DNA from: Isurus oxyrinchus
Taxonomy: Eukaryota
NCBI GenBank assembly: GCA_026770705.1
Contig: JANJGN010001130.1
Location: forward strand, 124,001-188,000
Length of the DNA: 64,000 nt
Direction of reading: 5' to 3'
Part shown: positions 1 to 64,000 of the stretch, piece by piece
How the letters are laid out: every line of letters starts with the position of its first letter
Numbering within the stretch: position 1 is the first letter of the stretch
Notes under the pieces: model-generated
Told to the model about the DNA's origin: nothing
The model's database searches: none
The model's input: only the letters and a program-made list of their open reading frames with translations
Translations under genes and position numbers: made by a program

Positions 1-118
1 TGTTCCGTGATTATAAACAACATCAGACGGGAAGATGCAGGACCTTATTTTTTCAGAATAGAATTTGACAGCAGGAATAGATACAACTACTACCCTGTAA
101 CCCAGCTTCACATTTCTG
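1..118 (+). CDS. Unit 1: 3' part of Siglec-like V-set exon (5' part lies outside the window)
   Basis: Translates CSVIINNIRREDAGPYFFRIEFDSRNRYNYYPVTQLHIS; Siglec F-strand GxYxFR motif; phase-1 donor G|GTAAGT at 119. Confidence 0.85.
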
Positions 119-589
119 GTAAGTGCTGTGTTATAATTACAAAACAATTCACATTCAACACTCAATGGGAAATAACACAAACTGTGACGTTTACATATTA
201 ACACAAAACACAGCTTATTATAACTTGCTATCTGATTCTCAATAACCTGGTGATTGCTTCCAGTTCAGTCCTAAAGCAACCTCTAATACTCACTTTAATA
301 TCAATGATGAAAAGCATTAACTGTATTATCAGGTTACCACACCCATCAATCTCTCCTGTCCTGTTTAAAAGTCTGACGTATCGATAAAAGAAAGATGTGC
401 ATTTCTGCAGCGCAATTTACCACCTCAGGAGGATCCAAATCCCTTCACAGCCAATGAAATTATTCCTGAATTGTAGTCACAGATGTAAAACACAGCAGGC
501 AGTTTGTGCACAGCAAGATCCAACAAACCACAAGGTGATAAATCACCCAGATCACTGAGGAAATGAGAAGCCAGTGAACTCAAACCTCT

Positions 590-627
590 GGTCTGATGAA
601 GAGTCATACGGACTCGAAACGTTAACT
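590..627 (+). ncRNA. Minimal type-I hammerhead-ribozyme-like motif in a Penelope-type repeat insertion (~590-724), V-C2 intron of unit 1
   Basis: GGT CTGATGA A GAGTC-ATACG-GACTC GAAA CGTTA ACT: CUGAUGA and GAAA cores, 5-bp stem II, palindromic AACGTT stem III. Confidence 0.55.
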
Positions 628-976
628 CTGTCTTCCTCTCCACTGATACTGTCAGACCTGCTGAGTCTTTCCAGCAATTTTTGTTTTTGTTTCAGATTTC
701 CAGCATCCACAGTATTCTGCTTTCAACTCCAATCTCTGGTCTGAGCCTCTTCTCTCATCCAGTGTTCTCAATTCACATGTCTCGGAGTGAACGTGTATTA
801 AGCTGAGAGACAGAAACACTACTGCCAAAGAGCAAGAAAATCTCTCCTGATCATTGTAACCTCTCAGTTCTGATATCATCCTTTTAAAAGTGCTTTCTCT
901 TGTGGCGCTGTGGTTTCTATTTGAACTGATGCTTCACATTATATTTCTCTAAAAGGATCCATTCTCTGTCTGTTAG

Positions 977-1227
977 ATTTCACAGATAAACCCATGATAT
1001 TCCCTGCTGAAATTATTGCAGGAAAGCGTGTGGATGTAAGCTGCACCTTCAACACAACGTGCAATGGAACAGCAGCACCTGTCTTAACCTGGGACACTCC
1101 CACTGACGTACCTGGATCAGTCTCAAACACTGTAACTCAGCATGGTGTCACTCTGACCTATACTTCTGTTCTGACCCTGATCCCATCACTCAAACACCAT
1201 GGACACACTCTCAGCAATGTATTTTAG
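977..1227 (+). pseudogene. Unit 1: C2-set exon truncated by a deletion (second Ig Cys and splice donor lost; reads ...HTLSNVF*)
   Basis: Acceptor TGTTAG|977; matches intact C2 exons up to CTCAGC (1215), then jumps to sequence equal to 16020 onward. Confidence 0.8.
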
Positions 1228-2140
1228 ACAGTGCAGCACTCCCTCTGTTCAGACGCTCCGACAGTGCAGCACTCCCTCAGTTCAGACCCTCCGACAGTGC
1301 AGCACTCCCTCAGTTCAGACCCACCAACAGTGCAGATTTACCTTTGTTCAGACCCTCCGACAGTGCAGCCTTCCCTCAGTTCAGACCCTCCGACTGTGCA
1401 GCACTCCCTCAGTTCAGACCCTCCAACAGTGCAGCACTCCCTCAGTTTAGACCCTCCAGCAGTGCAGCACTCCCTCAGTTCAAACCCTCCAACAGTGCAG
1501 CACTCCCTCAGTTTAGACCCTCCAACAGTGCAGCACTCCCTCAGTTCTGAGCGGCCGACAGTGCAGCTCTCCCTCAGTGCCAACACTCTGACAGTGCAGA
1601 ACTCCCTCAGTGCTGTCCCTCAAACAGAGCAGCACTCCCTCGCTGCTTATCCTCCATCAGTGCAGCACACCCTCAATATTGACGCGGCAACAGTGCAGCA
1701 ATCCCTCAGTACTGACCCCCTGACAGTGTAGCACTCCCACAATACTGACCCTATGACAGTGCAGTACTCCCTCAGTACTGACCCCCTAACAGGGTAGCAC
1801 TCCCTCAGTACTGACCCTCTGACATTGCAACACTGCCTCAGTACTGACCTCCTGACAGTGTAGCACTACCACAATACTGACCGACCGACAGTGCAGCACT
1901 CCCTCAGTACTGACCCCCTGACAGGGTAGCACTCCCTCAGTACTGATCCCCTGACAGTGTAGCACTCCCACAATACTGACCCTCCGGCAGTGCAGCACTC
2001 CCTCAGTACTGACCCCCTAACAGGGTAGCACTCCCTCAGTACTGGCCCTCTGACAGTGCAGCACTCCCTCAGTACTGACCTGCTGACAGAGCAGCACTCC
2101 CTCTGTATGGATCCTCCGATAGTGCAGCACCAGCTTAGTA
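1228..2140 (+). repeat. 33-bp tandem minisatellite array
   Basis: Contiguous units ACAGTGCAGCACTCCCTCAGT(A/T)C(T/A)GACCCTC(C/T)(G/A); generates spurious TVQHSLSxDPP ORFs. Confidence 0.95.
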
Positions 2141-2699
2141 TTTATCCTCCAACAGCATTTCTAAATATTATCCCTCAGAGCCATGGTAGAAATTTGATGT
2201 TAACAAACAGCAAACAACAGAAGAAAAACAACACAGAGTCATGATGAATTGGCCAACAGTTTGATTTTGTCGTAACGCATTGTGGTATTGCGCACTCATT
2301 CCTACTGCCTGTTTACTCACTCCTTTGCTACTTCCCCATTTTGTCTCACAGAGACACATCAACCCTTTCTAATTAAATACGCAGAGAGAGCAGCACAGGC
2401 TGTTCTGTAGATACTTATAGATTAAAATTCTTATTTTGCAGCCAAATTCTTGCTTCAAAGACAAAGCATCATGTTGTCACATTTTCTCCATCATATAAAT
2501 TCCTGTGCCCATCTTTATAATAGAAATTTCCAATGTAAACATGTCACATTGTAGTTGCACACTCCTGCCAGTGGTGGTGCCATTCCAAAGCTGTCCTGCT
2601 GCACAGACACAGCGAGAATTATTCTCGACGTGTACATGATGTTGTTGTTACACAGACATCAGGCGGAATCTTGAGCAGTGCCTTGAATGCACTTAGGAC

Positions 2700-3575
2700 A
2701 GTGCAGACCATGCTCAGAACTGACAGTGCAGCGTATTCTCAGTGCTGACCCTCTGTCAGTGCAGCGCTCCCTCATTACTGTCCCTCTGACAGTGCTGCAC
2801 TACCTCATTATTGACCCTTTTCAAGTGCAGCACCCCGTCAGCACTGACCTTCTGACCGAGAAGCACTCCCTCATGGCTGACAATCTGACTGTGCAGCACT
2901 CCCTATGTACTGATCCTCTGACACTGTATCCCTCCCTCACTACTGAGCTTCCGACAGTTCAGCACTCCCTCGGTACAGATGCACTGACAGTGCAGTACTC
3001 CCTCAGCACTCACCCTCCCATTGTGCAGCAATCCCTCAGTATTCACCTCCCATTGTGTAGCACTCGCTCTGTACTGACCCTCCGACAGTGCAACACTCCC
3101 TCAGTACTGACCCTCCGACACTACAACACTCCCTCAGTACTGAACCTCCGACAGTGCAGCACTCCCTCAGTACTGACCCTGCAACGGTACAACACTCCTG
3201 AGTACTGACCCTCCGACGGTGCAGCACTCCATCAGTACTGACCCTCCAACGGTGCAACAATACCTCATTACTGTCCCACTGACAGTGCAGCACTCCCTCA
3301 GCAGTGACACTGCAACAGTGCAGCACTCCCTCAGTACTGTCCCTCTGACAGTGCAGCACTCCCTCAGTACTGACCCTTTGACAGTGCAGCACTCCCTCAG
3401 TACTGACCCTCCGACAGTGCAGCACTCCCTCAGTACTGACTCTCCGACAGTGAAGCACTCCCTCAGTACTGACCCTCTGACAGTGCAGCACTCCCTCAGT
3501 ACTGAACCTCTGACAGGGCAGCATTCCCTCAGTACTGAACCTCTGACAGTGCAGCACTCCCTCAGTACTGACATT
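2700..3575 (+). repeat. 33-bp tandem minisatellite array
   Basis: Same repeat unit, upstream of the unit 2 promoter. Confidence 0.95.
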
Positions 3576-3814
3576 GGGTAATTTCAGTCTACTCTGTGGG
3601 GCAGGCATCTCCTGAATGCGTTCTTGATTCCCACAAAATTCTACAACATTCTGACTCCCAGAGTTTGGGTGTGTTAAACCCACTGACCCACAGAAGAAAC
3701 TCCTGGTCATTGACTGTCCACCTATGAGCAGAAATATCAACACAGGGTCAGGACACAAAGGGTTAACAGTTCACCAACATCTCAAAACATGAGCTGCTCT
3801 GTCACTTTGATCCA

Positions 3815-3954
3815 ACTTCCTCATTTTGTCTCACAGAGACACATTCACCCTTTCTAATTAAACACACAGAGGGAGCAGCACAGGAAGAGGTCATTCAGCC
3901 CAAGCAGAGCGTGTGGGCAGTTCCTCCCCAGGCGAGCAGTCGGACAGGTCCTGA
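3815..3954 (+). promoter_or_regulatory. Unit 2 putative promoter (PU.1/Ets box) and non-coding first exon
   Basis: ACTTCCTCATTTT (reverse complement AAAATGAGGAAGT) at 3815, CAGGAAG downstream, donor GTAAGT at 3955; block conserved before every leader exon. Confidence 0.5.
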
Positions 3955-4404
3955 GTAAGTATCGGAACGATTGGAATTCACTTCCACCACCAACACCGTC
4001 CTTTGTTGATGTTGTGACTTTATAAAGACAGATTCCAATGATTGATGCCTTTGAAAGATTTCTACTGATTATTGAGATCTGGGTGTGAGGCTCAAGTCTG
4101 TTGTACGGAACATCTTTCTAGCTCAAGGGATGAGGGCAGTGCAGGGACATGAGCTTTGGGATGTCCTGAGCAGGTGAAAGGTGCTATAGATATGCAAATT
4201 CTTCATTGTACTTCTTTCTTAAAGCCTTGTAACTCTCTGCAGAGAACCTATCATCCCACAGAGAATTAAATTAGTCAGTGAAGACATTGTCTAAAAGCAG
4301 TTCTGATCTCTCGAGAGCTGTCGGACAAGAGGTGAGGTCTCATTAACTCCTTTCTCTTTCACAGCTTGAGAGTGAGAATCTGATGAAATATCTGGGAGTG
4401 GATA

Positions 4405-4444
4405 ATGATCGGGAAATCCTACTTCCTCCTTTCACTTCTCCAAG
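4405..4444 (+). CDS. Unit 2 leader exon (signal peptide MIGKSYFLLSLLQ)
   Basis: Acceptor TTTCACAG|4365, ATG at 4405, phase-1 donor AAG|GTAATA. Confidence 0.8.
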
Positions 4445-5305
4445 GTAATAACATCGTCAGCTCGGACAGATTTATGGTTAATGGTCTTTGTAAAAGATCA
4501 TTCTTATTGAGATGTGATTGGGAACCGATTCAGCAGTGAGCCAGTGTATGAACTCACACCAAGTCCCATTCACCCATCACCACTAAGCTCTCTGACTCCT
4601 GGTCCTACAACATCTCAAACTTAAAATTCAGATCTCTTTGTTCAAATGCATCCATTGCCTCACACTGCCTCCTTATCTCTGTAACCTCCTGCAACTCTCC
4701 CAACCAACGTCCCAGATCTCTGTGTTACTCCAATTCCGGCCTCTTGACCATCCCCCGATTCCCATCACTCCAATACTGGCGGCCGGACCTTCAGCTGCCT
4801 GGGGCCTGAGCTCTGGAATTCACTCGCTAAACCTCGGGGATGGAGGAGATCAGAGGGTTTCATTTTACTGAAAATCACCACGACCACATCACAGCTGCAG
4901 TGAGAATAGACAGAGAGTCCAGCCCTCACACTTCCTGCACAGTTTCACCATAGCAACCACAATAAAGAAGTAAAATAACTGAAAGTTAAACCGAAGCCAA
5001 ACCAGTCAGTGTAGAGAGATGAGATATTTACACAGTTTCCCTGTGTATCTTGTAGACACTGTGTTGGGTGGAAGACTGGCTTCACTAAACAGGGTCCTGA
5101 GGACCATGAGCCAATGTAGAATGAAGTTGTCCACTCCTGTGTCCAGGATTCTCTTCCCTCCATTGTGAAACCTTGGGGAGTTCCATGTGTGTCCTGTAGA
5201 TGGTCCACACTGCAGCCACTGTGCCCCAGTGATGGAGGGGGTGGATATCGAGTCTAGTGGATCTACAAACCATCCAGAGTTAAATATTGAGATTTCTCTC
5301 CCCAG

Positions 5306-5671
5306 TTGGACTGTCAAAAGAGTGGAAAGGTGACACTCCACGAGAGGTGACAGCGCAGGAAGGGTCGTGTGTACAGATTCCATATCATTACAGTTATCCA
5401 GCACATTTGGAAAACCAACCGCGAGTTGGAGTCTGGTTTAATAATGAGGAATGGAGAACATCGTCTATAGCATTTCACTCCAAGGATCACAGTCACGAGT
5501 TACCACTGTTCCACCATCGGACCCGGCTGTCTGGAGACCTGAAAGATGGCGACTGTTCCCTGGTTATAAACAACATCAGACGGGAAGATGCAGGACCTTA
5601 TTTTTTCAGAATAGAATTTGACAATGGTCCGCGCCGTAACTATTACCCTGTAACCCAGCTTCACGTTTCTG
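5306..5671 (+). CDS. Unit 2 Siglec-like V-set exon (open frame, but B-strand Cys changed to Tyr)
   Basis: CCCCAG|5306 to G|GTAAGT, 366 nt; EGSCVQIPY, DCSL, GPYFFRIE. Confidence 0.75.
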
Positions 5672-6143
5672 GTAAGTGCTGTGTTATAATTACTCAACAA
5701 TTCACATTCAACACTCAATGGGAAATAACACAAACTGTGATGTTTACATATTAACACAAAACACAGCTTATTATAACACACTGTCTGATTCTCAATAACC
5801 TGGTGATAGCTTCCAGTTCAGTCCGAAAGCAACCTCTAATACTCACTTTAATATCAATGATTAAAAGCATTAACTGTATTATCAGGTTATCCACTCCCAT
5901 CAATCTCTCCTGTCCTGTTTAAAAGTCTGACATATCGAGAAAAGAAAGATGTGCATTTCTGCAGCGCAATTTACCACCTCAGGAGGATCCAAATCCCTTC
6001 ACAGCCATTGAAATTATTCCTGAATTGTAGTCACAGATGTAAAACACAGCAGGCAGTTTGTGCACAGCAAGATCCAACAAACCACAAGGTGATAAATCAC
6101 CCAGATCACTGAGGAAATGAGAAGCCAGTGAACTCAAACCTCT

Positions 6144-6181
6144 GGTCTGATGAAGAGTCATACGGACTCGAAACGTTAACC
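6144..6181 (+). ncRNA. Hammerhead-like motif, unit 2 V-C2 intron
   Basis: GGTCTGATGAAGAGTCATACGGACTCGAAACGTTAACC. Confidence 0.55.
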
Positions 6182-6530
6182 CTGTCTTCCTCTCCACTGA
6201 TACTGTCAGACCTGCTGAGTCTTTCCAGCAATTTTTGTTTTTGTTTCAGATTTCCAGCATCCACAGTATTCTGCTTTTAACTCCGATCTCTGGTCTCAGC
6301 CTCTTCTCTCATCCAGTGTTCTCAATTCACATGTCTCGGAGTGAACGTGTATTAAGCTGAGAGACAGAAACACTACTGCCAAAGAGCAAGAAAATCTTTC
6401 CTGATCATTGTAACCTCTCAGTTCTGATATCATCCTTGTAAAAGTGCTTTCTCTTGTGGGGCTGTGATTTCTATTTGAACTGATGCTTCACATTATATTT
6501 GTCTAAAAGGATCCATTCTCTGTCTGTTAG

Positions 6531-6781
6531 ATTTCACAGATAAACCCACGATATTCCCTGCTGAAATTATTGCAGGAAAGCGTGTGGATGTAAGCTGCAC
6601 CTTCAACACAACGTGCAATGGAACACTAGCACCTATCTTAACCTGGGACACTCCCACTGACGTACCTGGATCAGTCTCAAACACTGTAACTCAGCATGGT
6701 GTCACTCTGACCTATACTTCTGTTCTGACCCTGATCTCATCACTCAAACACCATGGACACACTCCCAGCAATGTATTTTAG
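6531..6781 (+). pseudogene. Unit 2: C2 exon truncated by the same deletion as unit 1
   Basis: Identical junction CAGC/AATGTATTTTAG; stop at 6779-6781. Confidence 0.8.
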
Positions 6782-6782
6782 A

Positions 6783-7720
6783 CAGTGCTGCACTTCCTCT
6801 GTTCAGACCCTCTGACAGTGCAGCACTCCCTCAGTTCAGACCCACAGCCAGTGCAGCAATCCCGCAGTTTATACCCTCCAACTTTGCAGCACTCCCTCAG
6901 TTCAGACCCTCCAACAGTGCAGCACTCCCTCAGTTTAGACCCTCCAGCAGTGCAGTACTCCCTCAGTTCAGACCCTCCAACAGTGCAGCACTCCCTCAGT
7001 TTAGACCCTCCAACAGTGCAGCACTCCCTCAGTTCTGACCGGCCGACAGTGCAGCTCTCCCTCAGTGCCACACTCTGACAGTGCAGAACTCCCTCAGTGC
7101 TGTCCCTCAAACAGAGCAGCACTCCCTCGCTGCTTATCCTCCATCAGTGCAGCACACCCTCAATACTGACGTGCCAACAGTGCAGCACTCCCTCAGTACT
7201 GACCCCCTGATAGTGTAGCACTCCCACAATACTGATCCTCCGACAGTGTAGCACTCCCTCAGTACTGCCCCCCTGACAGGGTAGCACTCCCTCAGTACTG
7301 ACCCTCTGACAGTGCACCGCTCCCTCAGTACTGACCCCCTGACAGGGTAGCACTCCCACAATACTGATCCTCCGACAGTGTAGCACTCCCTCAGTACTGC
7401 CCCCCTGACAGGGTAGCACGCCCTCAGTACTGACCCTCTGACAGTGCAGCGCTCCCTCAGTACTGACCCCCTGACAGGGTAGCACTCCCACAATACTGAC
7501 CCTCCGACAGTGCAGCACTCCCTCAGTACTGACCCCCTGACAGGGTAGAACTCCCTCAGTACTGACCCTCTGACAGTGCAGCAATCCCTCAGTACTGACC
7601 GGCTGACAGTACAGCACTCCCTCAGTACTGGCCCTCTGACAGTGCAGCACTCCCTCAGTACTGACCGGCTGACAGTGCAGCACTCCCTCAGTACGGATCC
7701 TCCGATAGTGCAGCACTAGC
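6783..7720 (+). repeat. 33-bp minisatellite array
   Basis: Tandem units visible directly. Confidence 0.95.
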
Positions 7721-8289
7721 TTAGTATTTATCCTCCAACAGCATTTTTAAATATAAACCCTCAGATCCATGGTAGAAACTTGAAGTTAACAAACAGCAAA
7801 CAACAGAAGAAAAACAACACAGAGTCATGATGAATTGGCCAACAGTTTGATTTTGTCGTAACACATTGTGGTTTTGCGCACTCATTCCTACTGCCTGTTT
7901 ACTCACTCCTTTGCTACTTCCCCATTTTGTCTCACAGTGACACATCAACCCTTTCTAATTAAATACGCAGAGAGAGCAATACAGTCTGTTCTGTAGATAC
8001 TTATAGATTAAAATTCTTATTTTGCAGCCAAATTCTTGCTTCAAAGACAAAGAATCATGTTGTCACATTTTCTCCATCATATAAATTCCTGTGTCCATCT
8101 TTATAATAGAAATTTCCAATGTAAACATGTCACATTGTAGTTGCACACTCCTGCCAGTGGTGGTGCCATTCCAAAGCTGTCCTGCTGCACAGACACAGCG
8201 TGAATTATTCTCGACGTGTACATGATGTTGTTGTTACACAGACATCAGGCGGAATCTTGAGCAGTGCCTTGAATGCACTTAGGACAGTG

Positions 8290-9060
8290 CAGACCATGCT
8301 CAGAACTGACAGTGCAGCGAATCCACAGTGCTGACCCTGCGTCAGTGCAGCGCTCCCTCATTACTGTCCCTCTGACAGTGCTGCACTACCTCATTATTGA
8401 CCCTTTTCAAGTGCAGCACCCCGTCAGCGCTGACCTTCTGACAGTGCAGCACTCCCTCATGGCTGACAGTCTGACTGTGCAGCTCTCCCTCTGTACTGAT
8501 CCTCTGACACTGTATCCCTCCCTCACTACTGACCTTCCGACAGTTCAGCACTCCCTCGGTACAGACGCACTGACAGCGCAGTATTCCCTCAGTACTCACA
8601 CTCCCACAGTGCAGCACTCCCTCAGTATTCACCTCCCATTGTGTAGCACTCGCTCTGTACTGACCCTCCGACAGTGCAGCACTCCCTCAGTACTGACCCT
8701 CCGACAATACAACACTCCCTCAGTACTGAACCTCCGACAGTACAACACTCCTGAGTACTGACCCTCCGATGGTGCAGCACTCCATCAGTACTGACCCACC
8801 AAGAGTGCAACAAGTCCTCATTACTGTCCCTCTGACAGTGCAGCACTCCCTCAGCAGTGACACTGCAACAGTGCAGCACTCCCTCAGTACTGTCCCTCTG
8901 ACAGTGCAACACTCCCTCTATACTGACCCTCTGACAGTGCAGCATTCCCTCAGTACTGACTCTCCGACAGTGCAGCACTCCCTCAGTAGTGAACCTCTGA
9001 CAGGGCAGCACTCCCTCAGTACTGACCCTCTGACAGTGTAGCACTCTCTCAGTACTGACA
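8290..9060 (+). repeat. 33-bp minisatellite array
   Basis: Tandem units visible directly. Confidence 0.95.
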
Positions 9061-9891
9061 TTGGGGAATTTCAGTCTACTCTGTGGGGCAGACACCTCCT
9101 GAATGGGTTCTTGATCCCCACAAAATTCTACAACATGCTGACCCCCAGAGTTTGGGTGTGTTAAACCCACTGACCCACAGAAGAAACTCCTGGTCTTTGA
9201 CTGTCCACCTGTGAGTACAAATATCAACACAGGGTCAGGACACAAAGGGTTAACAGTTCACCAACAACACAAAATATGACCTGCTCTGTCACTTCGATCC
9301 AACTTCGTCATTTTGGCTCACAGTGACACATTCACCCTTTCTAATTAAACACACAGAGGGAGCAGCACAGGAAGAGGTCATTCAGCCCAAGCAGAGCGTG
9401 TGGGCAGTTCCTCCCCAGGCGAGCAGTCGGACAGGTCCTGGGTAAGTAACGGAACGATTGGAATTCACTTCCACCACCAACACCGTCCTTTGATGATGTT
9501 GTGACTTTATAAAGACAGATTCCAATGATTGATGCCTTTGAAAATTTTCTACTGATTATTGAGATCTGGGTGTGAGGCTCAAGTCTGTTGTACAGAACAT
9601 CTTTCTAGCTCAAGGGATGAGGGAAGAGCAGGGACATGAGCTTTGGGACATCCTGAGCTGGTGAAAGGTGCTATAGAAATGCAAATCCTTCATTGTTCTT
9701 CTTTCTTAAAGCCTTGTAACTCTCTGCAGAACACCTATCATCCCACAGAGAATTAAATTAGTCAGTGAAGACATTGTCTAAAAGCAGTTCTGATCTCTCG
9801 AGAGCTGTAGGACAAGAGGTGAAGTCTCATTAACTCCTTTCTCTTTCAGAACTTCAGAGTTAGAAGCTGAGGAAATATCTGGGAGTGGATA

Positions 9892-12800
9892 ATGATCGGG
9901 AAATCTTACTTCCTCCTGTCACTTCTCCAAGGTAATATCATCGTCAGCTCGGACAGATTTATGGTTAACAGTCTTTGTAAAAGATCATTCTTATTGAGCT
10001 GTGATTGGGAACCGATTCAGCAGTGAGCCAGTGTATGAACTCACACCAAGTCCCATTCACCCATCACCACTAAGCTCTTTGACTCCTGGTCCTACAACAT
10101 CTCAAACTTAAAATTCAGATCTCTTTGTTCAAATGCATCCATTGCCTCACACTGCCTCCTTATCTCTGTAACCTCCTGCTTCTCTCCCAACCAACGTCCC
10201 AGATCTCTGTGTTACTCCAATTCCGGCCTCTTGACCATCCCCCGATTCCCATCACTCCAATACTGGCGGCCGGGCCATCAGCTGCCTGGGGCCTGAGCTC
10301 TGGAATTCACTCCCTAAACCTCGGGGATGGAGGAGCTCAGAGGGTTTCATTTTACTGAGAATCACCACGACCACATCACAGCTGCAGTGAGAATAGACAG
10401 AGAGTCCAGCCCTCGCACTTCCTGCACAGTTTCACCATAGCAACCACAATAAGGAAGTAAAATAACTGAAAGTTAAACCGAAGCCAAACCAGTCAGTTTA
10501 GAGAGATGAGATGTTTACACAGTTTCCCTGTGTATCTTGTAGACACTGTGTTGGGTGGAAGACTGGCTTCACTAAACAGGGTCCTGAGGACCATGAGCCA
10601 ATGTAGAATGAACTTGTCCACTCCTGTGTCCAGGATTCTCTACCATCCATTGTGATATCTTGGGGAGTTCCTTGTGTGTCCTGTAGATGGTCCACACTGC
10701 AGCCATTGTGCCCCAGTGATGGAGGGAGTGGATATCGAGTCTAGTGGATCTACAAACCTTCCAGAGTTAAATATTGATATTTCTCTCCCCAGTTGGACTG
10801 TCACAAGAGTGGAAAGGCGAAACTCCATGAGAGGTGACAGCACAGGAAGGTTCGTGTGTACAGATTCCATGTCATTACTGTTATCCAGCACATTTGGAAA
10901 ACCAACCGCGAGGTGGAGTCTGGTTTAATAATGAGAAACAGGTTCCCTGGGCTCCCATTGCCTTTCACTCCAAGGATCACAGTCACGAGTTACCACGGTT
11001 CCACCATCGGACCCGGCTGTCTGGAGATCTGAAAGTTGGCGACTGTTCCCTGATTATAAACAACATCAGACGGGAAGATGCAGGACCTTATTTTTTCAGA
11101 ATAGAATTTAACAATGGTCCGAGCCATAATTATTACCCTGTAACCCAGCTTCACGTTTCTGGTAAATGCTGCGTTATAATTACTCAACAATTCACATTCA
11201 ACACTCAATGGGAAATAACACAAACTGTGACGTTTACATATTAACACAAAACACAGCTTATTATAACACACTGTCTGATTCTCAATAACCAGGTGATAGC
11301 TTCCAGTTCAGTCCTAAAGCAACGTCTAATACTCACTTTAATATCAATGATTAAAAGCATTAACTGTATTATCAGGTTACCACTCCCATCAATCTCTCCT
11401 GTCTTGTTTAAAAGTCTGACGTATCGATAAAAGAAAGATGTGCATTTCTGCAGCGCAATTTACCACCTCAGGAGGATCCAAATCCCTTCACAGCCAATGA
11501 AATTATTCCTGAATTGTAGTCACAGATGTAAAACACAGCAGGCAGTTTGTGCACAGCAAGATCCAACAAACCACAAGGTGATAAATCACCCAGATCACTG
11601 AGGAAATGAGAAGCCAGTGAACTCAAACCTCTGGTCTGATGAAGAGTCATACGGACTCGAAACGTTAACCCTGTCTTCCTCTCCACTGATACTGTCAGAC
11701 CTGCTGAGTCTTTCCAGCAATTTTTGTTTTGGTTTCAGATTTCCAGCATCCACAGTATTCTGCTTTTAACTCCAATCTCTGGTCTCAGCCTCTTCTCTCA
11801 TCCAGTGTTCTCAATTCACATGTCTCGGAGTGAACGTGTATTAAGCTGAGAGACAGAAACACTACTGCCAAAGAGCAAGAAAATCTTTCCTGATCATTGT
11901 AACCTCTCAGTTCTCATATCATCCTTGTAAAAGTGCTTTCTCTTGTGGGACTGTGATTTCTATTTGAACTGATGCTTCACGTTATATTTCTCTAAAAGGA
12001 TCCATTCTCTGTCTGTTAGATTTCACAGATAAACCCACGATATTCCCTGCTGAAATTATTGCAGGAAAGCGTGTGGATGTATGCTGCACCTTCAACACAA
12101 CGTGCAATGGAACAGCAGCACCTGTCTTAACCTGGGACACTCCCACTGACGTACCTGGATCAGTCTCAAACACTGTAACTCAGCATGGTGTCACTCTGAC
12201 CTATACTTCTGTTCTGACCCTGATCCCATCACTCAAACACCACGGACACACACTCAGCTGCAGAGTGAGATATCCATCTGTTTCATCGGAGCGGACCCTC
12301 GTACTAACTGTGCAAGGTAATTACATACACCTTTCATTCTACATCAGCACTCCCTCAGCGCAGACCCTCTGACAGTGCAGCCCGTTCTCAGTATCCACAT
12401 TCTCAGTCCTCTGAAAGTGCTTCAAAGTCGATAGATGTTAATTGATCTTTATTTGATTACTGCTGAATGAAGAGACAAGCTGTCTAAACTTTACATCTCG
12501 CACACACCATTCTCCGTGGCAACACCTCCACCTATCAGAGACCACTTGCCAACCAATCAGCACTCTCTTCCCATTTAGTATAAATTGTTGTTCACTTTCT
12601 GTTGGTAATCCTGCGAACGGGCTTCTTGATTCCTGCCATGACAACTTAATGTCCAAATGAACAGAACAAGTTCCAACAATGAGCTGTGGTTGATGTTTCC
12701 TCACATTACATCCAGGGACTCTGAAGACTATCAGTGTGTGGCAGAGAATGAATATGGAGCAGTGGAGGGGTTCATAACCATCACTGTGGCTCGTGAGTGT

Positions 12801-14606
12801 ACACAGACTTCAACAACTGTCTCAGATTCGAACACTACACAAACGCCCTCAAACATACACACATAAATAGACACGTGCAGACACACATATATGACCACAC
12901 ACAAAGACACACTCACACACAAACACTAACACTCACTCCCTCATGGGTTACCTGACCTCCCTCAGTACTGCACTGGAGAGTTGGTCTGAATTCTGGGATT
13001 TGTGTTCCCATTCATATTTATGGAAGAATATGGAAATTACTATTACAGACACTCAGATGCATAGAGACACTCCTAGATACTCTCCGCTTCTCCAACTCTC
13101 TCTCTCTCCCATTAAGGAGCTTCCTGAAACTAAACCCTTTGACGAATCACCAGTCCCAACTCCTCCTTATCTGATTATGTGTGATTTTTTTTCTGTATCT
13201 GAGAGTAAGAGAGAGTTGGAGAGGTTTAGGAAGAGAATTCCTGCTGGTGAAAAGCTTACATAATGTTCTCACTATTTCCGTGCACATAATTCCCAGTATG
13301 TCCAAAGCCCCTGTTTATAATGATGACTGCCTATGTAAACGTCACGCTGTAGTTACAGCCTCCCACCAGTGGTGGCATTGTAGCACTTAATCCTTGTGTT
13401 TCCCAGCTTTTCAAGCAGCTCCACTTCCTAGTTTGCTCCACAAGCTGTGAGTTCATCGGAATTAAATTATTTCTCAAACGGTAGATTTGATAATTCATTT
13501 TATTGAAAACTCCCTCAGTGCCTCCCTGAAGGGTTTACACTCTCTGGGAAGCAGGAATAGGCTGGATGTTGGGGAGTTCATCTTTTCCCAGAGAGCAGTG
13601 AACCTCGGGAATGTGCTGTCAGTGGGTGTGGTGGTTGCTGTTTCTCTGTCACCTTCAAGAGGGATCTGGAGTGGTTACTGACTGGGGGAGAGATCATGGA
13701 AGCGGAGAATGATACAGCACAGGAAGAGGCCATTCAGCCCATTGTGCCTGTGCCAGGTCTTTCAATGTTCTATCCCATCAGATCCACTAACCACCACTCC
13801 ACTTTACCCCATCTTCCTCCTTCAAGAGTTTATCCAATTCCCCTTTTGAAAGTTCCTATTGAATCTGCTTCCACCGCCCTTTCAGGCAGCACCTTCCAGA
13901 TCACAACAACTCTCTCTGTCAAAACAAATTCTCCTCATCTCCCCCTCCGGTTCGTCAATCTGTGTCCCTCTGGTTACCGACCCTCCTGCCCCTTAAATAC
14001 ATCGATACTGTTCATCTCGACCACTCCCTGTGGGAGCGAGTTCCACATTCTCCCCTCTCTCTGGGTAAAGATTGGAACTGTTTATTAAGCGGGGGGTGTA
14101 AGTCCGTGGGGGAGTCCATCTCGATCCTGCCCGATTCACACACACATCCGAGATGGATTTCCATCCTTCACAAAACGTTTCCAGAATTTTCTACAGCACA
14201 ATCCTGTACACAGCGATGGAGAGAAACATTGGACAGGGAGTCCAACAGCACAATGATCCATTCTCACCAATGTTCCACGCTAAGGGGAAAGTTCCGATTG
14301 TCCACTCTTAGAGTGTTTACAATGAAAACATTCATTCCACATTGAATCCCAGTGGATGGGTCAATATTACAGCAAATGTTGCAGTGATATGAAGCTTGAT
14401 TGTTCAGCCAGAGTGAGAGATTGAAAGCGGAGAGTCAGTGATGATTTCTTTCTGTGTGTTCTCTAGACAGTGGAGGAGAGATTCTGCACGTGATCCTGAT
14501 CCTGGGAATACGAGCTGTGATATTCCTTGTGGCTGTGGTTATCACTATCGCTGGAGTCTGTGTCTGGGAGAGACAAACAGTGAAAGGAAGTCGACAGACT
14601 GTTTGA
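9892..14606 (+). pseudogene. Unit 3: activating-type Siglec-like pseudogene (leader 9892-9931, V 10793-11161, C2 12020-12316, dead Ig half-exon ~12640-12792, TM-Arg exon 14467-14606)
   Basis: CGA>TGA nonsense at 10828-10830 in V; extra Cys in V (CHYCY) and C2 (DVCC); PU-box mutated to ACTTCGTC (9302); C2 and TM exons still open. Confidence 0.85.
11633..11670 (+). ncRNA. Hammerhead-like motif, unit 3 V-C2 intron
   Basis: Same motif as in unit 2. Confidence 0.55.
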
Positions 14607-14699
14607 AGCTTTGTACAGCAACAATCTGGTCAGTCAGTGCGGACAAATAACGTGTGATGTTGGGTTAAGTTGTAATGAAACTGGTCAGTGTCCTGGTTA

Positions 14700-15320
14700 G
14701 AATCACCTTCGTATCAGAGAGGCATTCCAGCACAGTGGGAGACCATTCAGCCCATTGAGGCTATGCTGTCTCTCTGTAGAGCAATACAGTCAGTCCCATT
14801 CCCCCGCTCTATCCCCGTATCCCTGCAAGTTTATTTCCCCTCAAGTGTCCGTCCAATTTCCTTTGGAAATCGTTCATCGTCTCCGCTTCCACCATCCTCG
14901 TAGGCAGCGAGTTCCAGCTCATTACCACTCGCTGTGTAAAAAAGTTCCTCCTCACATCCCCCTCTGCCCAAAACCTTCAATCTGTGTCCCCCAGTCCTTG
15001 TACCATCAGCTAATGGCAACAGCTTCTCTTTGCCTGCCTGGTCTAAACCCATCATCATCTTGTACACCTCGATCAGATCCCCCCTCAATCTCCTTTCCTC
15101 CAAGGAGAACAACCCCAGCTTCTCCAACCCAACCTTGTAGCTAAAATCCCTCATCCCTGGACCCATTCTGCTCAATCTCCTCCCCACCCTCTCAAGGACC
15201 CTCACTTCCTTCCCAAAGTGAGGAGACCAGAACTGGACACAATACTCTAGTTGTGACCTAACCAGAGCTTTATAAATGTTCAGCATAACCTCCCTGTGTT
15301 TGTACTCAATCCCTCGATTT
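14700..15320 (-). mobile_element. CR1-type LINE 3' fragment in the 3' UTR of unit 3 (paralogous copies ~25085-25680 and ~42085-42680)
   Basis: Minus-strand ORF YKALVRSQLEYCVQFWSPH...GLFSLEERRLRGDLIEVYK, typical of the CR1 ORF2 C-terminus. Confidence 0.85.
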
Positions 15321-15682
15321 ATGAAAAGCTTATTCTTTCCATCAGCACAAACAGCAATTTCCAAGCGGACTCCCATCAGCAGACAGAGTACAATGAAACA
15401 TCGGCATGCCTGCTTCTTAATGTACGGAGAGAAACCTGGAATGAGAGATTCTCCTTCTTCTCCTCAGCAAGCTGAAACTTTTCCTTATACCTGGTGCTCC
15501 CCAGTCCTGCTGTGTGGACACATCATAACCACGGCATTGTCTGGCTGTGTGCAGCCAACATGGTCGAATAGGAATGAACAGAAATGTGACGTTGCTAAAC
15601 TCTGTTCTCTGATTGGAATGTGCTTTCTGAATGCTGCACCTTTTTCATGCTGCGATAGATTGTAAGAAGCATTTGGGTTATG

Positions 15683-15688
15683 AATAAA
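15683..15688 (+). terminator. Putative poly(A) signal of the activating-type units (also 26041-26046 and 43043-43048)
   Basis: AATAAA at the same position in all three paralogous 3' UTRs. Confidence 0.5.
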
Positions 15689-16032
15689 ATTACATTGATT
15701 AACTCAAGTGATTAAAATGCTCAGCCTGTTCTGCAAATATTTATAGATTAAAACTCTTATTTTGCTGCCAGATTCTTGGCTCAAAGACATTACTTCATGT
15801 TGTCACTTTTTCCAGTCAGATGAATTCCTGTGCCCATCTTTATAATGGAAATTTTCAATGTAAACACGTCACATTGCAGCTGCACACAATTGCCAGTAGG
15901 TGGTGTGATATCAAAGCTGTCTTGCTGCTCAGAAAGAGAGAGAAATATTCCTGATAAATGCATGAACTTCATGTGTGCATCAGACAGTGACATCAGATGC
16001 AATTTTGTGCAATTTGTGCAATGTATTTTAGA

Positions 16033-16480
16033 CAGTGCAGCACTCCCTCTGTTCAGACCCTCCAACAGTGCAGCACTCCCTCAGTTTAGACCCTCCAGCA
16101 GTGCAGTACTCCCTCAGTTCAGACCCTCCAACACTGCAGCACTCCCTCAGTTTAGACCCTCCAGCAGTGCAGCACTCCCGCATTTCAGACCCTCCAACGG
16201 CGCAGCACTCTCTCAGTTTAGACCCTCCAACAGTGCAGCACTACCTCAGTTCTGACCGGCCGACAGTGCAGCACTCCCTCAGTGCCAACACTCTGACAGT
16301 GCAGAACTCCCTCAGAGCTGTCCCTCAAACAGAGCAGCACTCCCTCGCTGCTTATCCTCCATCAGTGCAGCAAACCTCAATACTGACGCGCCAACAGAGC
16401 AGCACTGCCTCAGTACTGACCCTCTAACAGGGTAGCACTCCAACAATACTGACCCTCTGACAGTGCAGAACATGCTTAGT
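16033..16480 (+). repeat. 33-bp minisatellite array
   Basis: Tandem units visible directly. Confidence 0.9.
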
Positions 16481-17135
16481 ATTTATCCTCCAACAGCATT
16501 TTTAAATATAAACCCTCAGAGCCATGGTAGAAATTTGAAGTTAACAAACAGCAAACAGAAAGATCACAGAGTCATGATGAATTGCCAACAGTTTGATTCT
16601 GTTGTAACGCATTGTGAAATTACGCACTAACTCCAACTGCCTGTTTACTCACTCCTTTGCTACTTCCCCATTTTGTCTCACAGAGACACATCAACCCTTT
16701 CTCACTAAATACACAGAGGGGGCAGCACAGGAAGAGGTCATTCAGCCCAAGCAGAGCGTGTGGGCAGTTCCTCCCCAGGCGAGCAGTCGGACAGGTCCTG
16801 GGTAAGTAACGGAATGATTGGAATTCACTTCCACCACCAACACCGTCCTTTGTTGATGTTGTGACTTTATAAAGACAGATTCCAATAACTGATGCCTTTG
16901 AAAGATTTCTACTGATTATTGAGATCAAGGTGTGAGGCTCAAGTCTGTTGTACAGAACATCTTTCTAGCTCAAGGGATGAGGGAAGTGCAGAGACATGAG
17001 CTTGGGGGCGTTCTGAGGTGGTCAATGGTGCTATAGAAATGCAAGTCTTTCATTGTTTTTCTTTCTTAAAGCCTTGTAACTCTCTGCAGAGCACCTATCA
17101 TCCCACAGAGAATCAAATTAGTCTATGAAGATATT

Positions 17136-17770
17136 GGGCTGAATTTCCAGCCTGTCGAGCGGGTGGGCCTGACCCAATCTCCAGCGGGCGGGGAGCCAAT
17201 CCCCACCGGAGAAGCGGGCCCCGCCTTCATTTTAAGTGGGCGTGCCAATTAAGGCCCACCCAGCGTGATGTCCGGCGGGAAGCGTTATGCCCTTCCTGTG
17301 TGGGCCGGGGGTGGGGGGGTGGTGGGGACATTCCCCAAATGCGTGAGTGCGCTCTGTCACACATGCGCATGATAAAGCCCACATCACCCTGAGGCTAAGT
17401 GCTGCCTCAGGGAGATCGCTGAAAGGTTTTCAAACAATCAAAATAGAAAAATAAAAAAATCCTCAACATGTCCCCCTCACGTGACAATGTCACTCGAGAT
17501 GGGACATGTTAATAAACTGCACCAAAACTTTAATAAACTCTTTTAAAACCGACATGAATCCTCGTCCCGCCGGTAGATGAGGTTTCATGTTTTCTCTAGT
17601 TGTCGCTGGAGCTCCTGCCCTGCCCACCAGCCTTAAGGTTGGACCGGCAGGTCGGTTGATTGTTTAAATGTTCCTGTCAATGGCTTCAATTGGCCATTGA
17701 CAGGTTGGCGGGCCCTCAGCTGATTTCACTGCACCCCTGCCCCCTGCTCACCGACAGCGAACCTCTGCCC
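17136..17770. mobile_element. Non-autonomous DNA transposon/MITE inserted in intron 1 of unit 4
   Basis: GGGCTGAATTT...CTCTGCCC imperfect TIRs, ATT duplicated on both sides; paralogous introns show the empty site GAAGACATTGTCTAAAAG. Confidence 0.75.
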
Positions 17771-17889
17771 ATTGTCTAAAAGCTGTGCTGATCTCTCAAG
17801 AGCTGTCGGACAAGAGGTGAGGTCTCATTAACTCCTTTCTCTTTCACAGCTTGAGAGTGAGAAGCTGATGAAATATCTGCGAGTGGACA

Positions 17890-18712
17890 ATGATCTTACT
17901 TCCTCCTGTCACTTCTCCAAGGTAATATCATCGTCAGCTCGGACAGATTTATGGTTAATAGTCTTTGTAAAAGATCATTCTTATTGAGCTATGATTGGGA
18001 ACCGATTCAGCAGTGAGCCAGTGTATAAACTCACACCAAGTCCCATTCACCCATTCAACCTCACAGTTGATCTGACTCGAATTCAATTAAATGAGACCCA
18101 CAGACGGAACCATCCACATTCATTCCCATAAGCCGACAATATTCTTCTGAAAAATATCATAGTTTCATCACAACATAAAACGCAGTTTAGTATAACGCAG
18201 AGTCTGATTCTCAATAACCTGGTGATAGCTTCCATTCAGTCCAAAAGCAACCTCTAATACTCACTTTAATATCAATGATTAAATGTATTGACTGTGTCCT
18301 TCAATGTTATCAGGTCATCCACTCCCATCTATCTCTAATCTTAAGGCTGTGATTTCTATTTGAACTGATGCTTCACGTTATATTTCTCTAAAAGGATCCA
18401 TTCTCTGTCTGTTAGATTTCACAGATCAACCCACGATATTCCCTGCTGAAATTATTGCAGGAAAGCCTGTGGATGTAAGCTGCACCTTCAACACAACGTG
18501 CAATGGAACAGCAGCACCTGTCTTAACCTGGGACACTCCCACTGACGTACGTGGATCAGTCTCAAACACTGTAACTCAGCATGGTGTCACTCTGACCTAT
18601 ACTTCTGTTCTGACCCTGATCCCATCACTCAAACACCACGGACACACTCTCAGCTGCAGAGTGAGATATCCATCTGTTTCATCGGAGCGGACCCTCGTAC
18701 TAACTGTGCAAG
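17890..18712 (+). pseudogene. Unit 4: relic with frameshifted leader (17890-17921), V exon deleted, intact C2 exon 18416-18712, no TM
   Basis: 8-nt deletion (GGGAAATC) in leader; no V sequence between leader and C2; C2 is followed by minisatellite. Confidence 0.85.
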
Positions 18713-18899
18713 GTAAGAACGGACACCCTTCATTCTACATTCGCTGGAACAGTCTAGATTACGCACAGCAAGATCCCATAGAAAGGTATTCTGATGACAA
18801 TCAGATAATCTGTTTTTTAAAGAAAATGGTGACCAGAATAGAATTAATACCAGTTTCTGAACATTAACATAGGGGATTTTATGTCCAGCCAAGGGGCTG

Positions 18900-19525
18900 A
18901 TAGAGCAGGTCAGGAATCGCAATGTACTCAGCCCCTGACAGTGCAGCACTCCCTCAGTACTGACCCTCTGACAGTGCAGCACGCCCTCAATACTGAACCT
19001 CTGACAGTACAACACTACCTCAGTACTGACCCTCCGACAGTGCGGCACACCCTCAGGACTGACTCTCCAACAGTGCAACAATTCCTCAGTACTGTCCCTC
19101 TGACAGTGCAACACTCCCTCAAAACTGTCTCTCCGACAGATTAGCACTCCCTCAATACTGTCTTTCTGACAGTGCAGCACTCCCTCAATACTGACCCTCC
19201 AAGAGCACAGCACCCCTTCAGTACTGACCCTCCGACAGTGCAGCACTCCCTCAATACTGTCAGTTTGACAGTGTAGCACTCCCTCAGTACTGACCCTCCG
19301 ACAGTGCAGCACTTCCTCAGTACTGTCATCTGACAGTGTAGCACTCCCTCAGTACTGACCCTCTGACAGCGCAGCACTCCCTCATTACTGACCCCCTGAC
19401 AGTGCAGCGCTCCCTCAGTACTGACCCTCTGACAGTGCAGCACTCCCTCAGTACTGACCCTCTGACATTGCAGAACTCCCTCAGTACTGACCCTCTGACA
19501 GTACAGCACTCCCTCAGTACTGACA
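18900..19525 (+). repeat. 33-bp minisatellite array
   Basis: Tandem units visible directly. Confidence 0.95.
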
Positions 19526-19764
19526 CTGGGGAATTTCAGTCTACTCTGTGGGGCAGGCATCTCCTGAATGGGGTCTTGAACCCCACAAAAGTCTACAACA
19601 TACTGACCCCCTGAATTTGGCTGTGAAACCCACTGACCCACAGGAGAAACTCCTGGTCAATGACTGTCCATCAGTGAGCAGAAATATCACCACAGGGTCA
19701 GGACACAAAGGGTTAACAGTTCACCAACATCTCAAAACATGAGCTGCTCTGTCACTTTGATCCA

Positions 19765-19904
19765 ACTTCCTCAAATTGACTCACAGAGACACATCAGCCC
19801 TTTCTAATTAAATACACATAGGGCGCAGCACAGGAAGAGGTCATTCAGCCCAAGCAGAGTGTGTGGGCAGTTCCTCCCCAGGCGAGCAGTCGGACAGGTC
19901 CTGG
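19765..19904 (+). promoter_or_regulatory. Unit 5 putative promoter/non-coding exon 1
   Basis: ACTTCCTC Ets/PU box, donor GG|GTAAGT at 19905. Confidence 0.5.
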
Positions 19905-20354
19905 GTAAGTAACGGAACGATTGGAATTCACTTCCACCACCAACACCGTCCTTTGTTGATGTTGTGACTTTATAAAGACAGATTCCAATGATTGATGCCT
20001 TTGGAAGATTTCTACTGATTATTGAGATCTGGGTGTGAGGCTCAAGTCTGTTGTACAGAACATCTTTCTAGCTCAAGGGATGAGGGAAGTGCAGAGACAT
20101 GAGCTTTGGGACATCCTGAGGTGGTGAAAGGTGCTATAGAAATGCAAGTCCTTTGTTGTTTTTCATTCTTAAAGCCTTGTAACTCTCTGCAGAACACCTA
20201 TCATCCCACAGAGAATCAAATTATTCTGTGAAGACATTGTCTAAAAGCAGTTCTGATCTCTCGAGAGCTGTCGGACAAGAGGTGAGGTCTCATTAACTCC
20301 TTTCGCTTTCAGAGTTTCAGAGTGAGAAGCTGATGAAATATCTGGGAGTGGATA

Positions 20355-20394
20355 ATGATTGGAAAATCTTACTTCCTCCTGTCACTTCTCCAAG
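20355..20394 (+). CDS. Unit 5 leader exon (activating-type Siglec-like receptor, 281 aa)
   Basis: MIGKSYFLLSLLQ, phase-1 donor AAG|GTAACA. Confidence 0.85.
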
Positions 20395-21256
20395 GTAACA
20401 TCATCGTCAGCTCGGTCAGATTTATGGTTAATAGCCTTTGTAAAAGATCATTCTTATTGAACTGTGATTGGGAACCGATTCAGCAGTGAGCCAGTGTACA
20501 AACTCACACCAAGTCCCATTCACCCATCACCCCTAAACTATCTGACCCCTGGTCCTACAACATCTCAAACTTAAAATTCACATCTCTTTGTTCAAATGCA
20601 TCCATTGCCTCACACTGCGTCCTTATCTCTGTAACCTCCTGCAACTCTCCCAACCAACGTCCCAGATCTCTGTGTTACTCCAATTCTGGCCTCTTGACCA
20701 TCCCCCGATTCCCATCACTCCAATACTGGCAGCCGGGCCTTCAGCTGCCTGGGGCCTGAGCTCTGGAATTCACTCCCTAAACCTCGGGGATGGAGGAGCT
20801 CAGAGGGTTTCATTTTACTGAGAATCACCACGACCACATCACAGCTGCAGTCAGAATAGACAGGGAGTCCAGCCCTCACACTTCCTGCACAGTTTCACCA
20901 TAGCAACCACAATAAGGAAGTAAACTAACTGAAAGTTAAACTGAAGCTCAAACCAGTCGGTGTAGAGAGATGAGATGTTTACACAGTTTCCCTGTGTATC
21001 TTGTAGACACTGCGTTGGGTGGAAGACTGGCTTCACTAAACAGGGTCCTGAGGACCATGAGCCAATGTAGAATGAACTTGTCCACTCCTGTGTCCAGGAT
21101 TCTCTTCCATCCATTGTGAAACCTTGGGGAGTTCCATGTGTGTCCTGTAGATGGTCCACACAGCAGCCACTGTGCCCCAGTGATGGAGGGGGTGGATATC
21201 GAGTCTAGTGGATCTACAAACCATCCAGAGTTAAATATTGACATTTCTCTCCCCAG

Positions 21257-21625
21257 TTGGACTGTCACAAGAGTGGAAAGGTGACACTCCACGAGAGGTG
21301 ACAGCGCAGGAAGGTTCGTGTGTACAGATTCCATGTCATTACAGTTATCCAGCACATTTGGAAAATCAACCACGAGGTGGAGTCTGGTTTAATAATGAGA
21401 AACAGATTCCCTGGGCTCCCATTGCCTTTCACTCCAAGGGTCACAGTCACGAGTTACCACGGTTCCGCCATCGGACCCGGCTGTCTGGAGACCTGAAAGA
21501 TGGCGACTGTTCCCTGATTATAAACAACATCAGACGGGAAGATGCAGGACCTTATTTTTTCAGAATAGAATTTGACAATGGTCCGAGCCATAACTATTAC
21601 CCTGTAACCCAGCTTCACGTTTCTG
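21257..21625 (+). CDS. Unit 5 V-set sialic-acid-binding-type exon
   Basis: 369 nt open, phase 1-1; EGSCVQIPC, DCSL, essential Arg in GPYFFRIE. Confidence 0.9.
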
Positions 21626-22097
21626 GTAAGTGCTGTGTTATAATTACTCAACAATTCACATTCAACACTCAATGGGAAATAACACAAACTGTGACGTTTA
21701 CACATTAACACAAAACACAGCTTATTATAACACACTGTCTGATTCTCAATAACCTGGTGATAGCTTCCAGTTCAGTCCTAAAGCAACCTCTAATACTCAC
21801 TTTAATATCAATGATGAAAAACATTAACTGTATTCTCAGGTTATCCACTCCCATCAATCTCTCCTGTCCTGTTTAAAAGTCTGACGTATCGATAAAAGAA
21901 AGATGTGCATTTCTGCAGCGCAATTTACCACCTCAGGAGGATCCAAATCCCTTCACAGCCAATGAAATTATTCCTGAATTGTAGTCACAGATGTAAAACA
22001 CAGCAGGCAGTTTGTGCACAGCAAGATCCAACAAACCACAAGGTGATAAATCACCCAGATCACTGAGGAAATGAGAAGCCAGTGAACTCAAACCTCT

Positions 22098-22135
22098 GGT
22101 CTGATGAAGAGTCATACGGACTCGAAACGTTAACC
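22098..22135 (+). ncRNA. Hammerhead-like motif, unit 5 V-C2 intron
   Basis: Same motif as in unit 2. Confidence 0.55.
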
Positions 22136-22484
22136 CTGTCTTCCTCTCCACTGATACTGTCAGACCTGCTGAGTCTTTCCAGCAATTTTTGTTTTTGTTT
22201 CAGATTTCCAGCATCCACAGTATTCTGCTTTTAACTCCAATCTCTGGTCTGAGCCTCTTCTCTCATCCAGTGTTCTCAATTCACATGTCTCGGAGTGAAC
22301 GTGTATTAAGCTGAGAGACAGAAACACTACTGCCAAAGAGCAAGAAAATCTTTCCTGATCATTGTAACCTCTCAGTTCTGATATCATCCTTGTAAAAGTG
22401 CTTTCTCTTGTGGGACTGTGGTTTCTATTTGAACTGATGCTTCACGTTATATTTCTCTAAAAGGATCCATTCTCTGTCTGTTAG

Positions 22485-22781
22485 ATTTCACAGATAAACC
22501 CACGATATTCCCTGCTGAAATTATTGCAGGAAAGCGTGTGGATGTAAGCTGCACCTTCAACACAACATGCAATGGAACAGCAGCACCTGTCTTAACCTGG
22601 GACACTCCCACTGACGTACCTGGATCAGTCTCAAACACTGTAACTCAGCATGGTGTCACTCTGACCTATACTTCTGTTCTGACCCTGACCGCATCACTCA
22701 AACACCACGGACACACTCTCAGCTGCAGAGTGAGATATCCATCTGTTTCATCGGAGCGGACCCTCGTACTAACTGTGCAAG
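22485..22781 (+). CDS. Unit 5 C2-set exon
   Basis: 297 nt; DFTDKPTIFP..SCTFNTTCNG..LTW..HGHTLSCRV; three Cys as in Siglec domain 2. Confidence 0.9.
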
Positions 22782-23104
22782 GTAATTACATACACCTTTC
22801 ATTCTACATCAGCACTCCCTCAGCGCAGACCCTCTGACAGTGCAGCCCGTTCTCAGTACCCAAATTCTAAGGCCTCTCTAAGTGCTTCAAAGTCGATAGA
22901 AGTTAATTGATCTTTATTTGATTATTGCTGAATGAAGAGACAAGCTGTCTAAACTTTACATCTTGCACACAGCATTCTCTATGGCAACACCTCCACCTAT
23001 CAGAGACCACTTGCCAACCAATCAGCACTCTCTTCCCATTAAGTATAAATTGTTGTTCACTTTCTGTTGGTAATCCTGTGAACGGGCTTCTTGATTCCTG
23101 CCAT

Positions 23105-23249
23105 GACATCTGAATGTCCAAATGAACAGAACAAGTTCCAACAATGAGCTGTGGTTGGTGATTCCTCACGTTACATCCAGGAGACTATCAGTGTGTGGCA
23201 GAGAATGAACATGGAGCAGTGGATCGGTTCATAACCATCACTGTGGAAC
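23105..23249 (+). pseudogene. Unit 5 dead third-Ig half exon
   Basis: Only the 3' half of the 282-nt Ig exon remains; acceptor and 5' half replaced by repeat-like DNA; extra frameshifting deletion. Confidence 0.75.
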
Positions 23250-24918
23250 GTGAGTTACACAGACTTCAACATCTCTCTCAGATTTGAACACTACACAAAC
23301 ACCATCGAACACACACACATAAATAGACACGTGCAGACACACATATATGACCACACACAAAGACACACTCACACACAAACACTAACACTCACTCCCTCAA
23401 GTGTTACCTGACCTCCCTCAGTACTGCACAAGAGAGTTGGCCTGAATTCTGGGATTTGTGTTCCCATTCATATTTATGGAAGAATATGGAAATTACTATT
23501 ACAGACACTCAGATGCATAGAGACACTCACAGATACTCTCTGCGTCTCCAACTCTCTCTCTCCCTTTAAGAAGCTTCCTGAAACCGAACCCTTTGACAAA
23601 TCACCAACCCAACTCCTCCTTATCTGATTCTGTGTGATTTTCTTTGTGTATCTGAGAGTAAGAGAGAGTTGGAGAGGTTTAGGAAGAGAATTCCTGCTGG
23701 TGAAAAGCTTACATAATGTTCTCACTATTTCCGTGCACATAATTCCCATTATGTCCAATGCCCCTGTTTATAATGATGATTGCCTATGTAAACGTCACGC
23801 TGTAGTTACAGCCTCCCACCAGTGGTGGCATTGTAGCACTTAATCCTTGTGATTCCCAGTTTTCCCAGCAACTCTACTTCCCAGTTTGCTACACAAGCTG
23901 TGAGTTCTTCGGAATTCAATTATTTCTCAAACGGTAGATTTGATGTCATTTTATTGAAAACTTCCTGAGCTCATCCCTGAAGGGTTTACACTCTCCGGGA
24001 AGCAGGAATAGGCTGGATGTTGGGGAGTTCAACTTTTTCCAGAGAGTAGTGATCCTCGGGAATGTGCCGTCAGTGGGTGTGGTGGTTGCTGTTTCTCCGT
24101 CAACTTCAAGAGGGATCTGGAGTGGTTACTCACTGGGGGAGAGATCATGGAAGCGGAGAATGATACAGCACAGGAGGAGGCCATTCAGCCCATTGTGCCT
24201 GTGCCAGGTCTTTCAATGTTCTATCCCATCAGATCCACTAACCACCACTCCACTTTGCCCCCATCTTCCTCCTTCAAGTGTTTATCCAATTTCCCTTTTG
24301 AAAGTTCTTATTGAATCTGCTTCCACCGCCCTTTCAGGCAGAACCTTCCAGATCACAACAACTCGCTCTGTCAAAACAAATTCTCCTCATCTCCCCCTCT
24401 GGTTCTTCAATCTGTGTCCCTCTGGTTACCGACCCTCCTGCCCCTTAAATACATCGATCCTGTTCACCTCAACCACTCCCTGTGGGAGCGAGTTCCACAT
24501 TCTCCCCTCTCTCTGGGTAAAGATTGGAACTGTTTATTAAGCGGGGGGTGTATGTCCGTGGGGGAGTCCATCTCGATCCTGCCCTATTCGCACACGCGTC
24601 CGAGATGGATTTCCACCCGGCACTAAACGTTTCCAGAATTTTCTACAGCACAATCCTGTACACAGCGATGGAGAGAAACATTGGACAGGGAGTCCAACAG
24701 CACAATGATCCATTCTCACCAATGTTCCACGCTAAGGGGAAAGTTCCGATTGTCCACTCTTAGAGTGTTTACAATGAAAACATTCATTCCACATTGAATC
24801 CCAGTGGATGGGTCAATATTACAGCAAATGTTGCAGTGATATGAAGCTTGATTGTTCAGCCAGAGTGAGAGATTGAAAGCGGAGAGTCAGTGATGATTTC
24901 TTTCTGTGTGTTCTCTAG

Positions 24919-25058
24919 ACAGTGGAGGAGAGATTCTGCACGTGATCCTGATCCTGGGAATACGAGCTGTGATATTCCTTGTGGCTGTGGTTATCACTAT
25001 CGCTGGAGTCTGTGTCTGGGAGAGACAAACAGTGAAAGGAAGTCGACAGACTGTTTGA
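24919..25058 (+). CDS. Unit 5 TM + short tail exon with intramembrane Arg (activating type)
   Basis: TTCTCTAG|24919, phase 1: DSGGEILHVILILGIRAVIFLVAVVITIAGVCVWERQTVKGSRQTV*. Confidence 0.85.
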
Positions 25059-26399
25059 AGATTTGTACAGCAACAATCTCATCATGGAACAGAAGAACGG
25101 CATTTGGCCCATCGACTCCATGCTGTCTCTCTGTAAAGCAATACAGTCAGTTCCATTCCCCCGCTCTATCCCCGTATCCCTGCAAGTTTATTTCCCCTCA
25201 AGTGTCCATCCAATTTCCTTTTGAAATCGTTCATCGTCTCCGCTTCCACCATCCTCGTAGGCAGCGAGTTCCAGCTCATTACCACTCGCTGTGTAAAAAA
25301 GTTCCTCCTCACATCAACCCACTGCCCAAAACCTTCAATCTGTGTCCCCCAGTCCTTGTCCCATCAGCTAATGGCAACAGCTTCTCTTTGTCTACCTTAT
25401 CTAAACCCATCATCATCTTGTACACCTCGATCAGATCCCCGCTCAATCTCCTTTGCTCCAAGGAGAACAACCCCAGCTTCTCCAACCCAACCTTGTAGCT
25501 AAAATCCCTCATCCCTGGACCCATTCTGCTCAATCTCCTCCCCACCCTCTCAAGGACCCTCACTTCCTTCCCAAAGTGAGGAGACCAGAACTGGACACAA
25601 TACTCTAGTTGTGACCTAACCAGAGCTTTATAAATGTTCAGCATAACCTCCCTGTGTTTGTTCTCAATCCCTCGATTTATGAAAAGCTTATTCTTTCCAT
25701 CAGCACAAACAACAATTTCCAAGCGGACTCCCATCAGCAGACAGAGTGCAATGAAACATCGGCATGCCTGCTTCTTAATGTACGGAGAGAAACCTGGAAC
25801 GAGAGATTCTCCTTCTTCTCCTCAGCAAGCTGAAACTTTTCCTTATACCTGGTGCTCCCCAGTCCTGCTGTGTGGACACATCATAACCACGGCATTGTCT
25901 GGCTGTGTGCAGCCAACATGGTCGAATAGGAATGAACAGAAATGTGACATTGCTAAACTCTGTTCTCTGATTGGAATGTGCTTTCTGAATGCTGCACCTT
26001 TTTCATGCTGCGATAGATTGTAAGAAGCATTTGGGTTGTGAATAAAATTACATTGATTAACACAAGTGATTAAAATGCTCAGCCTGTTCTGTAAATATTT
26101 ATAGATTAAAATTCTTATTTTGCTGCCAAATTCTTGCCTCAAAGAAAAGCTTCTTGTTGTCACATTTTCTCCATCATATAAATTCCTGTGCCCATCCTTA
26201 TAATAGAAATTTCCAATGTAAACATGTCACATTGTAGTTGCACGCTCCTGCCAGTGGTGGTGCCATTCCAAAGCTGTCTTGCTGCACAGACACAGTGAGA
26301 ATTATTCTCGACTTGTACATGATGTTGTTGTTCCACAGACATTAGGCGGAATCTTGGGCAGTGCCTAGAATGCACTTAGGACAGTGCAGACCACGCTCA

Positions 26400-28220
26400 G
26401 AACTGACAGTGCAGCGTTTCATCAGTGCTGACCCTCCGTCAGTGCAGCGCTCCCTCATTACTGTCCCTCTGACAGTGCTGCACTACCTCATTATTGACCC
26501 TTTTCAAGTCCAGCACCCCGTCAGCACTGACCTTCTGACAGTGCAGCACTCCCTCATTGCTGACAATCTGACAGTGCAGCACTCCCTCAGTACTCTCCCT
26601 CCCACAGTGCAGTACTCCCTCAGTACTCACCCTCCCAAAGTGCAGCACTCCCTCAGTACTCACCCTCCCACAGTGCAGTACTCCCTCAGTACTCACCCTC
26701 CCAAAGTGCAGCATTCCCTCAGTACTCACCCTCCCACAGTGCAGCACACCCTCAGTACTCACCCATTCACAGTGCAGCACTCCATCAGTACTCACCCTCC
26801 CACAGTGCAGCACACCCTCAGTACTCACCCTCCCACAGTGCATCACTCCTCAGTACTCACCCTCCCACAGTGCAGCACACCCTCAGTACTCACCCTCCCA
26901 CAGTGCAGCACTCCATCAGTACTCACCCTCCCACAGTGCATCACTCCCTCAGTACTCACCCTCCCACAGTGCAGCACACCCTCAGTACTCACCCTCCCAC
27001 AGTGCAGCACTCCATCAGTACTCACCCTCCCACAGTGCAGCACACCCTCAGTACTCACCCTCCCACATTGCAGCACTCCCTCAGTACTCACCCTCCCACA
27101 GTGCAGCACACCCTCAGTACTCACCCTCCCACAGTGCAGCACTCCCTCAGTACTCACCTCCCACAGTGCAGCACTCCCTCAGTACTCACCCTCCCACAGT
27201 GCAGCACTCCCTCAGTACTCACCCTCCCACAGTGCAGCACTCCCTCAGTACTTACCCTCCCACAGTGCTGTGCGAGTTGTTTAAATCAAGACTGGTGCCC
27301 AAAGAGGGAGGTTTCAATGCTAAATCATTGAAATCGGTGAAAAATATTTTTAGGCTGAGGGGAACAAGACTTCGTTCCTCATATCCTTTCTTTAGCAATA
27401 ACACACAGTACTAGAATCTCTGTTTAAATAAATTCCAGTTAAACTTTGCCATGAAAGGATATCTTCTCACACACCGCTCTACCACAGTACTAACCCTCCC
27501 ACAGTCCGGCATCCCCTCAATACTGACCTCCGACTGTGCAAATCTCACCCAGTACAGACCCGCTGACAGTTCAGCACTCCCTTATTACTGATCCTCGGAC
27601 AGTGCAGCACTCCCACATTACTGTCCCTCTGACAGTGCAGCACTCCCACATTACTGACCCTCTGACAGTGCAGCACTCCCACATTACTGTCCCTCTGACA
27701 GTGCAGCACACCCTCAGTACTGACCCTCCGACATTGCAGCATTCCTTCACTACCTGCCCTCTGACAGTGCAGCACTCCCACGTTACTGACCCTCTGATAG
27801 TGCAGCAGACCCTCAGTACTGACTCCACTAACACTGCAGCACTCGCTCAGTACTGACCCTCCCACAGTGCAGCACTCCCTCAGTACTATACTCCTGACAG
27901 TGAAGCACTCCCTTATTAATGACGCTCTTCCAGTGCAGCACTTCCACCTTACTGACCCTCTGACAGTGCAGCACTCCCACATTACTGACCCTCTGACAGT
28001 GCAGCACTCCCACATTACTGTCCCTCTGACAGTGCAGCACTCCCTCAGTACTGACCCTCCGACATTGCAGCAATCCTTCACTACTGGACCTCTGACAGTG
28101 CAGCAATCCCACATTACTGACCTTCTGATAGTGCAGCACTCACTCAGTACTGACCCTCACACAGTGCAGCACTCCCTCAGTACTATATCCCTGACAGTGC
28201 AGCACTCCTTCAGTAATGAT
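26400..28220 (+). repeat. 33-bp minisatellite arrays (26400-27270 and 27480-28220)
   Basis: Tandem units; the first array is homogenised to the ACTCACCCTCCCACAGTG variant. Confidence 0.95.
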
Positions 28221-28437
28221 ATCAGGGATTGTCAACATGTATCATACGGCCAGAGACCTGTATTGGGAACTTTATCGCCTGCGCTTCAGCCTCTGAGGTG
28301 AGGGGGAGGGGTCTAATCCCACGGAGCCAATGGAGAAGCTTGATGACTACAGCTGCCCAAATATGAGCTGACAGATCACACATGGTAAACGTTTTGCTGA
28401 GAGCACAAAACATCCTCGATCTTCTCACTGGTTACCC

Positions 28438-28577
28438 ACTTCCTCATTTTGTCTCACAGAGACACATCAACCCTTTCTAATTAAACACACAGAGGGAGCA
28501 GCACAGGAAGAGGTCATTCAGCCCAAGCAGAGCGTGTGGGCAGTTCCTCCCCAGGCGAGCTGTCGGACAGGTCCTGG
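28438..28577 (+). promoter_or_regulatory. Unit 6 putative promoter/non-coding exon 1
   Basis: ACTTCCTCATTTT, donor GG|GTAAGT at 28578. Confidence 0.5.
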
Positions 28578-29027
28578 GTAAGTAATGGAACGATTGGAAT
28601 TCACTTTCACCACCAACACCGTCCTTTGTTGATGTTGTGACTTTATAAAGACAGATTCCAATGATTGATGCCTTTGAAAGATTTCTACTGGTTATTGACA
28701 TCTGGGTTTGAGGCTCAAGTCTGTTGTACAGAACATCTTTCTAGCTCAAGGGATGAGGGAAGAGCAGAGACATGAGCTTTGGGACATCCTGAGGTCGTGA
28801 AAGGTGCTATAGAAATGCAAGTCCTTCCTTGTTTTTCCTTCTTAAAGCCTTGTAACTCTCTGCAGAACATCTATCATCCCACAGAGAATCAAACTATTCT
28901 GTGAAGACATTGTCTAAAAGCAGTTCTGATCTCTCGAGAGCTGTCGGACAAGAGGTGAGGTCTTATTAACTCCTTTCTCTTTCAGAACTTCAGAGTTAGA
29001 TGCTGAGGAAATATCTGGGAGTGGACA

Positions 29028-29067
29028 ATGATCGGGAAATCTTACTTCCTCCTGTCACTTCTCCAAG
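29028..29067 (+). CDS. Unit 6 leader exon (activating-type receptor, 281 aa)
   Basis: MIGKSYFLLSLLQ, AAG|GTAATA. Confidence 0.8.
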
Positions 29068-30269
29068 GTAATATCATTGTCAGCTCAGACAGATTTATGG
29101 TGAATAATCTTTGTAAAAGATCATTCTTATAGAGCTGTGATTGGGAACTGATTCAGCAATGAGCCAGTGTACAAACTCACACCAAGTCCCATTCACCCAT
29201 CACCCCTGTGCTCACTGATATACACTGACTCCCTGTCTGACAGCAGAATTGGAGGAGAGCAGAGATCTCAGAGGGTTTTAGGGTTCGAGGAGGTTACACA
29301 GATAGAGAGTGTAGAGGGGGGATGGTGGGGTAAGAAATCAATGATGAGAATTTGAAATTTGAGTCATTGCTGGACTGAGAGTCAGTGTAGGTCAGCCAGT
29401 GACAGGGGAGCGATCGGCTGAATAGAGAAGCAGGGATAAAAACTGGGAGATGAGGTCTATCCTGATGCTAGGACTCGGATAACAATGCCCTGAAATTTTG
29501 TGTCTTTTGCTGATTTTAATCAGAATTTCCCATGAAGACAACACAGCAGCTCCTAGAATAGACAGGCTGTTCAGTGTCACACTTCCTGTCCATTCTCACC
29601 TTGCTAGATACTTCAATAAGGGAGCAAGATAACTGAAAGAGAGAAGGAAGGTAAAGCTGTCTGTGTGTAAAACTGTCAAATATTCTGAGTTCTCATGAGT
29701 GTCTCTGATCTGCTGCAGTGTTTAAATTTCACAGAATCTGAGCACTTTGCAGCTCAGAGAGAGACCATTGACTCACTGCCTGAAAGGGCGGTGGAAGCAG
29801 ATTCAACAGGAACTTTCAGAAGGGGAACTGGATAAATACTTGAAGGAGACATTTTGCAGGGCTGTGGAGGAGAGAGCAGAGGTTAGAGTGGGACTAATTG
29901 GACAGATCTTTCAAAAGCCCAGCACAGGCTCGATGGGCCAAATGGCTTCCTTTTGTTCTGGATCATTCTACAATCTGATAAATTAAGACCCACATCAATA
30001 ACTCTTAAGGCTCCAGCTGCAGGGATGGATCTTTGAGAAGGACAGGGAACAAGAGGTTTCTGGTATCATTTTCAATTTTATTGACAATTACATAACAGTA
30101 TAGATTTGTTGAATATTTGAGTGTCTAAGGAGTAGAGGTAATCTGCACTTACGCCCAGATCTTGTGGTGGTAACCTTGTCTGGAGGTGTCTTTAAATGCT
30201 CACAGTGATCTGTGGGATTGTCATTCTTGGATGTTGTCCCTGGTTCCAATTGGCATTTTATCCTTGATG

Positions 30270-33077
30270 CAACTGGGGAGGTTTTAAACTAACATGGCAG
30301 GGGATGGGATCCCGAGAGGAGGTTCAGCAGAGGGAGATGCACAGCCAAAATTAGAAGAGAGAGCAAGTGAACCTGGAAGGCAGAGAAATTATTGGCCAGT
30401 TAAGGCACAAGATAGCGTAGCAAAGTTGGATTGTATTTATTTTAATGCAAGGAGTCTGACGAATAAAGCAGATGAGTTGAGGTCACAAATAACACATGGA
30501 TGTATGATGTCATTGCTGTCCCAGAGACATGGTTGAGAGAGGGGCAGGATTGGCAGCTCAATATTACAGGATACAGGGTCTTCTGGCAAGACAGGGAAGG
30601 AGGTAAAAGAGGAGGGGGTATTGCAAGATTGATCAAGGAATCAGTTATTGCAGTGAGGAGGGAAGACACCTTAGGGGGCTCCTCAAATGAAGCCATATGG
30701 GTAGAACCTAAAAACAAATAAGGAGCAATCAGCTTGCTGGGAGTGTTCTACAGGCCCAATGACACTCAGAGAAATAGAAGTGCAGATACAAAGGCAAAAT
30801 TCAGAGAAGTATAAAAATAATCGGGTTGTAATGGTGGGGCTTTTCACCTTCCCCAACAATAACTGGGTTAGTCATAGTGTGATAGTTTTCGAGGGGGCAG
30901 AATTGTTAAAATGCATCCAGGAGAGATTTTTAAGCCAGTACATAGAAAATCCTACAAGAGAGGGGTCGGTCCTGGAGTAAATTTTAAGGAATGTAACCAG
31001 GCAAGTTGTAGACGTATCAGTGGGGGAGCATTGTGCAGATAGTGATCATCATTCCATTAGATTCTAGGTTGTTATGGAAAAGAACAAGGATGGGCCAGAA
31101 ATCTGATTTCTCAATTGGGGGAAGGCTGATTTTAATAAGATCAAATATGATTTGGCCAGAGTGGAACTGGGAGCAGCTACCTTTAGGGAAATCTGCGTCA
31201 GAGCAATGGGACTCATTCAGGAAGGAAGTGGGGAGAGCACAGGGCCAACATATTCCAGTAAAGGCAAAGGGTGGGACCAACAAATCCAGGGAATCCTGGA
31301 TGTCGAGAGATTTACAGGATTGGATAAAGAGAAAAAGGGAGGCTTATGGCAGATACCGAGGGCTCAAAACAGTGGAAGCCTTAGAAGAGTATAGAATGTG
31401 TAGGGGGGACCTTAAAAAGAAAATTAGTAGAGCAAAAATGGGGCATGAAGAAACATTAGCAGGAAAAATGAAGGAAAATCCAAAGTTATTTTACAAGTAC
31501 ATTAAGAGTAAGAGGCTAACTAGGGAAAGAGTAAGGCCCATTAAGGACCATATTGGTAGTTTGTGTGTGGAACCGGAAGATGTAGGTAGGGTTCTAAATG
31601 AACACTTTGTGTCAGTGTTCACAAGTGAGAGGGGCAATGTGGGTTTGGAAATCAGGCAGAAGGACTGTGATATAGTTAAAGAAATTAGAATAGAAAGGGA
31701 GGAGGTTCTAAGTGGTCTGGCAGTCTCAAACGTAGATATATCTGCAGGCCCGGATGAAATGTATCTCAGGCTGTTGAGTGAGGCAAAGGAGGAGATAGCA
31801 GGGGTGCTGGCAATAATTTTCAATACATCTCTGGCCAGAGGAGAGGTACCAGAGGACTGGAGGACAGCCAATGTGGTAGCGTTATTCAAGAAGTGAGGAA
31901 GGGATAAACCAGGGAACAACAGGTCAGTCAGTCTAACCTCAGTGGTGGGGAAACTATTGAAAGCAATTCTGAGGGACAGAATTAATCTACACTTGGAGAG
32001 GCAGGGATTAATCAAGGACAGTCAGCATGGTTTTGTTAAAGGGAGGTCATGTCTGACCAGTTTGATTGAATTTTTTGAAGAGGTGACCAATTGTGTAGAT
32101 GAGGGCAATGAATTTGACATAGTCAACTTGGACATCAGCAAGGCTTTTGATAAGGTCCAGCATGGGAGACTGTAAACAAAAGTAAGAGCACATGGGATCC
32201 AAGGGAATTTGGCAAATTGGATCCAGAATTGGCTGAGTGCCAGGAAGTAGAGGGTGATGGTCGACGGGTGTTTTTGTGACTGGATGCCTGTGTCCAGTGG
32301 GGTTCCACAGGGATCGGTGTTGGGTCTCTTGCTGTTTGTGGTATATATAAACGGTCTAAACTTGAATGTAGGAAGGTTGATCAGTGACTTCGCGGATGAT
32401 ATGGAAATTGATGGGGTGGTAAATAATGAAGAGGATAGCCTTAGATTACAGGGGGATATAGATGGGCTGGTCAGATGGGCTGATCAGTGCCAAATGGAAT
32501 TTAACCTGGATAAGTGTGAGGTGATGCACTTGGGCAGGATAAACAAGGCACAGGAATAGACAATGAATGGTAGGACCCTGGAAAGTAACAAGGATCAGAG
32601 GGACCTTGGTGTGCATGTCCACCGTTCCCTTAAAGTAGTGGGACAGGTGGATAAGGTGGTTAAGAAGGCATATGGAATACTTGCCTTTATTAGCCGAGAG
32701 ATAGAATATAAGAGCAGGGAGGTTATGCTGGAACTGTATAGAACACTGGTTAGGCCACAGCTAGAATATTGCGTGCAGTTCTGGAACCTGCATTATAGGA
32801 AGGATGTGATTGCCCTCGAGAGGGTGCAGAGGAGATTTACCAGGATGTTGCATAGATTGAATCTGGAACTCACTGCCTGAAAGGGTGGGAGAGGCAGAAA
32901 CCCTCATAACATTTAAGAAGTATTTGGATGTGCACTTGTGATGCCATCGCATACAAGGCTTTGGGCCCAGTGCATTAATGGGATTAGAATAATTAGGTAC
33001 TTGTTTGACCGACGCAGATTCGATGGGCCAAAGGGCCTTTTACTGTGCTGTAGAACCCTGTGAATCTATGACTCTAT
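30270..33077 (+). mobile_element. Decayed CR1-type LINE (APE endonuclease + RT) in the unit 6 leader-V intron
   Basis: Fragmented ORF2: CIYFNARS, ETW, QHGFVKGRSCLT, SKAFDKV, VPQGSVLG, FADD, LEYCVQFW; many stops and frameshifts; CTATGACT-type tail. Confidence 0.95.
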
Positions 33078-33226
33078 GGGCTGAATTTCCTGCCTGTCGG
33101 GGGGGTGGGCCTGAATATTTAAATGAGGCAGGATGATGTCAGGGTTTCCTCCTGATGTCATCCCGCATCATCATAGTGTCACTGAGCAGGCCCCGCCCCC
33201 TGCTCGCCAACGGGAAAATTCAGCCC
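33078..33226. mobile_element. Short MITE related to 17136-17770, inserted in the LINE tail
   Basis: TIRs GGGCTGAATTTCC ... GGAAAATTCAGCCC. Confidence 0.75.
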
Positions 33227-33589
33227 GATGACTCCATGCAACAGGACTGTAAGGTGATTGAGGAGCGGGAATGGATCTGATTTCTCCTTGGTTAGGCCTC
33301 ACCGCTGATCCTTTGTGTGTAATGACTCCATAGGACCCTGGTCCTGAACAGAAACCTTGGAGATGAAGTCCCGTCCTTTCACTGAGGATACCCTCCATTG
33401 TGTTGTGTGGCACTACCACCATGCTGGATGAGCAGGTTATTGTTGAGTCAATGCCTCTTAATGTCCATTACACCTTTGTCACTTTGCTTATGATGAAGAG
33501 TAAATTAATAAGGTGGTGATTGGCCAGGTTGGATTTGTCCCGCTGGATTGGACATATCCCTGGGCAGTTTTTCACATTGCAGGTTCAGC

Positions 33590-36500
33590 AGGCCCTCCCT
33601 TCGATGCGCGGTAAAGGACATTGTCCAAGAGCAGGCACAGTGGAGTGCTGAGAGTCACAGTCAAAATGTTGTAGGTGATCTCAAATCCTTGTAAGCACTC
33701 GGCCAGCCAACAGCCTGAGATGGACACACATGTGGACAGTACTGACACCTGCCAATGGGCCCCTCATTTTCTTACCTTGACAGGCTGTCCCCACTATTTC
33801 CCACTGCCAAGTTGTCAAAGAATATCGGATCACAAAGATTCCAGTATGATGCCCTGCCTGCCTTTAAAAATGACTCCCCGGGAGATGCCTTGCTCATCCC
33901 AATAAGATCAAGTTGAATCAGGAGATCCTTCAATGATGCTTCCTCAGTTTCTGTAGCGTAGAAGCTTTCACCGTTCCCTCTTGCAGCTGCTGGCATTTGT
34001 GTTGTGCTAAATGGACTAGATCAATTGACAGACTTGCATTGTCCAGCAGGTGTAATGTTGGAGCTCCTTTGAAACTGCCAATATTGTTGAAACTTTCTGC
34101 ATATTTCAATGTTATGTCATGAATTGAGGTGATGGGGTAGTATGTGAAACTGGGACAAACATAAATCCATTGGCTTTTGGCCAGACTGGATAATCCTGGC
34201 AGTGGGTGGGGCCAGAAAATCCCACACCTATGGGACATTTTCAGTTTATTTGATGTGCTGAGAGAGATCATTAAGGACAACAATCCACAATTTATTGGCA
34301 AGCCACGTCAGGATATGTGTGAGAGGTGGAATATCGATCACCGCTCCTCGTCTCACCGTGCACATCATCGCCATTTCCTGGTTTGTCTGTCACCACATGT
34401 ATATGTTCCTGATGGGATAGTGGATGGTCATTCTTATTGCTTGAAGGTTCCCAGTTGTGTAGGGTCTGTTTGGATCAGCGCACGGCTCTTTGTAGCTGCA
34501 TCAGCCTTTGCTCTAGTGCCCTGCCGCTGTCAATGGCCCTTTCTGCCACAAGCCTTGCAGGAGTGGTGGAAAGCTGGGCATTTCCTTGGTGCCTGCAGAA
34601 GGCCACACCTTCCACACGTCTCACTAGGTTTGGATGTTCTAGTGAGTGTGTCAACAATTGATGTTGTACTGAGGACCTGTAAGCTTCGTTGACCTGCGAG
34701 GATTACTTCGTATTTATGTCCATCCTTGAGTAGCTCTTCAATGCTATAGGTTTTGGACTTATCTAGCAGATCTTTCTGGAAGGCTTCCATGGGAGTGGAT
34801 GCGATCACCAACTCAACAACTCTGTCTGCAGGCTCTGTGTTTGAAATCACAGTGCGTACCCTTTTCTCTACATTGGCTGACAAAGTGGTCTATGGATTGT
34901 GTAGGCTGATGAAATGACATAAACTCTAGTTGATGAATATGGAGTTTCACCTGATTCTGAACCTGTCTTCCAATGTCGTCCATATCTATTGGGGATCCTT
35001 TCACTCTTCTGCTGTTAATCCTGACGTGTTCAGCCTGTGTAGACCTTCATTCCCAATCACGAGGTGAATTTTTATGGGTGGCTCGTCTGGTTCAGTCACA
35101 CCTGAATCAGGAAACCAGAGCTCTGTACGCTGTTTAAACATTCTGAATTCAGATAGTCGGTCAGCTACATCCCAGTTCAAACTGGGGAATTTTGTGGACA
35201 TTCTGACAATATTCCTTTGACCTTCCTTCTCCTACAGGACCTGGGATGAGTGTCGCTTTAGCCCCTTTTGTGTGCTTTTCCGAAGCTCCGCCCACGAAGA
35301 CGGGTTGTGGCAGGAACACACCACGGAGTAATGGAGTCTTTGTTTTTTATTCAATTTGCTGTTCAGCAATCTCGAAGCCACCCGTTATAATCACTAACTT
35401 CTCTGGCCTGATTTTTATAATGGTTTTTGTGTGTTTGACTCTCGCTTGCTCACTATCGATCCAGCCCACACCCTGGTCACTCGCCTTCCCTGACTGAGCT
35501 AACCCGCTGCTGGTCCTGGCGATACACACTGTCCCACTCACTGACCTACAGGCCGTGTGCTGTAATCTCACCACGAGGGATCCGTCTGCTCCCCAGCTCT
35601 TTACTTGAGCTCTTTCCCGTCACTGTGTCTTCAAAGGTTTCCTGAGCAGTCAGTACACTGCAATTTCAACCCTCTCTGATGCTGTGTCTCTGTTGTGGTC
35701 TGACCAAAGCGTCGAGGGTCGTCTCATGTCATGTAGCTCGATCTAAGGCTGTTCACCACGTCATACCTGTACTGAATCTTGCTGCCAGAATGTTTGGCCA
35801 CCGCTGATCACCATGTTGTGTTTTTATAATGATATAAAGGCACCAACCACTGATACGGAATTGGGTAAATACATTGTGGGTTCAGTTATTTAGAACAGGG
35901 ACATGAGAACAGATATACAAGGATAGAAAGCTGGGAGACACCTGCAGCCAAACTGTGTGAGCTGTGTTCTGCTCACAGGCCAAAGTGAAACTTGGACTGA
36001 ATGGTGTTATCATCCCAACTGATGTTACTACTGGGCAAGTCAGATCCCAGGGTGGAACTCAGCTTGATAGGTCCTAACTTTTATTTTTTATTTAGGAATG
36101 TGGAGTGCGGCTACTGAACAGAGTCACAGAAGTCATCTGATGACCTTCTAACAAAAGAATAAAACATTTATTAAACTAGGAAAGACAAACTATATTACAT
36201 TCCTCCTTCACCCAGACCTATACATTTACAGATTCATAAGGATAACACAATTACAATAACTATCTTATACTCTCATGTTCACACTAAGTACACAGTCGAT
36301 GTAAACCAATAGATGACCTGTGGTCAGGGACACCACATTCTGAAACCAAGTGACAGAACCCACGTGAAACAAATGCTCCGGGTCCCTCCTCAACCTACTC
36401 CAGACAATTGTTACACCGTGAGGCAACTGGTCTAACGAAACTGCGTCTTTCACATGAGAGTTTCCAATCTCAAAGAGAGCCAAGTGCTTTCTTTGGAATC

Positions 36501-37380
36501 TTCTCCAACATGACACTTTCACTCAGATACCTTCCACAAGGGTCCACTTTCACTATTTCAAACTCTCCTTCCCATGTTCCTGCCCCCTGGATCGCCACGT
36601 GCATTCAGCCTTCCTTCCACGCCCTGTCTCTCCAATGCTCAGCCGTGTCAATGGAACACCATGGCTTCACATGGCCGTAGTAATGAGTCACCAACCTGTG
36701 GTGTCTCCTAGGATCTTCTGGCTTCTCACAAGCCTATTTTGCTTTAGGTCTGTGTCCTGCTGCTTTCTCCCTTTATGCTTGAAGCCTTCTTCTGCTCCTC
36801 ACTCTTAACTTCACTTAACAGGGCCTTTTCCAGATTTGACTAGAAGGTTTTCTTGGGCCCTTTCTCCTGTCAAACTCGATGGTTTTGGCTTCTTCTTTAC
36901 TTTGGGACTGACTATCTGTCCCGCTCCTTTGCTGCTTCTCCTGGCAACTCCTTTCAACAGAACTGAAAGTACTTTTCTGTTTTTCTCTGTCTCTGTGGGT
37001 CCTTCCCTCTGGATCACTGTTGCTAGGCAACAGCACAGTTTCTTACACCTTGTATTTGTTTTGACTTTCCTTCAACAGTCAGAAAACCTCAAAGGAATGC
37101 TGGCTTCTTTTAAAGTCAAATTCTATCTCTTCAAAACACCTAAACACAAAAATACAAACTAAACTTGAACTTAAAGATAGACCTTATGCCTAACACACAA
37201 ATAGACACATAGAACTGACTTAAGCCAACCGCCGTTCCTATAGATCACATGACACACTTCCCCTCGAGTGATGTCATGCTGCTGTCCCTGAAAGGCATAT
37301 TACAATAGTGTTATCACTTGGCAGGTGATGTGTGCCAGGCAGACCAAGTCCATGAGAGAAAGGTGGTCACACTATCATAA
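33590..37380 (-). mobile_element. Decayed Gypsy-like LTR retrotransposon (gag-pro-5' pol plus LTR region, probably with a nested LTR ~36023-37304)
   Basis: Minus-strand gag zinc knuckle CGRCG...CPAFHHSCKACGRKGH; LTR end ...CACAACA followed by TGG-starting PBS at 35813; boundaries approximate. Confidence 0.75.
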
Positions 37381-37932
37381 TGATTTTGCAATTTGTATTT
37401 ATTATGAGATGTGTGCACTGAATTCAGAAGCACTAATTACACCAAGAAAATTAGAGAATTAAAAAAATAAATTAAAATATTTGTCATCAAAATAAAAGGT
37501 TTCAAGCACATACATAAGACTACAATGACTGCTATAATAACTCCTCGAATTCCTAATTAACCTGATCCCCAGTTACACTCATTTTAAAGCAACAGACCAA
37601 AAATAGATGTAAGATTTAAAACAAACTCAGCAAGTTAACCCAATGCCCTGGACAGTGGAATTCCAAATGGATTTTCCCCAACTTCAGTTCTGTTGGATAG
37701 CAGGCTTGTGCACAAACAGGGTCCTGAGGACCATGAGCCAATGTAGAATGAACTTGTCCACTCCTGTGTCCAGGATTCCCTTCCATCCGTTGTGAAACCT
37801 TGGGGAGTTCCATGTGTGTCCTGTAGATGGTCCACACAGCAGCCACTGTGCCCCAGTGATGGAGGGAGTGGATATCGAGTCTAGTGGATCTACAAATTAT
37901 CCAGATTTAAATATTGATATTTCTCTCCCCAG

Positions 37933-38301
37933 TTGGACTGTCACAAGAATGGGAAAGTAACACTCCACGAGAGGTGACAGCGCAGGAAGGTTCATGTGTA
38001 CAGATTCCATGTCATTACAATTACCCATCACATTTGTTAGAGAAAACACGTGTCGGAATCTGGAATATGAGGAGGGACAAATGGAATACATTGTCTATAG
38101 CCTTTCACTCCAAGGATCACAGTCACGATTTACCACGGTTCCACCATCGGACCCGGCTGTCTGGAGACCTGAAAGATGGCGACTGTTCCCTGATTATAAA
38201 CAACATCACACGGGAAGATGCAGGACCTTATTTTTTCAGAATAGAATTTGACAATGGTCCGAGCCATAACTATTACCCTGTAACCCAGCTTCACGTTTCT
38301 G
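37933..38301 (+). CDS. Unit 6 V-set exon (most divergent C-C' region)
   Basis: 369 nt open; EGSCVQIPC...RVGIWNMRRDKWNTLSIAF...GPYFFRIE. Confidence 0.9.
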
Positions 38302-40024
38302 GTAAGTGCTGTGTTATAATTACTCAACAATTCACATCCAACACTCAATGGGAAATAATAGTGTTTGATTTGCTTGTTTTTTGGCCGTGTTAACCAGCGT
38401 CACTATTTTTAATGATTTGTCTATTTCTGCTCCCAGATCCATGAGCTTATTGTGTGTGATTGAATCGACATCATAGCTGTAACGTAAACCGAGCTGAGGG
38501 GTGATGACACCTCCCCCCTGAATGACGTGTCTCCTCCCCACTACACCTTCCACCCCTCACACCGTCAGGACTGACCTGGTGACAGTGCGGAGCTTATCAC
38601 CAAATCACACCTTGGCCTGACCCCCACCCCCACCTCCTCTGGCACTTTCTGCTCCTTTGAATATCTCACCGTGTTCCACCCCTCTCATCTCTCCTTCTAA
38701 ATTCTCGTTCTCTATCGCTGATCACTCCAGGAATGATAAACATCTTCGCCCCGGGATATCTTCACTGCTTTCCTCCCTCCGTCTCTGCACCGACTGAATT
38801 CCCATCCTCGGAGATCTCAATCTCCATCTCATCTCATCCCGCTCGGTTATTCCAACTCACTCCTGGCTGGTCTCGCACATTCTACCCTCTGTAAACTTGG
38901 GGTCATCTAAAACTCAGCTGCCCCTGTCGTAACCAGCAGTAACTCCCGTTCCCTTATCCCCCCCTGTACTCTCTGACCTTGAATGGCTCCTGGACAAGCA
39001 ATGTCTTGATTTCAAAATGCTCGTCCTTGCTTCCTCCCTATCTCTGTAATCTCCTCCTGTGCGACAGCCTTCCCAGATTTCTGCACTCCTCTACCTCTGG
39101 ACTCTTCAGCATCCCTGATTTCCATCGCTCCAGCATGGACGGCCAAGCCTTCAGTAGCCTGGGTCCTGAGACTTAAATCCTTTCATCTTTCTATCTCCTC
39201 CTTTAAGGTGCTCCTTAAAACCCACCTCTTCAACCAAAGTTCTGATTATCTGACCTAATATCTCCTTATATGGCGTGGGACCATACTTTCTATTATAATG
39301 CTCCTGTGGAGCACCTTGGCATGTTATATTACAATATAGGCACTATATAAATATAATCTATTGTTCTATGCTCCTCTAGACCATTTAGATTCTTAATTTT
39401 GAGTTAACATGCAACCTGGTAACCTGGTGATAGCTTCCAGTTCAGTCCAAAAGCAAACTCTAATAATCACGTTTAATATCAATGATTAAATGTATTGACT
39501 GTGTCCATCAATGTTATCAGGTTATCCACTCCCATCAATCTCTCTAATCCTGTCTCGAAGTCTGACATATCGACAGAAGAATGATTCACATTTCTGTAGC
39601 ACCTTTCACCACCTCAGCACAGACCAAATCATTTCACAGCCAATGAGCTGATTCCTGAATTGTAGTTACTGTTGTAATGTGGGAAACACAACAACCAATT
39701 TGCGCACAGCAAGCTCCCACAAATTGACAGGTAACAAATGGCCCAGATCGCTGAGTGAATGATGGAGTAGTGCACTCCAAACTCTGGTCTGCTCCTCCAC
39801 CCTCACCCACTATTATCAGTTCAAGTTTCTCGGAGTGAACGTATATTAAGCTGAGAGACAGAAACACCAAAGTCTCAAAGCAGGAAATTCTCTCCTGATC
39901 GTTGTAACCTCTCAGATCTGATATCATCCTTGTAAAAGTGCTTTCTTTTGTGGGACTGTGATTTCTATTTGAACTGATGCTTCACGTTATATTTCTCTAA
40001 AAGGATCCATTCTCTGTCTGTTAG

Positions 40025-40321
40025 ATTTCACAGATAAACCCACGATATTCCCTGCTGAAATTATTGCAGGAAAGCGTGTGGATGTAAGCTGCACCTTCAA
40101 CACAACGTGCAATGGAACAGCAGCACCTGTCTTAACCTGGGACACTCCCACTGACGTACCTGGATCAGTCTCAAACACTGTAACTCAGCATGGTGTCACT
40201 CTGACCTATACTTCTGTTCTGACCCTGATCCCATCACTCAAACACCACGGACACAATCTCAGCTGCAGAGTGAGATATCCATCTGTTTCATCGGAGCGGA
40301 CCCTCGTACTAACTGTGCAAG
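40025..40321 (+). CDS. Unit 6 C2-set exon
   Basis: 297 nt open, AG/GT intact. Confidence 0.9.
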
Positions 40322-40644
40322 GTAAGTACGGACACCCTTCATTCTACATCAGCACTCCCTCAGCGCTGACCCTCTGACAGTGCAGCCCATTCTCAGTATC
40401 CATATTCTCAGGCCACTCAAAGTGCTTCACAGTCGATAGAAGTTAACTGATCTTTAATTGATTATTGCTGAATGAAGTGACAAGCTGTCTAAACTTTACA
40501 GCTTGCACACGTTATTTTCCATGGCAACACCTCCTCTAATCAGAGACCACTTGCCAACCAATCAGCACTCTCTTCCCTTTAAATATAAATTGTTGTTCAT
40601 TTTCTGTTGGTAAACCTGCGAGCTGTCTTGTTGAGTCCTGCCCT

Positions 40645-40797
40645 GACATCTCAATGTCACAATGAACAGAACAAGTTCCAACAACGAGCTGTGGTTGGTG
40701 ATTCCTCACGTTACATCCAGGGACACTGGAGACTATCAGTGTGTGGCAGAGAATGAACATGGAGCAGTGGAGGTGTCCATAACCATCACTGTGGAAC
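40645..40797 (+). pseudogene. Unit 6 dead third-Ig half exon
   Basis: Same 5' lesion as in units 3 and 5. Confidence 0.75.
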
Positions 40798-41920
40798 GTG
40801 AGTGTGCACAGACTTCAACATCACTCTCAGGTTCAAACACTACACAAATACACACAAATATACAGACCTAAGCAGACACCTGCAGACACACAATCCCACA
40901 TGTATGAGTACACACAAAGACACACTCACAAACAAACACCCTATCACATACTGCCCTGTGGGTTACCTGACCTCCCTCAGTGCTGCACCGGACTATTGAC
41001 CTCGATTCTGGGTTTTGTGTTCCCTTTCATATTTATGGAAGAATATGGAAATTGCAAGGTCTATTACAGACACTCAGATGCACAGAGATACTCAGATGCA
41101 CAGAGATACTCACAGATACACTCTGCCTCTCCAACTCTCTATCCTCCTTTAAGAAGTTTCCTGAAACCTAATCCTTTGACGAGTCACCTGTCCTAACTCC
41201 TCTTACATGATTTTGTGTGAAATTTTGTTTGAGTATCTGAGAGTAAGAGAGAGGTGGAGAGGTTTAGGAAGGGAATTCCTGTTGTTGAAAAGCTTAGATC
41301 ATGTTCTCAGCTTTCCAGTGCCCATTTTTCACATGATGTCCATGTTCATAATGGGGATTGCCTATGTAAACGTCACGCTGTAGTTACACTCTCCCACCAG
41401 TGGTGGCACGGTCACACTTAACCCTTGCATCCCCAAGCTTTTCAAGCAATTTCCCTTCCTAATTTGCTACTATTCACCTCGACCACTCCCTGTGGGAGCG
41501 AGTTCCACATTCTCCCCTCTCTCTGGGTAAAGATTGGAACTGTTTATTAAGCGGGGGGTGTAAGTCTGTTGGGGAGGCCATCTCGATCCTGCCCGATTCG
41601 CACACGTGTCCGAGATGGATTTCCACCCTGCACTAAACGTTTCCAGAATTTTCTACAACACAATCCTGTACACAGCGATGGAGAGAAAAATTGGACAGGG
41701 AGTCCAACAGCACAATGATCCATTCTCACCAATGTTCCACGCTAAGGGGAAAGTTCCGATTGTCCACTCTTAGAGTGTTTACAATGAAAACATTCATTCC
41801 ACATTGAATCCCAGTGGATGGGTCAATAATACAGCAAATGTTGCAGTGATATGAAGCTTGATTGTTCAGCCAGAGTGAGAGATTGAAAGCGGAGATGATT
41901 TCTTTCTGTGTGTTCTCTAG

Positions 41921-42060
41921 ACAGTGGAGAAGAGATTCTGCACGTGATCCTGATCCTGGGAATACGAGCTGTGATATTCCTTGTGGCTGTGGTTATCACT
42001 ATCGCTGGAGTCTGTGTCTGGGAGAGAAAAACAGTGAAAGGAAGTCGACAGACTGTTTGA
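41921..42060 (+). CDS. Unit 6 TM + short tail exon with intramembrane Arg
   Basis: DSGEEILHVILILGIRAVIFLVAVVITIAGVCVWERKTVKGSRQTV*. Confidence 0.85.
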
Positions 42061-43404
42061 AGCTTTGTGCAGCAACAATCTCATTATGGAACAGAAGGAC
42101 GGCATTCAGCCCATCGACTCCATGCTGTCTCTCTGTAGAGCAATACAGTCAGTCCCATTCCCCCGCTCTATCCCCGTATCCCTGCAAGTTTATTTCCCCT
42201 CAAGTGTCCGTCCAATTTCCGTTTGAAATCGTTCATCGTCTCCGCTTCCACCATCCTAGTAGGCAGCGAGTTCCAGCTCATTACCACTCACTGTGTAAAA
42301 AAGTTCCTCCTCACATCCCCCCTCTGCCCAAAACCTTCAATCTGTGTCCCCCAGTCCTTGTACCATCAGCTAATGGCAACAGCTTCTCTTTGTCTGCCTG
42401 ATCTAAACCCATCATCATCTTGTACACCTCGATCAGATCCCCCCTCAATCTCCTTTGCTCCAAGGAGAACAACCCCAGCTTCTCCAACCCAACCTTGTAG
42501 CTAAAATCCCTCATCCCTGGACCCATTCTGCTCAATCTCCTCCCCACCCTCTCAAGGACCCTCACTTCCTTCCCAAAGTGAGGAGACCAGAACTGGACAC
42601 AATACTCTAGTTGTGACCTAACCAGAGCTTTATAAATGTTCAGCATAACCTCCCTGTGTTTGTACTCAATCCCTCAATTTATGAAAAGCTTATTCTTTCC
42701 ATCAGCACAAACAGCAATTTCCAAGCGGACTCCCATCAGCAGACAGAGTGCAATAAAACATCGACATGCCTGCTTCTTAATGTACGGAGAGAAACCTGGA
42801 ACGAGAGATTCTCCTTCTTCTCCTCAGCAAGCTGAAACTTTTCCTTATACCTGGTGCTCCCCAGTCCTGCTGTGTGGACACATCATAACCACGGCATTGT
42901 CTGGCTGTGTGCAGCCAACATGGTTGAATAGGAATGAACAGAAATGTGACGTTGCTAAACTCTGTTCTCTGATTGGAATGTGCTTTCTGAATGCTGCACC
43001 TTTTTCATGCTGCGATAGATTGTAAGAAGCATTTGGGTTATGAATAAAATTACATTGATTAACACAAGTGATTAAAATGCTCAGCCTGTTCTGTAGATAC
43101 TTATGGATTAAAATTCTTATTTTGCTGCCAGATTCTTGCCTCAAAGAAAAGCTTCTTGTTGTCACATTTTCTCTATTATATAAATTCCTGTGCCCATCCT
43201 TATAATAGAAATTTCCCATGTAAACATGTCACATTGTAGTTTCACACTCCTGCCAGTGGTGGTGCCATTCCAAAACTGTCTTGCTGCACAGACACAGTGA
43301 GAAATATTCTCGATGTGTACATGATGTTGTTGTTACACAGACATCAGGCGGAATCTTGGGCAGTGCCTAGAATGCACTTAGGACAGTGCACACCACACTC
43401 AGAA

Positions 43405-45060
43405 CTGACAGTGCAGCGTTTCCTCAGTGCTGACCCTCCGTCAGTGCAGCGCTCCCTCATTACTGTCCCTCTGACAGTGCTGCACTACCTCATTATTGAC
43501 CCTTTTCAAGTGCAGCACCCCGTCATCATTGACCTTCTGACCGTGCAGCACTCCCTCATGGCTGACACTCTGACAGTGCAACAATCCCTGAACACTGACC
43601 CTCTGATACTGTACCCCTCCATCACTAATGACTTTCCAACAGTTCAGCACTCCCTAGGTACAGACCCTCTGACAGGGCAGCATTCCATCAGTATTCAAAC
43701 TCCCACTATGCAGCTGTCCCTCAGGATTCTCCCCCCCACAATGCAGCACTCCCTCAGTACTCTCCCTCCCACAGTGCAGTACTCCCTCAGTACTCACCCT
43801 CCCACAGTGCAGCAATCCCTCAGTACTCTCACTCCCACAGAGCAGTACTCCCTCAGTACTCACCCTCCCACAGTGCAGCACTCCCTCAGTACTCACCGTC
43901 CCACAGTGCAGCACACCCTCAGTACTCACCCTCCCACAGTGCAGCACTCCATCAGTACTCACTCTCCCAAAGTGCAGCACTCCCTCAGTACTCACCCTCC
44001 CACAGTGCAGCACTCCCTCAGTACTCACCCTCCCACAGTGCAGCACACCCTCAGTACTCACCCTCCCACAGTGCTGTGCGAGTTGTTTAAATCAAGACTG
44101 GTGCCCAAAGAGGGAGGTTTCAATGCTAAATCATTGAAATCGGTGAAAATTATTTTTAGGCTGAGGGGAACAAGACTTAGTTCCTCATATCCTTTCTTTA
44201 GCAATAACACACAGTACTAGAATCTCTGTTTAAATAAATTCCAGTTAAACTTTGCCATGAAAGGATATCTTCTCACACTCCTCTCTACCTCAGTACTAAC
44301 CCTCCCACAGTCCGGCACCCCCTCAATACTGACCCTCCGACTGTGCAAATCTCACTCAGTACAGACCCGCTGACAGTTCAGCACTCCCTCATTACTGATC
44401 CTCTGACTGTGCAGCACTCCCTCATTAAGGACCCTCTTCCAGTGCAGCACTCCCACATTACTGTCCCTCTGACAGTGCAGCACTCCCACATTACTGACCC
44501 TCTGACAGTGCAGCACTCCCACATTACTGTCCCTCTGACAGTGCAGCACTCCCTCAGTACTGATCCTCCGACATTGCAGCATTCCTTCACTACTGGCCCT
44601 CTGACAGTGCAGCACTCTCACATTACTGACCCTCTGATAGTGCAGCAGACCCTCAGTACTGACCCCACTAACAGTGCAGCACTCGCTCAGTACTGACCCT
44701 CCCACAGTGCAGCACTCCCTCAGTACTATACTCCTGATAGTGAAGTACTCCCTTATTAATGACCCTCTTCCAGTGCAGAACTCCCACATTACTGACCCTC
44801 TGACAATGCAGCACTCCCACATTACTGACACTCTGACAGTGCAGCACTCCCACATTACTGTCCCTCTGACAGTGCAGCACTCCCTCAGTACTGACCCTCC
44901 GACATTGCAGCAATCCTTCACTACTGGCCCTCTGACAGTGCAGCAATCCCACATTACTGACCTTCTGATAGTGCAGCACTCACTCAGTACTGACCCTCAC
45001 ACAGTGCAGCACTCCCTCAGTACTATACCCCTGACAGTGCAGCACTCCTTCAGTAATGAT
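43405..45060 (+). repeat. 33-bp minisatellite arrays (43405-44075 and 44290-45060)
   Basis: Tandem units; paralogous to 26400-28220. Confidence 0.95.
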
Positions 45061-45277
45061 ATCAGGGATTGTCAACATGTATCATACGGCCAGAGACCTG
45101 TATTGGGAATTCTATCGCCTGCGCTTCAGCCTCTGAGATGAGGGGGAGGGGTCTAATCCCACGGAGCCAATGGAGAAGCTTGATGACTACAGCTGCCCAA
45201 ATATGAGCTGACAGATCACACATGGTAAACGTTTTGCTGAGAGCACAAAACATCCTCGAACTTCTCACTCATTACCC

Positions 45278-45417
45278 ACTTCCTCATTTTGACTCACAGT
45301 GACACATCCACCCTTTCTAATTAAACACACAGAGGGAGCAGCACAGGAAGAGGTCATTCAGCCCAAGCAGAGCGTGTGGGCAGTTCCTCCCCAGGCGAGC
45401 AGTCGGACAGGTCCTGG
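45278..45417 (+). promoter_or_regulatory. Unit 7 putative promoter/non-coding exon 1
   Basis: ACTTCCTCATTTT, donor GG|GTAAGT at 45418. Confidence 0.5.
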
Positions 45418-45867
45418 GTAAGTAACGGAACGATTGGAATTCACTTCCACCACCAACACCGTCCTTTGATGATGTTGTGACTTTATAAAGACAGATTCCA
45501 ATGATTGATGCCTTTGAAAGATTTCTACTGATTATTGAGATCTGGGTGTGAGGCTCAAGTCTGTTGTACAGAACATCTTTCTAGCTCAAGGGATGAGGGA
45601 ATTGCAGAGACATGAGCTTTGGGACATCCTGAGGTGGTGAAAGGTGCTATGGAAATGCAAATCCTTCATTGTTTTACCTTCTTAAAGCCTTGTAACTCTC
45701 TGCAGAGCACCTATCATCCCACAGAGAATCAAACTATTCTGTGAAGACATTGTCTAAAAGCAGTTCTGATCTCTCGAGAGCTGTTGGACAAGAGGTGAGG
45801 TCTCATTAACTCCTTTCTCTTTCAGAACTTCAGAGTTAGATGCTGAGGAAATATCTGGGAGTGGACA

Positions 45868-45907
45868 ATGATCGGGAAATCTTACTTCCTCCTGTCACTT
45901 CTCCAAG
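45868..45907 (+). CDS. Unit 7 leader exon (inhibitory-type Siglec-like receptor, 596 aa)
   Basis: MIGKSYFLLSLLQ, AAG|GTAATA. Confidence 0.85.
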
Positions 45908-46767
45908 GTAATATCATCGTCAGCTCGGACAGATTTATGGTGAATAGTCTTTGTAAAAGAACATTCTTACGGAGCTGTGATTGGGAACCGATTCAACAGT
46001 GAGCCAGTGTACAAACTCACACCAAGTCCCATTCACCCATCACCCCTAAACTATCTGACTCCTGGTCCTACAACATCTCAAACTTAAAATTCACATCTCT
46101 TTGTTCAAATGCATCCATTGCCTCACACTGTGTCCTTATCTCTGTAACCTCCTGCAACTCTCCCAACCAACGTCCCAGATCTCTGTGTTACTCCAATTCC
46201 GGCCTCTTGACCATCCCTCGATTCCCATCACTCCAATACTGGCGGCTGGGCCTTCAGCTGCCTGGGGCCTGAGCTCTGGAATTCACTCCCTAAACCTCGG
46301 CGATGGAGGAGCTCAGAGGGTTTCATTTTACTGAAAACCACCACGACTACATCACAGCTGCAGTCAGAATAGACAGAGAGTCCAGCCCTCGCACTTCCTG
46401 CACAGTTTCACCATAGCAACACAATAAGGAAGTAAAATAACTGAAAGTTAAACCGAAGCCAAAGCAGTCAGTTTAGAGAGATGAGATATTTACACAGTTT
46501 CCCTGTGTGTCTTGTAGACACTGCGTTGGGTGGAAGACTGGCTTCACTAAACAGGGTCCTGAGGACCATGAGCCAATGTAGAATGAACTTGTCCACTCCT
46601 GTGTCCAGGATTCTCTTCCATCCATTATGAAACCTTGGGGAGTTCCATGTGTGTCCTGTAGATGGTCCTCACTGCAGCCACTGTGCTCCAGAGATGGAGG
46701 GGGTGGATATCGAGTCTAGTGGATCTACAAACCATTCGGAGTTAAATATTGATATTTCTCTCCCCAG

Positions 46768-47136
46768 TTGGACTGTCACAAGAGTGGAAAGGTGACACTC
46801 CACGAGAGGTGACAGCGCAGGAAGGTTTCTGTGTACAGATTCCATGTCATTACAGTTATCCATCACATTTGGAAAATCAACCGCGAGGTGGAGTCTGGTT
46901 TAATAATGAGAAACAGATTCCCTGGGCTCCTATTGCCTTTCACTCCAAGGATCACAGTCACGAGTTACCACGGTTCCGCCATCGGACCCGGCTGTCTGGA
47001 GACCTGAAAGATGGCGACTGTTCCCTGATTATAAACAACATCACACGGGAAGATGCAGGACCTTATTTTTTCAGAATAGAATTTGACAATGGTCCGAGCT
47101 ATAACTATTACCCTGTAACCCAGCTTCATGTTTCTG
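46768..47136 (+). CDS. Unit 7 V-set exon
   Basis: 369 nt open; EGFCVQIPC, DCSL, GPYFFRIEFDNGPSYNY. Confidence 0.9.
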
Positions 47137-47608
47137 GTAAGTGCTGTGTTATAATTACTCAACAATTCACATTCAACTCTCAATGGGAAATAACACAAAC
47201 TGTGACGTTTACATATTAAAATAAAACAAAGCTTATTATAACACACTGTCTGATTCTCAATAACCTGGTGATAGCTTCCAGTTCAGTCCTAAAGCAACCT
47301 CCAATACTCACTTTAATATCAATGATGAAAAGCATTAACTGTATTATCAGGTTATCCACACCCATCAATCTCTCCTGTCCTGTTTAAAAGTCTGACGTAT
47401 CGATAAAAGAAAGATGTGCATTTCTGCAGCGCAATTTACCACCTCAGGAGGATCCAAATCCCTTCACAGCCAATGAAATTATTCCTAAATTGTGGTCACA
47501 GATGTAAAACACAGCAGTCAGTTTGTGCACAGCAAGATCCAACAAACCACAAGGTGATAAATAACCCAAATCACTGAGGAAATGAGAAGCCAGTGAACTC
47601 AAACCTCT

Positions 47609-47646
47609 GGTCTGATGAAGAGTCATACGGACTCGAAACGTTAACC
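47609..47646 (+). ncRNA. Hammerhead-like motif, unit 7 V-C2 intron
   Basis: Same motif as in unit 2. Confidence 0.55.
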
Positions 47647-47995
47647 CTGTCTTCCTCTCCACTGATACTGTCAGACCTGCTGAGTCTTTCCAGCAATTTT
47701 TGTTTTTGTTTCAGATTTCCAGCATCCACAGTATTCTGCTTTTAACTCCAATCTCTGGTCTGAGCCTCTTCTCTCATCCAGTGTTCTCAATTCACATGTC
47801 TCGGAGTGAACGTGTATTAAGCTGAGAGACAGAAACACTACTGCCAAAGAGCAAGAAAATCTTTCCTGATCGTTGTAACCTCTCAGTTCTGATATCATCC
47901 TTGTAAAAGTGCTTTCGCTTGTGGGACTGTGGTTTCTAGTTGAACTGATGCTTCACGTTATATTTCTCTAAAAGGATCCATTCTCTGTCTGTTAG

Positions 47996-48292
47996 ATTTC
48001 ACAGATAAACCCACGATATTCCCTGCTGAAATTATTGCAGGAAAGCGTGTGGATGTAAGCTGCACCTTCAACACAATGTGCAATGGAACAGCAGCACCTG
48101 TCTTAACCTGGGACATTCCCACTGACGTACGTGGATCAGTCTCAAACACTGTAACTCAGCATGGTGTCACTCTGACCTATACTTCTGTTCTGACCCTGAT
48201 CCCATCACTCAAACACCATGGACACACACTCAGCTGCAGAGTGAGATATCCATCTGTTTCAGCAGAGCAGACCCTCGTACTAACTGTGCAAG
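47996..48292 (+). CDS. Unit 7 C2-set exon
   Basis: 297 nt open, AG/GT intact. Confidence 0.9.
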
Positions 48293-48511
48293 GTAAGAAC
48301 GGACACCCTTCATTCTACATTAGCTAGAAAGCTCTACTTAGTACATTGCAAGATCCCACAATTGCATTGTGTTTAGCAACAAATCAATAGTCTTTAACTG
48401 ATACAAATTCACCTCTGACACTGCAGCAGTCCCTGAATACTGATTCTCCAACACTGCAGCACTCCCTCAGTACTGAGTCTTGTTCACAATGAAATCTTTA
48501 ACTGTTCTTAG

Positions 48512-48604
48512 ATGCACCACAGAATCTCTCATTTACTTCGCTTGATATGATTAATGCTTCATCGATCAATATAATTGAGGGGTTCATAACCATCACTGTG
48601 GAAT
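48512..48604 (+). CDS. Unit 7 mini-exon: Ig exon collapsed in frame to a 31-aa linker
   Basis: TTCTTAG|48512..48604|GTGAGT, 93 nt; [31 protein letters not shown]. Confidence 0.65.
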
Positions 48605-48627
48605 GTGAGTTAATGCAAACTTCAACA

Positions 48628-48664
<37 letters not shown>

Positions 48665-49244
48665 CAGAAACACACACAATCTCAACTCATACAAGCACAC
48701 ACACACATGCACATACAGACACACATGTGCACACACACAAACACAAACACACATCCTTATTGTACCGAAACATGCACACACAAGCCAACACACACATACA
48801 CACACAAAAACATGTGGGTTCCCTCTCCTCTCCCAGTGCTGCACTGGAGTCTCGATATCAGCTCCGAATCTGTGTTGAAGGAAGGTAAACTCCAGATCAT
48901 CAAGACCCTGAATTGGATGGAGCAACCTCCTGAACAGTGAATTGTAGATTTACCTCTCAGTGTTCCATCAATCAAATACAATTCATTGCCTTTGAAGCCT
49001 TTGGGGACAGCCTGAGGATCTGTAAGGGAGTTTGCTGCATTCTAGATGGACACCTCCACTGGTGGGAGAATGTAACTGCAGTGTGACAGTTTACATAGGC
49101 AGTGCCCATTGTAAATGTGAAATAAGTTCTTATCCTGAGAGAAGGTACCTGGAAATGCATTCAGACATCAGATACAGAGACATGATGCATGGAGTCTTGC
49201 TGTGCACTATATTTGCTCATATTACAATCATTCTATGTTTATAG

Positions 49245-49526
49245 ATGCACCACGGAATCTCTCAATTACTTCTCTTGGTGTGATTAACGCTTTATCGATC
49301 GATGTAATTGAGGGGAATTCTGCAGTGATAATCTGCTCTGTCGAGAGCTTCCCAGCTTCTAACCTGACGTGGCGACATCTTAATGTCCCAATGAACAGAA
49401 CAAATTCCAACAATGAGCTGTGGTTGGTGATTCCTCACGTTACATCCAGGGACACTGGAGACTATCAGTGTGTGGCAGAGAATGAACATGGAGCAGTGGA
49501 GGGGTTCATAACCATCACTGTGGAAC
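49245..49526 (+). CDS. Unit 7 third Ig (C2/I-type) exon
   Basis: 282 nt; APRN..EGNSAVIICSVESFPASNLTW..DTGDYQCVAENEHG. Confidence 0.9.
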
Positions 49527-50186
49527 GTGAGTTACTGCAAACTTCAACATCACTCACACACACACACACACATACACACACGTGCACACACATACTCATA
49601 AACATGCACACACATTCACTCATGCACAGAAATATACACAAAGAGACACTCAGATATGCTCAAACACATACACACATGCACACACAGACACATGCATGCA
49701 TACTCACACAAACACTCTCACTTGTGCAGAAACACAAACACATACACAAACACACAAATGAGTTCCCTGTCCTCTCTCAGTGCTGCACTGGAGTCTCGGT
49801 GTCAGCTCCGATTCTGTGTTGAAGGAAGGTAAACTCCAGATCAGCAAGACCCTGAATTGGATGGAGCAACCTCCTGAACAGAGAATTGTAGATTTATCCC
49901 TCAGTGCTCCATCGATCAAATACAATTCATTCCCGTAAATCCCTTGGCAAAATACTGAGGATGTGAAAGCTTCTTTCATTAAAAGTGGACAGCACCTCTA
50001 CTGGTGGGAGAATGTAACTCCAGTTTGACTGTTTACATAGGCAGTGCCCATTATAAATTTGACAGTGGAAGTTATATGGAGGGAAGGTACCCGGAATTGC
50101 ATACAGACATCAGATACAGAGAGATGATGCATGGAGTCTTGCTGTAAATTGTGCTTGCTCACATTAAACACTTGATTTGTTTTTAG

Positions 50187-50468
50187 ATGCACCACAGAAT
50201 CTCTCATTTACCTCTCTTGATATGATTAATGCTTCATCGATCAATATAATTGAGGGGAATTCTGCAGTGATAATCTGCTCTGTCGAGAGCTTCCCAGCTT
50301 CTAACCTGACGTGGCGACATCTTAATGTCCCAATGAACAGAACAAGTTCCAACAATGAGCTGTGGTTGGTGATTCCTCACGTTACATCCAGGGACACTGG
50401 AGACTATCAGTGTGTGGCAGAGAATGAACATGGAGCAGTGGAGGGGTTCATAACCATCACTGTGGAAT
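50187..50468 (+). CDS. Unit 7 fourth Ig exon (tandem duplicate of the third)
   Basis: 282 nt, near-identical to 49245-49526. Confidence 0.9.
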
Positions 50469-51270
50469 GTGAGTGTGGAGATACATTTGTTTGTTTGTTG
50501 TCTCCGTGGTCTCCGTGGAGCCATTGGGATCGTGTTGTTTTTAATCCAGTTTTCTTCAGTCCTCGCTCAGTCCACGTTATCCACACATCCAATTTTTCCT
50601 CTCCCTTTCTGTTTTTGCTCTCAGTTTCTCCTTCAATGGTTGTGAGGACAAGGCTGTCAGGTCTTCGTTTCCAATCTCCGTACTTGACGACCTTTCTCTC
50701 TCTAACTGTCCTGAACAACCCTTTTAATTGCTGAACTTCTCATTCTTTAATTGATAAATATTATATATAAATGTTACATGTTGAAATGCAATACCTGTAT
50801 TCATAAATTGCTTAGAAATTACTAAACATTCAACAGCCAGTGAAGCATTATCGAAGTGAGCTCACTGTTGTAATGTAGGAAACACAGGTACTGATTTGTG
50901 CACAGCAAGATCCCGCAAACCACCGTGTGATAATGACCTGATAGTCGATTATTTCAGTGAGGTTGGTTGTTACATGTGTAGAGACTACATACCCTTTAGG
51001 GAGGGAAGCATGTGGATGTGACTCCAGTCTCAGACACCAACATGGTTAACTCTTACCTGCCCTCTGAACTAGTCTCCCAGTTTGGGACAAACCAGTGGTT
51101 CAGGAGGAAGACCCCCCACCACCTTCTCAAGGGGAAACTAGGGATGGACAATAAATGTCAGCATTGCCCGAGAATGAGTATTTAAACACTGAGTGAGTGT
51201 ATCGCTTCTCGAGATACATCGGAGCATCATTGTAAATCTGTAGTGCAGTAATTAATGGCTGTTTTTACAG

Positions 51271-51367
51271 GTAGAGACTCTAGTAAATGGACAGTAGGAT
51301 TGTTCACGGCTGGGATCATGTTGAGTGTTTTCCTGGCTGGAATCTTCATCTTCATCTGTGTGAGAAA
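51271..51367 (+). CDS. Unit 7 neutral TM exon
   Basis: TTTTACAG|51271..|GTAAGT, phase 1-2: CRDSSKWTVGLFTAGIMLSVFLAGIFIFICVRK. Confidence 0.88.
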
Positions 51368-51539
51368 GTAAGTCTGAAGATTTAACTTGATTTTAATATA
51401 AACATTTGTTGAGGACTAATTAGACAGTTTTTACAAAGGGCCAGCACAGGCACGATGGGCTGAGTGGCTTCCTCCTGAGCTGTGAGATTTTTAATTCTTT
51501 CATCGAATGTGGCTGTCACTGGTGAGGCCGCTATTAATT

Positions 51540-51955
51540 GCCCATCTCTAATTGCCCCTTGAGAAGGAGGTAGTGAGCTGCCTTCTTGACCCGCTGCAGT
51601 CCATGAGGTGTAGGTACACCCACAGTGCTGTTAGAGAGGGAGTTCCAGGATTTTGACCCAGCGACAGTGAAGGAACGGTGATATATTTCCAAGTCAGGAT
51701 GGTGAGTGACTTGGAGGGCAACTTCCAGGTGGTGGTGTTCCCATGTGTCTGCTGCCCTTGTCCTTCTAGATGGTAGAGGTCGTGGGTTTGGAAGGTGCTG
51801 TTGAAGGAGCCTTGCTGAGTTGCTGCAGTGCATCTTGTAGATGGTACACACACTGCTTCCACTGTGTGTTCATGGTGGAGGGAGTGAATGTTTAATGTGG
51901 GGGATGGGGTGTAGATCAATCGGGCTGCTTTCTCCTGGATGGTGTCAAGCTTCTT
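51540..51955 (-). mobile_element. LINE 3' fragment (duplicated at ~54385-54795)
   Basis: Reverse complement matches the + strand LINE end at ~58520-58940. Confidence 0.75.
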
Positions 51956-52090
51956 GATTCTGTGCTTTGTGCAGAAGTGATTTAAAGAGACAGTCCCTGT
52001 CATTGGTGTAAGGTTACAGTGGGCTCTGTGTCTGTGCTGCACTGACTCTCTGCTATATGATAACCACAGTGTGATATTGTGTTATTGCAG

Positions 52091-52172
52091 GAGAAAGACA
52101 GCGATGGAGGAGAGAGTTTCAGGGACCAGTGACATTGCATTGACCCCCAGTCCACTCTCTGTGAAGCGCCAG
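52091..52172 (+). CDS. Cytoplasmic exon 1, copy A
   Basis: TTGCAG|..CAG|GTACAG, 82 nt, phase 2-0: RKTAMEERVSGTSDIALTPSPLSVKRQ. Confidence 0.8.
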
Positions 52173-52307
52173 GTACAGGAGCTGTTTACACTCACTCCAA
52201 AGCTTCAATCTTAGTGTGTAGACAACACATGTCCCAGATTCCCAGCCCAGTTACCCACTGATTTGTACCTGTGGAGTCAGCAATGGTTCAGTATCACGCT
52301 GCCTCTC

Positions 52308-53062
52308 TGTTATGACACAGCAACTGGTAAAGGCTGTTGTTTAAAATCCCAGAAGGAAACTTTAAACAACTGTCATAACCTATATTTCCCAGTGGAATGT
52401 TTGAGATGCAGCTTTAGATTCAGGAATAAGACCATCAGTTCTCGGGATGGTTTTATATCAAACTACATGAGACATTTATTAATTTACACAAGTTAAACAT
52501 ATGCACATGGCTACAAACTAGTATTATCATAACTTTTTAACAAATTCTCTAACTAATCTCCTCTAAGATAACCCATAGAATTTAAGCAGATTCCAGGCAA
52601 AGCATTTTCACCTCACAAATTCCAAATGAGGTTCCTTTCACTTTGGTTCCTTTGCAGACAGGTGTAGGCTTACAGCTGCTTTGCTGTTACAAGCCTCTGC
52701 TCTGCACACACAAAACTGCTCAAGTTATACCCAGCTCTTCTCTTTGAATGTAAATTCTCATTGTATCATCAGGACCTTTGAACTCCATTTCTTCTAATAA
52801 TAAATCCCCTTTCATAGTATCAATTTTATTCGTATTATAAACGTTGATTGGTTTAAGATTTCACCCCCAGACATTGCGCTGTTCAAAAATACAAATTGTC
52901 TCTTTGCCTCCCTGTTTACATCTCAAAACTACGATACATCAAAGTACCCAGACTGGCTGGCTTTAATCCAATTAAAACACACACACACACACCCACAGAC
53001 TAAACCACTATTTTAATAAAAATAATTTCCAAAACATGATATTCATTAATCGCATCATGACA
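52308..53062. mobile_element. Solo-LTR-like element (second copy 55146-56026)
   Basis: TGTTATGA...TCATGACA / TCATAACA termini. Confidence 0.65.
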
Positions 53063-53533
53063 TTCTCTCTCTCTATCCCTACCTCCCTTTCTTTCTCTCT
53101 CTCTTCTGTCTCTCATCCTCTCTCTGATTACAAGGGTGATGTCAATGAGCCTCACACCAGACACTTGAGTGCAGAATCCAAGCCATCACTCACCAGAGCC
53201 ATTACCGAGGGAGTGCGAGACTGACAGAGGGTCAGTACTGAGGGAGTGCTGCACTGCCGGAGGGTCAGTACTAAGGGAGTGCTGCACTGTCGGAGGGTCA
53301 GCACTGAGGGAGTGCGAGACTGACAGAGGGTCACTACTGAGGATGTGCTGCACAGTGGGGGGGATCAGAACTGAGGGAGCACTGCACTGCCGTAGGTGGT
53401 TTCTTTCAGATGACATGAGAGAGAGAGTTAAACCCATTGAGACCGACTGACACTAGCGAGGCTGCACAATAATTTAACCCTATCAGTGCCAGTAAATGAT
53501 GTGAGGATGTCTTCTGTTTCCATTTCTCTGTAG

Positions 53534-53782
53534 GGTAAACAGAACGTGCTGATTACTGAGTCCCAGAACACAACCAGAGACACAACTAGCGAGGGGGAGA
53601 CCCCAGTTCCCCGGGGTCTCTCTGAAGGTCCAGTGGGAGGCGATGCTGGACATTGGCACACCGACAATCCCGTTGCCCTTCTCTACTCCAATCCCCAAGT
53701 TTTGAGGATATCCAGTGGTGATGGTTCTGTCCACAGGGAAGAGGAGACGGAATACGCACAGATCAGGTTCGAGCATAACTGA
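53534..53782 (+). CDS. Terminal cytoplasmic exon, copy A: degenerate ITIM (LLYSNP) + ITSM (TEYAQI)
   Basis: CTGTAG|53534, phase 0, open to TGA at 53782. Confidence 0.8.
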   Translation, partial: GKQNVLITESQNTTRDTTSEGETPVPRGLSEGPVGGDAGHWHTDNPVALLYSNPQVLRISSGDGSVHREEETEYAQIRFEHN

Positions 53783-54928
53783 ATGAGAAATGGGGAGAGT
53801 GAGTGAGGAGGTGTGGGTGTGGGGGTAGGGATTGAGATTCCTGGGAACAGGAAACAACCCACTGGGGGAGAGGGGGAGAGAGGGAGGAAGGGATGCAATT
53901 GGGCTGCGGTTGGTGTGGTTTGGAATGAAATGCTTCTCCAGAGAGGACTGGATGCTGAGCCATTGGGGAGTGAGATTCACTGTCTCTCTCTCTCTCTCTC
54001 TCTCTCTCCCTCTCTCTCTCTTTCTTTCTGTGTCTGTCTCTCATTCCCTATCTCCAGCTCCTCCTTTAAGATGCCCGTTAATAACTGACTTTGTTGACTC
54101 AGCTGTTGGTCTCCTGTCCCTAATATCTCCTCATGTGCCTCAGAGTCAGGTGAAGATGTGACTAACAATCCCCGGATGAGCCTTGGGACATTTTGCTACA
54201 TTGAAGGTGCTATATAAATGCAAGTAGTTGTAGTAACTCTGATCTGCTTCGATTAACAATGGAACCACAAAGGCTCCTTCGACAGGGCGTGTGTGCAGCA
54301 GGATCACAGTAAATACATTGAGCTGTGAGATTTTAAATTCTTTCATCGAATGTGGCTGTCACTGGTGATGTCAGCATTAATGCCCATCCCTAATTGCCCT
54401 TGAGAAGGTGTGGTGAGCTGCCTTCTTGACCCGCTGCGGTCCATGTGGTGTAGGTACACCCACACTGCTGTTAGGGGGGAGCTCCAGGATTTTGACCCAG
54501 CGACAGTGAAGGAACGGTGATATATTTCCAAGTCAGGATGGTGAGTGACTTGGAGGGGAACTTCCAGGTGGTGGTGTTCCCATGTGTCTGCTGCCCTTGT
54601 CCTTCTAGATGGTAGAGGTCGTGGGTTTGGAAGGTGCTGTTGAAGGAGCCTTGCTGAGTTGCTGCAGTGCATCTTGTAGATGGTACACACACTGCTGCCT
54701 CTGTGTGTTCATGGTGGAGGGAGTGAATGTTTAATGTGGGGGATGGGGTGTAGATCAATCGGGCTGCTTTGTCCTGGATGGTGTCAAGCTTCTTGATTCT
54801 GTGCTTTGTGCAGAAGTGATTTAAAGAGACAGTCCAGTCGTTGGTGTAAGGTTACAGTGGGCTCTGTGTCTGTGCTGCACTGACTCTCTGCTATATGATA
54901 ACAACAGTGTGATATTGTGTTATTGCAG

Positions 54929-55010
54929 GAGAAAGACAGCGATGGAGGAGAGAGTTTCAGGGACCAGTGACATTGCATTGACCCCCAGTCCACTCTCTGT
55001 GAACCACCAG
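54929..55010 (+). CDS. Cytoplasmic exon 1, copy B
   Basis: 82 nt: RKTAMEERVSGTSDIALTPSPLSVNHQ. Confidence 0.8.
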
Positions 55011-56421
55011 GTACAGGAGCTGTTTACACTCACTCCAAAGCTTCAATCTCAGTGTGTAGACAACACATGTCCCAGATTCCCAGCCCAGTTACCCACTGAT
55101 TTGTACCTGTGGAGTCAGCAATGGTTCAGTATCATGCTGTCTCTCTGTTATGATACAGCAACTGGTAAAGGCTGTTGTTTAAAATCCCAGAAGGAAACTT
55201 TAAACAACTGTCATAACCTATATTTCCCAGTGGAAGGTTTGAGATGCAACTCTAAATTCAGGAATAAGACCACCAGTTCTCAAGATGGTTTTATATCAAA
55301 CTACATGAAACATTTATTAATTTACACAAGTTAAACATATGCACATGGCTACAAACTAGTATTATCATAACTTTTTAACAAATTCTCAAACTAATCTCCT
55401 CTAAGACAACCCATTGTCTTTAAGCAGACACCAGGCAAAGCATTTTCACCTCACAAATTCCAAATGAGTTTCCTTTCACTTTGGTTCCTTTGCCGACAGG
55501 TGTAGGCTTACAGCTGCTTTGATGTTACAAGCCTCTGCTCTGCACAAACAAAACTGCTCAAGTTATACCCAGCTCTTGAGTGTAAAGAAGATGGAGATTG
55601 ACAGGCTGCTGATTGGTAAGGGGATCAAAGGTTAGGGGAGAAGGTGGGAAAATGGACCGAATGGTCTAATTACTCATCCTAAGTCTTAGTCTTATGGCTT
55701 CTGTTTGAAGGTAAATTCGCAATGTATCATCAGGACCTTTGAACTCCATCTCTTCTAACAATAAATCCCCTTTCATCGTATCAATTTTATTAGTAATATA
55801 AACGTTGATTGGTTTAAGATTTCACTCTCAGACTTTGAATGTTTTATTTAAAAATGCAAATTACCACTTTACCTCTTTGTTTACATCTCAAAACTACTAT
55901 ACATCAAAGCACCCAGACTGGCTGGCTTTAATCCAATTAAAATACACACAGACACACACACAGACTAAACCTCTGTTTAAAAAGACAGTTTGCAATTACA
56001 TTACATACATTAATAGATTCATAACACTCTGTCTCTATCCCTCCTCTATCCCTCTCTCTCATCCTCTCTCTGATTACAAGGTTCATGTTATTGAGCCTCA
56101 CACCAGGCACCTGTGTGCAGCATCCAAGCCGTCACTCACCAGAGCCATTACCGAGGGAGTGCGGGACTGACAGCGGGTCAGTACTGAGGGAGTGCTGCAC
56201 TGTTGGAGGGTCAGTACTGAGGGAGTGCTGCACTGTTGGAGGGTCAGCACTGAGGGAGTGCTGCACTGTTGGAGGGTCAGTACTGAGGAAGTGCTGCACT
56301 GCCATAGGTGGTTTCTTTTATCCGGTAGGAGAGAGAGAATTAAATGACTCCGCACAATAATTTAACCCTATCAGTGCCAGTAAATGATGTGAGGATGTCT
56401 TCTGTTTCCATTTCTCTGTAG

Positions 56422-56670
56422 GGTAAACAGAACGTGCTGATTACTGAGCCCCGGAACACAACCAGAGACACAACTAGCGAGGGGGAGACCCCAGCTCCCC
56501 GGGATCTCTCTGAAGGTCCAGTGGGAGGCGATGTTGGACATGGGAACTCCGACAAACCCGACGAGCTTTTCTACGCCAACATCAACTTTTCAAAGCTGCC
56601 CGGCGGTGACAGGACTGTGCACAGGAGCGAGGACACGGAATACACACAGATCAGGTTCCAGAAAAACTGA
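56422..56670 (+). CDS. Terminal cytoplasmic exon, copy B: ITIM (ELFYANINF) + ITSM (TEYTQI)
   Basis: CTGTAG|56422, open to TGA at 56670; matches the CD33-related Siglec pattern ELxYAxLxF...TEYSEI. Confidence 0.88.
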   Translation, partial: GKQNVLITEPRNTTRDTTSEGETPAPRDLSEGPVGGDVGHGNSDKPDELFYANINFSKLPGGDRTVHRSEDTEYTQIRFQKN

Positions 56671-56863
56671 GTGTGAAACAGGGAGCGGGGCTGTGGGGTG
56701 TGTGCAGCCAACATGGCCAAATAGTAATGAACAGAAATATGATGTTGCTGAACTTTTTTTATTGTTTCTGAGTGAGCTTTCTGAATGCTGCACCTTTTTC
56801 CATGCTGTAAAAGATTGTGAGAAGCTTATGAATTATGTATAATTTTACATCTGTTAATACAAG

Positions 56864-58950
56864 GTGAGGTGACAGTGACTGCCTTTGACATCAAGGCTGC
56901 ATTTGACCGTGTGTGGCATCTAGGATCCCGAGTAAAACTGGAATCAATGGGAATCAGGGGTGGTACGAAAGTATAATAATTTGCTTAATATTTTCCTGGT
57001 TTGTTGTAAACTAGGTTTATGGGTGTGAGTGTAGATGGGTCTGTCTGTGTGGCTTAATTACATCTGGAGTCAGGTAGACTGCAAGTTTGAGATTATCAAA
57101 AGAAGCTAGATGTAGAAATGTAATTGAAATGCTAGTGAGTGAACATGGAGGCTGACTTAGCATGTAAGGTGTGAGGGGAATTTGCATTTTTAGATAAGTG
57201 ACGGGATTGTTTGGATTTCAAAGGGCTATTGGTCTGTTTACAATGAGACCGATATGCAAGGCAAAGGAGTGTGTTTATTTTTCCCCAAAGGTTATTGACA
57301 ACATTGGCAACATGAAAGTTTTTATATTATGGGAAAAGTATAATTCCAAAGACATATGGAACAATGAAATTTACATATCAAAGAGAGAGGAACATCAACA
57401 AAGGAGAATGAAAGGCTATTTTGGGGACCATGTAAAATCTAACAAGAGTGTGTGAATCAGCCTTGAAGAAGCCTCCAGGCATTTGTCCATAGGTCTGTTA
57501 TGTTCAGTGACTATAGATTGAGAAAGCCATTTGGAAATCCACTCTCAAGTGTGTTCTGTGTTAACTTGCTGGTTTTGTTTTTAAATCTAAAATCTATTTT
57601 GGTTTATTGCCTAAAAGGAGTTTTACTGCTCACTTCCAGACTTCCCAATGCCTGACCACCATCTTCAAGGTTAATTCGGAAGTTTAGGATTTGTTATAAT
57701 GGTAACCGTATCCTTATGTGTGTGCTTTAAATATTAAATAAATATTAAAATTTAATTTTTAAGATCTCTAAATGTCTTGGTTGACACATTACTCCTGAAT
57801 TCAGTGCACACATCTCATAATAAATACAAATTGCAAAACCGTTGTGATAGTGTGACCAAGTTTCCCTTGTGGATTTGGTCCCCCTGGCACACATCATCTA
57901 CCACATCATAACAGAGGGAAAACTCTCCGCTGGTTGGAGCCATACCCAGCACAAAGGAAGATAGTTGTGGTTGTTGGAGGTCAATCATCTCAGTTCCAGG
58001 ACATCACTGCAGGAGTTCCTCAGGGTAGTGTCCTCGGCCCAACCATCTTCAGCTGCTTCATCAATGACCTTCCTTCCATCATAAGGACAGAAGTGTGGAT
58101 GTTCACTAACGATTGCACAATGTTCAGCACCATTCACGGCTCCTCAGATACTGAAGCAGCCCTTGTCCAAATGCAGCAAGACCTGGACAATATTCAGGCT
58201 TGCGCTGACAAGTGTCAGGCAATGACCATCTCCAATAAGAGAGAATCTAACCATCGCCCCTTGATGTTCAATGGCATTACCATTGCTGAATCCCCCACTA
58301 TCAACATCCTGGGGATTACCATTGACCAGAAACTGAACTGGACTAGCCATAAAAACACTGTGGCTACAAGAGCAGGTCAGAGTCTGGGAATCATGCAGTG
58401 AGTAACTCACTCCAGACTCCCCAAAGCCTGTCCACCACCTTCAAGGCACAGGTCAGGAGTGTGATGGAAGACTCTCCACTTGCCTGGATGAGTGCAGCTC
58501 CAACAAGATTCAGTAAACTCAACACCACTCAGGACAAAGCAGCCCCGCTAGATCCACTCTCTGCACAACCGATGAACAGTAGCAGCAGTGTGTACCATCT
58601 ACACGGTGCACTGCAGGAACTCACCAAGACTCCTTAGGCAGCACCTTCAAACACACGACCACTACCATCTCGAATTACAGGGCAACAGATACATGGTAAC
58701 ACCACCACCTGGAAGTTACCCTCCAAGTCACTCAGCATTCTGACTTGGAAATATATCACCGTTCCCTCACTGTCACTGGGTCCAAATCCTGCAACTCCCT
58801 CCCTAACAGCACTGCGGGTGTACCTACCCCACATGGACTGCAACAGTTCAAGACGGCAGCTCACTACCACATTCTCAAGGGCTATTAGGGATGGGCAATA
58901 ATTCTGGCCTAGACAGCGCCACCCACATCCCATAAATGAATATAAAAAAC
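56864..58950 (+). mobile_element. 5'-truncated LINE (RT fragment) interrupted by a solo LTR at 56961-57913
   Basis: FDIKAAFDRVWH...GVPQGSVLGP; LINE reads through across the TG...CA insert; ACAAG on both flanks. Confidence 0.8.
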
Positions 58951-59989
58951 AAGCAATTAAAATGCTCAGACATTTCTGTACATTGTTTTTCAGATGTGAA
59001 TACCATTCTCTGGTGAATAATTCCATTCTCAAGGCACCATTTCCTGTTATCACATGCCCTTTTCATTATTTACAATCATGTACCTTCATTTGTAATGTAA
59101 CATTCCCATGTAAACATGTCACACTATAGTTACACCCTCCTGCCAATGGCGGTGCTCTAGTGTCATAGTTTTACCTCTCAGAGGCTGGAGGAAATATATC
59201 CACTGTGTTTACAATATTAGAAACACTCAGGGGTGACCAGGGGATTCTTTAGGTCGTGTTTACGATGTTGTTAAGATACAAGGGGCCAGTGGGATTTTTC
59301 CTACTGCGTTTACAATGTTGTTAAGACAGGATTCGGGTGAAAGATGACCTTCAACCCATCATCCCTCTCATGCCGAGAGAGAACAATAGCCTTAAGTCAG
59401 GGCCTGGCAGTTCGTGGGAACAGTCCCTGTGCCCAATTGGATAGGCTCAAAGTGAACCCAATGTTGGGTCTTGAGCCTCAAGATCCTGGAACAGGCACAG
59501 AGTGGACACCTCGGATGGATGTCAAAAACCCCATGGACACTTTTTGGGTGAAGTGTAGGGGGTGGGTATGGAGTCGGGTGGGGCAGTTATCCCCAGTGTC
59601 CTGGGACCAATATTTATCCCTAAACCAACATCATTAAAAAAAACAGATGTTCTGGGTCTGTATCTCACTGCTGTTTGTGGGATCCTGCTGTGCAGAAATT
59701 GTCTGCCATGTTTCCTACTGTTCCACAGCATCCACTGTTCAAAAACATTTCTCAGGGAATGAAGGACTATCTTTGAAGTGCAGATCCCCGTTGTAATGTA
59801 GGAAACACCACAGTCAATTTGCGCACAGCAAGCTCCCACAAACAGCAATGTGAGAATGAGCCAGACCATCTGTTTTTAGGGTGTTAGTTGGGGGTAAATA
59901 TTGGCCCCAGTATTCTAAGGCACTCGATACAGGGTTGAATTTAAGAAGTTTTTGAAGTGTCCGGCACAGTTTTCTAAAGCTCCTCTCAG

Positions 59990-62290
59990 ACCCCACCTGT
60001 AGTCACTGGGGTCAGTCCTGGACCCCGCACCTCAGGGAGGGGATATTGTCCTCGGAGGGGCTGCAGCCCAGAGTCACCAGAACGATCCCGGGGCTGAAAG
60101 GGTTAAATCCCGAGGACAGGTTGCACAGACCAGGCTTGTGTTCCCTCGAGTCTCGAAGATGAAGGGGTGATCTAATCGAGGGGTTTAAGATGATTAAAGG
60201 ATTCGATGGGGTCGATAGAGAGAAACNNNNNNNNNNNNNNNNNNNNNNNNNNNNNNNNNNNNNNNNNNNNNNNNNNNNNNNNNNNNNNNNNNNNNNNNNN
60301 NNNNNNNNNNNNNNNNNNNNNNNNNNNNNNNNNNNNNNNNNNNNNNNNNNNNNNNNNNNNNNNNNNNNNNNNNNNNNNNNNNNNNNNNNNNNNNNNNNNN
60401 NNNNNNNNNNNNNNNNNNNNNNNNNNNNNNNNNNNNNNNNNNNNNNNNNNNNNNNNNNNNNNNNNNNNNNNNNNNNNNNNNNNNNNNNNNNNNNNNNNNN
60501 NNNNNGGTGTGGGGGTGAGGGTGGNNNNNNNNNNNNNNNNNNNNNNNNNNNNNNNNNNNNNNNNNNNNNNNNNNNNNNNNNNNNNNNNNNNNNNNNNNNN
60601 NNNNNNNNNNNNNNNNNNNNNNNNNNNNNNNNNNNNNNNNNNNNNNNNNNNNNNNNNNNNNNNNNNNNNNNNNNNNNNNNNNNNNNNNNNNNNNNNNNNN
60701 NNNNNNNNNNNNNNNNNNNNNNNNNNNNNNNNNNNNNNNNNNNNNNNNNNNNNNNNNNNNNNNNNNNNNNNNNNNNNNNNNNNNNNNNNNNNNNNNNNNN
60801 NNNNNNNNNNNNNNNNNNNNNNNNNNNNNNNNNNNNNNNNNNNNNNNNNNNNNNNNNNNNNNNNNNNNNNNNNNNNNNNNNNNNNNNNNNNNNNNNNNNN
60901 NNNNNNNNNNNNNNNNNNNNNNNNNNNNNNNNNNNNNNNNNNNNNNNNNNNNNNNNNNNNNNNNNNNNNNNNNNNNNNNNNNNNNNNNNNNNNNNNNNNN
61001 NNNNNNNNNNNNNNNNNNNNNNNNGGTGTGGGGGTGAGGGTGGGTGTGANNNNNNNNNNNNNNNNNNNNNNNNNNNNNNNNNNNNNNNNNNNNNNNNNNN
61101 NNNNNNNNNNNNNNNNNNNNNNNNNNNNNNNNNNNNNNNNNNNNNNNNNNNNNNNNNNNNNNNNNNNNNNNNNNNNNNNNNNNNNNNNNNNNNNNNNNNN
61201 NNNNNNNNNNNNNNNNNNNNNNNNNNNNNNNNNNNNNNNNNNNNNNNNNNNNNNNNNNNNNNNNNNNNNNNNNNNNNNNNNNNNNNNNNNNNNNNNNNNN
61301 NNNNNNNNNNNNNNNNNNNNNNNNNNNNNNNNNNNNNNNNNNNNNNNNNNNNNNNNNNNNNNNNNNNNNNNNNNNNNNNNNNNNNNNNNNNNNNNNNNNN
61401 NNNNNNNNNNNNNNNNNNNNNNNNNNNNNNNNNNNNNNNNNNNNNNNNNNNNNNNNNNNNNNNNNNNNNNNNNNNNNNNNNNNNNNNNNNNNNNNNNNNN
61501 NNNNNNNNNNNNNNNNNNNNNNNNNNNNNNNNNNNNNNNNNNNNNNNNNNNNNNNNNNNNNNNNNNNNNNNNNNNNNNNNNNNNNNNNNNNNNNNNNNNN
61601 NNNNNNNNNNNNNNNNNNNNNNNNNNNNTGAGGATGGGGGTGGGGGGTGAGGGTGGGGGGTGAGGGTGGNNNNNNNNNNNNNNNNNNNNNNNNNNNNNNN
61701 NNNNNNNNNNNNNNNNNNNNNNNNNNNNNNNNNNNNNNNNNNNNNNNNNNNNNNNNNNNNNNNNNNNNNNNNNNNNNNNNNNNNNNNNNNNNNNNNNNNN
61801 NNNNNNNNNNNNNNNNNNNNNNNNNNNNNNNNNNNNNNNNNNNNNNNNNNNNNNNNNNNNNNNNNNNNNNNNNNNNNNNNNNNNNNNNNNNNNNNNNNNN
61901 NNNNNNNNNNNNNNNNNNNNNNNNNNNNNNNNNNNNNNNNNNNNNNNNNNNNNNNNNNNNNNNNNNNNNNNNNNNNNNNNNNNNNNNNNNNNNNNNNNNN
62001 NNNNNNNNNNNNNNNNNNNGGTGAGGGGGGGTCCAGAACAAGGGGGCAGAACATTAACATTGGAGCCAGGCCGTTCAGGGGGTGATGTCAGGAAGCAATT
62101 CTTCACACAAAGCGGGGGTGGAAATCTGCAACTCTCTCCCCCAGAAAAAGCTGTCGAGACTGGGAGGGGTCAATTGTCAATTTCAAAACTGAGATTGGGA
62201 GATTTTTGTTGGGTCGGGGGTTAAGGGTCACGGAACCGAGGCGGGTGGATGGGGTTAAGATACAGATCGGACGTGATGTAGTCAAATAGC
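59990..62290 (+). mobile_element. CR1-type LINE 3' fragment split by N-masked/gapped sequence (60226-62019) containing GGGGGTGAGGGT-type repeat islands
   Basis: GDLIEGFKMIKGFDGVDREK before the Ns; GSRTRGQNINI...RKQFFTQ after them. Confidence 0.65.
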
Positions 62291-62299
62291 CGAAACAGA

Positions 62300-64000
62300 T
62301 GAGGCTGAGGATAAGGAAGATGAGGAGGGGGATGAGGAGGGGGATGAGGAGGAGGATGAGGAGGAGATGAGGAGGGAGATGAGGAGGGGGATGAGAAGGG
62401 GGATGAGGAGGGGGATGAGGAGGGAGATGAGGAGGGGATGAGGAGGGAGTTGAGGAGGGGGATGAGAAGGGAATGAGGAGGGGGATGAGGAGGGGATGAG
62501 GAGGGAGATGAGGAGGGGGATGAGGAGGGAGATGAGGAGGGGGATGAGAAGGGGGATGAGGAGGGGGATGAGGAGGGAGATGAGGAGGGGATGAGGAGTG
62601 GATAAGGAGGGGAGGGAGAGGGATGAGGAGGAAGATGAGGAGGGGGATGAGGAGGGAGATGAGGAGAGGGATGAGGAGGGGGATGAGGAGGGGATGAGGA
62701 GGGGACGAGGAAGGGGATGAGGAGGGAGATGAGGAGGGGGATGAGGAGGGGATGAGGAGGGGAGGGAGAGGGATGAGGAGGAAGATGAGGAGGGGGATGA
62801 GGAGGGAGATGAGGAGGGTGATGAGGAGGGGGATGAGGAGGGGGATGAGGAGGGGGATGAGGGGGGATGAGGAGGGGGATGAGGAGGTAGATGAGGCAGG
62901 GACGAGGAGGGGGAGGGGGAGCAGGAGGGGGATGAGGTTGGGGATGAGGTGGGGAATGAGGAGGGGGATGAGGAGCGGACGAGGAAGGGGATGAGGAGGG
63001 GGATGAGGAGCAGACGAGGAAGGGGATGAGGAGGGGGATGAGGAGGGGATGAGGAGGGGAGCAAGGGAGGATGAGGAGGAAGATGAGGAGAGGGATGAGA
63101 GGGGGATGAGGAAGGGATGAGGTGGGAGATGAGGAGGGGAAGAGGAGGAGGATGAGGATGGGGATGAGGATGGGGATGAGGAGGGGGAAGGGGATGAGGA
63201 GGGGGATGAGGAGGGAGATGAGGCAGGGACGAGGAGGGGGAGGGGGAGCAGGAGGGGGATGAGGTTGGGGATGAGGTGGGGAATGAGGAGGGGGATGAGG
63301 AGCGGACGAGGAAGGGGATGAGGAGGGGGATGAGGAGCAGACGAGGAAGGGGATGAGGAGGGGGATGAGGAGGGGATGAGGAGGGGAGCAAGGGAGGATG
63401 AGGAGGAAGATGAGGAGAGGGATGAGAGGGGGATGAGGAAGGGATGAGGTGGGAGATGAGGAGGGGAAGAGGAGGAGGATGAGGATGGGGATGAGGATGG
63501 GGATGAGGAGGGGGAAGGGGATGAGGAGGGGGATGAGGAGGGAGATGAGGCAGGGACGAGGAGGGGGAGGGGGAGCAGGAGGGGGATGAGGTTGGGGATG
63601 AGGTGGGGAATGAGGAGGGGGATGAGGAGCAGACGAGGAAGGGGATGAGGAGGGGGATGAGGAGGGGATGAGGAGGGGAGCGAGGGAGGATGAGGAGGAA
63701 GATGAGGAGAGGGATGAGAGGGGGATGAGGAGGGGATGAGGTGGGAGATGAGGAGGGGGATGAGGAGGGGGATGAGGATGGGGATGAGGAGGGGGAAGGG
63801 GATGAGGAGGGGAATGAGGTGGGGGCTGAGGAGGGGGATGAGGAGGGGGTTGAGGATGAAGAGAGGGATGAGGAGGGGGATGAGGATGGGGATGAGGATG
63901 GGGATGAGGAGGGGGAGGGGGAAGGGGATGAGGACGGGATGAGGAGGGGGATGAGGAGGAGGATGAGGGGGGGTGAGGAGGGAGATGAGGAGGGGGATGA
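62300..64000. repeat. Purine-rich simple repeat (GGAGGGGGATGA)n with higher-order duplications
   Basis: Directly visible. Confidence 0.95.

What the first reader, a model, noticed from the sequence alone, without database searches (positions are those of the whole stretch)
20355..56670. Paired activating/inhibitory Siglec-like receptor cluster, probably in a cartilaginous fish
Seen: units 5 and 6 splice to L-V-C2-TM with an Arg inside the TM (ILILGIRAVIFLVAVVITIAGVCVW) and an ~11-aa tyrosine-free tail. This exon is not translated in its correct frame in the ORF track. Unit 7 has the same ectodomain front end but a neutral TM and ITIM/ITSM tails. The V domains of units 5 and 7 differ at only 5 of ~123 residues (S/F, A/S, G/D, R/T, H/Y). 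Established: a TM basic residue with no tail marks DAP12/FcR-gamma-coupled activating receptors, and human Siglec-5/14 and Siglec-11/16 are such pairs. Inference: an independently evolved paired sialic-acid receptor system (one inhibitory gene plus an expanding set of activating counterparts). I am not aware of a description in this lineage but cannot search.
Basis: partly seen in the sequence, partly recalled or inferred. Interest (0 to 1): 0.9.

Follow-up and report, generated by a model that had tools for sequence, protein, structure and literature searches.

The report
Shark paired activating/inhibitory Siglec-type receptor genes
This stretch of a shark genome holds neighbouring Siglec-type immune receptor genes with almost the same outer sugar-sensing domain but opposite signalling ends, a paired design known from primates that I found in no paper on sharks.

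Summary
Units 5 and 6 splice leader-V-C2 onto an exon that encodes a membrane span with a buried Arg and a 12-residue tail without tyrosine. Unit 7 has the same front end, two intact extra Ig exons, a neutral membrane span and ITSM/ITIM tail exons.

Contigs of four RNA-like public runs from two organisms carry the GT..AG joints L>V, V>C2 and C2>Arg-TM (22781>24919). The V domain matches Siglec-7, Siglec-5, MAG and CD33 by sequence, including the key Arg. Its model's 46 best fold matches are all Siglecs.

Units 5 and 7 are 96-98% identical across promoter, introns and exons up to the end of C2, then unrelated. That makes them a true pair formed by recent duplication or conversion. The Arg-TM exon is conserved in white shark, two catsharks and a bamboo shark. 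On a V-domain tree the activating forms are scattered among the inhibitory ones, which points to repeated re-pairing.

Not shown: sialic acid binding, adaptor coupling, SHP recruitment, and transcripts of unit 7.

RefSeq already names such shark proteins CD33-like or Siglec-14-like. I found no paper on them. This scan had already reported the same family on other pieces of this genome.

The parts
20355..20394 (+). Unit 5 leader exon (begins MIGKSYFLLSLLQ; donor CAAG|GTAA, phase 1)
   Evidence: joint 20394>21257 seen in contigs of X6, X15 and X18
21257..21625 (+). Unit 5 V-set exon, Siglec-type, with the YFFR arginine
   Evidence: model pLDDT 92; the 46 best fold matches are all Siglecs
22485..22781 (+). 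Unit 5 C2-set exon
   Evidence: joint 21625>22485 seen in all four runs
23105..23248 (+). Remnant of the 3' half of an Ig3 exon inside the C2-TM intron of unit 5
   Evidence: the same break point is seen in units 3 and 6
24919..25058 (+). Unit 5 Arg-TM exon with a 12-residue Tyr-free tail and stop
   Evidence: joint 22781>24919 (GT..AG) in contigs of four runs
29028..29067 (+). Unit 6 leader exon
30294..32880 (+). Broken LINE (endonuclease and reverse transcriptase pieces) inside the 8.9-kb intron 1 of unit 6
37933..38301 (+). Unit 6 V-set exon. It is a divergent V type with changes clustered at residues 29-54.
40025..40321 (+). Unit 6 C2-set exon
41921..42060 (+). Unit 6 Arg-TM exon, 138 of 140 bases identical to that of unit 5
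45868..45907 (+). Unit 7 leader exon
46768..47136 (+). Unit 7 V-set exon, 5 of 122 residues different from unit 5
47996..48292 (+). Unit 7 C2-set exon
48512..48604 (+). Unit 7 Ig3a: a 93-base in-frame remnant exon with the Ig core deleted. Whether it is used is unknown.
49245..49526 (+). Unit 7 Ig3b exon (Ig_3/I-set)
50187..50468 (+). Unit 7 Ig3c exon (Ig_3/I-set)
51271..51367 (+). Unit 7 neutral TM exon, the only copy in the window
52091..52172 (+). Unit 7 cytoplasmic exon, cassette A
53534..53782 (+). Tail exon A: LLYSNP (not an ITIM) plus the ITSM TEYAQI, then stop
   Evidence: this tail type is used by white shark models P0027 and P0018
54929..55010 (+). Cytoplasmic exon, cassette B (tandem copy of cassette A)
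56422..56670 (+). Tail exon B: ITIM LFYANI plus ITSM TEYTQI, then stop
   Evidence: this tail type is used by P0015 and P0016
9892..14606 (+). Unit 3, outside the given coordinates. It has L, V, C2 and an Arg-TM exon identical to that of unit 5, but an in-frame stop at V codon 12, so it is a pseudogene in this assembly.

Best explanation
Window 20355-56670 holds three tandem genes of a large Siglec-type receptor family of sharks and rays.

Units 5 and 6 encode short receptors: leader, V-set, C2-set, a membrane span with a buried arginine, and a 12-residue tail. Unit 7 encodes a long receptor: the same leader, V and C2, two intact Ig exons, a neutral membrane span, and a cytoplasmic tail. The tail comes from one of two tandem cassettes. 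Cassette A carries an ITSM only; cassette B carries an ITIM and an ITSM.

Units 5 and 7 are a paired receptor. A front end of about 2.9 kb (promoter, leader, V, C2 and the introns between them) was copied or homogenised recently. It sits on two unrelated signalling back ends.

Proposed mechanism. Both receptors see the same ligand, most likely a sialylated glycan held by the conserved F-strand arginine. Unit 7 then recruits SHP-type phosphatases through its phosphorylated ITSM/ITIM and dampens the cell. Units 5 and 6 pair through the membrane arginine with an acidic ITAM adaptor of the DAP12/FcR-gamma kind and activate the cell.

Shown here: exon structure, splicing of the activating form, Siglec fold and key residues, conservation of the Arg-TM exon across shark orders, and decoupling of V-domain descent from signalling type.

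Inferred: the ligand, the adaptor, the phosphatase, and co-expression of the pair.
For: - Exon models have matching phases and GT..AG borders.
- Joints 20394>21257, 21625>22485 and 22781>24919 appear in contigs of RNA-like runs from two organisms. In X17 and X18 the exon bins are covered and the neighbouring intron bins are nearly empty.
- The V exon matches Siglec-7, Siglec-5, MAG, Siglec-8 and CD33 at E 1e-15 to 1e-13, with YFFR aligned to the Siglec-7 arginine.
- The AlphaFold model has pLDDT 92. Fold matches ranked 1 to 46 are Siglec V domains with TM 0.79-0.89.
- The C2 exon matches CD33 and MAG domain 2.
- Units 5 and 7 are 95.8-98.0% identical in the flank, introns and exons up to C2, then about 52%.
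- A half Ig3 exon remnant with one shared break point lies in the C2-TM intron of all three Arg-TM units. So the short form descends from a long form.
- RefSeq models with the same two architectures exist in white shark (P0001 short, P0027 long, on one contig), basking shark, catsharks and a bamboo shark.
- Signalling type changes 8 times among 48 labelled V domains, against a shuffled mean of 9.8. One clade of activating V domains is rejected at p-AU 0.0004.
- SHP-1 and SHP-2 SH2 sites are conserved from sharks to humans. The PD-1 ITSM consensus (T/V)EYATIx(F/Y) resembles TEYAQIRF and TEYTQIRF here (PMC12151841).
Against: - No binding, adaptor or phosphatase data exist.
- The RNA evidence comes from assembled contigs of runs whose RNA label is a guess. 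It was laid at 92% likeness in a large gene family, so the joints may come from paralogs rather than unit 5 itself.
- Unit 7 transcripts were not tested.
- The proximal tail A lacks a canonical ITIM.
- No AATAAA or ATTAAA was found within about 800 bases after the unit 5 stop.
- Unit 6 has a sense-strand LINE in its 8.9-kb first intron, which could impair expression.
- A 2014 survey placed the origin of the FcR gamma chain at bony fish (PMC4016189), so the adaptor in sharks is open.
- Equal identity in introns and exons means plain recent duplication explains the pair. Selection for matched binding is not needed.
Confidence: 0.75

Rival explanations
1. This is a birth-and-death multigene family with no functional pairing. 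Tandem duplication and unequal crossing-over shuffle front and back ends at random. The unit 5 / unit 7 likeness is then only the age of the last duplication, and the two receptors need not share ligands or cells.
For: - Identity is the same in introns, flank and exons.
- dN/dS between units 5 and 7 is 0.44 in V and 0.75 in C2, which is unremarkable.
- The window is littered with broken units (1, 2, 3, 4) and has 33-base minisatellites after every unit.
Against: - The two signalling back ends are each conserved across shark orders while front ends are swapped repeatedly.
- The shared 455 bases upstream of the leader (95.8% identical) suggest common regulation.
- This reading does not change what the genes encode. 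It changes only whether the pairing is selected.
Confidence: 0.25
2. The V domain has the Siglec fold but its main ligand is not sialic acid. It could be a protein or a pathogen structure instead.
For: - The canonical Arg is not invariant in the wider family (it is absent from the 90% conserved list). Ray and catshark members P0011, P0012 and P0013 carry E, K or S there.
- In the pairwise alignment the Siglec-7 G-strand Trp position falls on Ser.
Against: - Units 5, 6 and 7 all keep YFFR, the A-strand Trp and the three Siglec-type cysteines.
- All 46 top fold matches are sialic acid-binding Siglec domains.
Confidence: 0.2
3. The Arg-TM short forms are non-signalling decoys or transcribed relics rather than activating receptors.
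For: - Unit 3 is a pseudogene with an identical TM exon.
- No adaptor was identified.
- No canonical polyA signal lies close to the stop.
Against: - The cassette, with its Arg, is kept at 76-91% protein identity in white shark, two catsharks and a bamboo shark. That argues for selection on the membrane arginine.
- The exon is spliced into contigs of four runs.
Confidence: 0.1
4. The repeated units are an assembly artefact, that is, haplotypes or collapsed and expanded repeats.
For: The region is rich in tandem repeats. Even the best DNA runs hold only about 0.55 of the sampled words.
Against: - The units differ by 2-4% (5 vs 7, 5 vs 3) and by 11-17% (5 vs 6, V and flanking introns). They also differ by a LINE insertion and by wholly different 3' halves. 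By inference that is far more than differences between alleles.
- DNA runs of several studies and two organisms hold the unit 5 stretch.
- White shark has short and long forms on one contig.
Confidence: 0.03

Closest known systems
Human Siglec-5 / Siglec-14 and Siglec-11 / Siglec-16 paired receptors
   Same: - Ligand-binding V (and C2) domains are near-identical.
- One partner has ITIM and ITSM-like motifs. The other has a basic residue in the membrane span and a short tail.
- The likeness is kept by local duplication or conversion that includes introns.
(Siglec-5/14 as a pair: PMC4042635, listed. The rest is established knowledge.)
   Different: - The shark pairs arose separately inside sharks.
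- The activating back end is a distinct Arg-TM exon shared by several shark orders and re-used with many front ends.
- The inhibitory gene here has two alternative tail cassettes.
- The adaptor is unknown.
CD33-related Siglecs of mammals
   Same: - Order of V-set, C2-set, TM, ITIM and a distal TEY..I/V motif.
- A tandem, fast-changing gene cluster.
- V sequence scores are highest for Siglec-7 and Siglec-5.
- RefSeq names shark members CD33-like.
   Different: - Orthology is not shown. MAG and sialoadhesin score about as well by sequence and better by fold.
- All 120 best family hits are sharks and rays.
- The fish literature (teleosts) says fish genomes lack CD33-related Siglecs (PMC7226832).
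Siglec-15 (conserved activating Siglec of fish and mammals)
   Same: A Siglec with a basic residue in the membrane span that couples to DAP12/DAP10 (PMC7226832).
   Different: - Siglec-15 uses Lys.
- It is a single conserved gene without an inhibitory twin.
- It matches this V domain far more weakly (35 bits against 60 for Siglec-7).
Other paired Ig receptor families (KIR, LILR, PILR, CEACAM1/3, Xenopus CEACAM pairs)
   Same: The same logic of shared ectodomain and opposite signalling, with evolution by duplication and exchange (PMC5112662, listed).
   Different: The domain families differ. Here the binding domain is a Siglec V-set; PILR matched only at E about 1e-3.

Membership tests
Siglec (I-type lectin) family | N-terminal V-set Ig domain of the Siglec type | tested here: met
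   Pfam V-set and Ig_CD22 are above their cut-offs. PDB sequence hits are Siglec-7, -5, MAG, -8, CD33, -10 and sialoadhesin at E 1e-15 to 1e-12. Fold matches ranked 1-46 are all Siglec V domains with TM 0.79-0.89.
Siglec (I-type lectin) family | Conserved F-strand arginine that holds the sialic acid carboxylate | tested here: met
   YFFR in units 5, 6 and 7 aligns with the YFFR arginine of Siglec-7 and Siglec-5.
Siglec (I-type lectin) family | Three V-domain cysteines (B-E intrasheet pair plus one for a bond to domain 2) and a matching extra Cys in the C2 domain | tested here: inconclusive
   C21, C26 and C84 of the V exon are invariant or nearly so in the family. The C2 exon has SCTFNTTCNGT plus a later Cys. 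The pattern fits, but the bonds themselves were not tested.
Siglec (I-type lectin) family | Binding of sialylated glycans | not testable with these tools
   This needs an Fc chimera, glycan array and sialidase control.
CD33-related Siglec subgroup | Phylogenetic grouping or synteny with tetrapod CD33-related Siglecs, to the exclusion of Siglec-1, CD22, MAG and Siglec-15 | tested here: inconclusive
   No non-elasmobranch sequences could be fetched; the best 120 hits are all sharks and rays. PDB scores for CD33-related Siglecs, MAG and sialoadhesin are close.
CD33-related Siglec subgroup | Cytoplasmic membrane-proximal ITIM plus distal ITIM-like/ITSM motif | tested here: met
   Tail B has LFYANI and TEYTQI, 23 residues apart. 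Tail A has only TEYAQI.
Paired activating/inhibitory receptors | Near-identical ligand-binding domains on two genes | tested here: met
   Units 5 and 7 differ at 5 of 122 V residues and 7 of 98 C2 residues. DNA identity is 96-98% including introns.
Paired activating/inhibitory receptors | One partner with a basic residue in the membrane span and no signalling tail, the other with ITIM/ITSM | tested here: met
   The Arg lies about 6-11 residues into a 24-29 residue hydrophobic span.
Paired activating/inhibitory receptors | Association of the basic-TM partner with an ITAM adaptor, and of the other partner with SHP phosphatases | not testable with these tools
Paired activating/inhibitory receptors | Both forms expressed | tested here: inconclusive
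   Activating-form joints were seen in four RNA-like runs.

The most novel reading that the evidence does not exclude
A fast-evolving Siglec cluster with a CD33-type ITIM-ITSM tail already existed in early jawed vertebrates and was later lost in teleosts. In sharks an old Arg-TM signalling exon is shared by lamniform, carcharhiniform and orectolobiform sharks. From my own knowledge of shark phylogeny, that makes it probably older than about 180 million years. This exon has again and again captured the front ends of inhibitory Siglecs. That would be a long-running counter-measure against pathogens that mimic host sialic acids, arising independently of the primate Siglec-5/14 and 11/16 pairs.
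Probability: 0.35. Interest if true: 0.75.

Novelty: new variant of a known kind. Interest (0 to 1): 0.6.

Why it matters
Paired Siglecs are used as textbook evidence for an arms race between host self-recognition and pathogens that coat themselves in sialic acid. So far they are documented mainly in primates.

The fish literature I found covers teleosts. It states that fish genomes lack CD33-related inhibitory Siglecs (PMC7226832).

Sharks and rays have a large family with the same modular logic: an Arg-TM cassette kept across shark orders, and front ends that are re-paired repeatedly. This would move the paired-Siglec strategy to the base of jawed vertebrates, or show that it evolved convergently.

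It also gives concrete genes for testing which adaptor sharks use, given that one survey placed the origin of the FcR gamma chain only at bony fish (PMC4016189).

Tried and rejected
- **Rooted tree against human and teleost Siglecs.** The profile search returned only elasmobranch proteins among its best 120. No tool gave reference Siglec sequences as ids, so CD33-related orthology stays open.
- **Arg-TM cassette in other receptor families.** The region search found it only in Siglec-like proteins of white shark and catsharks. The search is limited to shared words and to proteins of 148-472 residues.
- **The look-up of encoding contigs.** I called it to see the white shark locus around P0001.
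- **Pfam on the tail exons.** No family matched.
- **PolyA signals.** None within about 800 bases after the unit 3 and unit 5 stops or after tail A.
- **Haplotype or assembly artefact.** Rejected on the divergence between units and their different 3' halves.
- **Joined spliced proteins.** Exons were searched one by one by reference, and phases were checked per exon in scripts.

Full report
**What the window is.** It is vertebrate DNA with a tandem array of Ig-receptor units separated by 33-base minisatellites. The closest proteins to the V exon are RefSeq models from sharks and rays:
- white shark, 91% identity
- small-spotted catshark, 79%
- whale shark, skates, sawfish and mantas further down the list

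The 120 best hits of a family profile are all from sharks and rays. The best matches point to a shark close to white shark and basking shark.

**Observation.** Homology mapping with shark proteins and a leader search give seven units.

The three units inside the finding have these exons:

| Exon | Unit 5 | Unit 6 | Unit 7 |
|---|---|---|---|
| Leader | 20355-20394 | 29028-29067 | 45868-45907 |
| V | 21257-21625 | 37933-38301 | 46768-47136 |
| C2 | 22485-22781 | 40025-40321 | 47996-48292 |
| Arg-TM | 24919-25058 | 41921-42060 | none |
| Ig3a remnant (93 bases) | none | none | 48512-48604 |
| Ig3b | none | none | 49245-49526 |
| Ig3c | none | none | 50187-50468 |
| Neutral TM | none | none | 51271-51367 |
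| Cytoplasmic exon A, tail A | none | none | 52091-52172, 53534-53782 |
| Cytoplasmic exon B, tail B | none | none | 54929-55010, 56422-56670 |

Every border is AG...GT and the phases match. L, V, C2, the Ig exons and the start of the TM exon are phase 1. The TM7 exon ends in phase 2 and the cytoplasmic exon ends in phase 0.

- The Arg-TM exon encodes a hydrophobic span with the core GIRAVIF, then 12 residues without Tyr and a stop.
- The V domains of units 5 and 7 differ at exactly S20F, A32S, G61D, R92T and H111Y.

Exons were handled one by one by reference.

**Corrections to the observation.**
- Tail A reads LLYSNP, which has Pro at +3 and is not a canonical ITIM, followed by the ITSM TEYAQI.
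- Tail B reads LFYANI (ITIM) followed by TEYTQI (ITSM).
- The two tails belong to a tandem duplication of about 2.3-2.8 kb that starts after the single TM7 exon. The copies are 95-98% identical around the small cytoplasmic exon and 81-90% around the tail exon.
- Cassette B can therefore be used only by splicing from TM7 past cassette A.
- Both tail types are old and in use elsewhere. White shark P0027 and P0018 end in type A. Basking shark P0015 and white shark P0016 end in type B.

**Other units in the window.**
- Unit 3 (9892-14606) has an Arg-TM exon identical to that of unit 5, but a stop at V codon 12.
- Units 1 and 2 have C2 exons cut off where a minisatellite begins.
- Unit 4 has no V exon, and its leader lacks the ATG.

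The window therefore holds two intact activating-type genes, one inhibitory-type gene, one pseudogene and three fragments.

**Is the Arg-TM exon used?** I laid the contigs of four runs on 20355-25100. X6 and X15 are from organism A. X17 and X18 are from organism B.
- Joint 21625>22485 is present in all four runs.
- Joint 22781>24919 is present in all four runs.
- Joint 20394>21257 is present in three runs.
- Each joint has GT..AG ends at the predicted bases.
- In X17 and X18 the V exon bins carry depth 200-770, while the neighbouring intron bins carry 0-5. That is how RNA looks.

Caveats:
- The RNA label of these runs is a guess.
- Contigs cannot give expression levels.
- At 92% likeness in a big family, the joints may come from paralogs.

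**What the ectodomain is.**
- Pfam gives V-set and Ig_CD22 for the V exon, C2-set_2 for the next exon, and Ig_3/I-set for the unit 7 extra exons.
- Against solved structures, the V exon hits Siglec-7 and Siglec-5 (60 and 59 bits), MAG (56), Siglec-8, CD33, Siglec-10 and sialoadhesin. Siglec-15 and CD22 come far behind. YFFR aligns on the arginine of Siglec-7 and Siglec-5.
- An AlphaFold model of the unit 5 V exon, built on a 40-row family alignment, has pLDDT 92.
- Its 46 best Foldseek matches are all Siglec V domains: MAG, sialoadhesin, CD33, Siglec-7, -8, -10 and -5. Non-Siglec V domains such as MOG and pIgR come only after that.
- The C2 exon aligns end to end with domain 2 of CD33 and MAG.
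- The A-strand Trp and the three Siglec-type cysteines are invariant or nearly so in the family.

Membership in the Siglec family is well supported. Membership in the CD33-related subgroup is not settled, because MAG and sialoadhesin are about equally close and I could not fetch reference sequences for a tree.

**How the pair arose.** Unit 5 and unit 7 compare as follows:

| Segment | Identity |
|---|---|
| 455 bases upstream of the leader | 95.8% |
| Intron 1 | 95.8% |
| V exon | 97.6% |
| Intron 2 | 98.0% |
| C2 exon | 96.3% |
| After C2 | about 52% |

The pair therefore shares one copied or homogenised block that includes the likely promoter.

All three Arg-TM units carry the 3' half of an Ig3 exon in the C2-TM intron, with the same break point. 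So the short form descends from a long, Ig3-bearing form by one deletion and was then duplicated.

Unit 6 is a mosaic.
- Its C2 exon and Arg-TM exon are 98.7% and 98.6% identical to unit 5; intron 3 between them is only 89.4%.
- Its V exon and the flanking introns are only 83-89% identical.
- Amino acid changes cluster at residues 29-54, and dN/dS is about 1.0.
- From knowledge of Siglec structures, this stretch covers the variable C-C' region that sets glycan preference. That link is an inference.

**Family-wide view.** The Arg-TM cassette with a short tail occurs in white shark (P0001, P0029, P0030), two catsharks (P0002, P0007, P0013, P0087) and a bamboo shark (P0123).

I built a tree of 99 V domains from sharks, with rays as outgroup.
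- The 11 activating V domains need 8 changes of label among 48 strictly labelled rows. The shuffled mean is 9.8.
- The best tree that holds them together is 237 log-likelihood units worse, with p-AU 0.0004.
- Activating V domains usually sit next to an inhibitory V domain of the same species. Examples are P0087 beside P0032, and P0002 in an unresolved group with P0046.

The tree has few columns and many open forks, so the exact number of re-pairings is uncertain. Starred branches alone force at least three. The signalling exon is old and conserved, while the binding end is exchanged repeatedly.

**Mechanism.** The inhibitory side is inferred.
- A tandem ITIM-ITSM motif 23 residues apart (tail B), or an ITSM alone (tail A), would recruit SHP-type phosphatases.
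- SHP-1 and SHP-2 SH2 sites are conserved from sharks to humans. The PD-1 ITSM consensus (T/V)EYATIx(F/Y) is close to TEYAQIRF and TEYTQIRF here (PMC12151841).

The activating side is also inferred.
- A membrane Arg with a signal-less tail is the usual mark of coupling to an acidic ITAM adaptor. In Siglec-14, -15 and -16 the adaptor is DAP12 or DAP10 (PMC7226832).
- Which adaptor sharks use cannot be read from the sequence. One survey placed the origin of the FcR gamma chain at bony fish (PMC4016189).

**Novelty.**
- RefSeq already names these shark proteins CD33-like, Siglec-14 and so on. The genes are therefore known as predictions.
- Seven full-text searches found no paper that describes Siglec expansion or paired Siglecs in sharks or rays.
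- The whale shark genome paper only lists Siglecs among gene families containing Ig domains.
- The main fish study covers teleosts and says fish genomes lack CD33-related Siglecs.
- This scan had already reported the same family, and the Arg-TM exon, on other pieces of this genome (s1-300785 and s1-300793). My results agree with those notes. I could not confirm that three receptor families share the exon.

**Verdict.** Ligand, adaptor and phosphatase remain to be tested.

This is a new variant of a known kind: paired Siglecs in a new lineage, with their own conserved Arg-TM cassette. It is of solid interest to comparative immunology and glycobiology, but it does not change the paradigm.

Noticed in passing
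window 1227-2130, 2720-3572, 6781-7717, 8306-9059, 16032-16468, 18924-19524, 26406-28215, 43407-45059, 53208-53396, 56149-56301: A 33-base minisatellite with 13-55 copies in its longer arrays follows every receptor unit (the two arrays between the unit 7 tail cassettes have only 3-5 copies). Its open frames give the repeated TVQHSLSTDPP-like peptides in the ORF listing. In units 1 and 2 the array starts where the C2 exon breaks off (about 1215 and 6769), so it seems to have truncated those genes. It may also drive unequal crossing-over.
   Followed up: partly
window 30294-32880 (+): A broken LINE (endonuclease and reverse transcriptase pieces) lies in the sense direction inside the 8.9-kb first intron of unit 6. 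Another reverse transcriptase fragment lies at 57934-58401.
   Followed up: partly
window 14831-15376, 25309-25734, 42311-42646 (all on the minus strand): The same retroelement-like open frame lies on the opposite strand about 250 bases downstream of each Arg-TM exon. It has no Pfam match and resembles the C-terminal part of LINE ORF2 proteins. It may have come along with the cassette, or it may supply its 3' end.
   Followed up: no
window 10793-11161; 5306-5671; 17893-18712: Unit 3's V exon has an in-frame stop at codon 12. Unit 2's V exon lost the Cys of the IPC motif and three bases. Unit 4 keeps only a leader remnant without ATG and a C2 exon.
   Followed up: yes
window 37933-38301 and protein P0035: Unit 6's V domain is closest to the first of the two V domains of a white shark protein (P0035). 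In the proteins fetched, 17 of 130 have 2-4 tandem Siglec-type V domains.
   Followed up: partly
proteins P0011, P0012, P0013 (alignment A2): The sialic-acid arginine is not invariant in the wider family. Some ray and catshark members have E, K or S at that place, as some human Siglecs have lost it.
   Followed up: no
proteins P0107, P0108, P0115, P0127 (skates): Skate family members end in a neutral membrane span with only 6-7 residues of tail. This is a third back-end type, with neither a charge nor tyrosine motifs.
   Followed up: no
After them comes a purine-rich array with 6-, 12- and 327-base periods that runs to the end of the window.
   Followed up: no

What the first reader, a model, noticed from the sequence alone, without database searches (positions are those of the whole stretch)
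21626..47995. Insertion markers show that the 5' and 3' halves of the genes have different histories (gene conversion/exon shuffling)
Seen: the ~135-bp hammerhead-bearing insertion in the V-C2 intron, flanked by an imperfect ~20-bp duplication AACTC(C)AA..CTCTGGTCTGA, is present in units 1, 2, 3, 5 and inhibitory unit 7. Activating unit 6 has the empty site (~39774-39791). In contrast, the dead third-Ig exon, Arg-TM exon and 3' UTR LINE group units 3, 5 and 6 against unit 7. Inference: the ligand-binding 5' half has been exchanged between activating and inhibitory genes, as established for SIGLEC5/14 and SIGLEC11/16.
Basis: partly seen in the sequence, partly recalled or inferred. Interest (0 to 1): 0.7.

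Follow-up and report, generated by a model that had tools for sequence, protein, structure and literature searches.

The report
Shark Siglec genes swap modular parts
In a shark, several hundred sugar-sensing immune-receptor genes carry the same outer parts on both likely activating and likely inhibitory tails, most likely because the genes keep copying short and long pieces from one another, much as human paired Siglec receptors do.

Summary
Observation confirmed. A 128-bp Penelope-type hammerhead repeat with a flanking duplication lies in the V-C2 intron of units 1, 2, 3, 5 and 7. Unit 6's empty site is ancestral, not a deletion: 118 such sites genome-wide, 0 empty sites on filled-type flanks. 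The window samples a shark Siglec family of about 450 tailed genes. The insertion marks one of four old intron lineages (20-35% apart); lineages A, B and C each occur on both activating-type and inhibitory-type tails (AU p=0.0001). Exchange is therefore well supported, but not as one '5' half' swap. The C2 exon, the intron ends and even the dead Ig half-exon are only 2-4% apart, with the C2 block lying between linked, diverged flanks (29 of 29, 17 of 17), and V-domain loops are mixed combinatorially. Across sharks, C2 domains group by order, not by tail class. Donor direction, conversion versus crossover for tail swaps, and selection are untested. This is a new member of a known kind (SIGLEC11/16, Xenopus ceacam). 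The scan noted family-wide exchange before on another piece of this genome (e1-9572213).

The parts
22085..22104 (+). Unit 5 left repeat (target duplication plus probable microhomology with the element start); equivalents at 577, 6131, 11620, 47596
22105..22232 (+). 128-bp Penelope-type repeat fragment; minimal hammerhead core at 22101-22131, helix I mostly lost; marks intron lineage A
22233..22252 (+). Unit 5 right repeat; equivalents at 725, 6279, 11768, 47744
39773..39791 (+). Ancestral empty site in unit 6 (intron lineage B)
1..1215 (+). Unit 1: V 3' end, lineage-A intron, C2 truncated at 1215
4380..6769 (+). Unit 2: leader, V 5306-5671, lineage-A intron, C2 truncated at 6769
9867..15302 (+). 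Unit 3: activating-type pseudogene (in-frame stop in V 10793-11161), lineage-A intron, C2 12020-12316, dead Ig half, Arg membrane exon, LINE fragment
17865..18740 (+). Unit 4: leader remnant, B-like intron fragment with the insertion site deleted, C2 18416-18712, no V
20355..25660 (+). Unit 5: open activating-type gene: leader 20355-20394, V 21257-21625, lineage-A intron, C2 22485-22781, dead Ig half 23105-23249, Arg membrane exon from 24919, LINE fragment 25101-25660
19762..22809 (+). Block shared with unit 7 (45275-48320) at 96.4%: upstream region, leader, V, intron A, C2, 28 bp of the next intron
22361..22809 (+). Homogenised C2 block (last about 120 bp of intron, C2 exon, 28 bp), about 2-3% apart across all four intron lineages; unit 6 equivalent about 39900-40349
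37933..42662 (+). Unit 6: open activating-type gene: V 37933-38301, lineage-B intron 38302-40024, C2 40025-40321, dead Ig half 40645-40797, Arg membrane exon from 41921, LINE fragment; candidate leader far upstream at 29028-29067
45868..56670 (+). Unit 7: open inhibitory-type gene: leader, V 46768-47136, lineage-A intron 47137-47995, C2 47996-48292, two Ig exons (49245, 50187), membrane exon 51271-51367, two tandem cytoplasmic ends (52091-53783; 54929-56670)

Best explanation
These are members of a shark Siglec family of several hundred genes whose parts have different histories, most likely because paralogues recombine again and again wherever they still share a block of homology. Shown: four old V-C2 intron lineages, of which only A carries the insertion; A, B and C each sit on activating-type and inhibitory-type tails; exons and the nearest 55-120 intron bases are nearly identical across lineages while intron cores are 20-35% apart. 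Inferred: (1) short conversion patches of about 450 bp keep the C2 block alike without exchanging its flanks; (2) longer transfers, by long conversion tracts or unequal crossovers resolved in the C2 or Ig blocks, put a promoter-leader-V-intron A-C2 cassette on different tails; (3) still shorter exchanges mix the ligand-contact loops inside V; (4) segmental duplication multiplies the products. The process is probably driven by homology, since a dead half-exon stays close to live exons too; selection for matched activating and inhibitory receptors would act on the products but is untested. The insertion is a passive marker removed by splicing.
For: All four marker-by-tail combinations occur: on contig C52, of 36 filled sites 14 link to inhibitory and 12 to activating tails (10 unlinked), and of 29 B-type empty sites 19 link to activating and 4 to inhibitory tails (6 unlinked). 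Lineage-A cores differ by 2.4% between activating and inhibitory genes, the same as within a class, against 23.6-28.5% between lineages; C2 four-fold sites differ by 1.1-4.6% and the non-coding last 120 intron bases by 2.4-3.5% between lineages (92 genes). Flanks of C2 stay linked in 29 of 29 A and 17 of 17 non-A genes with the activating post-C2 intron. Dead Ig halves are a median 2.7-4.0% from live Ig exons while adjoining introns of A and B genes are 11-15% apart. Units 5 and 6: 3 to 72 differences per 300 columns, reached in 0 of 10,000 permutations. In V, incompatibility rises with distance, 0 of 2,000 permutations as low. In 88 elasmobranch C2 domains, taxonomic group needs 6 changes (minimum 5) and tail class 24, while the activating anchor already exists in catsharks.
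Against: One assembly only, with these genes on contigs of 0.2-4 Mb; some counts may include both haplotypes, and no junction was checked in raw reads. The V tree does not reject lineage-A genes as one clade (p-AU 0.089). Exchange is incomplete: 17 of 44 activating V exons have no inhibitory V above 90% in the sample, only 9 of 44 have one at 97% or more, and one loop type is activating-only (16 of 16). Marker and tail are still associated (C: 25 inhibitory, 2 activating; D: activating only, 5). The cross-species tree has 97 columns, unsettled bootstrap values and automatic tail labels. Activating and inhibitory functions are read from motifs only.
Confidence: 0.8

Rival explanations
1. Single unequal crossovers only: chimeric genes arise by one crossover in C2 or an Ig exon and are then duplicated; no gene conversion is needed.
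For: Clear one-junction chimeras exist, such as G000:C71:2390007, which has unit 7's intron A, post-C2 intron and two full Ig exons joined to the activating anchor. Truncated and fused units are common. For the tail swaps this cannot be told from long conversion tracts with these data.
Against: A C2 block 2% apart between flanks that stay linked (29 of 29 and 17 of 17) needs two breakpoints per event; so does the alternating identity of units 5 and 6.
Confidence: 0.1
2. No exchange: birth-and-death duplication with strong purifying selection keeps the exons alike, and tail classes arose more than once.
For: The family has many pseudogenes and recent duplicates (22 of 44 activating V+C2 units broken; a 25-kb copy at 99.27%).
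Against: Four-fold sites, 120 non-coding intron bases and a dead half-exon are as alike as coding sites. The membrane exons are 97-100% identical within a class across intron lineages and the tail classes are shared with other shark orders.
Confidence: 0.04
3. The marker-tail combinations are assembly artefacts of a collapsed or mis-joined repeat cluster.
For: Hundreds of 96-99% identical units on separate small contigs; no raw-read check of junctions was obtained.
Against: A second contig (C385) repeats units 6-7 at 99.27% over 25 kb. Filled intron plus inhibitory tail occurs in 18 genes on five contigs with several distinct Ig arrangements. The cross-species pattern uses other species' gene models.
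Confidence: 0.04
4. Unit 6 lost the insertion by precise deletion between the two repeats, so the marker says nothing about exchange.
For: A single repeat copy is what recombination between the repeats would leave.
Against: Unit 6's flanks belong to lineage B, 21-24% from A; 118 B-type empty sites exist; lineage C, and D by its 3' flank, are also empty; no empty site on A-type flanks was found with up to 2 mismatches.
Confidence: 0.02

Closest known systems
Primate SIGLEC11/SIGLEC16 (PMC5701461; abstract, Background and passages read); SIGLEC5/14 (search listing only; details recalled)
   Same: Inhibitory and adaptor-coupled Siglecs share an about 3-kb block from upstream of the gene through V and C2 exons; the activating side is often broken (SIGLEC16P; here 22 of 44 broken against 1 of 50).
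   Different: Those are one-to-one pairs. Here about 450 genes and at least three tail classes exchange at several blocks, with no fixed partner seen. Orthology to primate genes was not tested. The Arg lies near the outer end of the predicted helix and the adaptor is unknown.
Xenopus and mammalian CEACAM paired receptors (PMC5112662, passages read; PMC2832619, search listing only)
   Same: Conversion limited to an exon and its splice sites, with diverged introns around it and variable ligand-face loops.
   Different: There the N (ligand) exon is converted. Here the most uniform block is the C2 exon, tracts run 55-120 bases or more into introns, and the window's genes are in tandem orientation, not head to head.
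Minimal hammerhead motifs of Penelope-like elements (PMC4209133, passages read; PMC6155905, passages)
   Same: Conserved core, helix II, no helix III beyond a palindromic pair, widespread short copies.
   Different: The window's copy is 5'-truncated and keeps 1 helix-I pair next to the core against 4 or more in 11 of 25 dispersed copies; no link to a Penelope coding element was tested.
Large paired-receptor clusters such as KIR, LILR, Ly49, chicken CHIR and fish NITR/LITR (recalled, no call)
   Same: Expansion, pseudogenes, domain shuffling, activating members derived and lost often.
   Different: Different protein families; not compared here.

Membership tests
Siglec | N-terminal V-set domain closest to Siglec V domains | tested here: met
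   Pfam V-set and Ig_CD22; best solved relatives Siglec-5, Siglec-7, MAG, E 1e-15 to 2e-14
Siglec | Essential F-strand arginine | tested here: met
   Aligned with the Siglec-5/7 Arg; Arg in 66 of 70 stop-free V exons that matched the motif, Lys in 4
Siglec | V followed by C2-type domain(s), membrane helix | tested here: met
   splice joints leader-V, V-C2 and C2-anchor in 4 of 4 RNA-guess runs
Siglec | Binds sialic acid | not testable with these tools
   needs a glycan array
CD33-related Siglec subfamily | Orthology to the mammalian CD33-related cluster | not tested
   automatic names of shark relatives vary; no tree with mammalian Siglecs was built
Paired receptors | Similar ectodomains on charged-helix and tyrosine-motif tails | tested here: met
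   Units 5 and 7: V 97.6%, C2 96.3%; Arg anchor with a short tail; unit 7 ends in TxYxxI, with an ITIM-like site that ends in I in the second tail and is degenerate in the first
Paired receptors | Opposite signalling, same cells, same ligands | not testable with these tools
   motif inference only
Gene conversion | Homogenised tract including neutral sites, bounded on both sides by linked diverged flanks | tested here: met
   C2 block:
Gene conversion | Non-reciprocal transfer with a known donor for the 5' cassette | tested here: inconclusive
   lineage A is about equally common on both tails and star-like in the tree
Penelope minimal hammerhead | Core, helix II and palindromic 15.2-16.2 pair | tested here: met
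   Rfam gave no hammerhead match at E up to 1
Penelope minimal hammerhead | Helix I and self-cleavage | tested here: not met
   1 pair next to the core in 5 of 5 window copies; no unusual fold, z -0.3 to -0.7; cleavage itself not testable

The most novel reading that the evidence does not exclude
Sharks build a combinatorial germline repertoire of glycan receptors: across about 450 Siglec genes, discrete ligand-contact loops of the V domain are exchanged as cassettes and coupled to three signalling tails, with the many broken activating genes serving as a donor pool, and this has kept the C2 domains lineage-specific through shark evolution.
Probability: 0.25. Interest if true: 0.72.

Novelty: new member of a known kind. 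Interest (0 to 1): 0.45.

Why it matters
Paired-receptor conversion is known from mammals and frogs; this extends it to cartilaginous fish and from gene pairs to a family of hundreds. The insertion and the four intron lineages give neutral markers with which tract lengths, donor direction and the role of selection can be measured. That a dead exon stays close to live exons suggests that homology alone can keep such receptors matched. Three literature searches (listings only; the library lacks most subscription journals) showed no paper on a shark Siglec expansion.

Tried and rejected
Rfam scan: no hammerhead family matched, three chance hits. Folding the insert: no stability beyond shuffles, so no role is claimed for it. 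Flanking duplications in dispersed copies: of 25 copies 13 had a recognisable 3' end; 1 passed the score cut-off (L169, 14 of 14) and 1 more shows a 14-base repeat below it (L183); controls 0. So a duplication is possible for this family but not the rule. Lineage-A genes as one V clade: not rejected. Read depth was not used, because contigs cannot rank genes. No DNA read data were obtained, so junction checks and dating of the insertion in other species remain open. Second-position versus four-fold differences in 55 V exons (5.9% vs 4.5%) were not taken as evidence of positive selection, because recombination biases them. GENECONV and RDP were not run; permutation, four-gamete and AU tests stood in. 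No structure or complex prediction was run. Supplementary files of papers were not opened.
Full report
What the window holds. Seven tandem units of a Siglec-type gene lie on the + strand. The V exon matches Pfam V-set and Ig_CD22, and its best solved relatives are Siglec-5, Siglec-7 and MAG, with the essential arginine aligned. The closest database proteins come from white shark and basking shark at up to 93-95% identity, so the host is probably a mackerel shark (inference). Units 1 and 2 end inside C2, unit 3 has a stop in V, unit 4 has no V. Units 5 and 6 read openly as leader-V-C2-anchor with an arginine in the predicted membrane helix and a short tail; unit 7 reads as leader-V-C2-Ig-Ig-anchor with tyrosine-motif tails. 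The labels activating and inhibitory rest on these motifs alone. Contigs of four runs guessed to be RNA (three samples) show the joints leader-V, V-C2 and C2-anchor, the last skipping the dead Ig half-exon; they may come from any family member.

The marker. The insertion and its flanking repeat are present in units 1, 2, 3, 5 and 7 and absent in unit 6. It belongs to a dispersed repeat: a 33-base piece has 730 exact matches in the genome, and 25 fetched copies are 84-96% identical to the window's over 46-128 bases. Its core fits the minimal hammerhead of Penelope-like elements (PMC4209133, passages), but the window's copy keeps only one helix-I pair next to the core. I treat it as a passive marker.

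Is unit 6 a deletion? No. The genome has 166 filled junctions, 118 empty sites of unit 6's type and no empty site on filled-type flanks. An alignment of 14 representative introns shows four lineages, A (filled), B, C and D. With the element left out, a tree of 88 intron cores gives A, B and C as groups at 100, 97 and 100. The insertion is thus a derived state of lineage A.

The family. Exact-pattern counts give 227 activating-type and 219 inhibitory-type membrane exons; a third tail class also exists. These counts may include both haplotypes. I fetched stretches around 39 of the best activating and 39 of the best inhibitory matches, 35 of the other filled sites on C52, extensions and flanks, and found 125 C2 exons. 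This sample is anchored, not random. By intron lineage and tail: A 29 activating, 18 inhibitory, 4 third, 8 without tail; B 14, 3, 1 and 1 unseen; C 2 and 25; D 5 activating and 1 unseen; 13 with the site deleted or not assignable; 1 row mis-parsed. Near-identical C385 copies of units 6 and 7 are included there and dropped from the trees. The listed positions on C52 give the same picture without that anchoring: filled 14 inhibitory, 12 activating, 10 unlinked of 36; B-empty 4, 19 and 6 of 29.

Discordance. In 92 genes, lineage-A cores differ by 2.4% between activating and inhibitory members and by 2.2-2.4% within a class, against 23.6-28.5% (5' core) and 20.6-35.1% (3' core) from other lineages. 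Activating genes are rejected as a clade on the intron core (p-AU 0.00014) and on V (p-AU 3.5e-6).

But the unit of exchange is not the 5' half. Between lineages, C2 differs by 2.0-2.8%, its four-fold sites by 1.1-4.6%, the first 55 intron bases by 1.7-3.1% and the last 120 by 2.4-3.5%. Among 46 genes with the activating post-C2 intron, the left and right flanks of C2 stay linked in 29 of 29 and 17 of 17, with 11.1% between A and B genes there. A uniform block between linked, diverged flanks needs two breakpoints, which is the pattern of conversion. The dead Ig half is a median 2.7-4.0% from live Ig exons (46 against 111; live-live 1.3%), which suggests homology rather than function drives this. 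In the window, unit 5 against unit 6 runs 94-98%, 68% (middle of V), 96-100%, 70-87% (intron core), 97-99% (C2), 74-94% (tail introns) and 95-99% (anchor). A spacer behind the anchor groups units 5 and 6 against 3, the reverse of the intron. Units 5 and 7 share 3.05 kb from upstream of the leader to 28 bp past C2, much like the about 3-kb SIGLEC11/16 block (PMC5701461, Background), but unit 7 is no closer to unit 5 than other A members are.

Inside V. Among A carriers V exons differ by 12%. In 99 genes the loop behind the C strand falls into four types (6 unclassified): one on 14 activating, 38 inhibitory and 3 third-class tails; one on 8, 10 and 1; one on 16 activating only; one on 2 activating and 1 third-class. 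The three common types each combine with both variants of the loop behind the essential arginine, and site incompatibility rises from 0.13 to 0.44 with distance. The strand names come from the alignment to Siglec-5 and -7 and from recall; that these loops set glycan specificity is recalled, not tested. Against a simple reading: only 9 of 44 activating V exons have an inhibitory match at 97% or more and 17 of 44 have none above 90%; A carriers are not rejected as a V clade (p-AU 0.089). V+C2 is intact in 49 of 50 inhibitory and 22 of 44 activating genes (Fisher p 2e-8, copies not independent).

Depth in time. Of 117 database relatives, 85 had both a C2 domain and an assignable tail. With three window domains, the C2 tree needs 6 changes for taxonomic group (minimum 5) and 24 for tail class; activating members as a clade are rejected (p-AU 0.0099). 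The activating anchor is 82% identical in catsharks, and the other two tails occur across sharks and rays. Old tails with lineage-specific C2 domains point to long-running concerted evolution. Limits: 97 columns, unsettled bootstrap, automatic labels and gene models.

Mechanism and what is open. Best reading (0.8): recurrent recombination between paralogues at shared blocks, with short conversion patches, longer cassette transfers by conversion or unequal crossover, and duplication of the products. Not shown: donor direction, the mechanism of the tail swaps, selection, function, and the correctness of each assembled junction.

Novelty. The process is known from primate Siglecs and Xenopus ceacam genes (PMC5112662, passages). 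Searches (listings only) showed nothing on shark Siglec clusters. The scan already proposed family-wide exchange on another piece of this genome (e1-9572213); this report adds the neutral markers, counts and tests. New member of a known kind; interest 0.45.

Noticed in passing
G000 contigs C52, C71, C121, C150, C189, C323, C385, C546, C557, C646, C1130 and others: The Siglec family has about 450 tailed copies (227 activating-type, 219 inhibitory-type anchors; 552 first-look C2 candidates); haplotype duplicates not removed.
   Followed up: partly
G000:C1130:117290 and C52 loci L087, L091, L102: A third tail class: uncharged anchor 76% identical to unit 7's, ending in two tyrosine motifs spaced like an imperfect ITAM; present across sharks and rays.
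   Followed up: partly
G000:C52: Activating and inhibitory anchors alternate along the contig more often than chance: 75 switches against a mean of 59.3, p 0.003.
   Followed up: no
window 51476-52739 and 54319-55577: Unit 7's cytoplasmic exons are duplicated in tandem (96%); the first copy has a degenerate ITIM-like site, the second a better one, which could allow alternative tails.
   Followed up: partly
L089, L095, L098, L099, L105, L108, L111, L112, L116, L118: Inhibitory lineage-A genes with 7 to 9 near-identical Ig exons, against 0 to 2 in lineage C: stalk length varies by exon duplication.
   Followed up: no
G000:C385:5593-30592: A 25-kb copy of window 29150-54175 at 99.27%, with a different upstream neighbour; allele or recent duplication. 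Unit 6's candidate leader at 29028 lies just outside the shared block.
   Followed up: partly
window 21932-22171: A contig of a run labelled as another organism (X19) crosses the left junction of the insertion with 13 differences in 240 bases, so lineage A may predate a species split.
   Followed up: no
fetched V exons: One V-loop type occurs only on activating tails (16 of 16), many of them broken.
   Followed up: no
L004, L024, L041, L042, L139 and others: Many B- and C-type genes carry tandem V exons, up to five in a row.
   Followed up: no
window 1204-2155, 2720-3572, 6778-7741, 18906-19527, 26380-28219, 43405-45059: Arrays of a 33-base minisatellite lie at the truncation points of units 1 and 2 and between units; a role in rearrangement was not tested.
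   Followed up: no
window 30300-33050: A decayed LINE with reverse-transcriptase matches; the fragment behind the activating stop matches its 3' part at 77% over 133 bases in reverse.
   Followed up: partly

What the first reader, a model, noticed from the sequence alone, without database searches (positions are those of the whole stretch)
51271..56670. One TM exon followed by two alternative cytoplasmic cassettes: a splice-switchable signalling tail
Seen: a ~2.84-kb tandem duplication (from ~51477 and ~54320) copies both cytoplasmic exons but not the TM exon. All four exons are open with intact splice sites. Exon 1A/1B are phase 2-0, so including both breaks the frame and they are effectively mutually exclusive. 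Tail B has a canonical ITIM + ITSM; tail A keeps the ITSM but has P at Y+3 of the proximal tyrosine. Inference: the same ectodomain could signal through SHP-1/2 (B) or through an ITSM-only output (A).
Basis: partly seen in the sequence, partly recalled or inferred. Interest (0 to 1): 0.8.

Follow-up and report, generated by a model that had tools for sequence, protein, structure and literature searches.

The report
Shark Siglec gene, doubled signalling tail
A shark immune-receptor gene of the Siglec type carries the two exons for its inner signalling tail twice in a row, a layout shared by related shark genes, where the first copy is skipped, strung in front of the second, or ended early rather than working as a simple either/or switch.

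Summary
One TM exon (51271-51367) is followed by two tandem copies of a two-exon cytoplasmic module. Copy A is 52091-52172 plus 53534-53782. Copy B is 54929-55010 plus 56422-56670. All four exons are open with AG/GT borders. Tail B has LFYANI (ITIM) and TEYTQI. Tail A has LLYSNP and TEYAQI.

The gene is the inhibitory member of a Siglec cluster, most similar to lamniform shark models.

The either/or reading is only partly supported.
- A and B belong to two old tail lineages. The A type is one clade (100/99) with Pro at Y+3 in 16 of 16 sequences, so A is not a fresh lesion.
- A donor (CAG|GT at 53766/53767), 13 nt before the A stop, lets the whole A module be read in frame ahead of B.
- RefSeq models of a white-shark relative carry A+B in series, B only, 1A+2B, and an A tail ended by frameshift.
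- In this window, contigs of one public run join TM to 1B and 1B to exon 2. Use of A shows only as depth above intron level.
- No AATAAA/ATTAAA follows 2A.

The scan noted the same layout on three other pieces of this genome. I found no paper describing it.

The parts
45826..45906 (+). Leader (signal peptide) exon of the gene; approximate borders
   Evidence: tblastn of white-shark models P0014 and P0036; ag| before it and |gtaata after it.
46770..47136 (+). V-set (sialic-acid-binding type) Ig exon; approximate start
   Evidence: Pfam V-set 9.9e-12 and Ig_CD22 8.8e-08. Best solved relatives are the Siglec-5, -7, MAG, -8 and CD33 V-sets. YFFRIEF aligns with YFFRVE of Siglec-5 and YFFRME of Siglec-7, and the Cys pattern aligns too.
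47983..48293 (+). C2-set Ig exon
   Evidence: Pfam C2-set_2 1.4e-08; 89-90% identical to white-shark models.
49245..49526 (+). Ig_3/I-set exon
   Evidence: Pfam Ig_3 5e-12; tblastn 86-92%; borders.
50187..50467 (+). Ig_3/I-set exon
   Evidence: Pfam Ig_3 2.9e-12; tblastn up to 98.9% to basking-shark model P0017; borders.
51271..51367 (+). Single transmembrane exon. It ends with 2 nt (AA) of a split codon, and its donor is gtaagt.
   Evidence: Translation. It is the only copy in the window. X4 contig record 16 lies on 51269-51367 with both ends unaligned, and X1 has a loose end at 51368 that reads on into exon 1.
51476..53815 (+). Duplicated unit A. It starts in a highly repeated element 108 nt after the TM exon and ends about 33 nt after the A stop.
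52091..52172 (+). Exon 1A (82 nt; juxtamembrane segment ending KRQ)
   Evidence: It differs from 1B at 2 nt, both non-synonymous.
53534..53782 (+). Exon 2A: 82 codons plus TGA. Proximal motif LLYSNP (not an ITIM), distal motif TEYAQI.
   Evidence: It falls in the A-type clade with first-position cassettes of white-shark and basking-shark models. X1 depth is 859 at 53564 and 1675 at 53882, against 10-550 in introns.
53764..53772 (+). Internal donor CAG|GTTCGA (exon would end at 53766) made by the Arg-Phe codons. It leaves AG, which with the first G of exon 1B gives Arg and keeps the frame.
   Evidence: Sequence; frame arithmetic. The equivalent junction (...AQIR|RKTA...) is used in models P0001, P0014, P0015, P0028-P0031 and P0035. 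Its use in this window is not shown.
53816..54318 (+). Spacer after module A. It is unique in the window, contains a CT microsatellite, and has no AATAAA/ATTAAA.
   Evidence: X1 mean depth falls to 53 in 53916-54109.
54319..56702 (+). Duplicated unit B
54929..55010 (+). Exon 1B (82 nt; ends NHQ)
   Evidence: An X1 contig on 1B is preceded by the last 15 nt of the TM exon. Three X1 contigs run from 55010 into the first 17 nt of exon 2 (table 7).
56422..56670 (+). Exon 2B: 82 codons plus TGA. Proximal motif LFYANI (ITIM), distal motif TEYTQI (ITSM / ITIM-like).
   Evidence: It is 91-93% identical to the second-position tails of white-shark models. X1 depth is 6,000-68,000.
56671..57840 (+). 3' untranslated region of the gene (inferred end). 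The block 56696-56863 is shared with the 3' ends of the three upstream genes. The first AATAAA signals are at 57737 and 57819.
   Evidence: X1 depth stays at about 24,000 up to 57000. The polyA site itself was not seen.

Best explanation
This is the 3' end of the inhibitory member of a paired Siglec cluster in a shark close to the lamniforms. The gene runs leader, V-set, C2-set, Ig exons, one TM exon, then the two-exon cytoplasmic module twice in tandem.

The two modules are not fresh copies.
- Their motif-bearing ends belong to two old tail lineages.
- The B type (LxYANI ITIM plus TEYxQI) is shared with carpet sharks and ground sharks.
- The A type (LxY[AS]NP plus TEYAQI) was seen only in lamniform models.
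- The surrounding intron and the 5' exon parts have been kept 93-99% alike. I infer gene conversion.

The doubled module is a family layout. I infer that it is used by combinatorial splicing.
1. TM>1B>2B skips A and gives the classical ITIM+ITSM tail. These junctions are seen here in contigs, and this is probably the main form.
2. TM>1A>2B gives the same tail with two changed residues.
3. TM>1A>2A'(to 53766)>1B>2B gives one long tail with four tyrosines.
4. 2A'>2B out of frame, or 2A read to its own stop, gives a tail with only the A motifs.

Forms 2-4 are inferred from annotated isoforms of a white-shark relative and from frame arithmetic. They are not shown for this locus.

From the motif rules I infer signalling as follows. 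B recruits SHP-1/2. The A proximal tyrosine cannot act as an ITIM but keeps pYxN, a Grb2-type site by recalled consensus. It also keeps the ITSM-like distal site.
For: - Structure and frames.
- Siglec identity.
- Cluster context, with three upstream genes that have an Arg-bearing TM exon.
- Uneven divergence: 0 synonymous and 11 non-synonymous differences in exon 1 plus codons 1-46 of exon 2, against dS 0.46 and dN 0.38 in codons 47-82.
- Tree of 33 distinct exon-2 peptides: the A type is one clade (100/99, 15 rows from Carcharodon, Cetorhinus and the window). WIN_2A sits with first-position cassettes of both species (90/92).
- Pro at Y+3 in 16 of 16 A-type sequences and a distal Tyr in 15 of 16.
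- White-shark 'myelin-associated glycoprotein-like' isoforms: X1, X2 and X6 carry A+B in series; X3 carries A then a frameshift end; X4 is 1B-2B; X5 is 1A-2B.
- Further double-module models: P0028, P0030, P0015, P0035 (white shark) and P0001 (basking shark).
- Contigs of run X1: TM>exon 1, TM>1B, 1B>exon 2. Exon 2B depth is 6,000-68,000, exon 2A 859-1675, introns 10-550.
- B's 3' flank is shared with the other genes of the cluster. A's is not.
Against: - The isoforms of relatives are automatic gene models.
- The internal donor is weak by eye (T at +3, C at +4).
- No junction into or out of module A was shown for this window. One search listed only a few of 700-odd loose ends and 15 of 255 joints.
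- Contig depth is not a measure of expression, and A-type exons of paralogues at 95% or more could add to the depth on 2A.
- X4 record 17, which is spliced into a 2A-like exon, has 5 differences in 119 nt and may come from a paralogue.
- The runs are RNA only by guess.
- Gene conversion is inferred from the identity pattern alone.
Confidence: 0.6

Rival explanations
1. One reading: a true either/or switch. Module A (1A + full 2A, ending at its own stop with its own polyA site) and module B are mutually exclusive terminal cassettes. The same ectodomain then signals through either an ITSM-only tail or an ITIM+ITSM tail.
For: - Both modules are open with identical splice borders, and 1A+1B together break the frame.
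- In X1 the stretch just after the A stop (53882) has depth 1675. That is above the intron level of 10-550, and depth drops to 53 by 53916-54109, as an RNA end there would give.
- A-type tails serve as the sole, stop-terminated tail in at least 8 distinct models (P0002/12, P0019, P0020/38/40, P0033, P0034, P0037, P0043).
Against: - There is no AATAAA/ATTAAA between 53783 and 54928, only TATAAA, AGTAAA and AATACA variants at 54213-54312.
- A lacks the 3' block shared by the cluster's genes.
- No white-shark isoform of the closest double-tail gene ends at A's own stop. Three of six join A to B in series, and one ends A by frameshift.
- The drop in depth coincides with a sequence variant at 53882-53896 that is also seen in X18.
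Confidence: 0.2
2. Module A is a passenger. It is a duplicated copy that is spliced out, or gives only unproductive RNA, and the receptor has only tail B.
For: - The only junctions displayed for this window are TM>exon 1, TM>1B and 1B>exon 2.
- Depth on 2A is 4-80 times lower than on 2B.
- There is no canonical polyA signal after 2A.
Against: - Both A exons are open, with unchanged splice sites.
- A's motif half falls in a clade conserved across three taxa, with Pro at Y+3 in 16 of 16 and a distal Tyr in 15 of 16.
- First-position cassettes are included in models of two other species.
- X1 depth on 2A and just after it is above intron level.
Confidence: 0.15
3. Assembly artefact: two haplotypes or paralogues were wrongly stitched in tandem.
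For: - The 5' part of the units is 95-99% alike.
- The unit borders lie in a very abundant repeat (depth).
Against: - The copies differ by indels of up to about 120 nt and by 31% in the last 100 coding nt.
- The same A-then-B order occurs in independent assemblies of two other species and in several genes.
- The same layout was noted at three other places of this genome.
- X1 and X4 contigs lie on the spacer 54048-54406, which links A to B (table 8).
Confidence: 0.03

Closest known systems
RefSeq models of Carcharodon carcharias 'myelin-associated glycoprotein-like' isoforms X1-X6 (XP_041037215-221) and other double-tail models (XP_041037134, XP_041037155, XP_041037157, XP_041037065; Cetorhinus maximus XP_078389619)
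   Same: - The same TM segment and the same two-module tail.
- An A-type cassette comes first and a B-type or A-type cassette second.
- The window's 2B is 91-93% identical to their second cassette, and 2A is 86% identical to the first cassette of P0035.
   Different: - They are automatic predictions in other species. None equals the window's protein.
- Their DNA and RNA support could not be inspected.
- I found no paper that describes them (listings).
Mammalian CD33-related Siglecs (Siglec-5, -7, -8, -9, CD33)
   Same: - V-set with the sialic-acid arginine and the Siglec cysteine pattern, followed by C2-set domains.
- A tail with a proximal ITIM and a distal TEYxxI/V motif, encoded by two exons after the TM exon. 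The mammalian exon layout is recalled.
- Pairing with activating genes that have a charged TM residue (the Siglec-5/14 pair is recalled).
   Different: - Mammalian genes have one tail module. Here there are two in tandem, and the first lacks the ITIM.
- Orthology to any mammalian Siglec was not tested.
Alternative cytoplasmic tails by splicing in Ig-superfamily receptors: L-MAG/S-MAG (Siglec-4), CEACAM1-L/S, PECAM-1 exon skipping (all recalled, none read here)
   Same: One ectodomain is given tails with different tyrosine motif content by exon choice.
   Different: Those cases use inclusion or skipping of single unique exons. Here a whole duplicated two-exon module is skipped, chained or ended.
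Mutually exclusive exons born from tandem exon duplication (general mechanism, recalled)
   Same: Tandem homologous exons of equal length and phase. Joint inclusion of 1A and 1B breaks the frame.
   Different: - The unit holds two exons, including the terminal one.
- An in-frame serial route exists.
- Exclusivity is not shown, and it is contradicted in relatives.

Membership tests
Siglec family | N-terminal V-set Ig domain of the Siglec type | tested here: met
   Pfam V-set 9.9e-12 and Ig_CD22 8.8e-08. The 18 best solved relatives are all Siglecs (Siglec-5, -7, MAG, -8, CD33, -10, sialoadhesin, -15).
Siglec family | Conserved arginine of the sialic-acid site (F strand, YFFR.E) and the Siglec cysteine pattern | tested here: met
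   YFFRIEF aligns with YFFRVE of Siglec-5 and YFFRME of Siglec-7. QEGfCVqiPC and dCSL align with their cysteines. That this Arg is the essential one is recalled.
Siglec family | C2-set/Ig domains between the V-set and the membrane | tested here: met
   C2-set_2 and two Ig_3/I-set exons.
Siglec family | Binding of sialylated glycans | not testable with these tools
   Needs a glycan-binding assay.
ITIM (S/I/V/L-x-Y-x-x-I/V/L; consensus recalled) | Hydrophobic residue at Y-2 and I/V/L at Y+3 | tested here: met
   Tail B: LFYANI. 14 of 19 B-type sequences keep the full motif; 2 lack the Tyr, 2 have Ser at Y+3, and P0011 has it but is cut short after it.
ITIM (tail A) | I/V/L at Y+3 of the proximal tyrosine | tested here: not met
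   Tail A: LLYSNP. Pro at Y+3 in 16 of 16 A-type sequences.
ITSM (T-x-Y-x-x-V/I; consensus recalled) | Motif present at the distal tyrosine | tested here: met
   TEYAQI (A) and TEYTQI (B). Binding of SAP/EAT-2 or SHP-2 cannot be tested here.
Mutually exclusive exon cassette | Tandem homologous exons of equal length and phase | tested here: met
   1A and 1B are 82 nt each. 2A and 2B each hold 82 codons plus a stop. The borders are the same.
Mutually exclusive exon cassette | Joint inclusion is impossible or unproductive | tested here: not met
   1A+1B breaks the frame. However, 1A+2A'(to 53766)+1B+2B stays in frame, and relatives are annotated that way.
Mutually exclusive exon cassette | Transcripts carry one cassette or the other, never both | tested here: inconclusive
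   Contigs show TM>1B and 1B>exon 2 only. Most loose ends and joints were not listed.
Alternative last exon | Own polyadenylation signal after the upstream terminal exon | tested here: not met
   No AATAAA/ATTAAA in 53783-54928, only weak variants at 54213, 54308 and 54312. Real 3' ends could not be seen, because the runs were contigs only.

The most novel reading that the evidence does not exclude
Lamniform sharks have turned the Siglec tail into a modular, splice-programmable signalling cassette. An ITIM-less module (pYxNP plus ITSM), invented in that lineage and kept by selection, is placed by tandem duplication in front of the ancestral ITIM+ITSM module. Splicing then decides whether a cell makes the inhibitory tail, the ITIM-less tail or a four-tyrosine composite. 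One sialic-acid sensor would thus have graded or qualitatively different outputs. That all 11 differences between A and B outside the motif half are amino-acid changing would then reflect selection to make the two modules differ.
Probability: 0.25. Interest if true: 0.65.

Novelty: new variant of a known kind. Interest (0 to 1): 0.42.

Why it matters
Inhibitory Siglecs set the threshold of innate immune cells by reading 'self' sialic acids, and in mammals each has one fixed ITIM plus ITIM-like tail. Suppose a shark lineage really builds tails from repeated modules and picks among them by splicing. That would be a different, genome-encoded way to diversify the output of one receptor. It would also give a natural experiment on what the proximal ITIM adds to the distal motif.

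On present evidence it is a family trait of these sharks that is visible in automatic annotation but undescribed in papers. For this locus only the ordinary inhibitory form is directly seen.

Tried and rejected
- Word search with the 2A peptide alone gave nothing. The length filter shuts out full-length proteins.
- Pfam has no family for either tail exon.
- tblastn for further TM or tail exons in the window found none. The weak hits at 25784 and 42786 (E above 7) are not evidence of decayed tail exons in the upstream genes, and blastn found none either.
- A simple recent duplication is rejected. Divergence ranges from 1-2% to 31% along the unit.
- Decay of A under no constraint is rejected as the sole cause. 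Its diverged half groups with conserved A-type tails of other species.
- Ranking A against B by contig depth was tried, but it is unsafe. Short contigs fit both copies and paralogues (one search says 1826 of 3056 X1 contigs fit two places).
- Four literature searches gave no paper on shark Siglec tails. I saw only listings and abstract starts, and read no paper. Supplements were not consulted.
- I did not search or fold any joined spliced model. Frames across junctions were worked out from exon lengths and per-exon translations.
- The tree left out 2 of 35 distinct cassette rows: P0011, which is truncated, and P0026, which has a frameshift end.
- P0009 was left out of cassette extraction as an unrelated low-complexity hit.

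Full report
**Observation**

The region was read and scanned for repeats. Direct repeats 2838-2965 nt apart tile 51476-53763 against 54319-56651. A global alignment and blastn place the two units at 51476-~53815 and 54319-~56702.

- The TM exon (51271-51367, 97 nt) lies 108 nt upstream of the first unit. It is the only one in the window.
- tblastn of the five exon peptides found no further TM or tail exon.
- Exons 1A (52091-52172) and 1B (54929-55010) are 82 nt each, with identical acceptor and donor contexts.
- Exons 2A (from 53534) and 2B (from 56422) each have 82 open codons and a TGA, at 53780-53782 and 56668-56670.
- The TM exon leaves 2 nt, and exon 1 takes 1 nt plus 27 codons. Exon 2 therefore starts in phase 0, and 1A plus 1B together would break the frame.
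- Tail B reads LFYANI and TEYTQI. Tail A reads LLYSNP and TEYAQI.

**What the gene is**

Upstream open frames hit Pfam V-set and Ig_CD22, C2-set_2 and Ig_3/I-set. The V-set exon's best solved relatives are the V-sets of Siglec-5, -7, MAG, -8, CD33, -10 and sialoadhesin. Its YFFRIEF aligns with YFFRVE and YFFRME of Siglec-5 and -7, as do the cysteines.

tblastn with shark models maps one gene: leader ~45826-45906, V ~46770-47136, C2 ~47983-48293, Ig 49245-49526, Ig 50187-50467, TM, then the tails.

Three further V/C2 genes upstream end instead in an exon encoding a membrane span with an arginine and a short tail. These exons lie at 14466-14603, 24918-25055 and 41920-42057. They are 91-96% identical to the end of a white-shark 'Siglec-14' model. 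The window is therefore a paired activating/inhibitory Siglec cluster, and the finding concerns its inhibitory member.

**History of the two modules**

Identity is far from uniform.
- It is 95-99% over 51600-52399 and 93-97% over 52400-52699.
- Beyond that lie long gaps, with 75-94% identity in the aligned parts.
- It is 98% then 93% over 53473-53672.
- It is 69% over the last 100 coding nt, and homology stops about 33 nt after the stop.

Codon counts show the same split. Exon 1 plus codons 1-46 of exon 2 differ at 11 sites, all non-synonymous (0 of about 54 synonymous sites). Codons 47-82 have dS 0.46 and dN 0.38.

Neutral decay since one recent duplication cannot give 31% divergence next to introns at 1-7%. 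The motif half must have an older history.

B's 3' flank (56696-56863) is about 80% identical to the 3' ends of the three upstream genes. The spacer after A (53816-54318) matches nothing else in the window. B therefore sits at the family's ancestral 3' end.

**Relatives**

The 2A peptide alone found nothing in the word search, because of the length filter. The full HMMER search found 11 proteins. A second word search with the tail of one hit found 17.

Their names are Siglec-, CD33- or MAG-like RefSeq models of:
- Carcharodon carcharias and Cetorhinus maximus (65-76% identity; up to 86% for 2A and 91% for 2B);
- more distantly, Stegostoma, Rhincodon, Hemiscyllium, Mustelus and Scyliorhinus.

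Their tails fall into two types.
- The B type (LLYANINFSKLPSGDRTVHRSEDTEY.QIRFQKN-like) occurs in all these taxa.
- The A type (LLYANPQVFRVPSGDG.VHREEETEYAQIRF-like) occurs only in the two lamniform species and the window.

A maximum-likelihood tree was built from 33 distinct exon-2 peptides; 2 of 35 were dropped, one truncated and one with a frameshift end. It makes the A type one clade (100/99, 15 rows). It places the window's 2A with first-position cassettes of white and basking shark (90/92), and 2B among the lamniform B types. The grouping label was the motif itself, but the clade rests on many other columns.

All 16 distinct A-type sequences have Pro at Y+3, and 15 of 16 keep the distal tyrosine. 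The A type is also the sole, stop-terminated tail of at least 8 models.

**How the doubled module is used in relatives**

Eight models carry two cassettes in one tail: P0001, P0014/29/31, P0015, P0028, P0030 and P0035. The first always ends ...TEYAQIR and runs straight into [RK]K[TK]A... of the next exon 1.

In the window this junction corresponds to a donor CAG|GTTCGA at 53766/53767. It is made by the Arg-Phe codons 13 nt before the stop. It leaves AG, and with the first G of exon 1B this gives Arg and keeps the frame. The same CAG|GT sits in 2B at 56654/56655.

One white-shark gene has six isoforms:
- X1, X2 and X6 carry A+B in series;
- X4 is TM-1B-2B;
- X5 is TM-1A-2B;
- X3 is the A tail followed by ...AQISVNRTC*, which is what joining 2A' to exon 2B out of frame gives. 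The window's 2B reads VNRTC* in that frame.

From recall, RefSeq predicts extra isoforms only where transcript evidence supports their introns.

**Evidence from reads for this window**

One search for runs gave only contig-level runs, guessed to be RNA. Four were laid.

In X1, the run closest to the window:
- A contig on the TM exon reads on into the start of exon 1.
- One contig on 1B is preceded by the last 15 nt of the TM exon.
- Three contigs run from 55010 into the first 17 nt of exon 2. Those three span the two nucleotides that tell 1B from 1A.
- Depths are about 5,960 on the TM exon and 6,000-68,000 on 2B and its 3' flank to 57000.
- Depths are 10-550 at seven intron positions, 859 at 53564 (2A), 1675 at 53882 (after the A stop), and 53 on average in 53916-54109.

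X4 has three relevant contigs. One is exactly the TM exon with both ends unaligned. One begins 17 letters before lying on 53532-53650, so it is spliced into a 2A-like exon; it has 5 differences in 119 nt and may come from a paralogue. Others lie on 2B at similar depth.

No junction into or out of module A of this locus was displayed. However, only 24 of about 720 loose ends and 15 of 255 joints were listed, contigs drop rare forms, and many contigs fit both copies. B-only splicing is therefore shown. A is present in RNA-like data above intron level, but its splicing is open.

No AATAAA or ATTAAA lies between the A stop and exon 1B. The first AATAAA after B are at 57737 and 57819.

**Reading**

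The most likely account is a family-wide modular tail used by combinatorial splicing. B-only is the main form here. The serial or frameshift-ended A forms are inferred by homology (confidence about 0.6).

The rivals are:
- A as an unused passenger (about 0.15);
- an assembly artefact (about 0.03). This is made unlikely by the indels and 31% divergence, by the same order in other assemblies and genes, and by contigs on the linking spacer.

Functionally, by recalled motif rules, B should recruit SHP-1/2. A's proximal site cannot be an ITIM but keeps Y-x-N (Grb2-type) and the ITSM-like distal site. None of this was tested.

**Novelty**

The scan noted the same layout on three other pieces of this genome. 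One has four modules, one has a dead first copy, and one has a first copy with a stop. Their follow-ups reached a similar serial-or-skipped reading. I reached mine, before seeing them.

Four literature searches (listings and abstract starts only) showed no paper on shark Siglec tails. The layout is implicit in automatic annotation of two species.

I class it as a new variant of a known kind, namely inhibitory Siglecs and alternatively spliced ITIM tails. Interest is moderate.

Noticed in passing
14466-14603, 24918-25055, 41920-42057 (+): Three upstream V/C2 Siglec genes end in an exon for a membrane span with an arginine and a short tail. The exon is 91-96% identical over 46 aa to the end of a white-shark 'Siglec-14' model (P0036). 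These look like activating partners of the inhibitory gene, making a paired-receptor cluster.
   Followed up: partly
56696-56863 vs 15543-15708, 25901-26066, 42903-43068: A 168-nt block just after the B stop is about 80% identical to blocks about 1 kb after the activating-type last exons of the three upstream genes. It is a shared 3' region of the cluster. Module A has no such block.
   Followed up: partly
52092-52172 / 54930-55010 and 53534-53671 / 56422-56559: All 11 nucleotide differences between A and B in exon 1 and the first 46 codons of exon 2 change the amino acid, and none is synonymous (about 54 synonymous sites). By chance alone this would happen in roughly 4 in 100 cases by my rough estimate. 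It is either selection for difference or luck.
   Followed up: partly
48508-48610 (+): A collapsed Ig exon. It keeps the start ([24 protein letters not shown]) and the end (FITITVE) of the repeated Ig_3 exon with splice-like borders, but lacks the roughly 190-nt core. A CA-rich microsatellite follows.
   Followed up: no
51476-51960 and 54319-54800 (+); 58637-59062: The 5' edge of each duplicated unit is a very abundant interspersed repeat, with summed contig depth in the millions in run X18. A related copy lies downstream of the gene. It may have mediated the duplication or the later conversion.
   Followed up: no
53882-53896: Runs X1, X6 and X18 differ from the window here (G>C at 53882, C>G at 53896, and a loose end at 53893 with the same letters in X1 and X18). 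This is a small indel-type variant or a paralogue just after the A stop. It blurs the reading of RNA depth there.
   Followed up: no
30288-32877 (+): A run of long open frames between two Siglec genes looks like a LINE-type endonuclease/reverse-transcriptase element. I did not check it against Pfam.
   Followed up: no
60227-62019; 62106-64000: Four N runs (279, 500, 579 and 350 nt) are followed by a G-rich, low-complexity stretch with very long open frames on the minus strand (Pro/Ser/His-rich). This looks like simple sequence, not a gene. The N runs were left alone.
   Followed up: no
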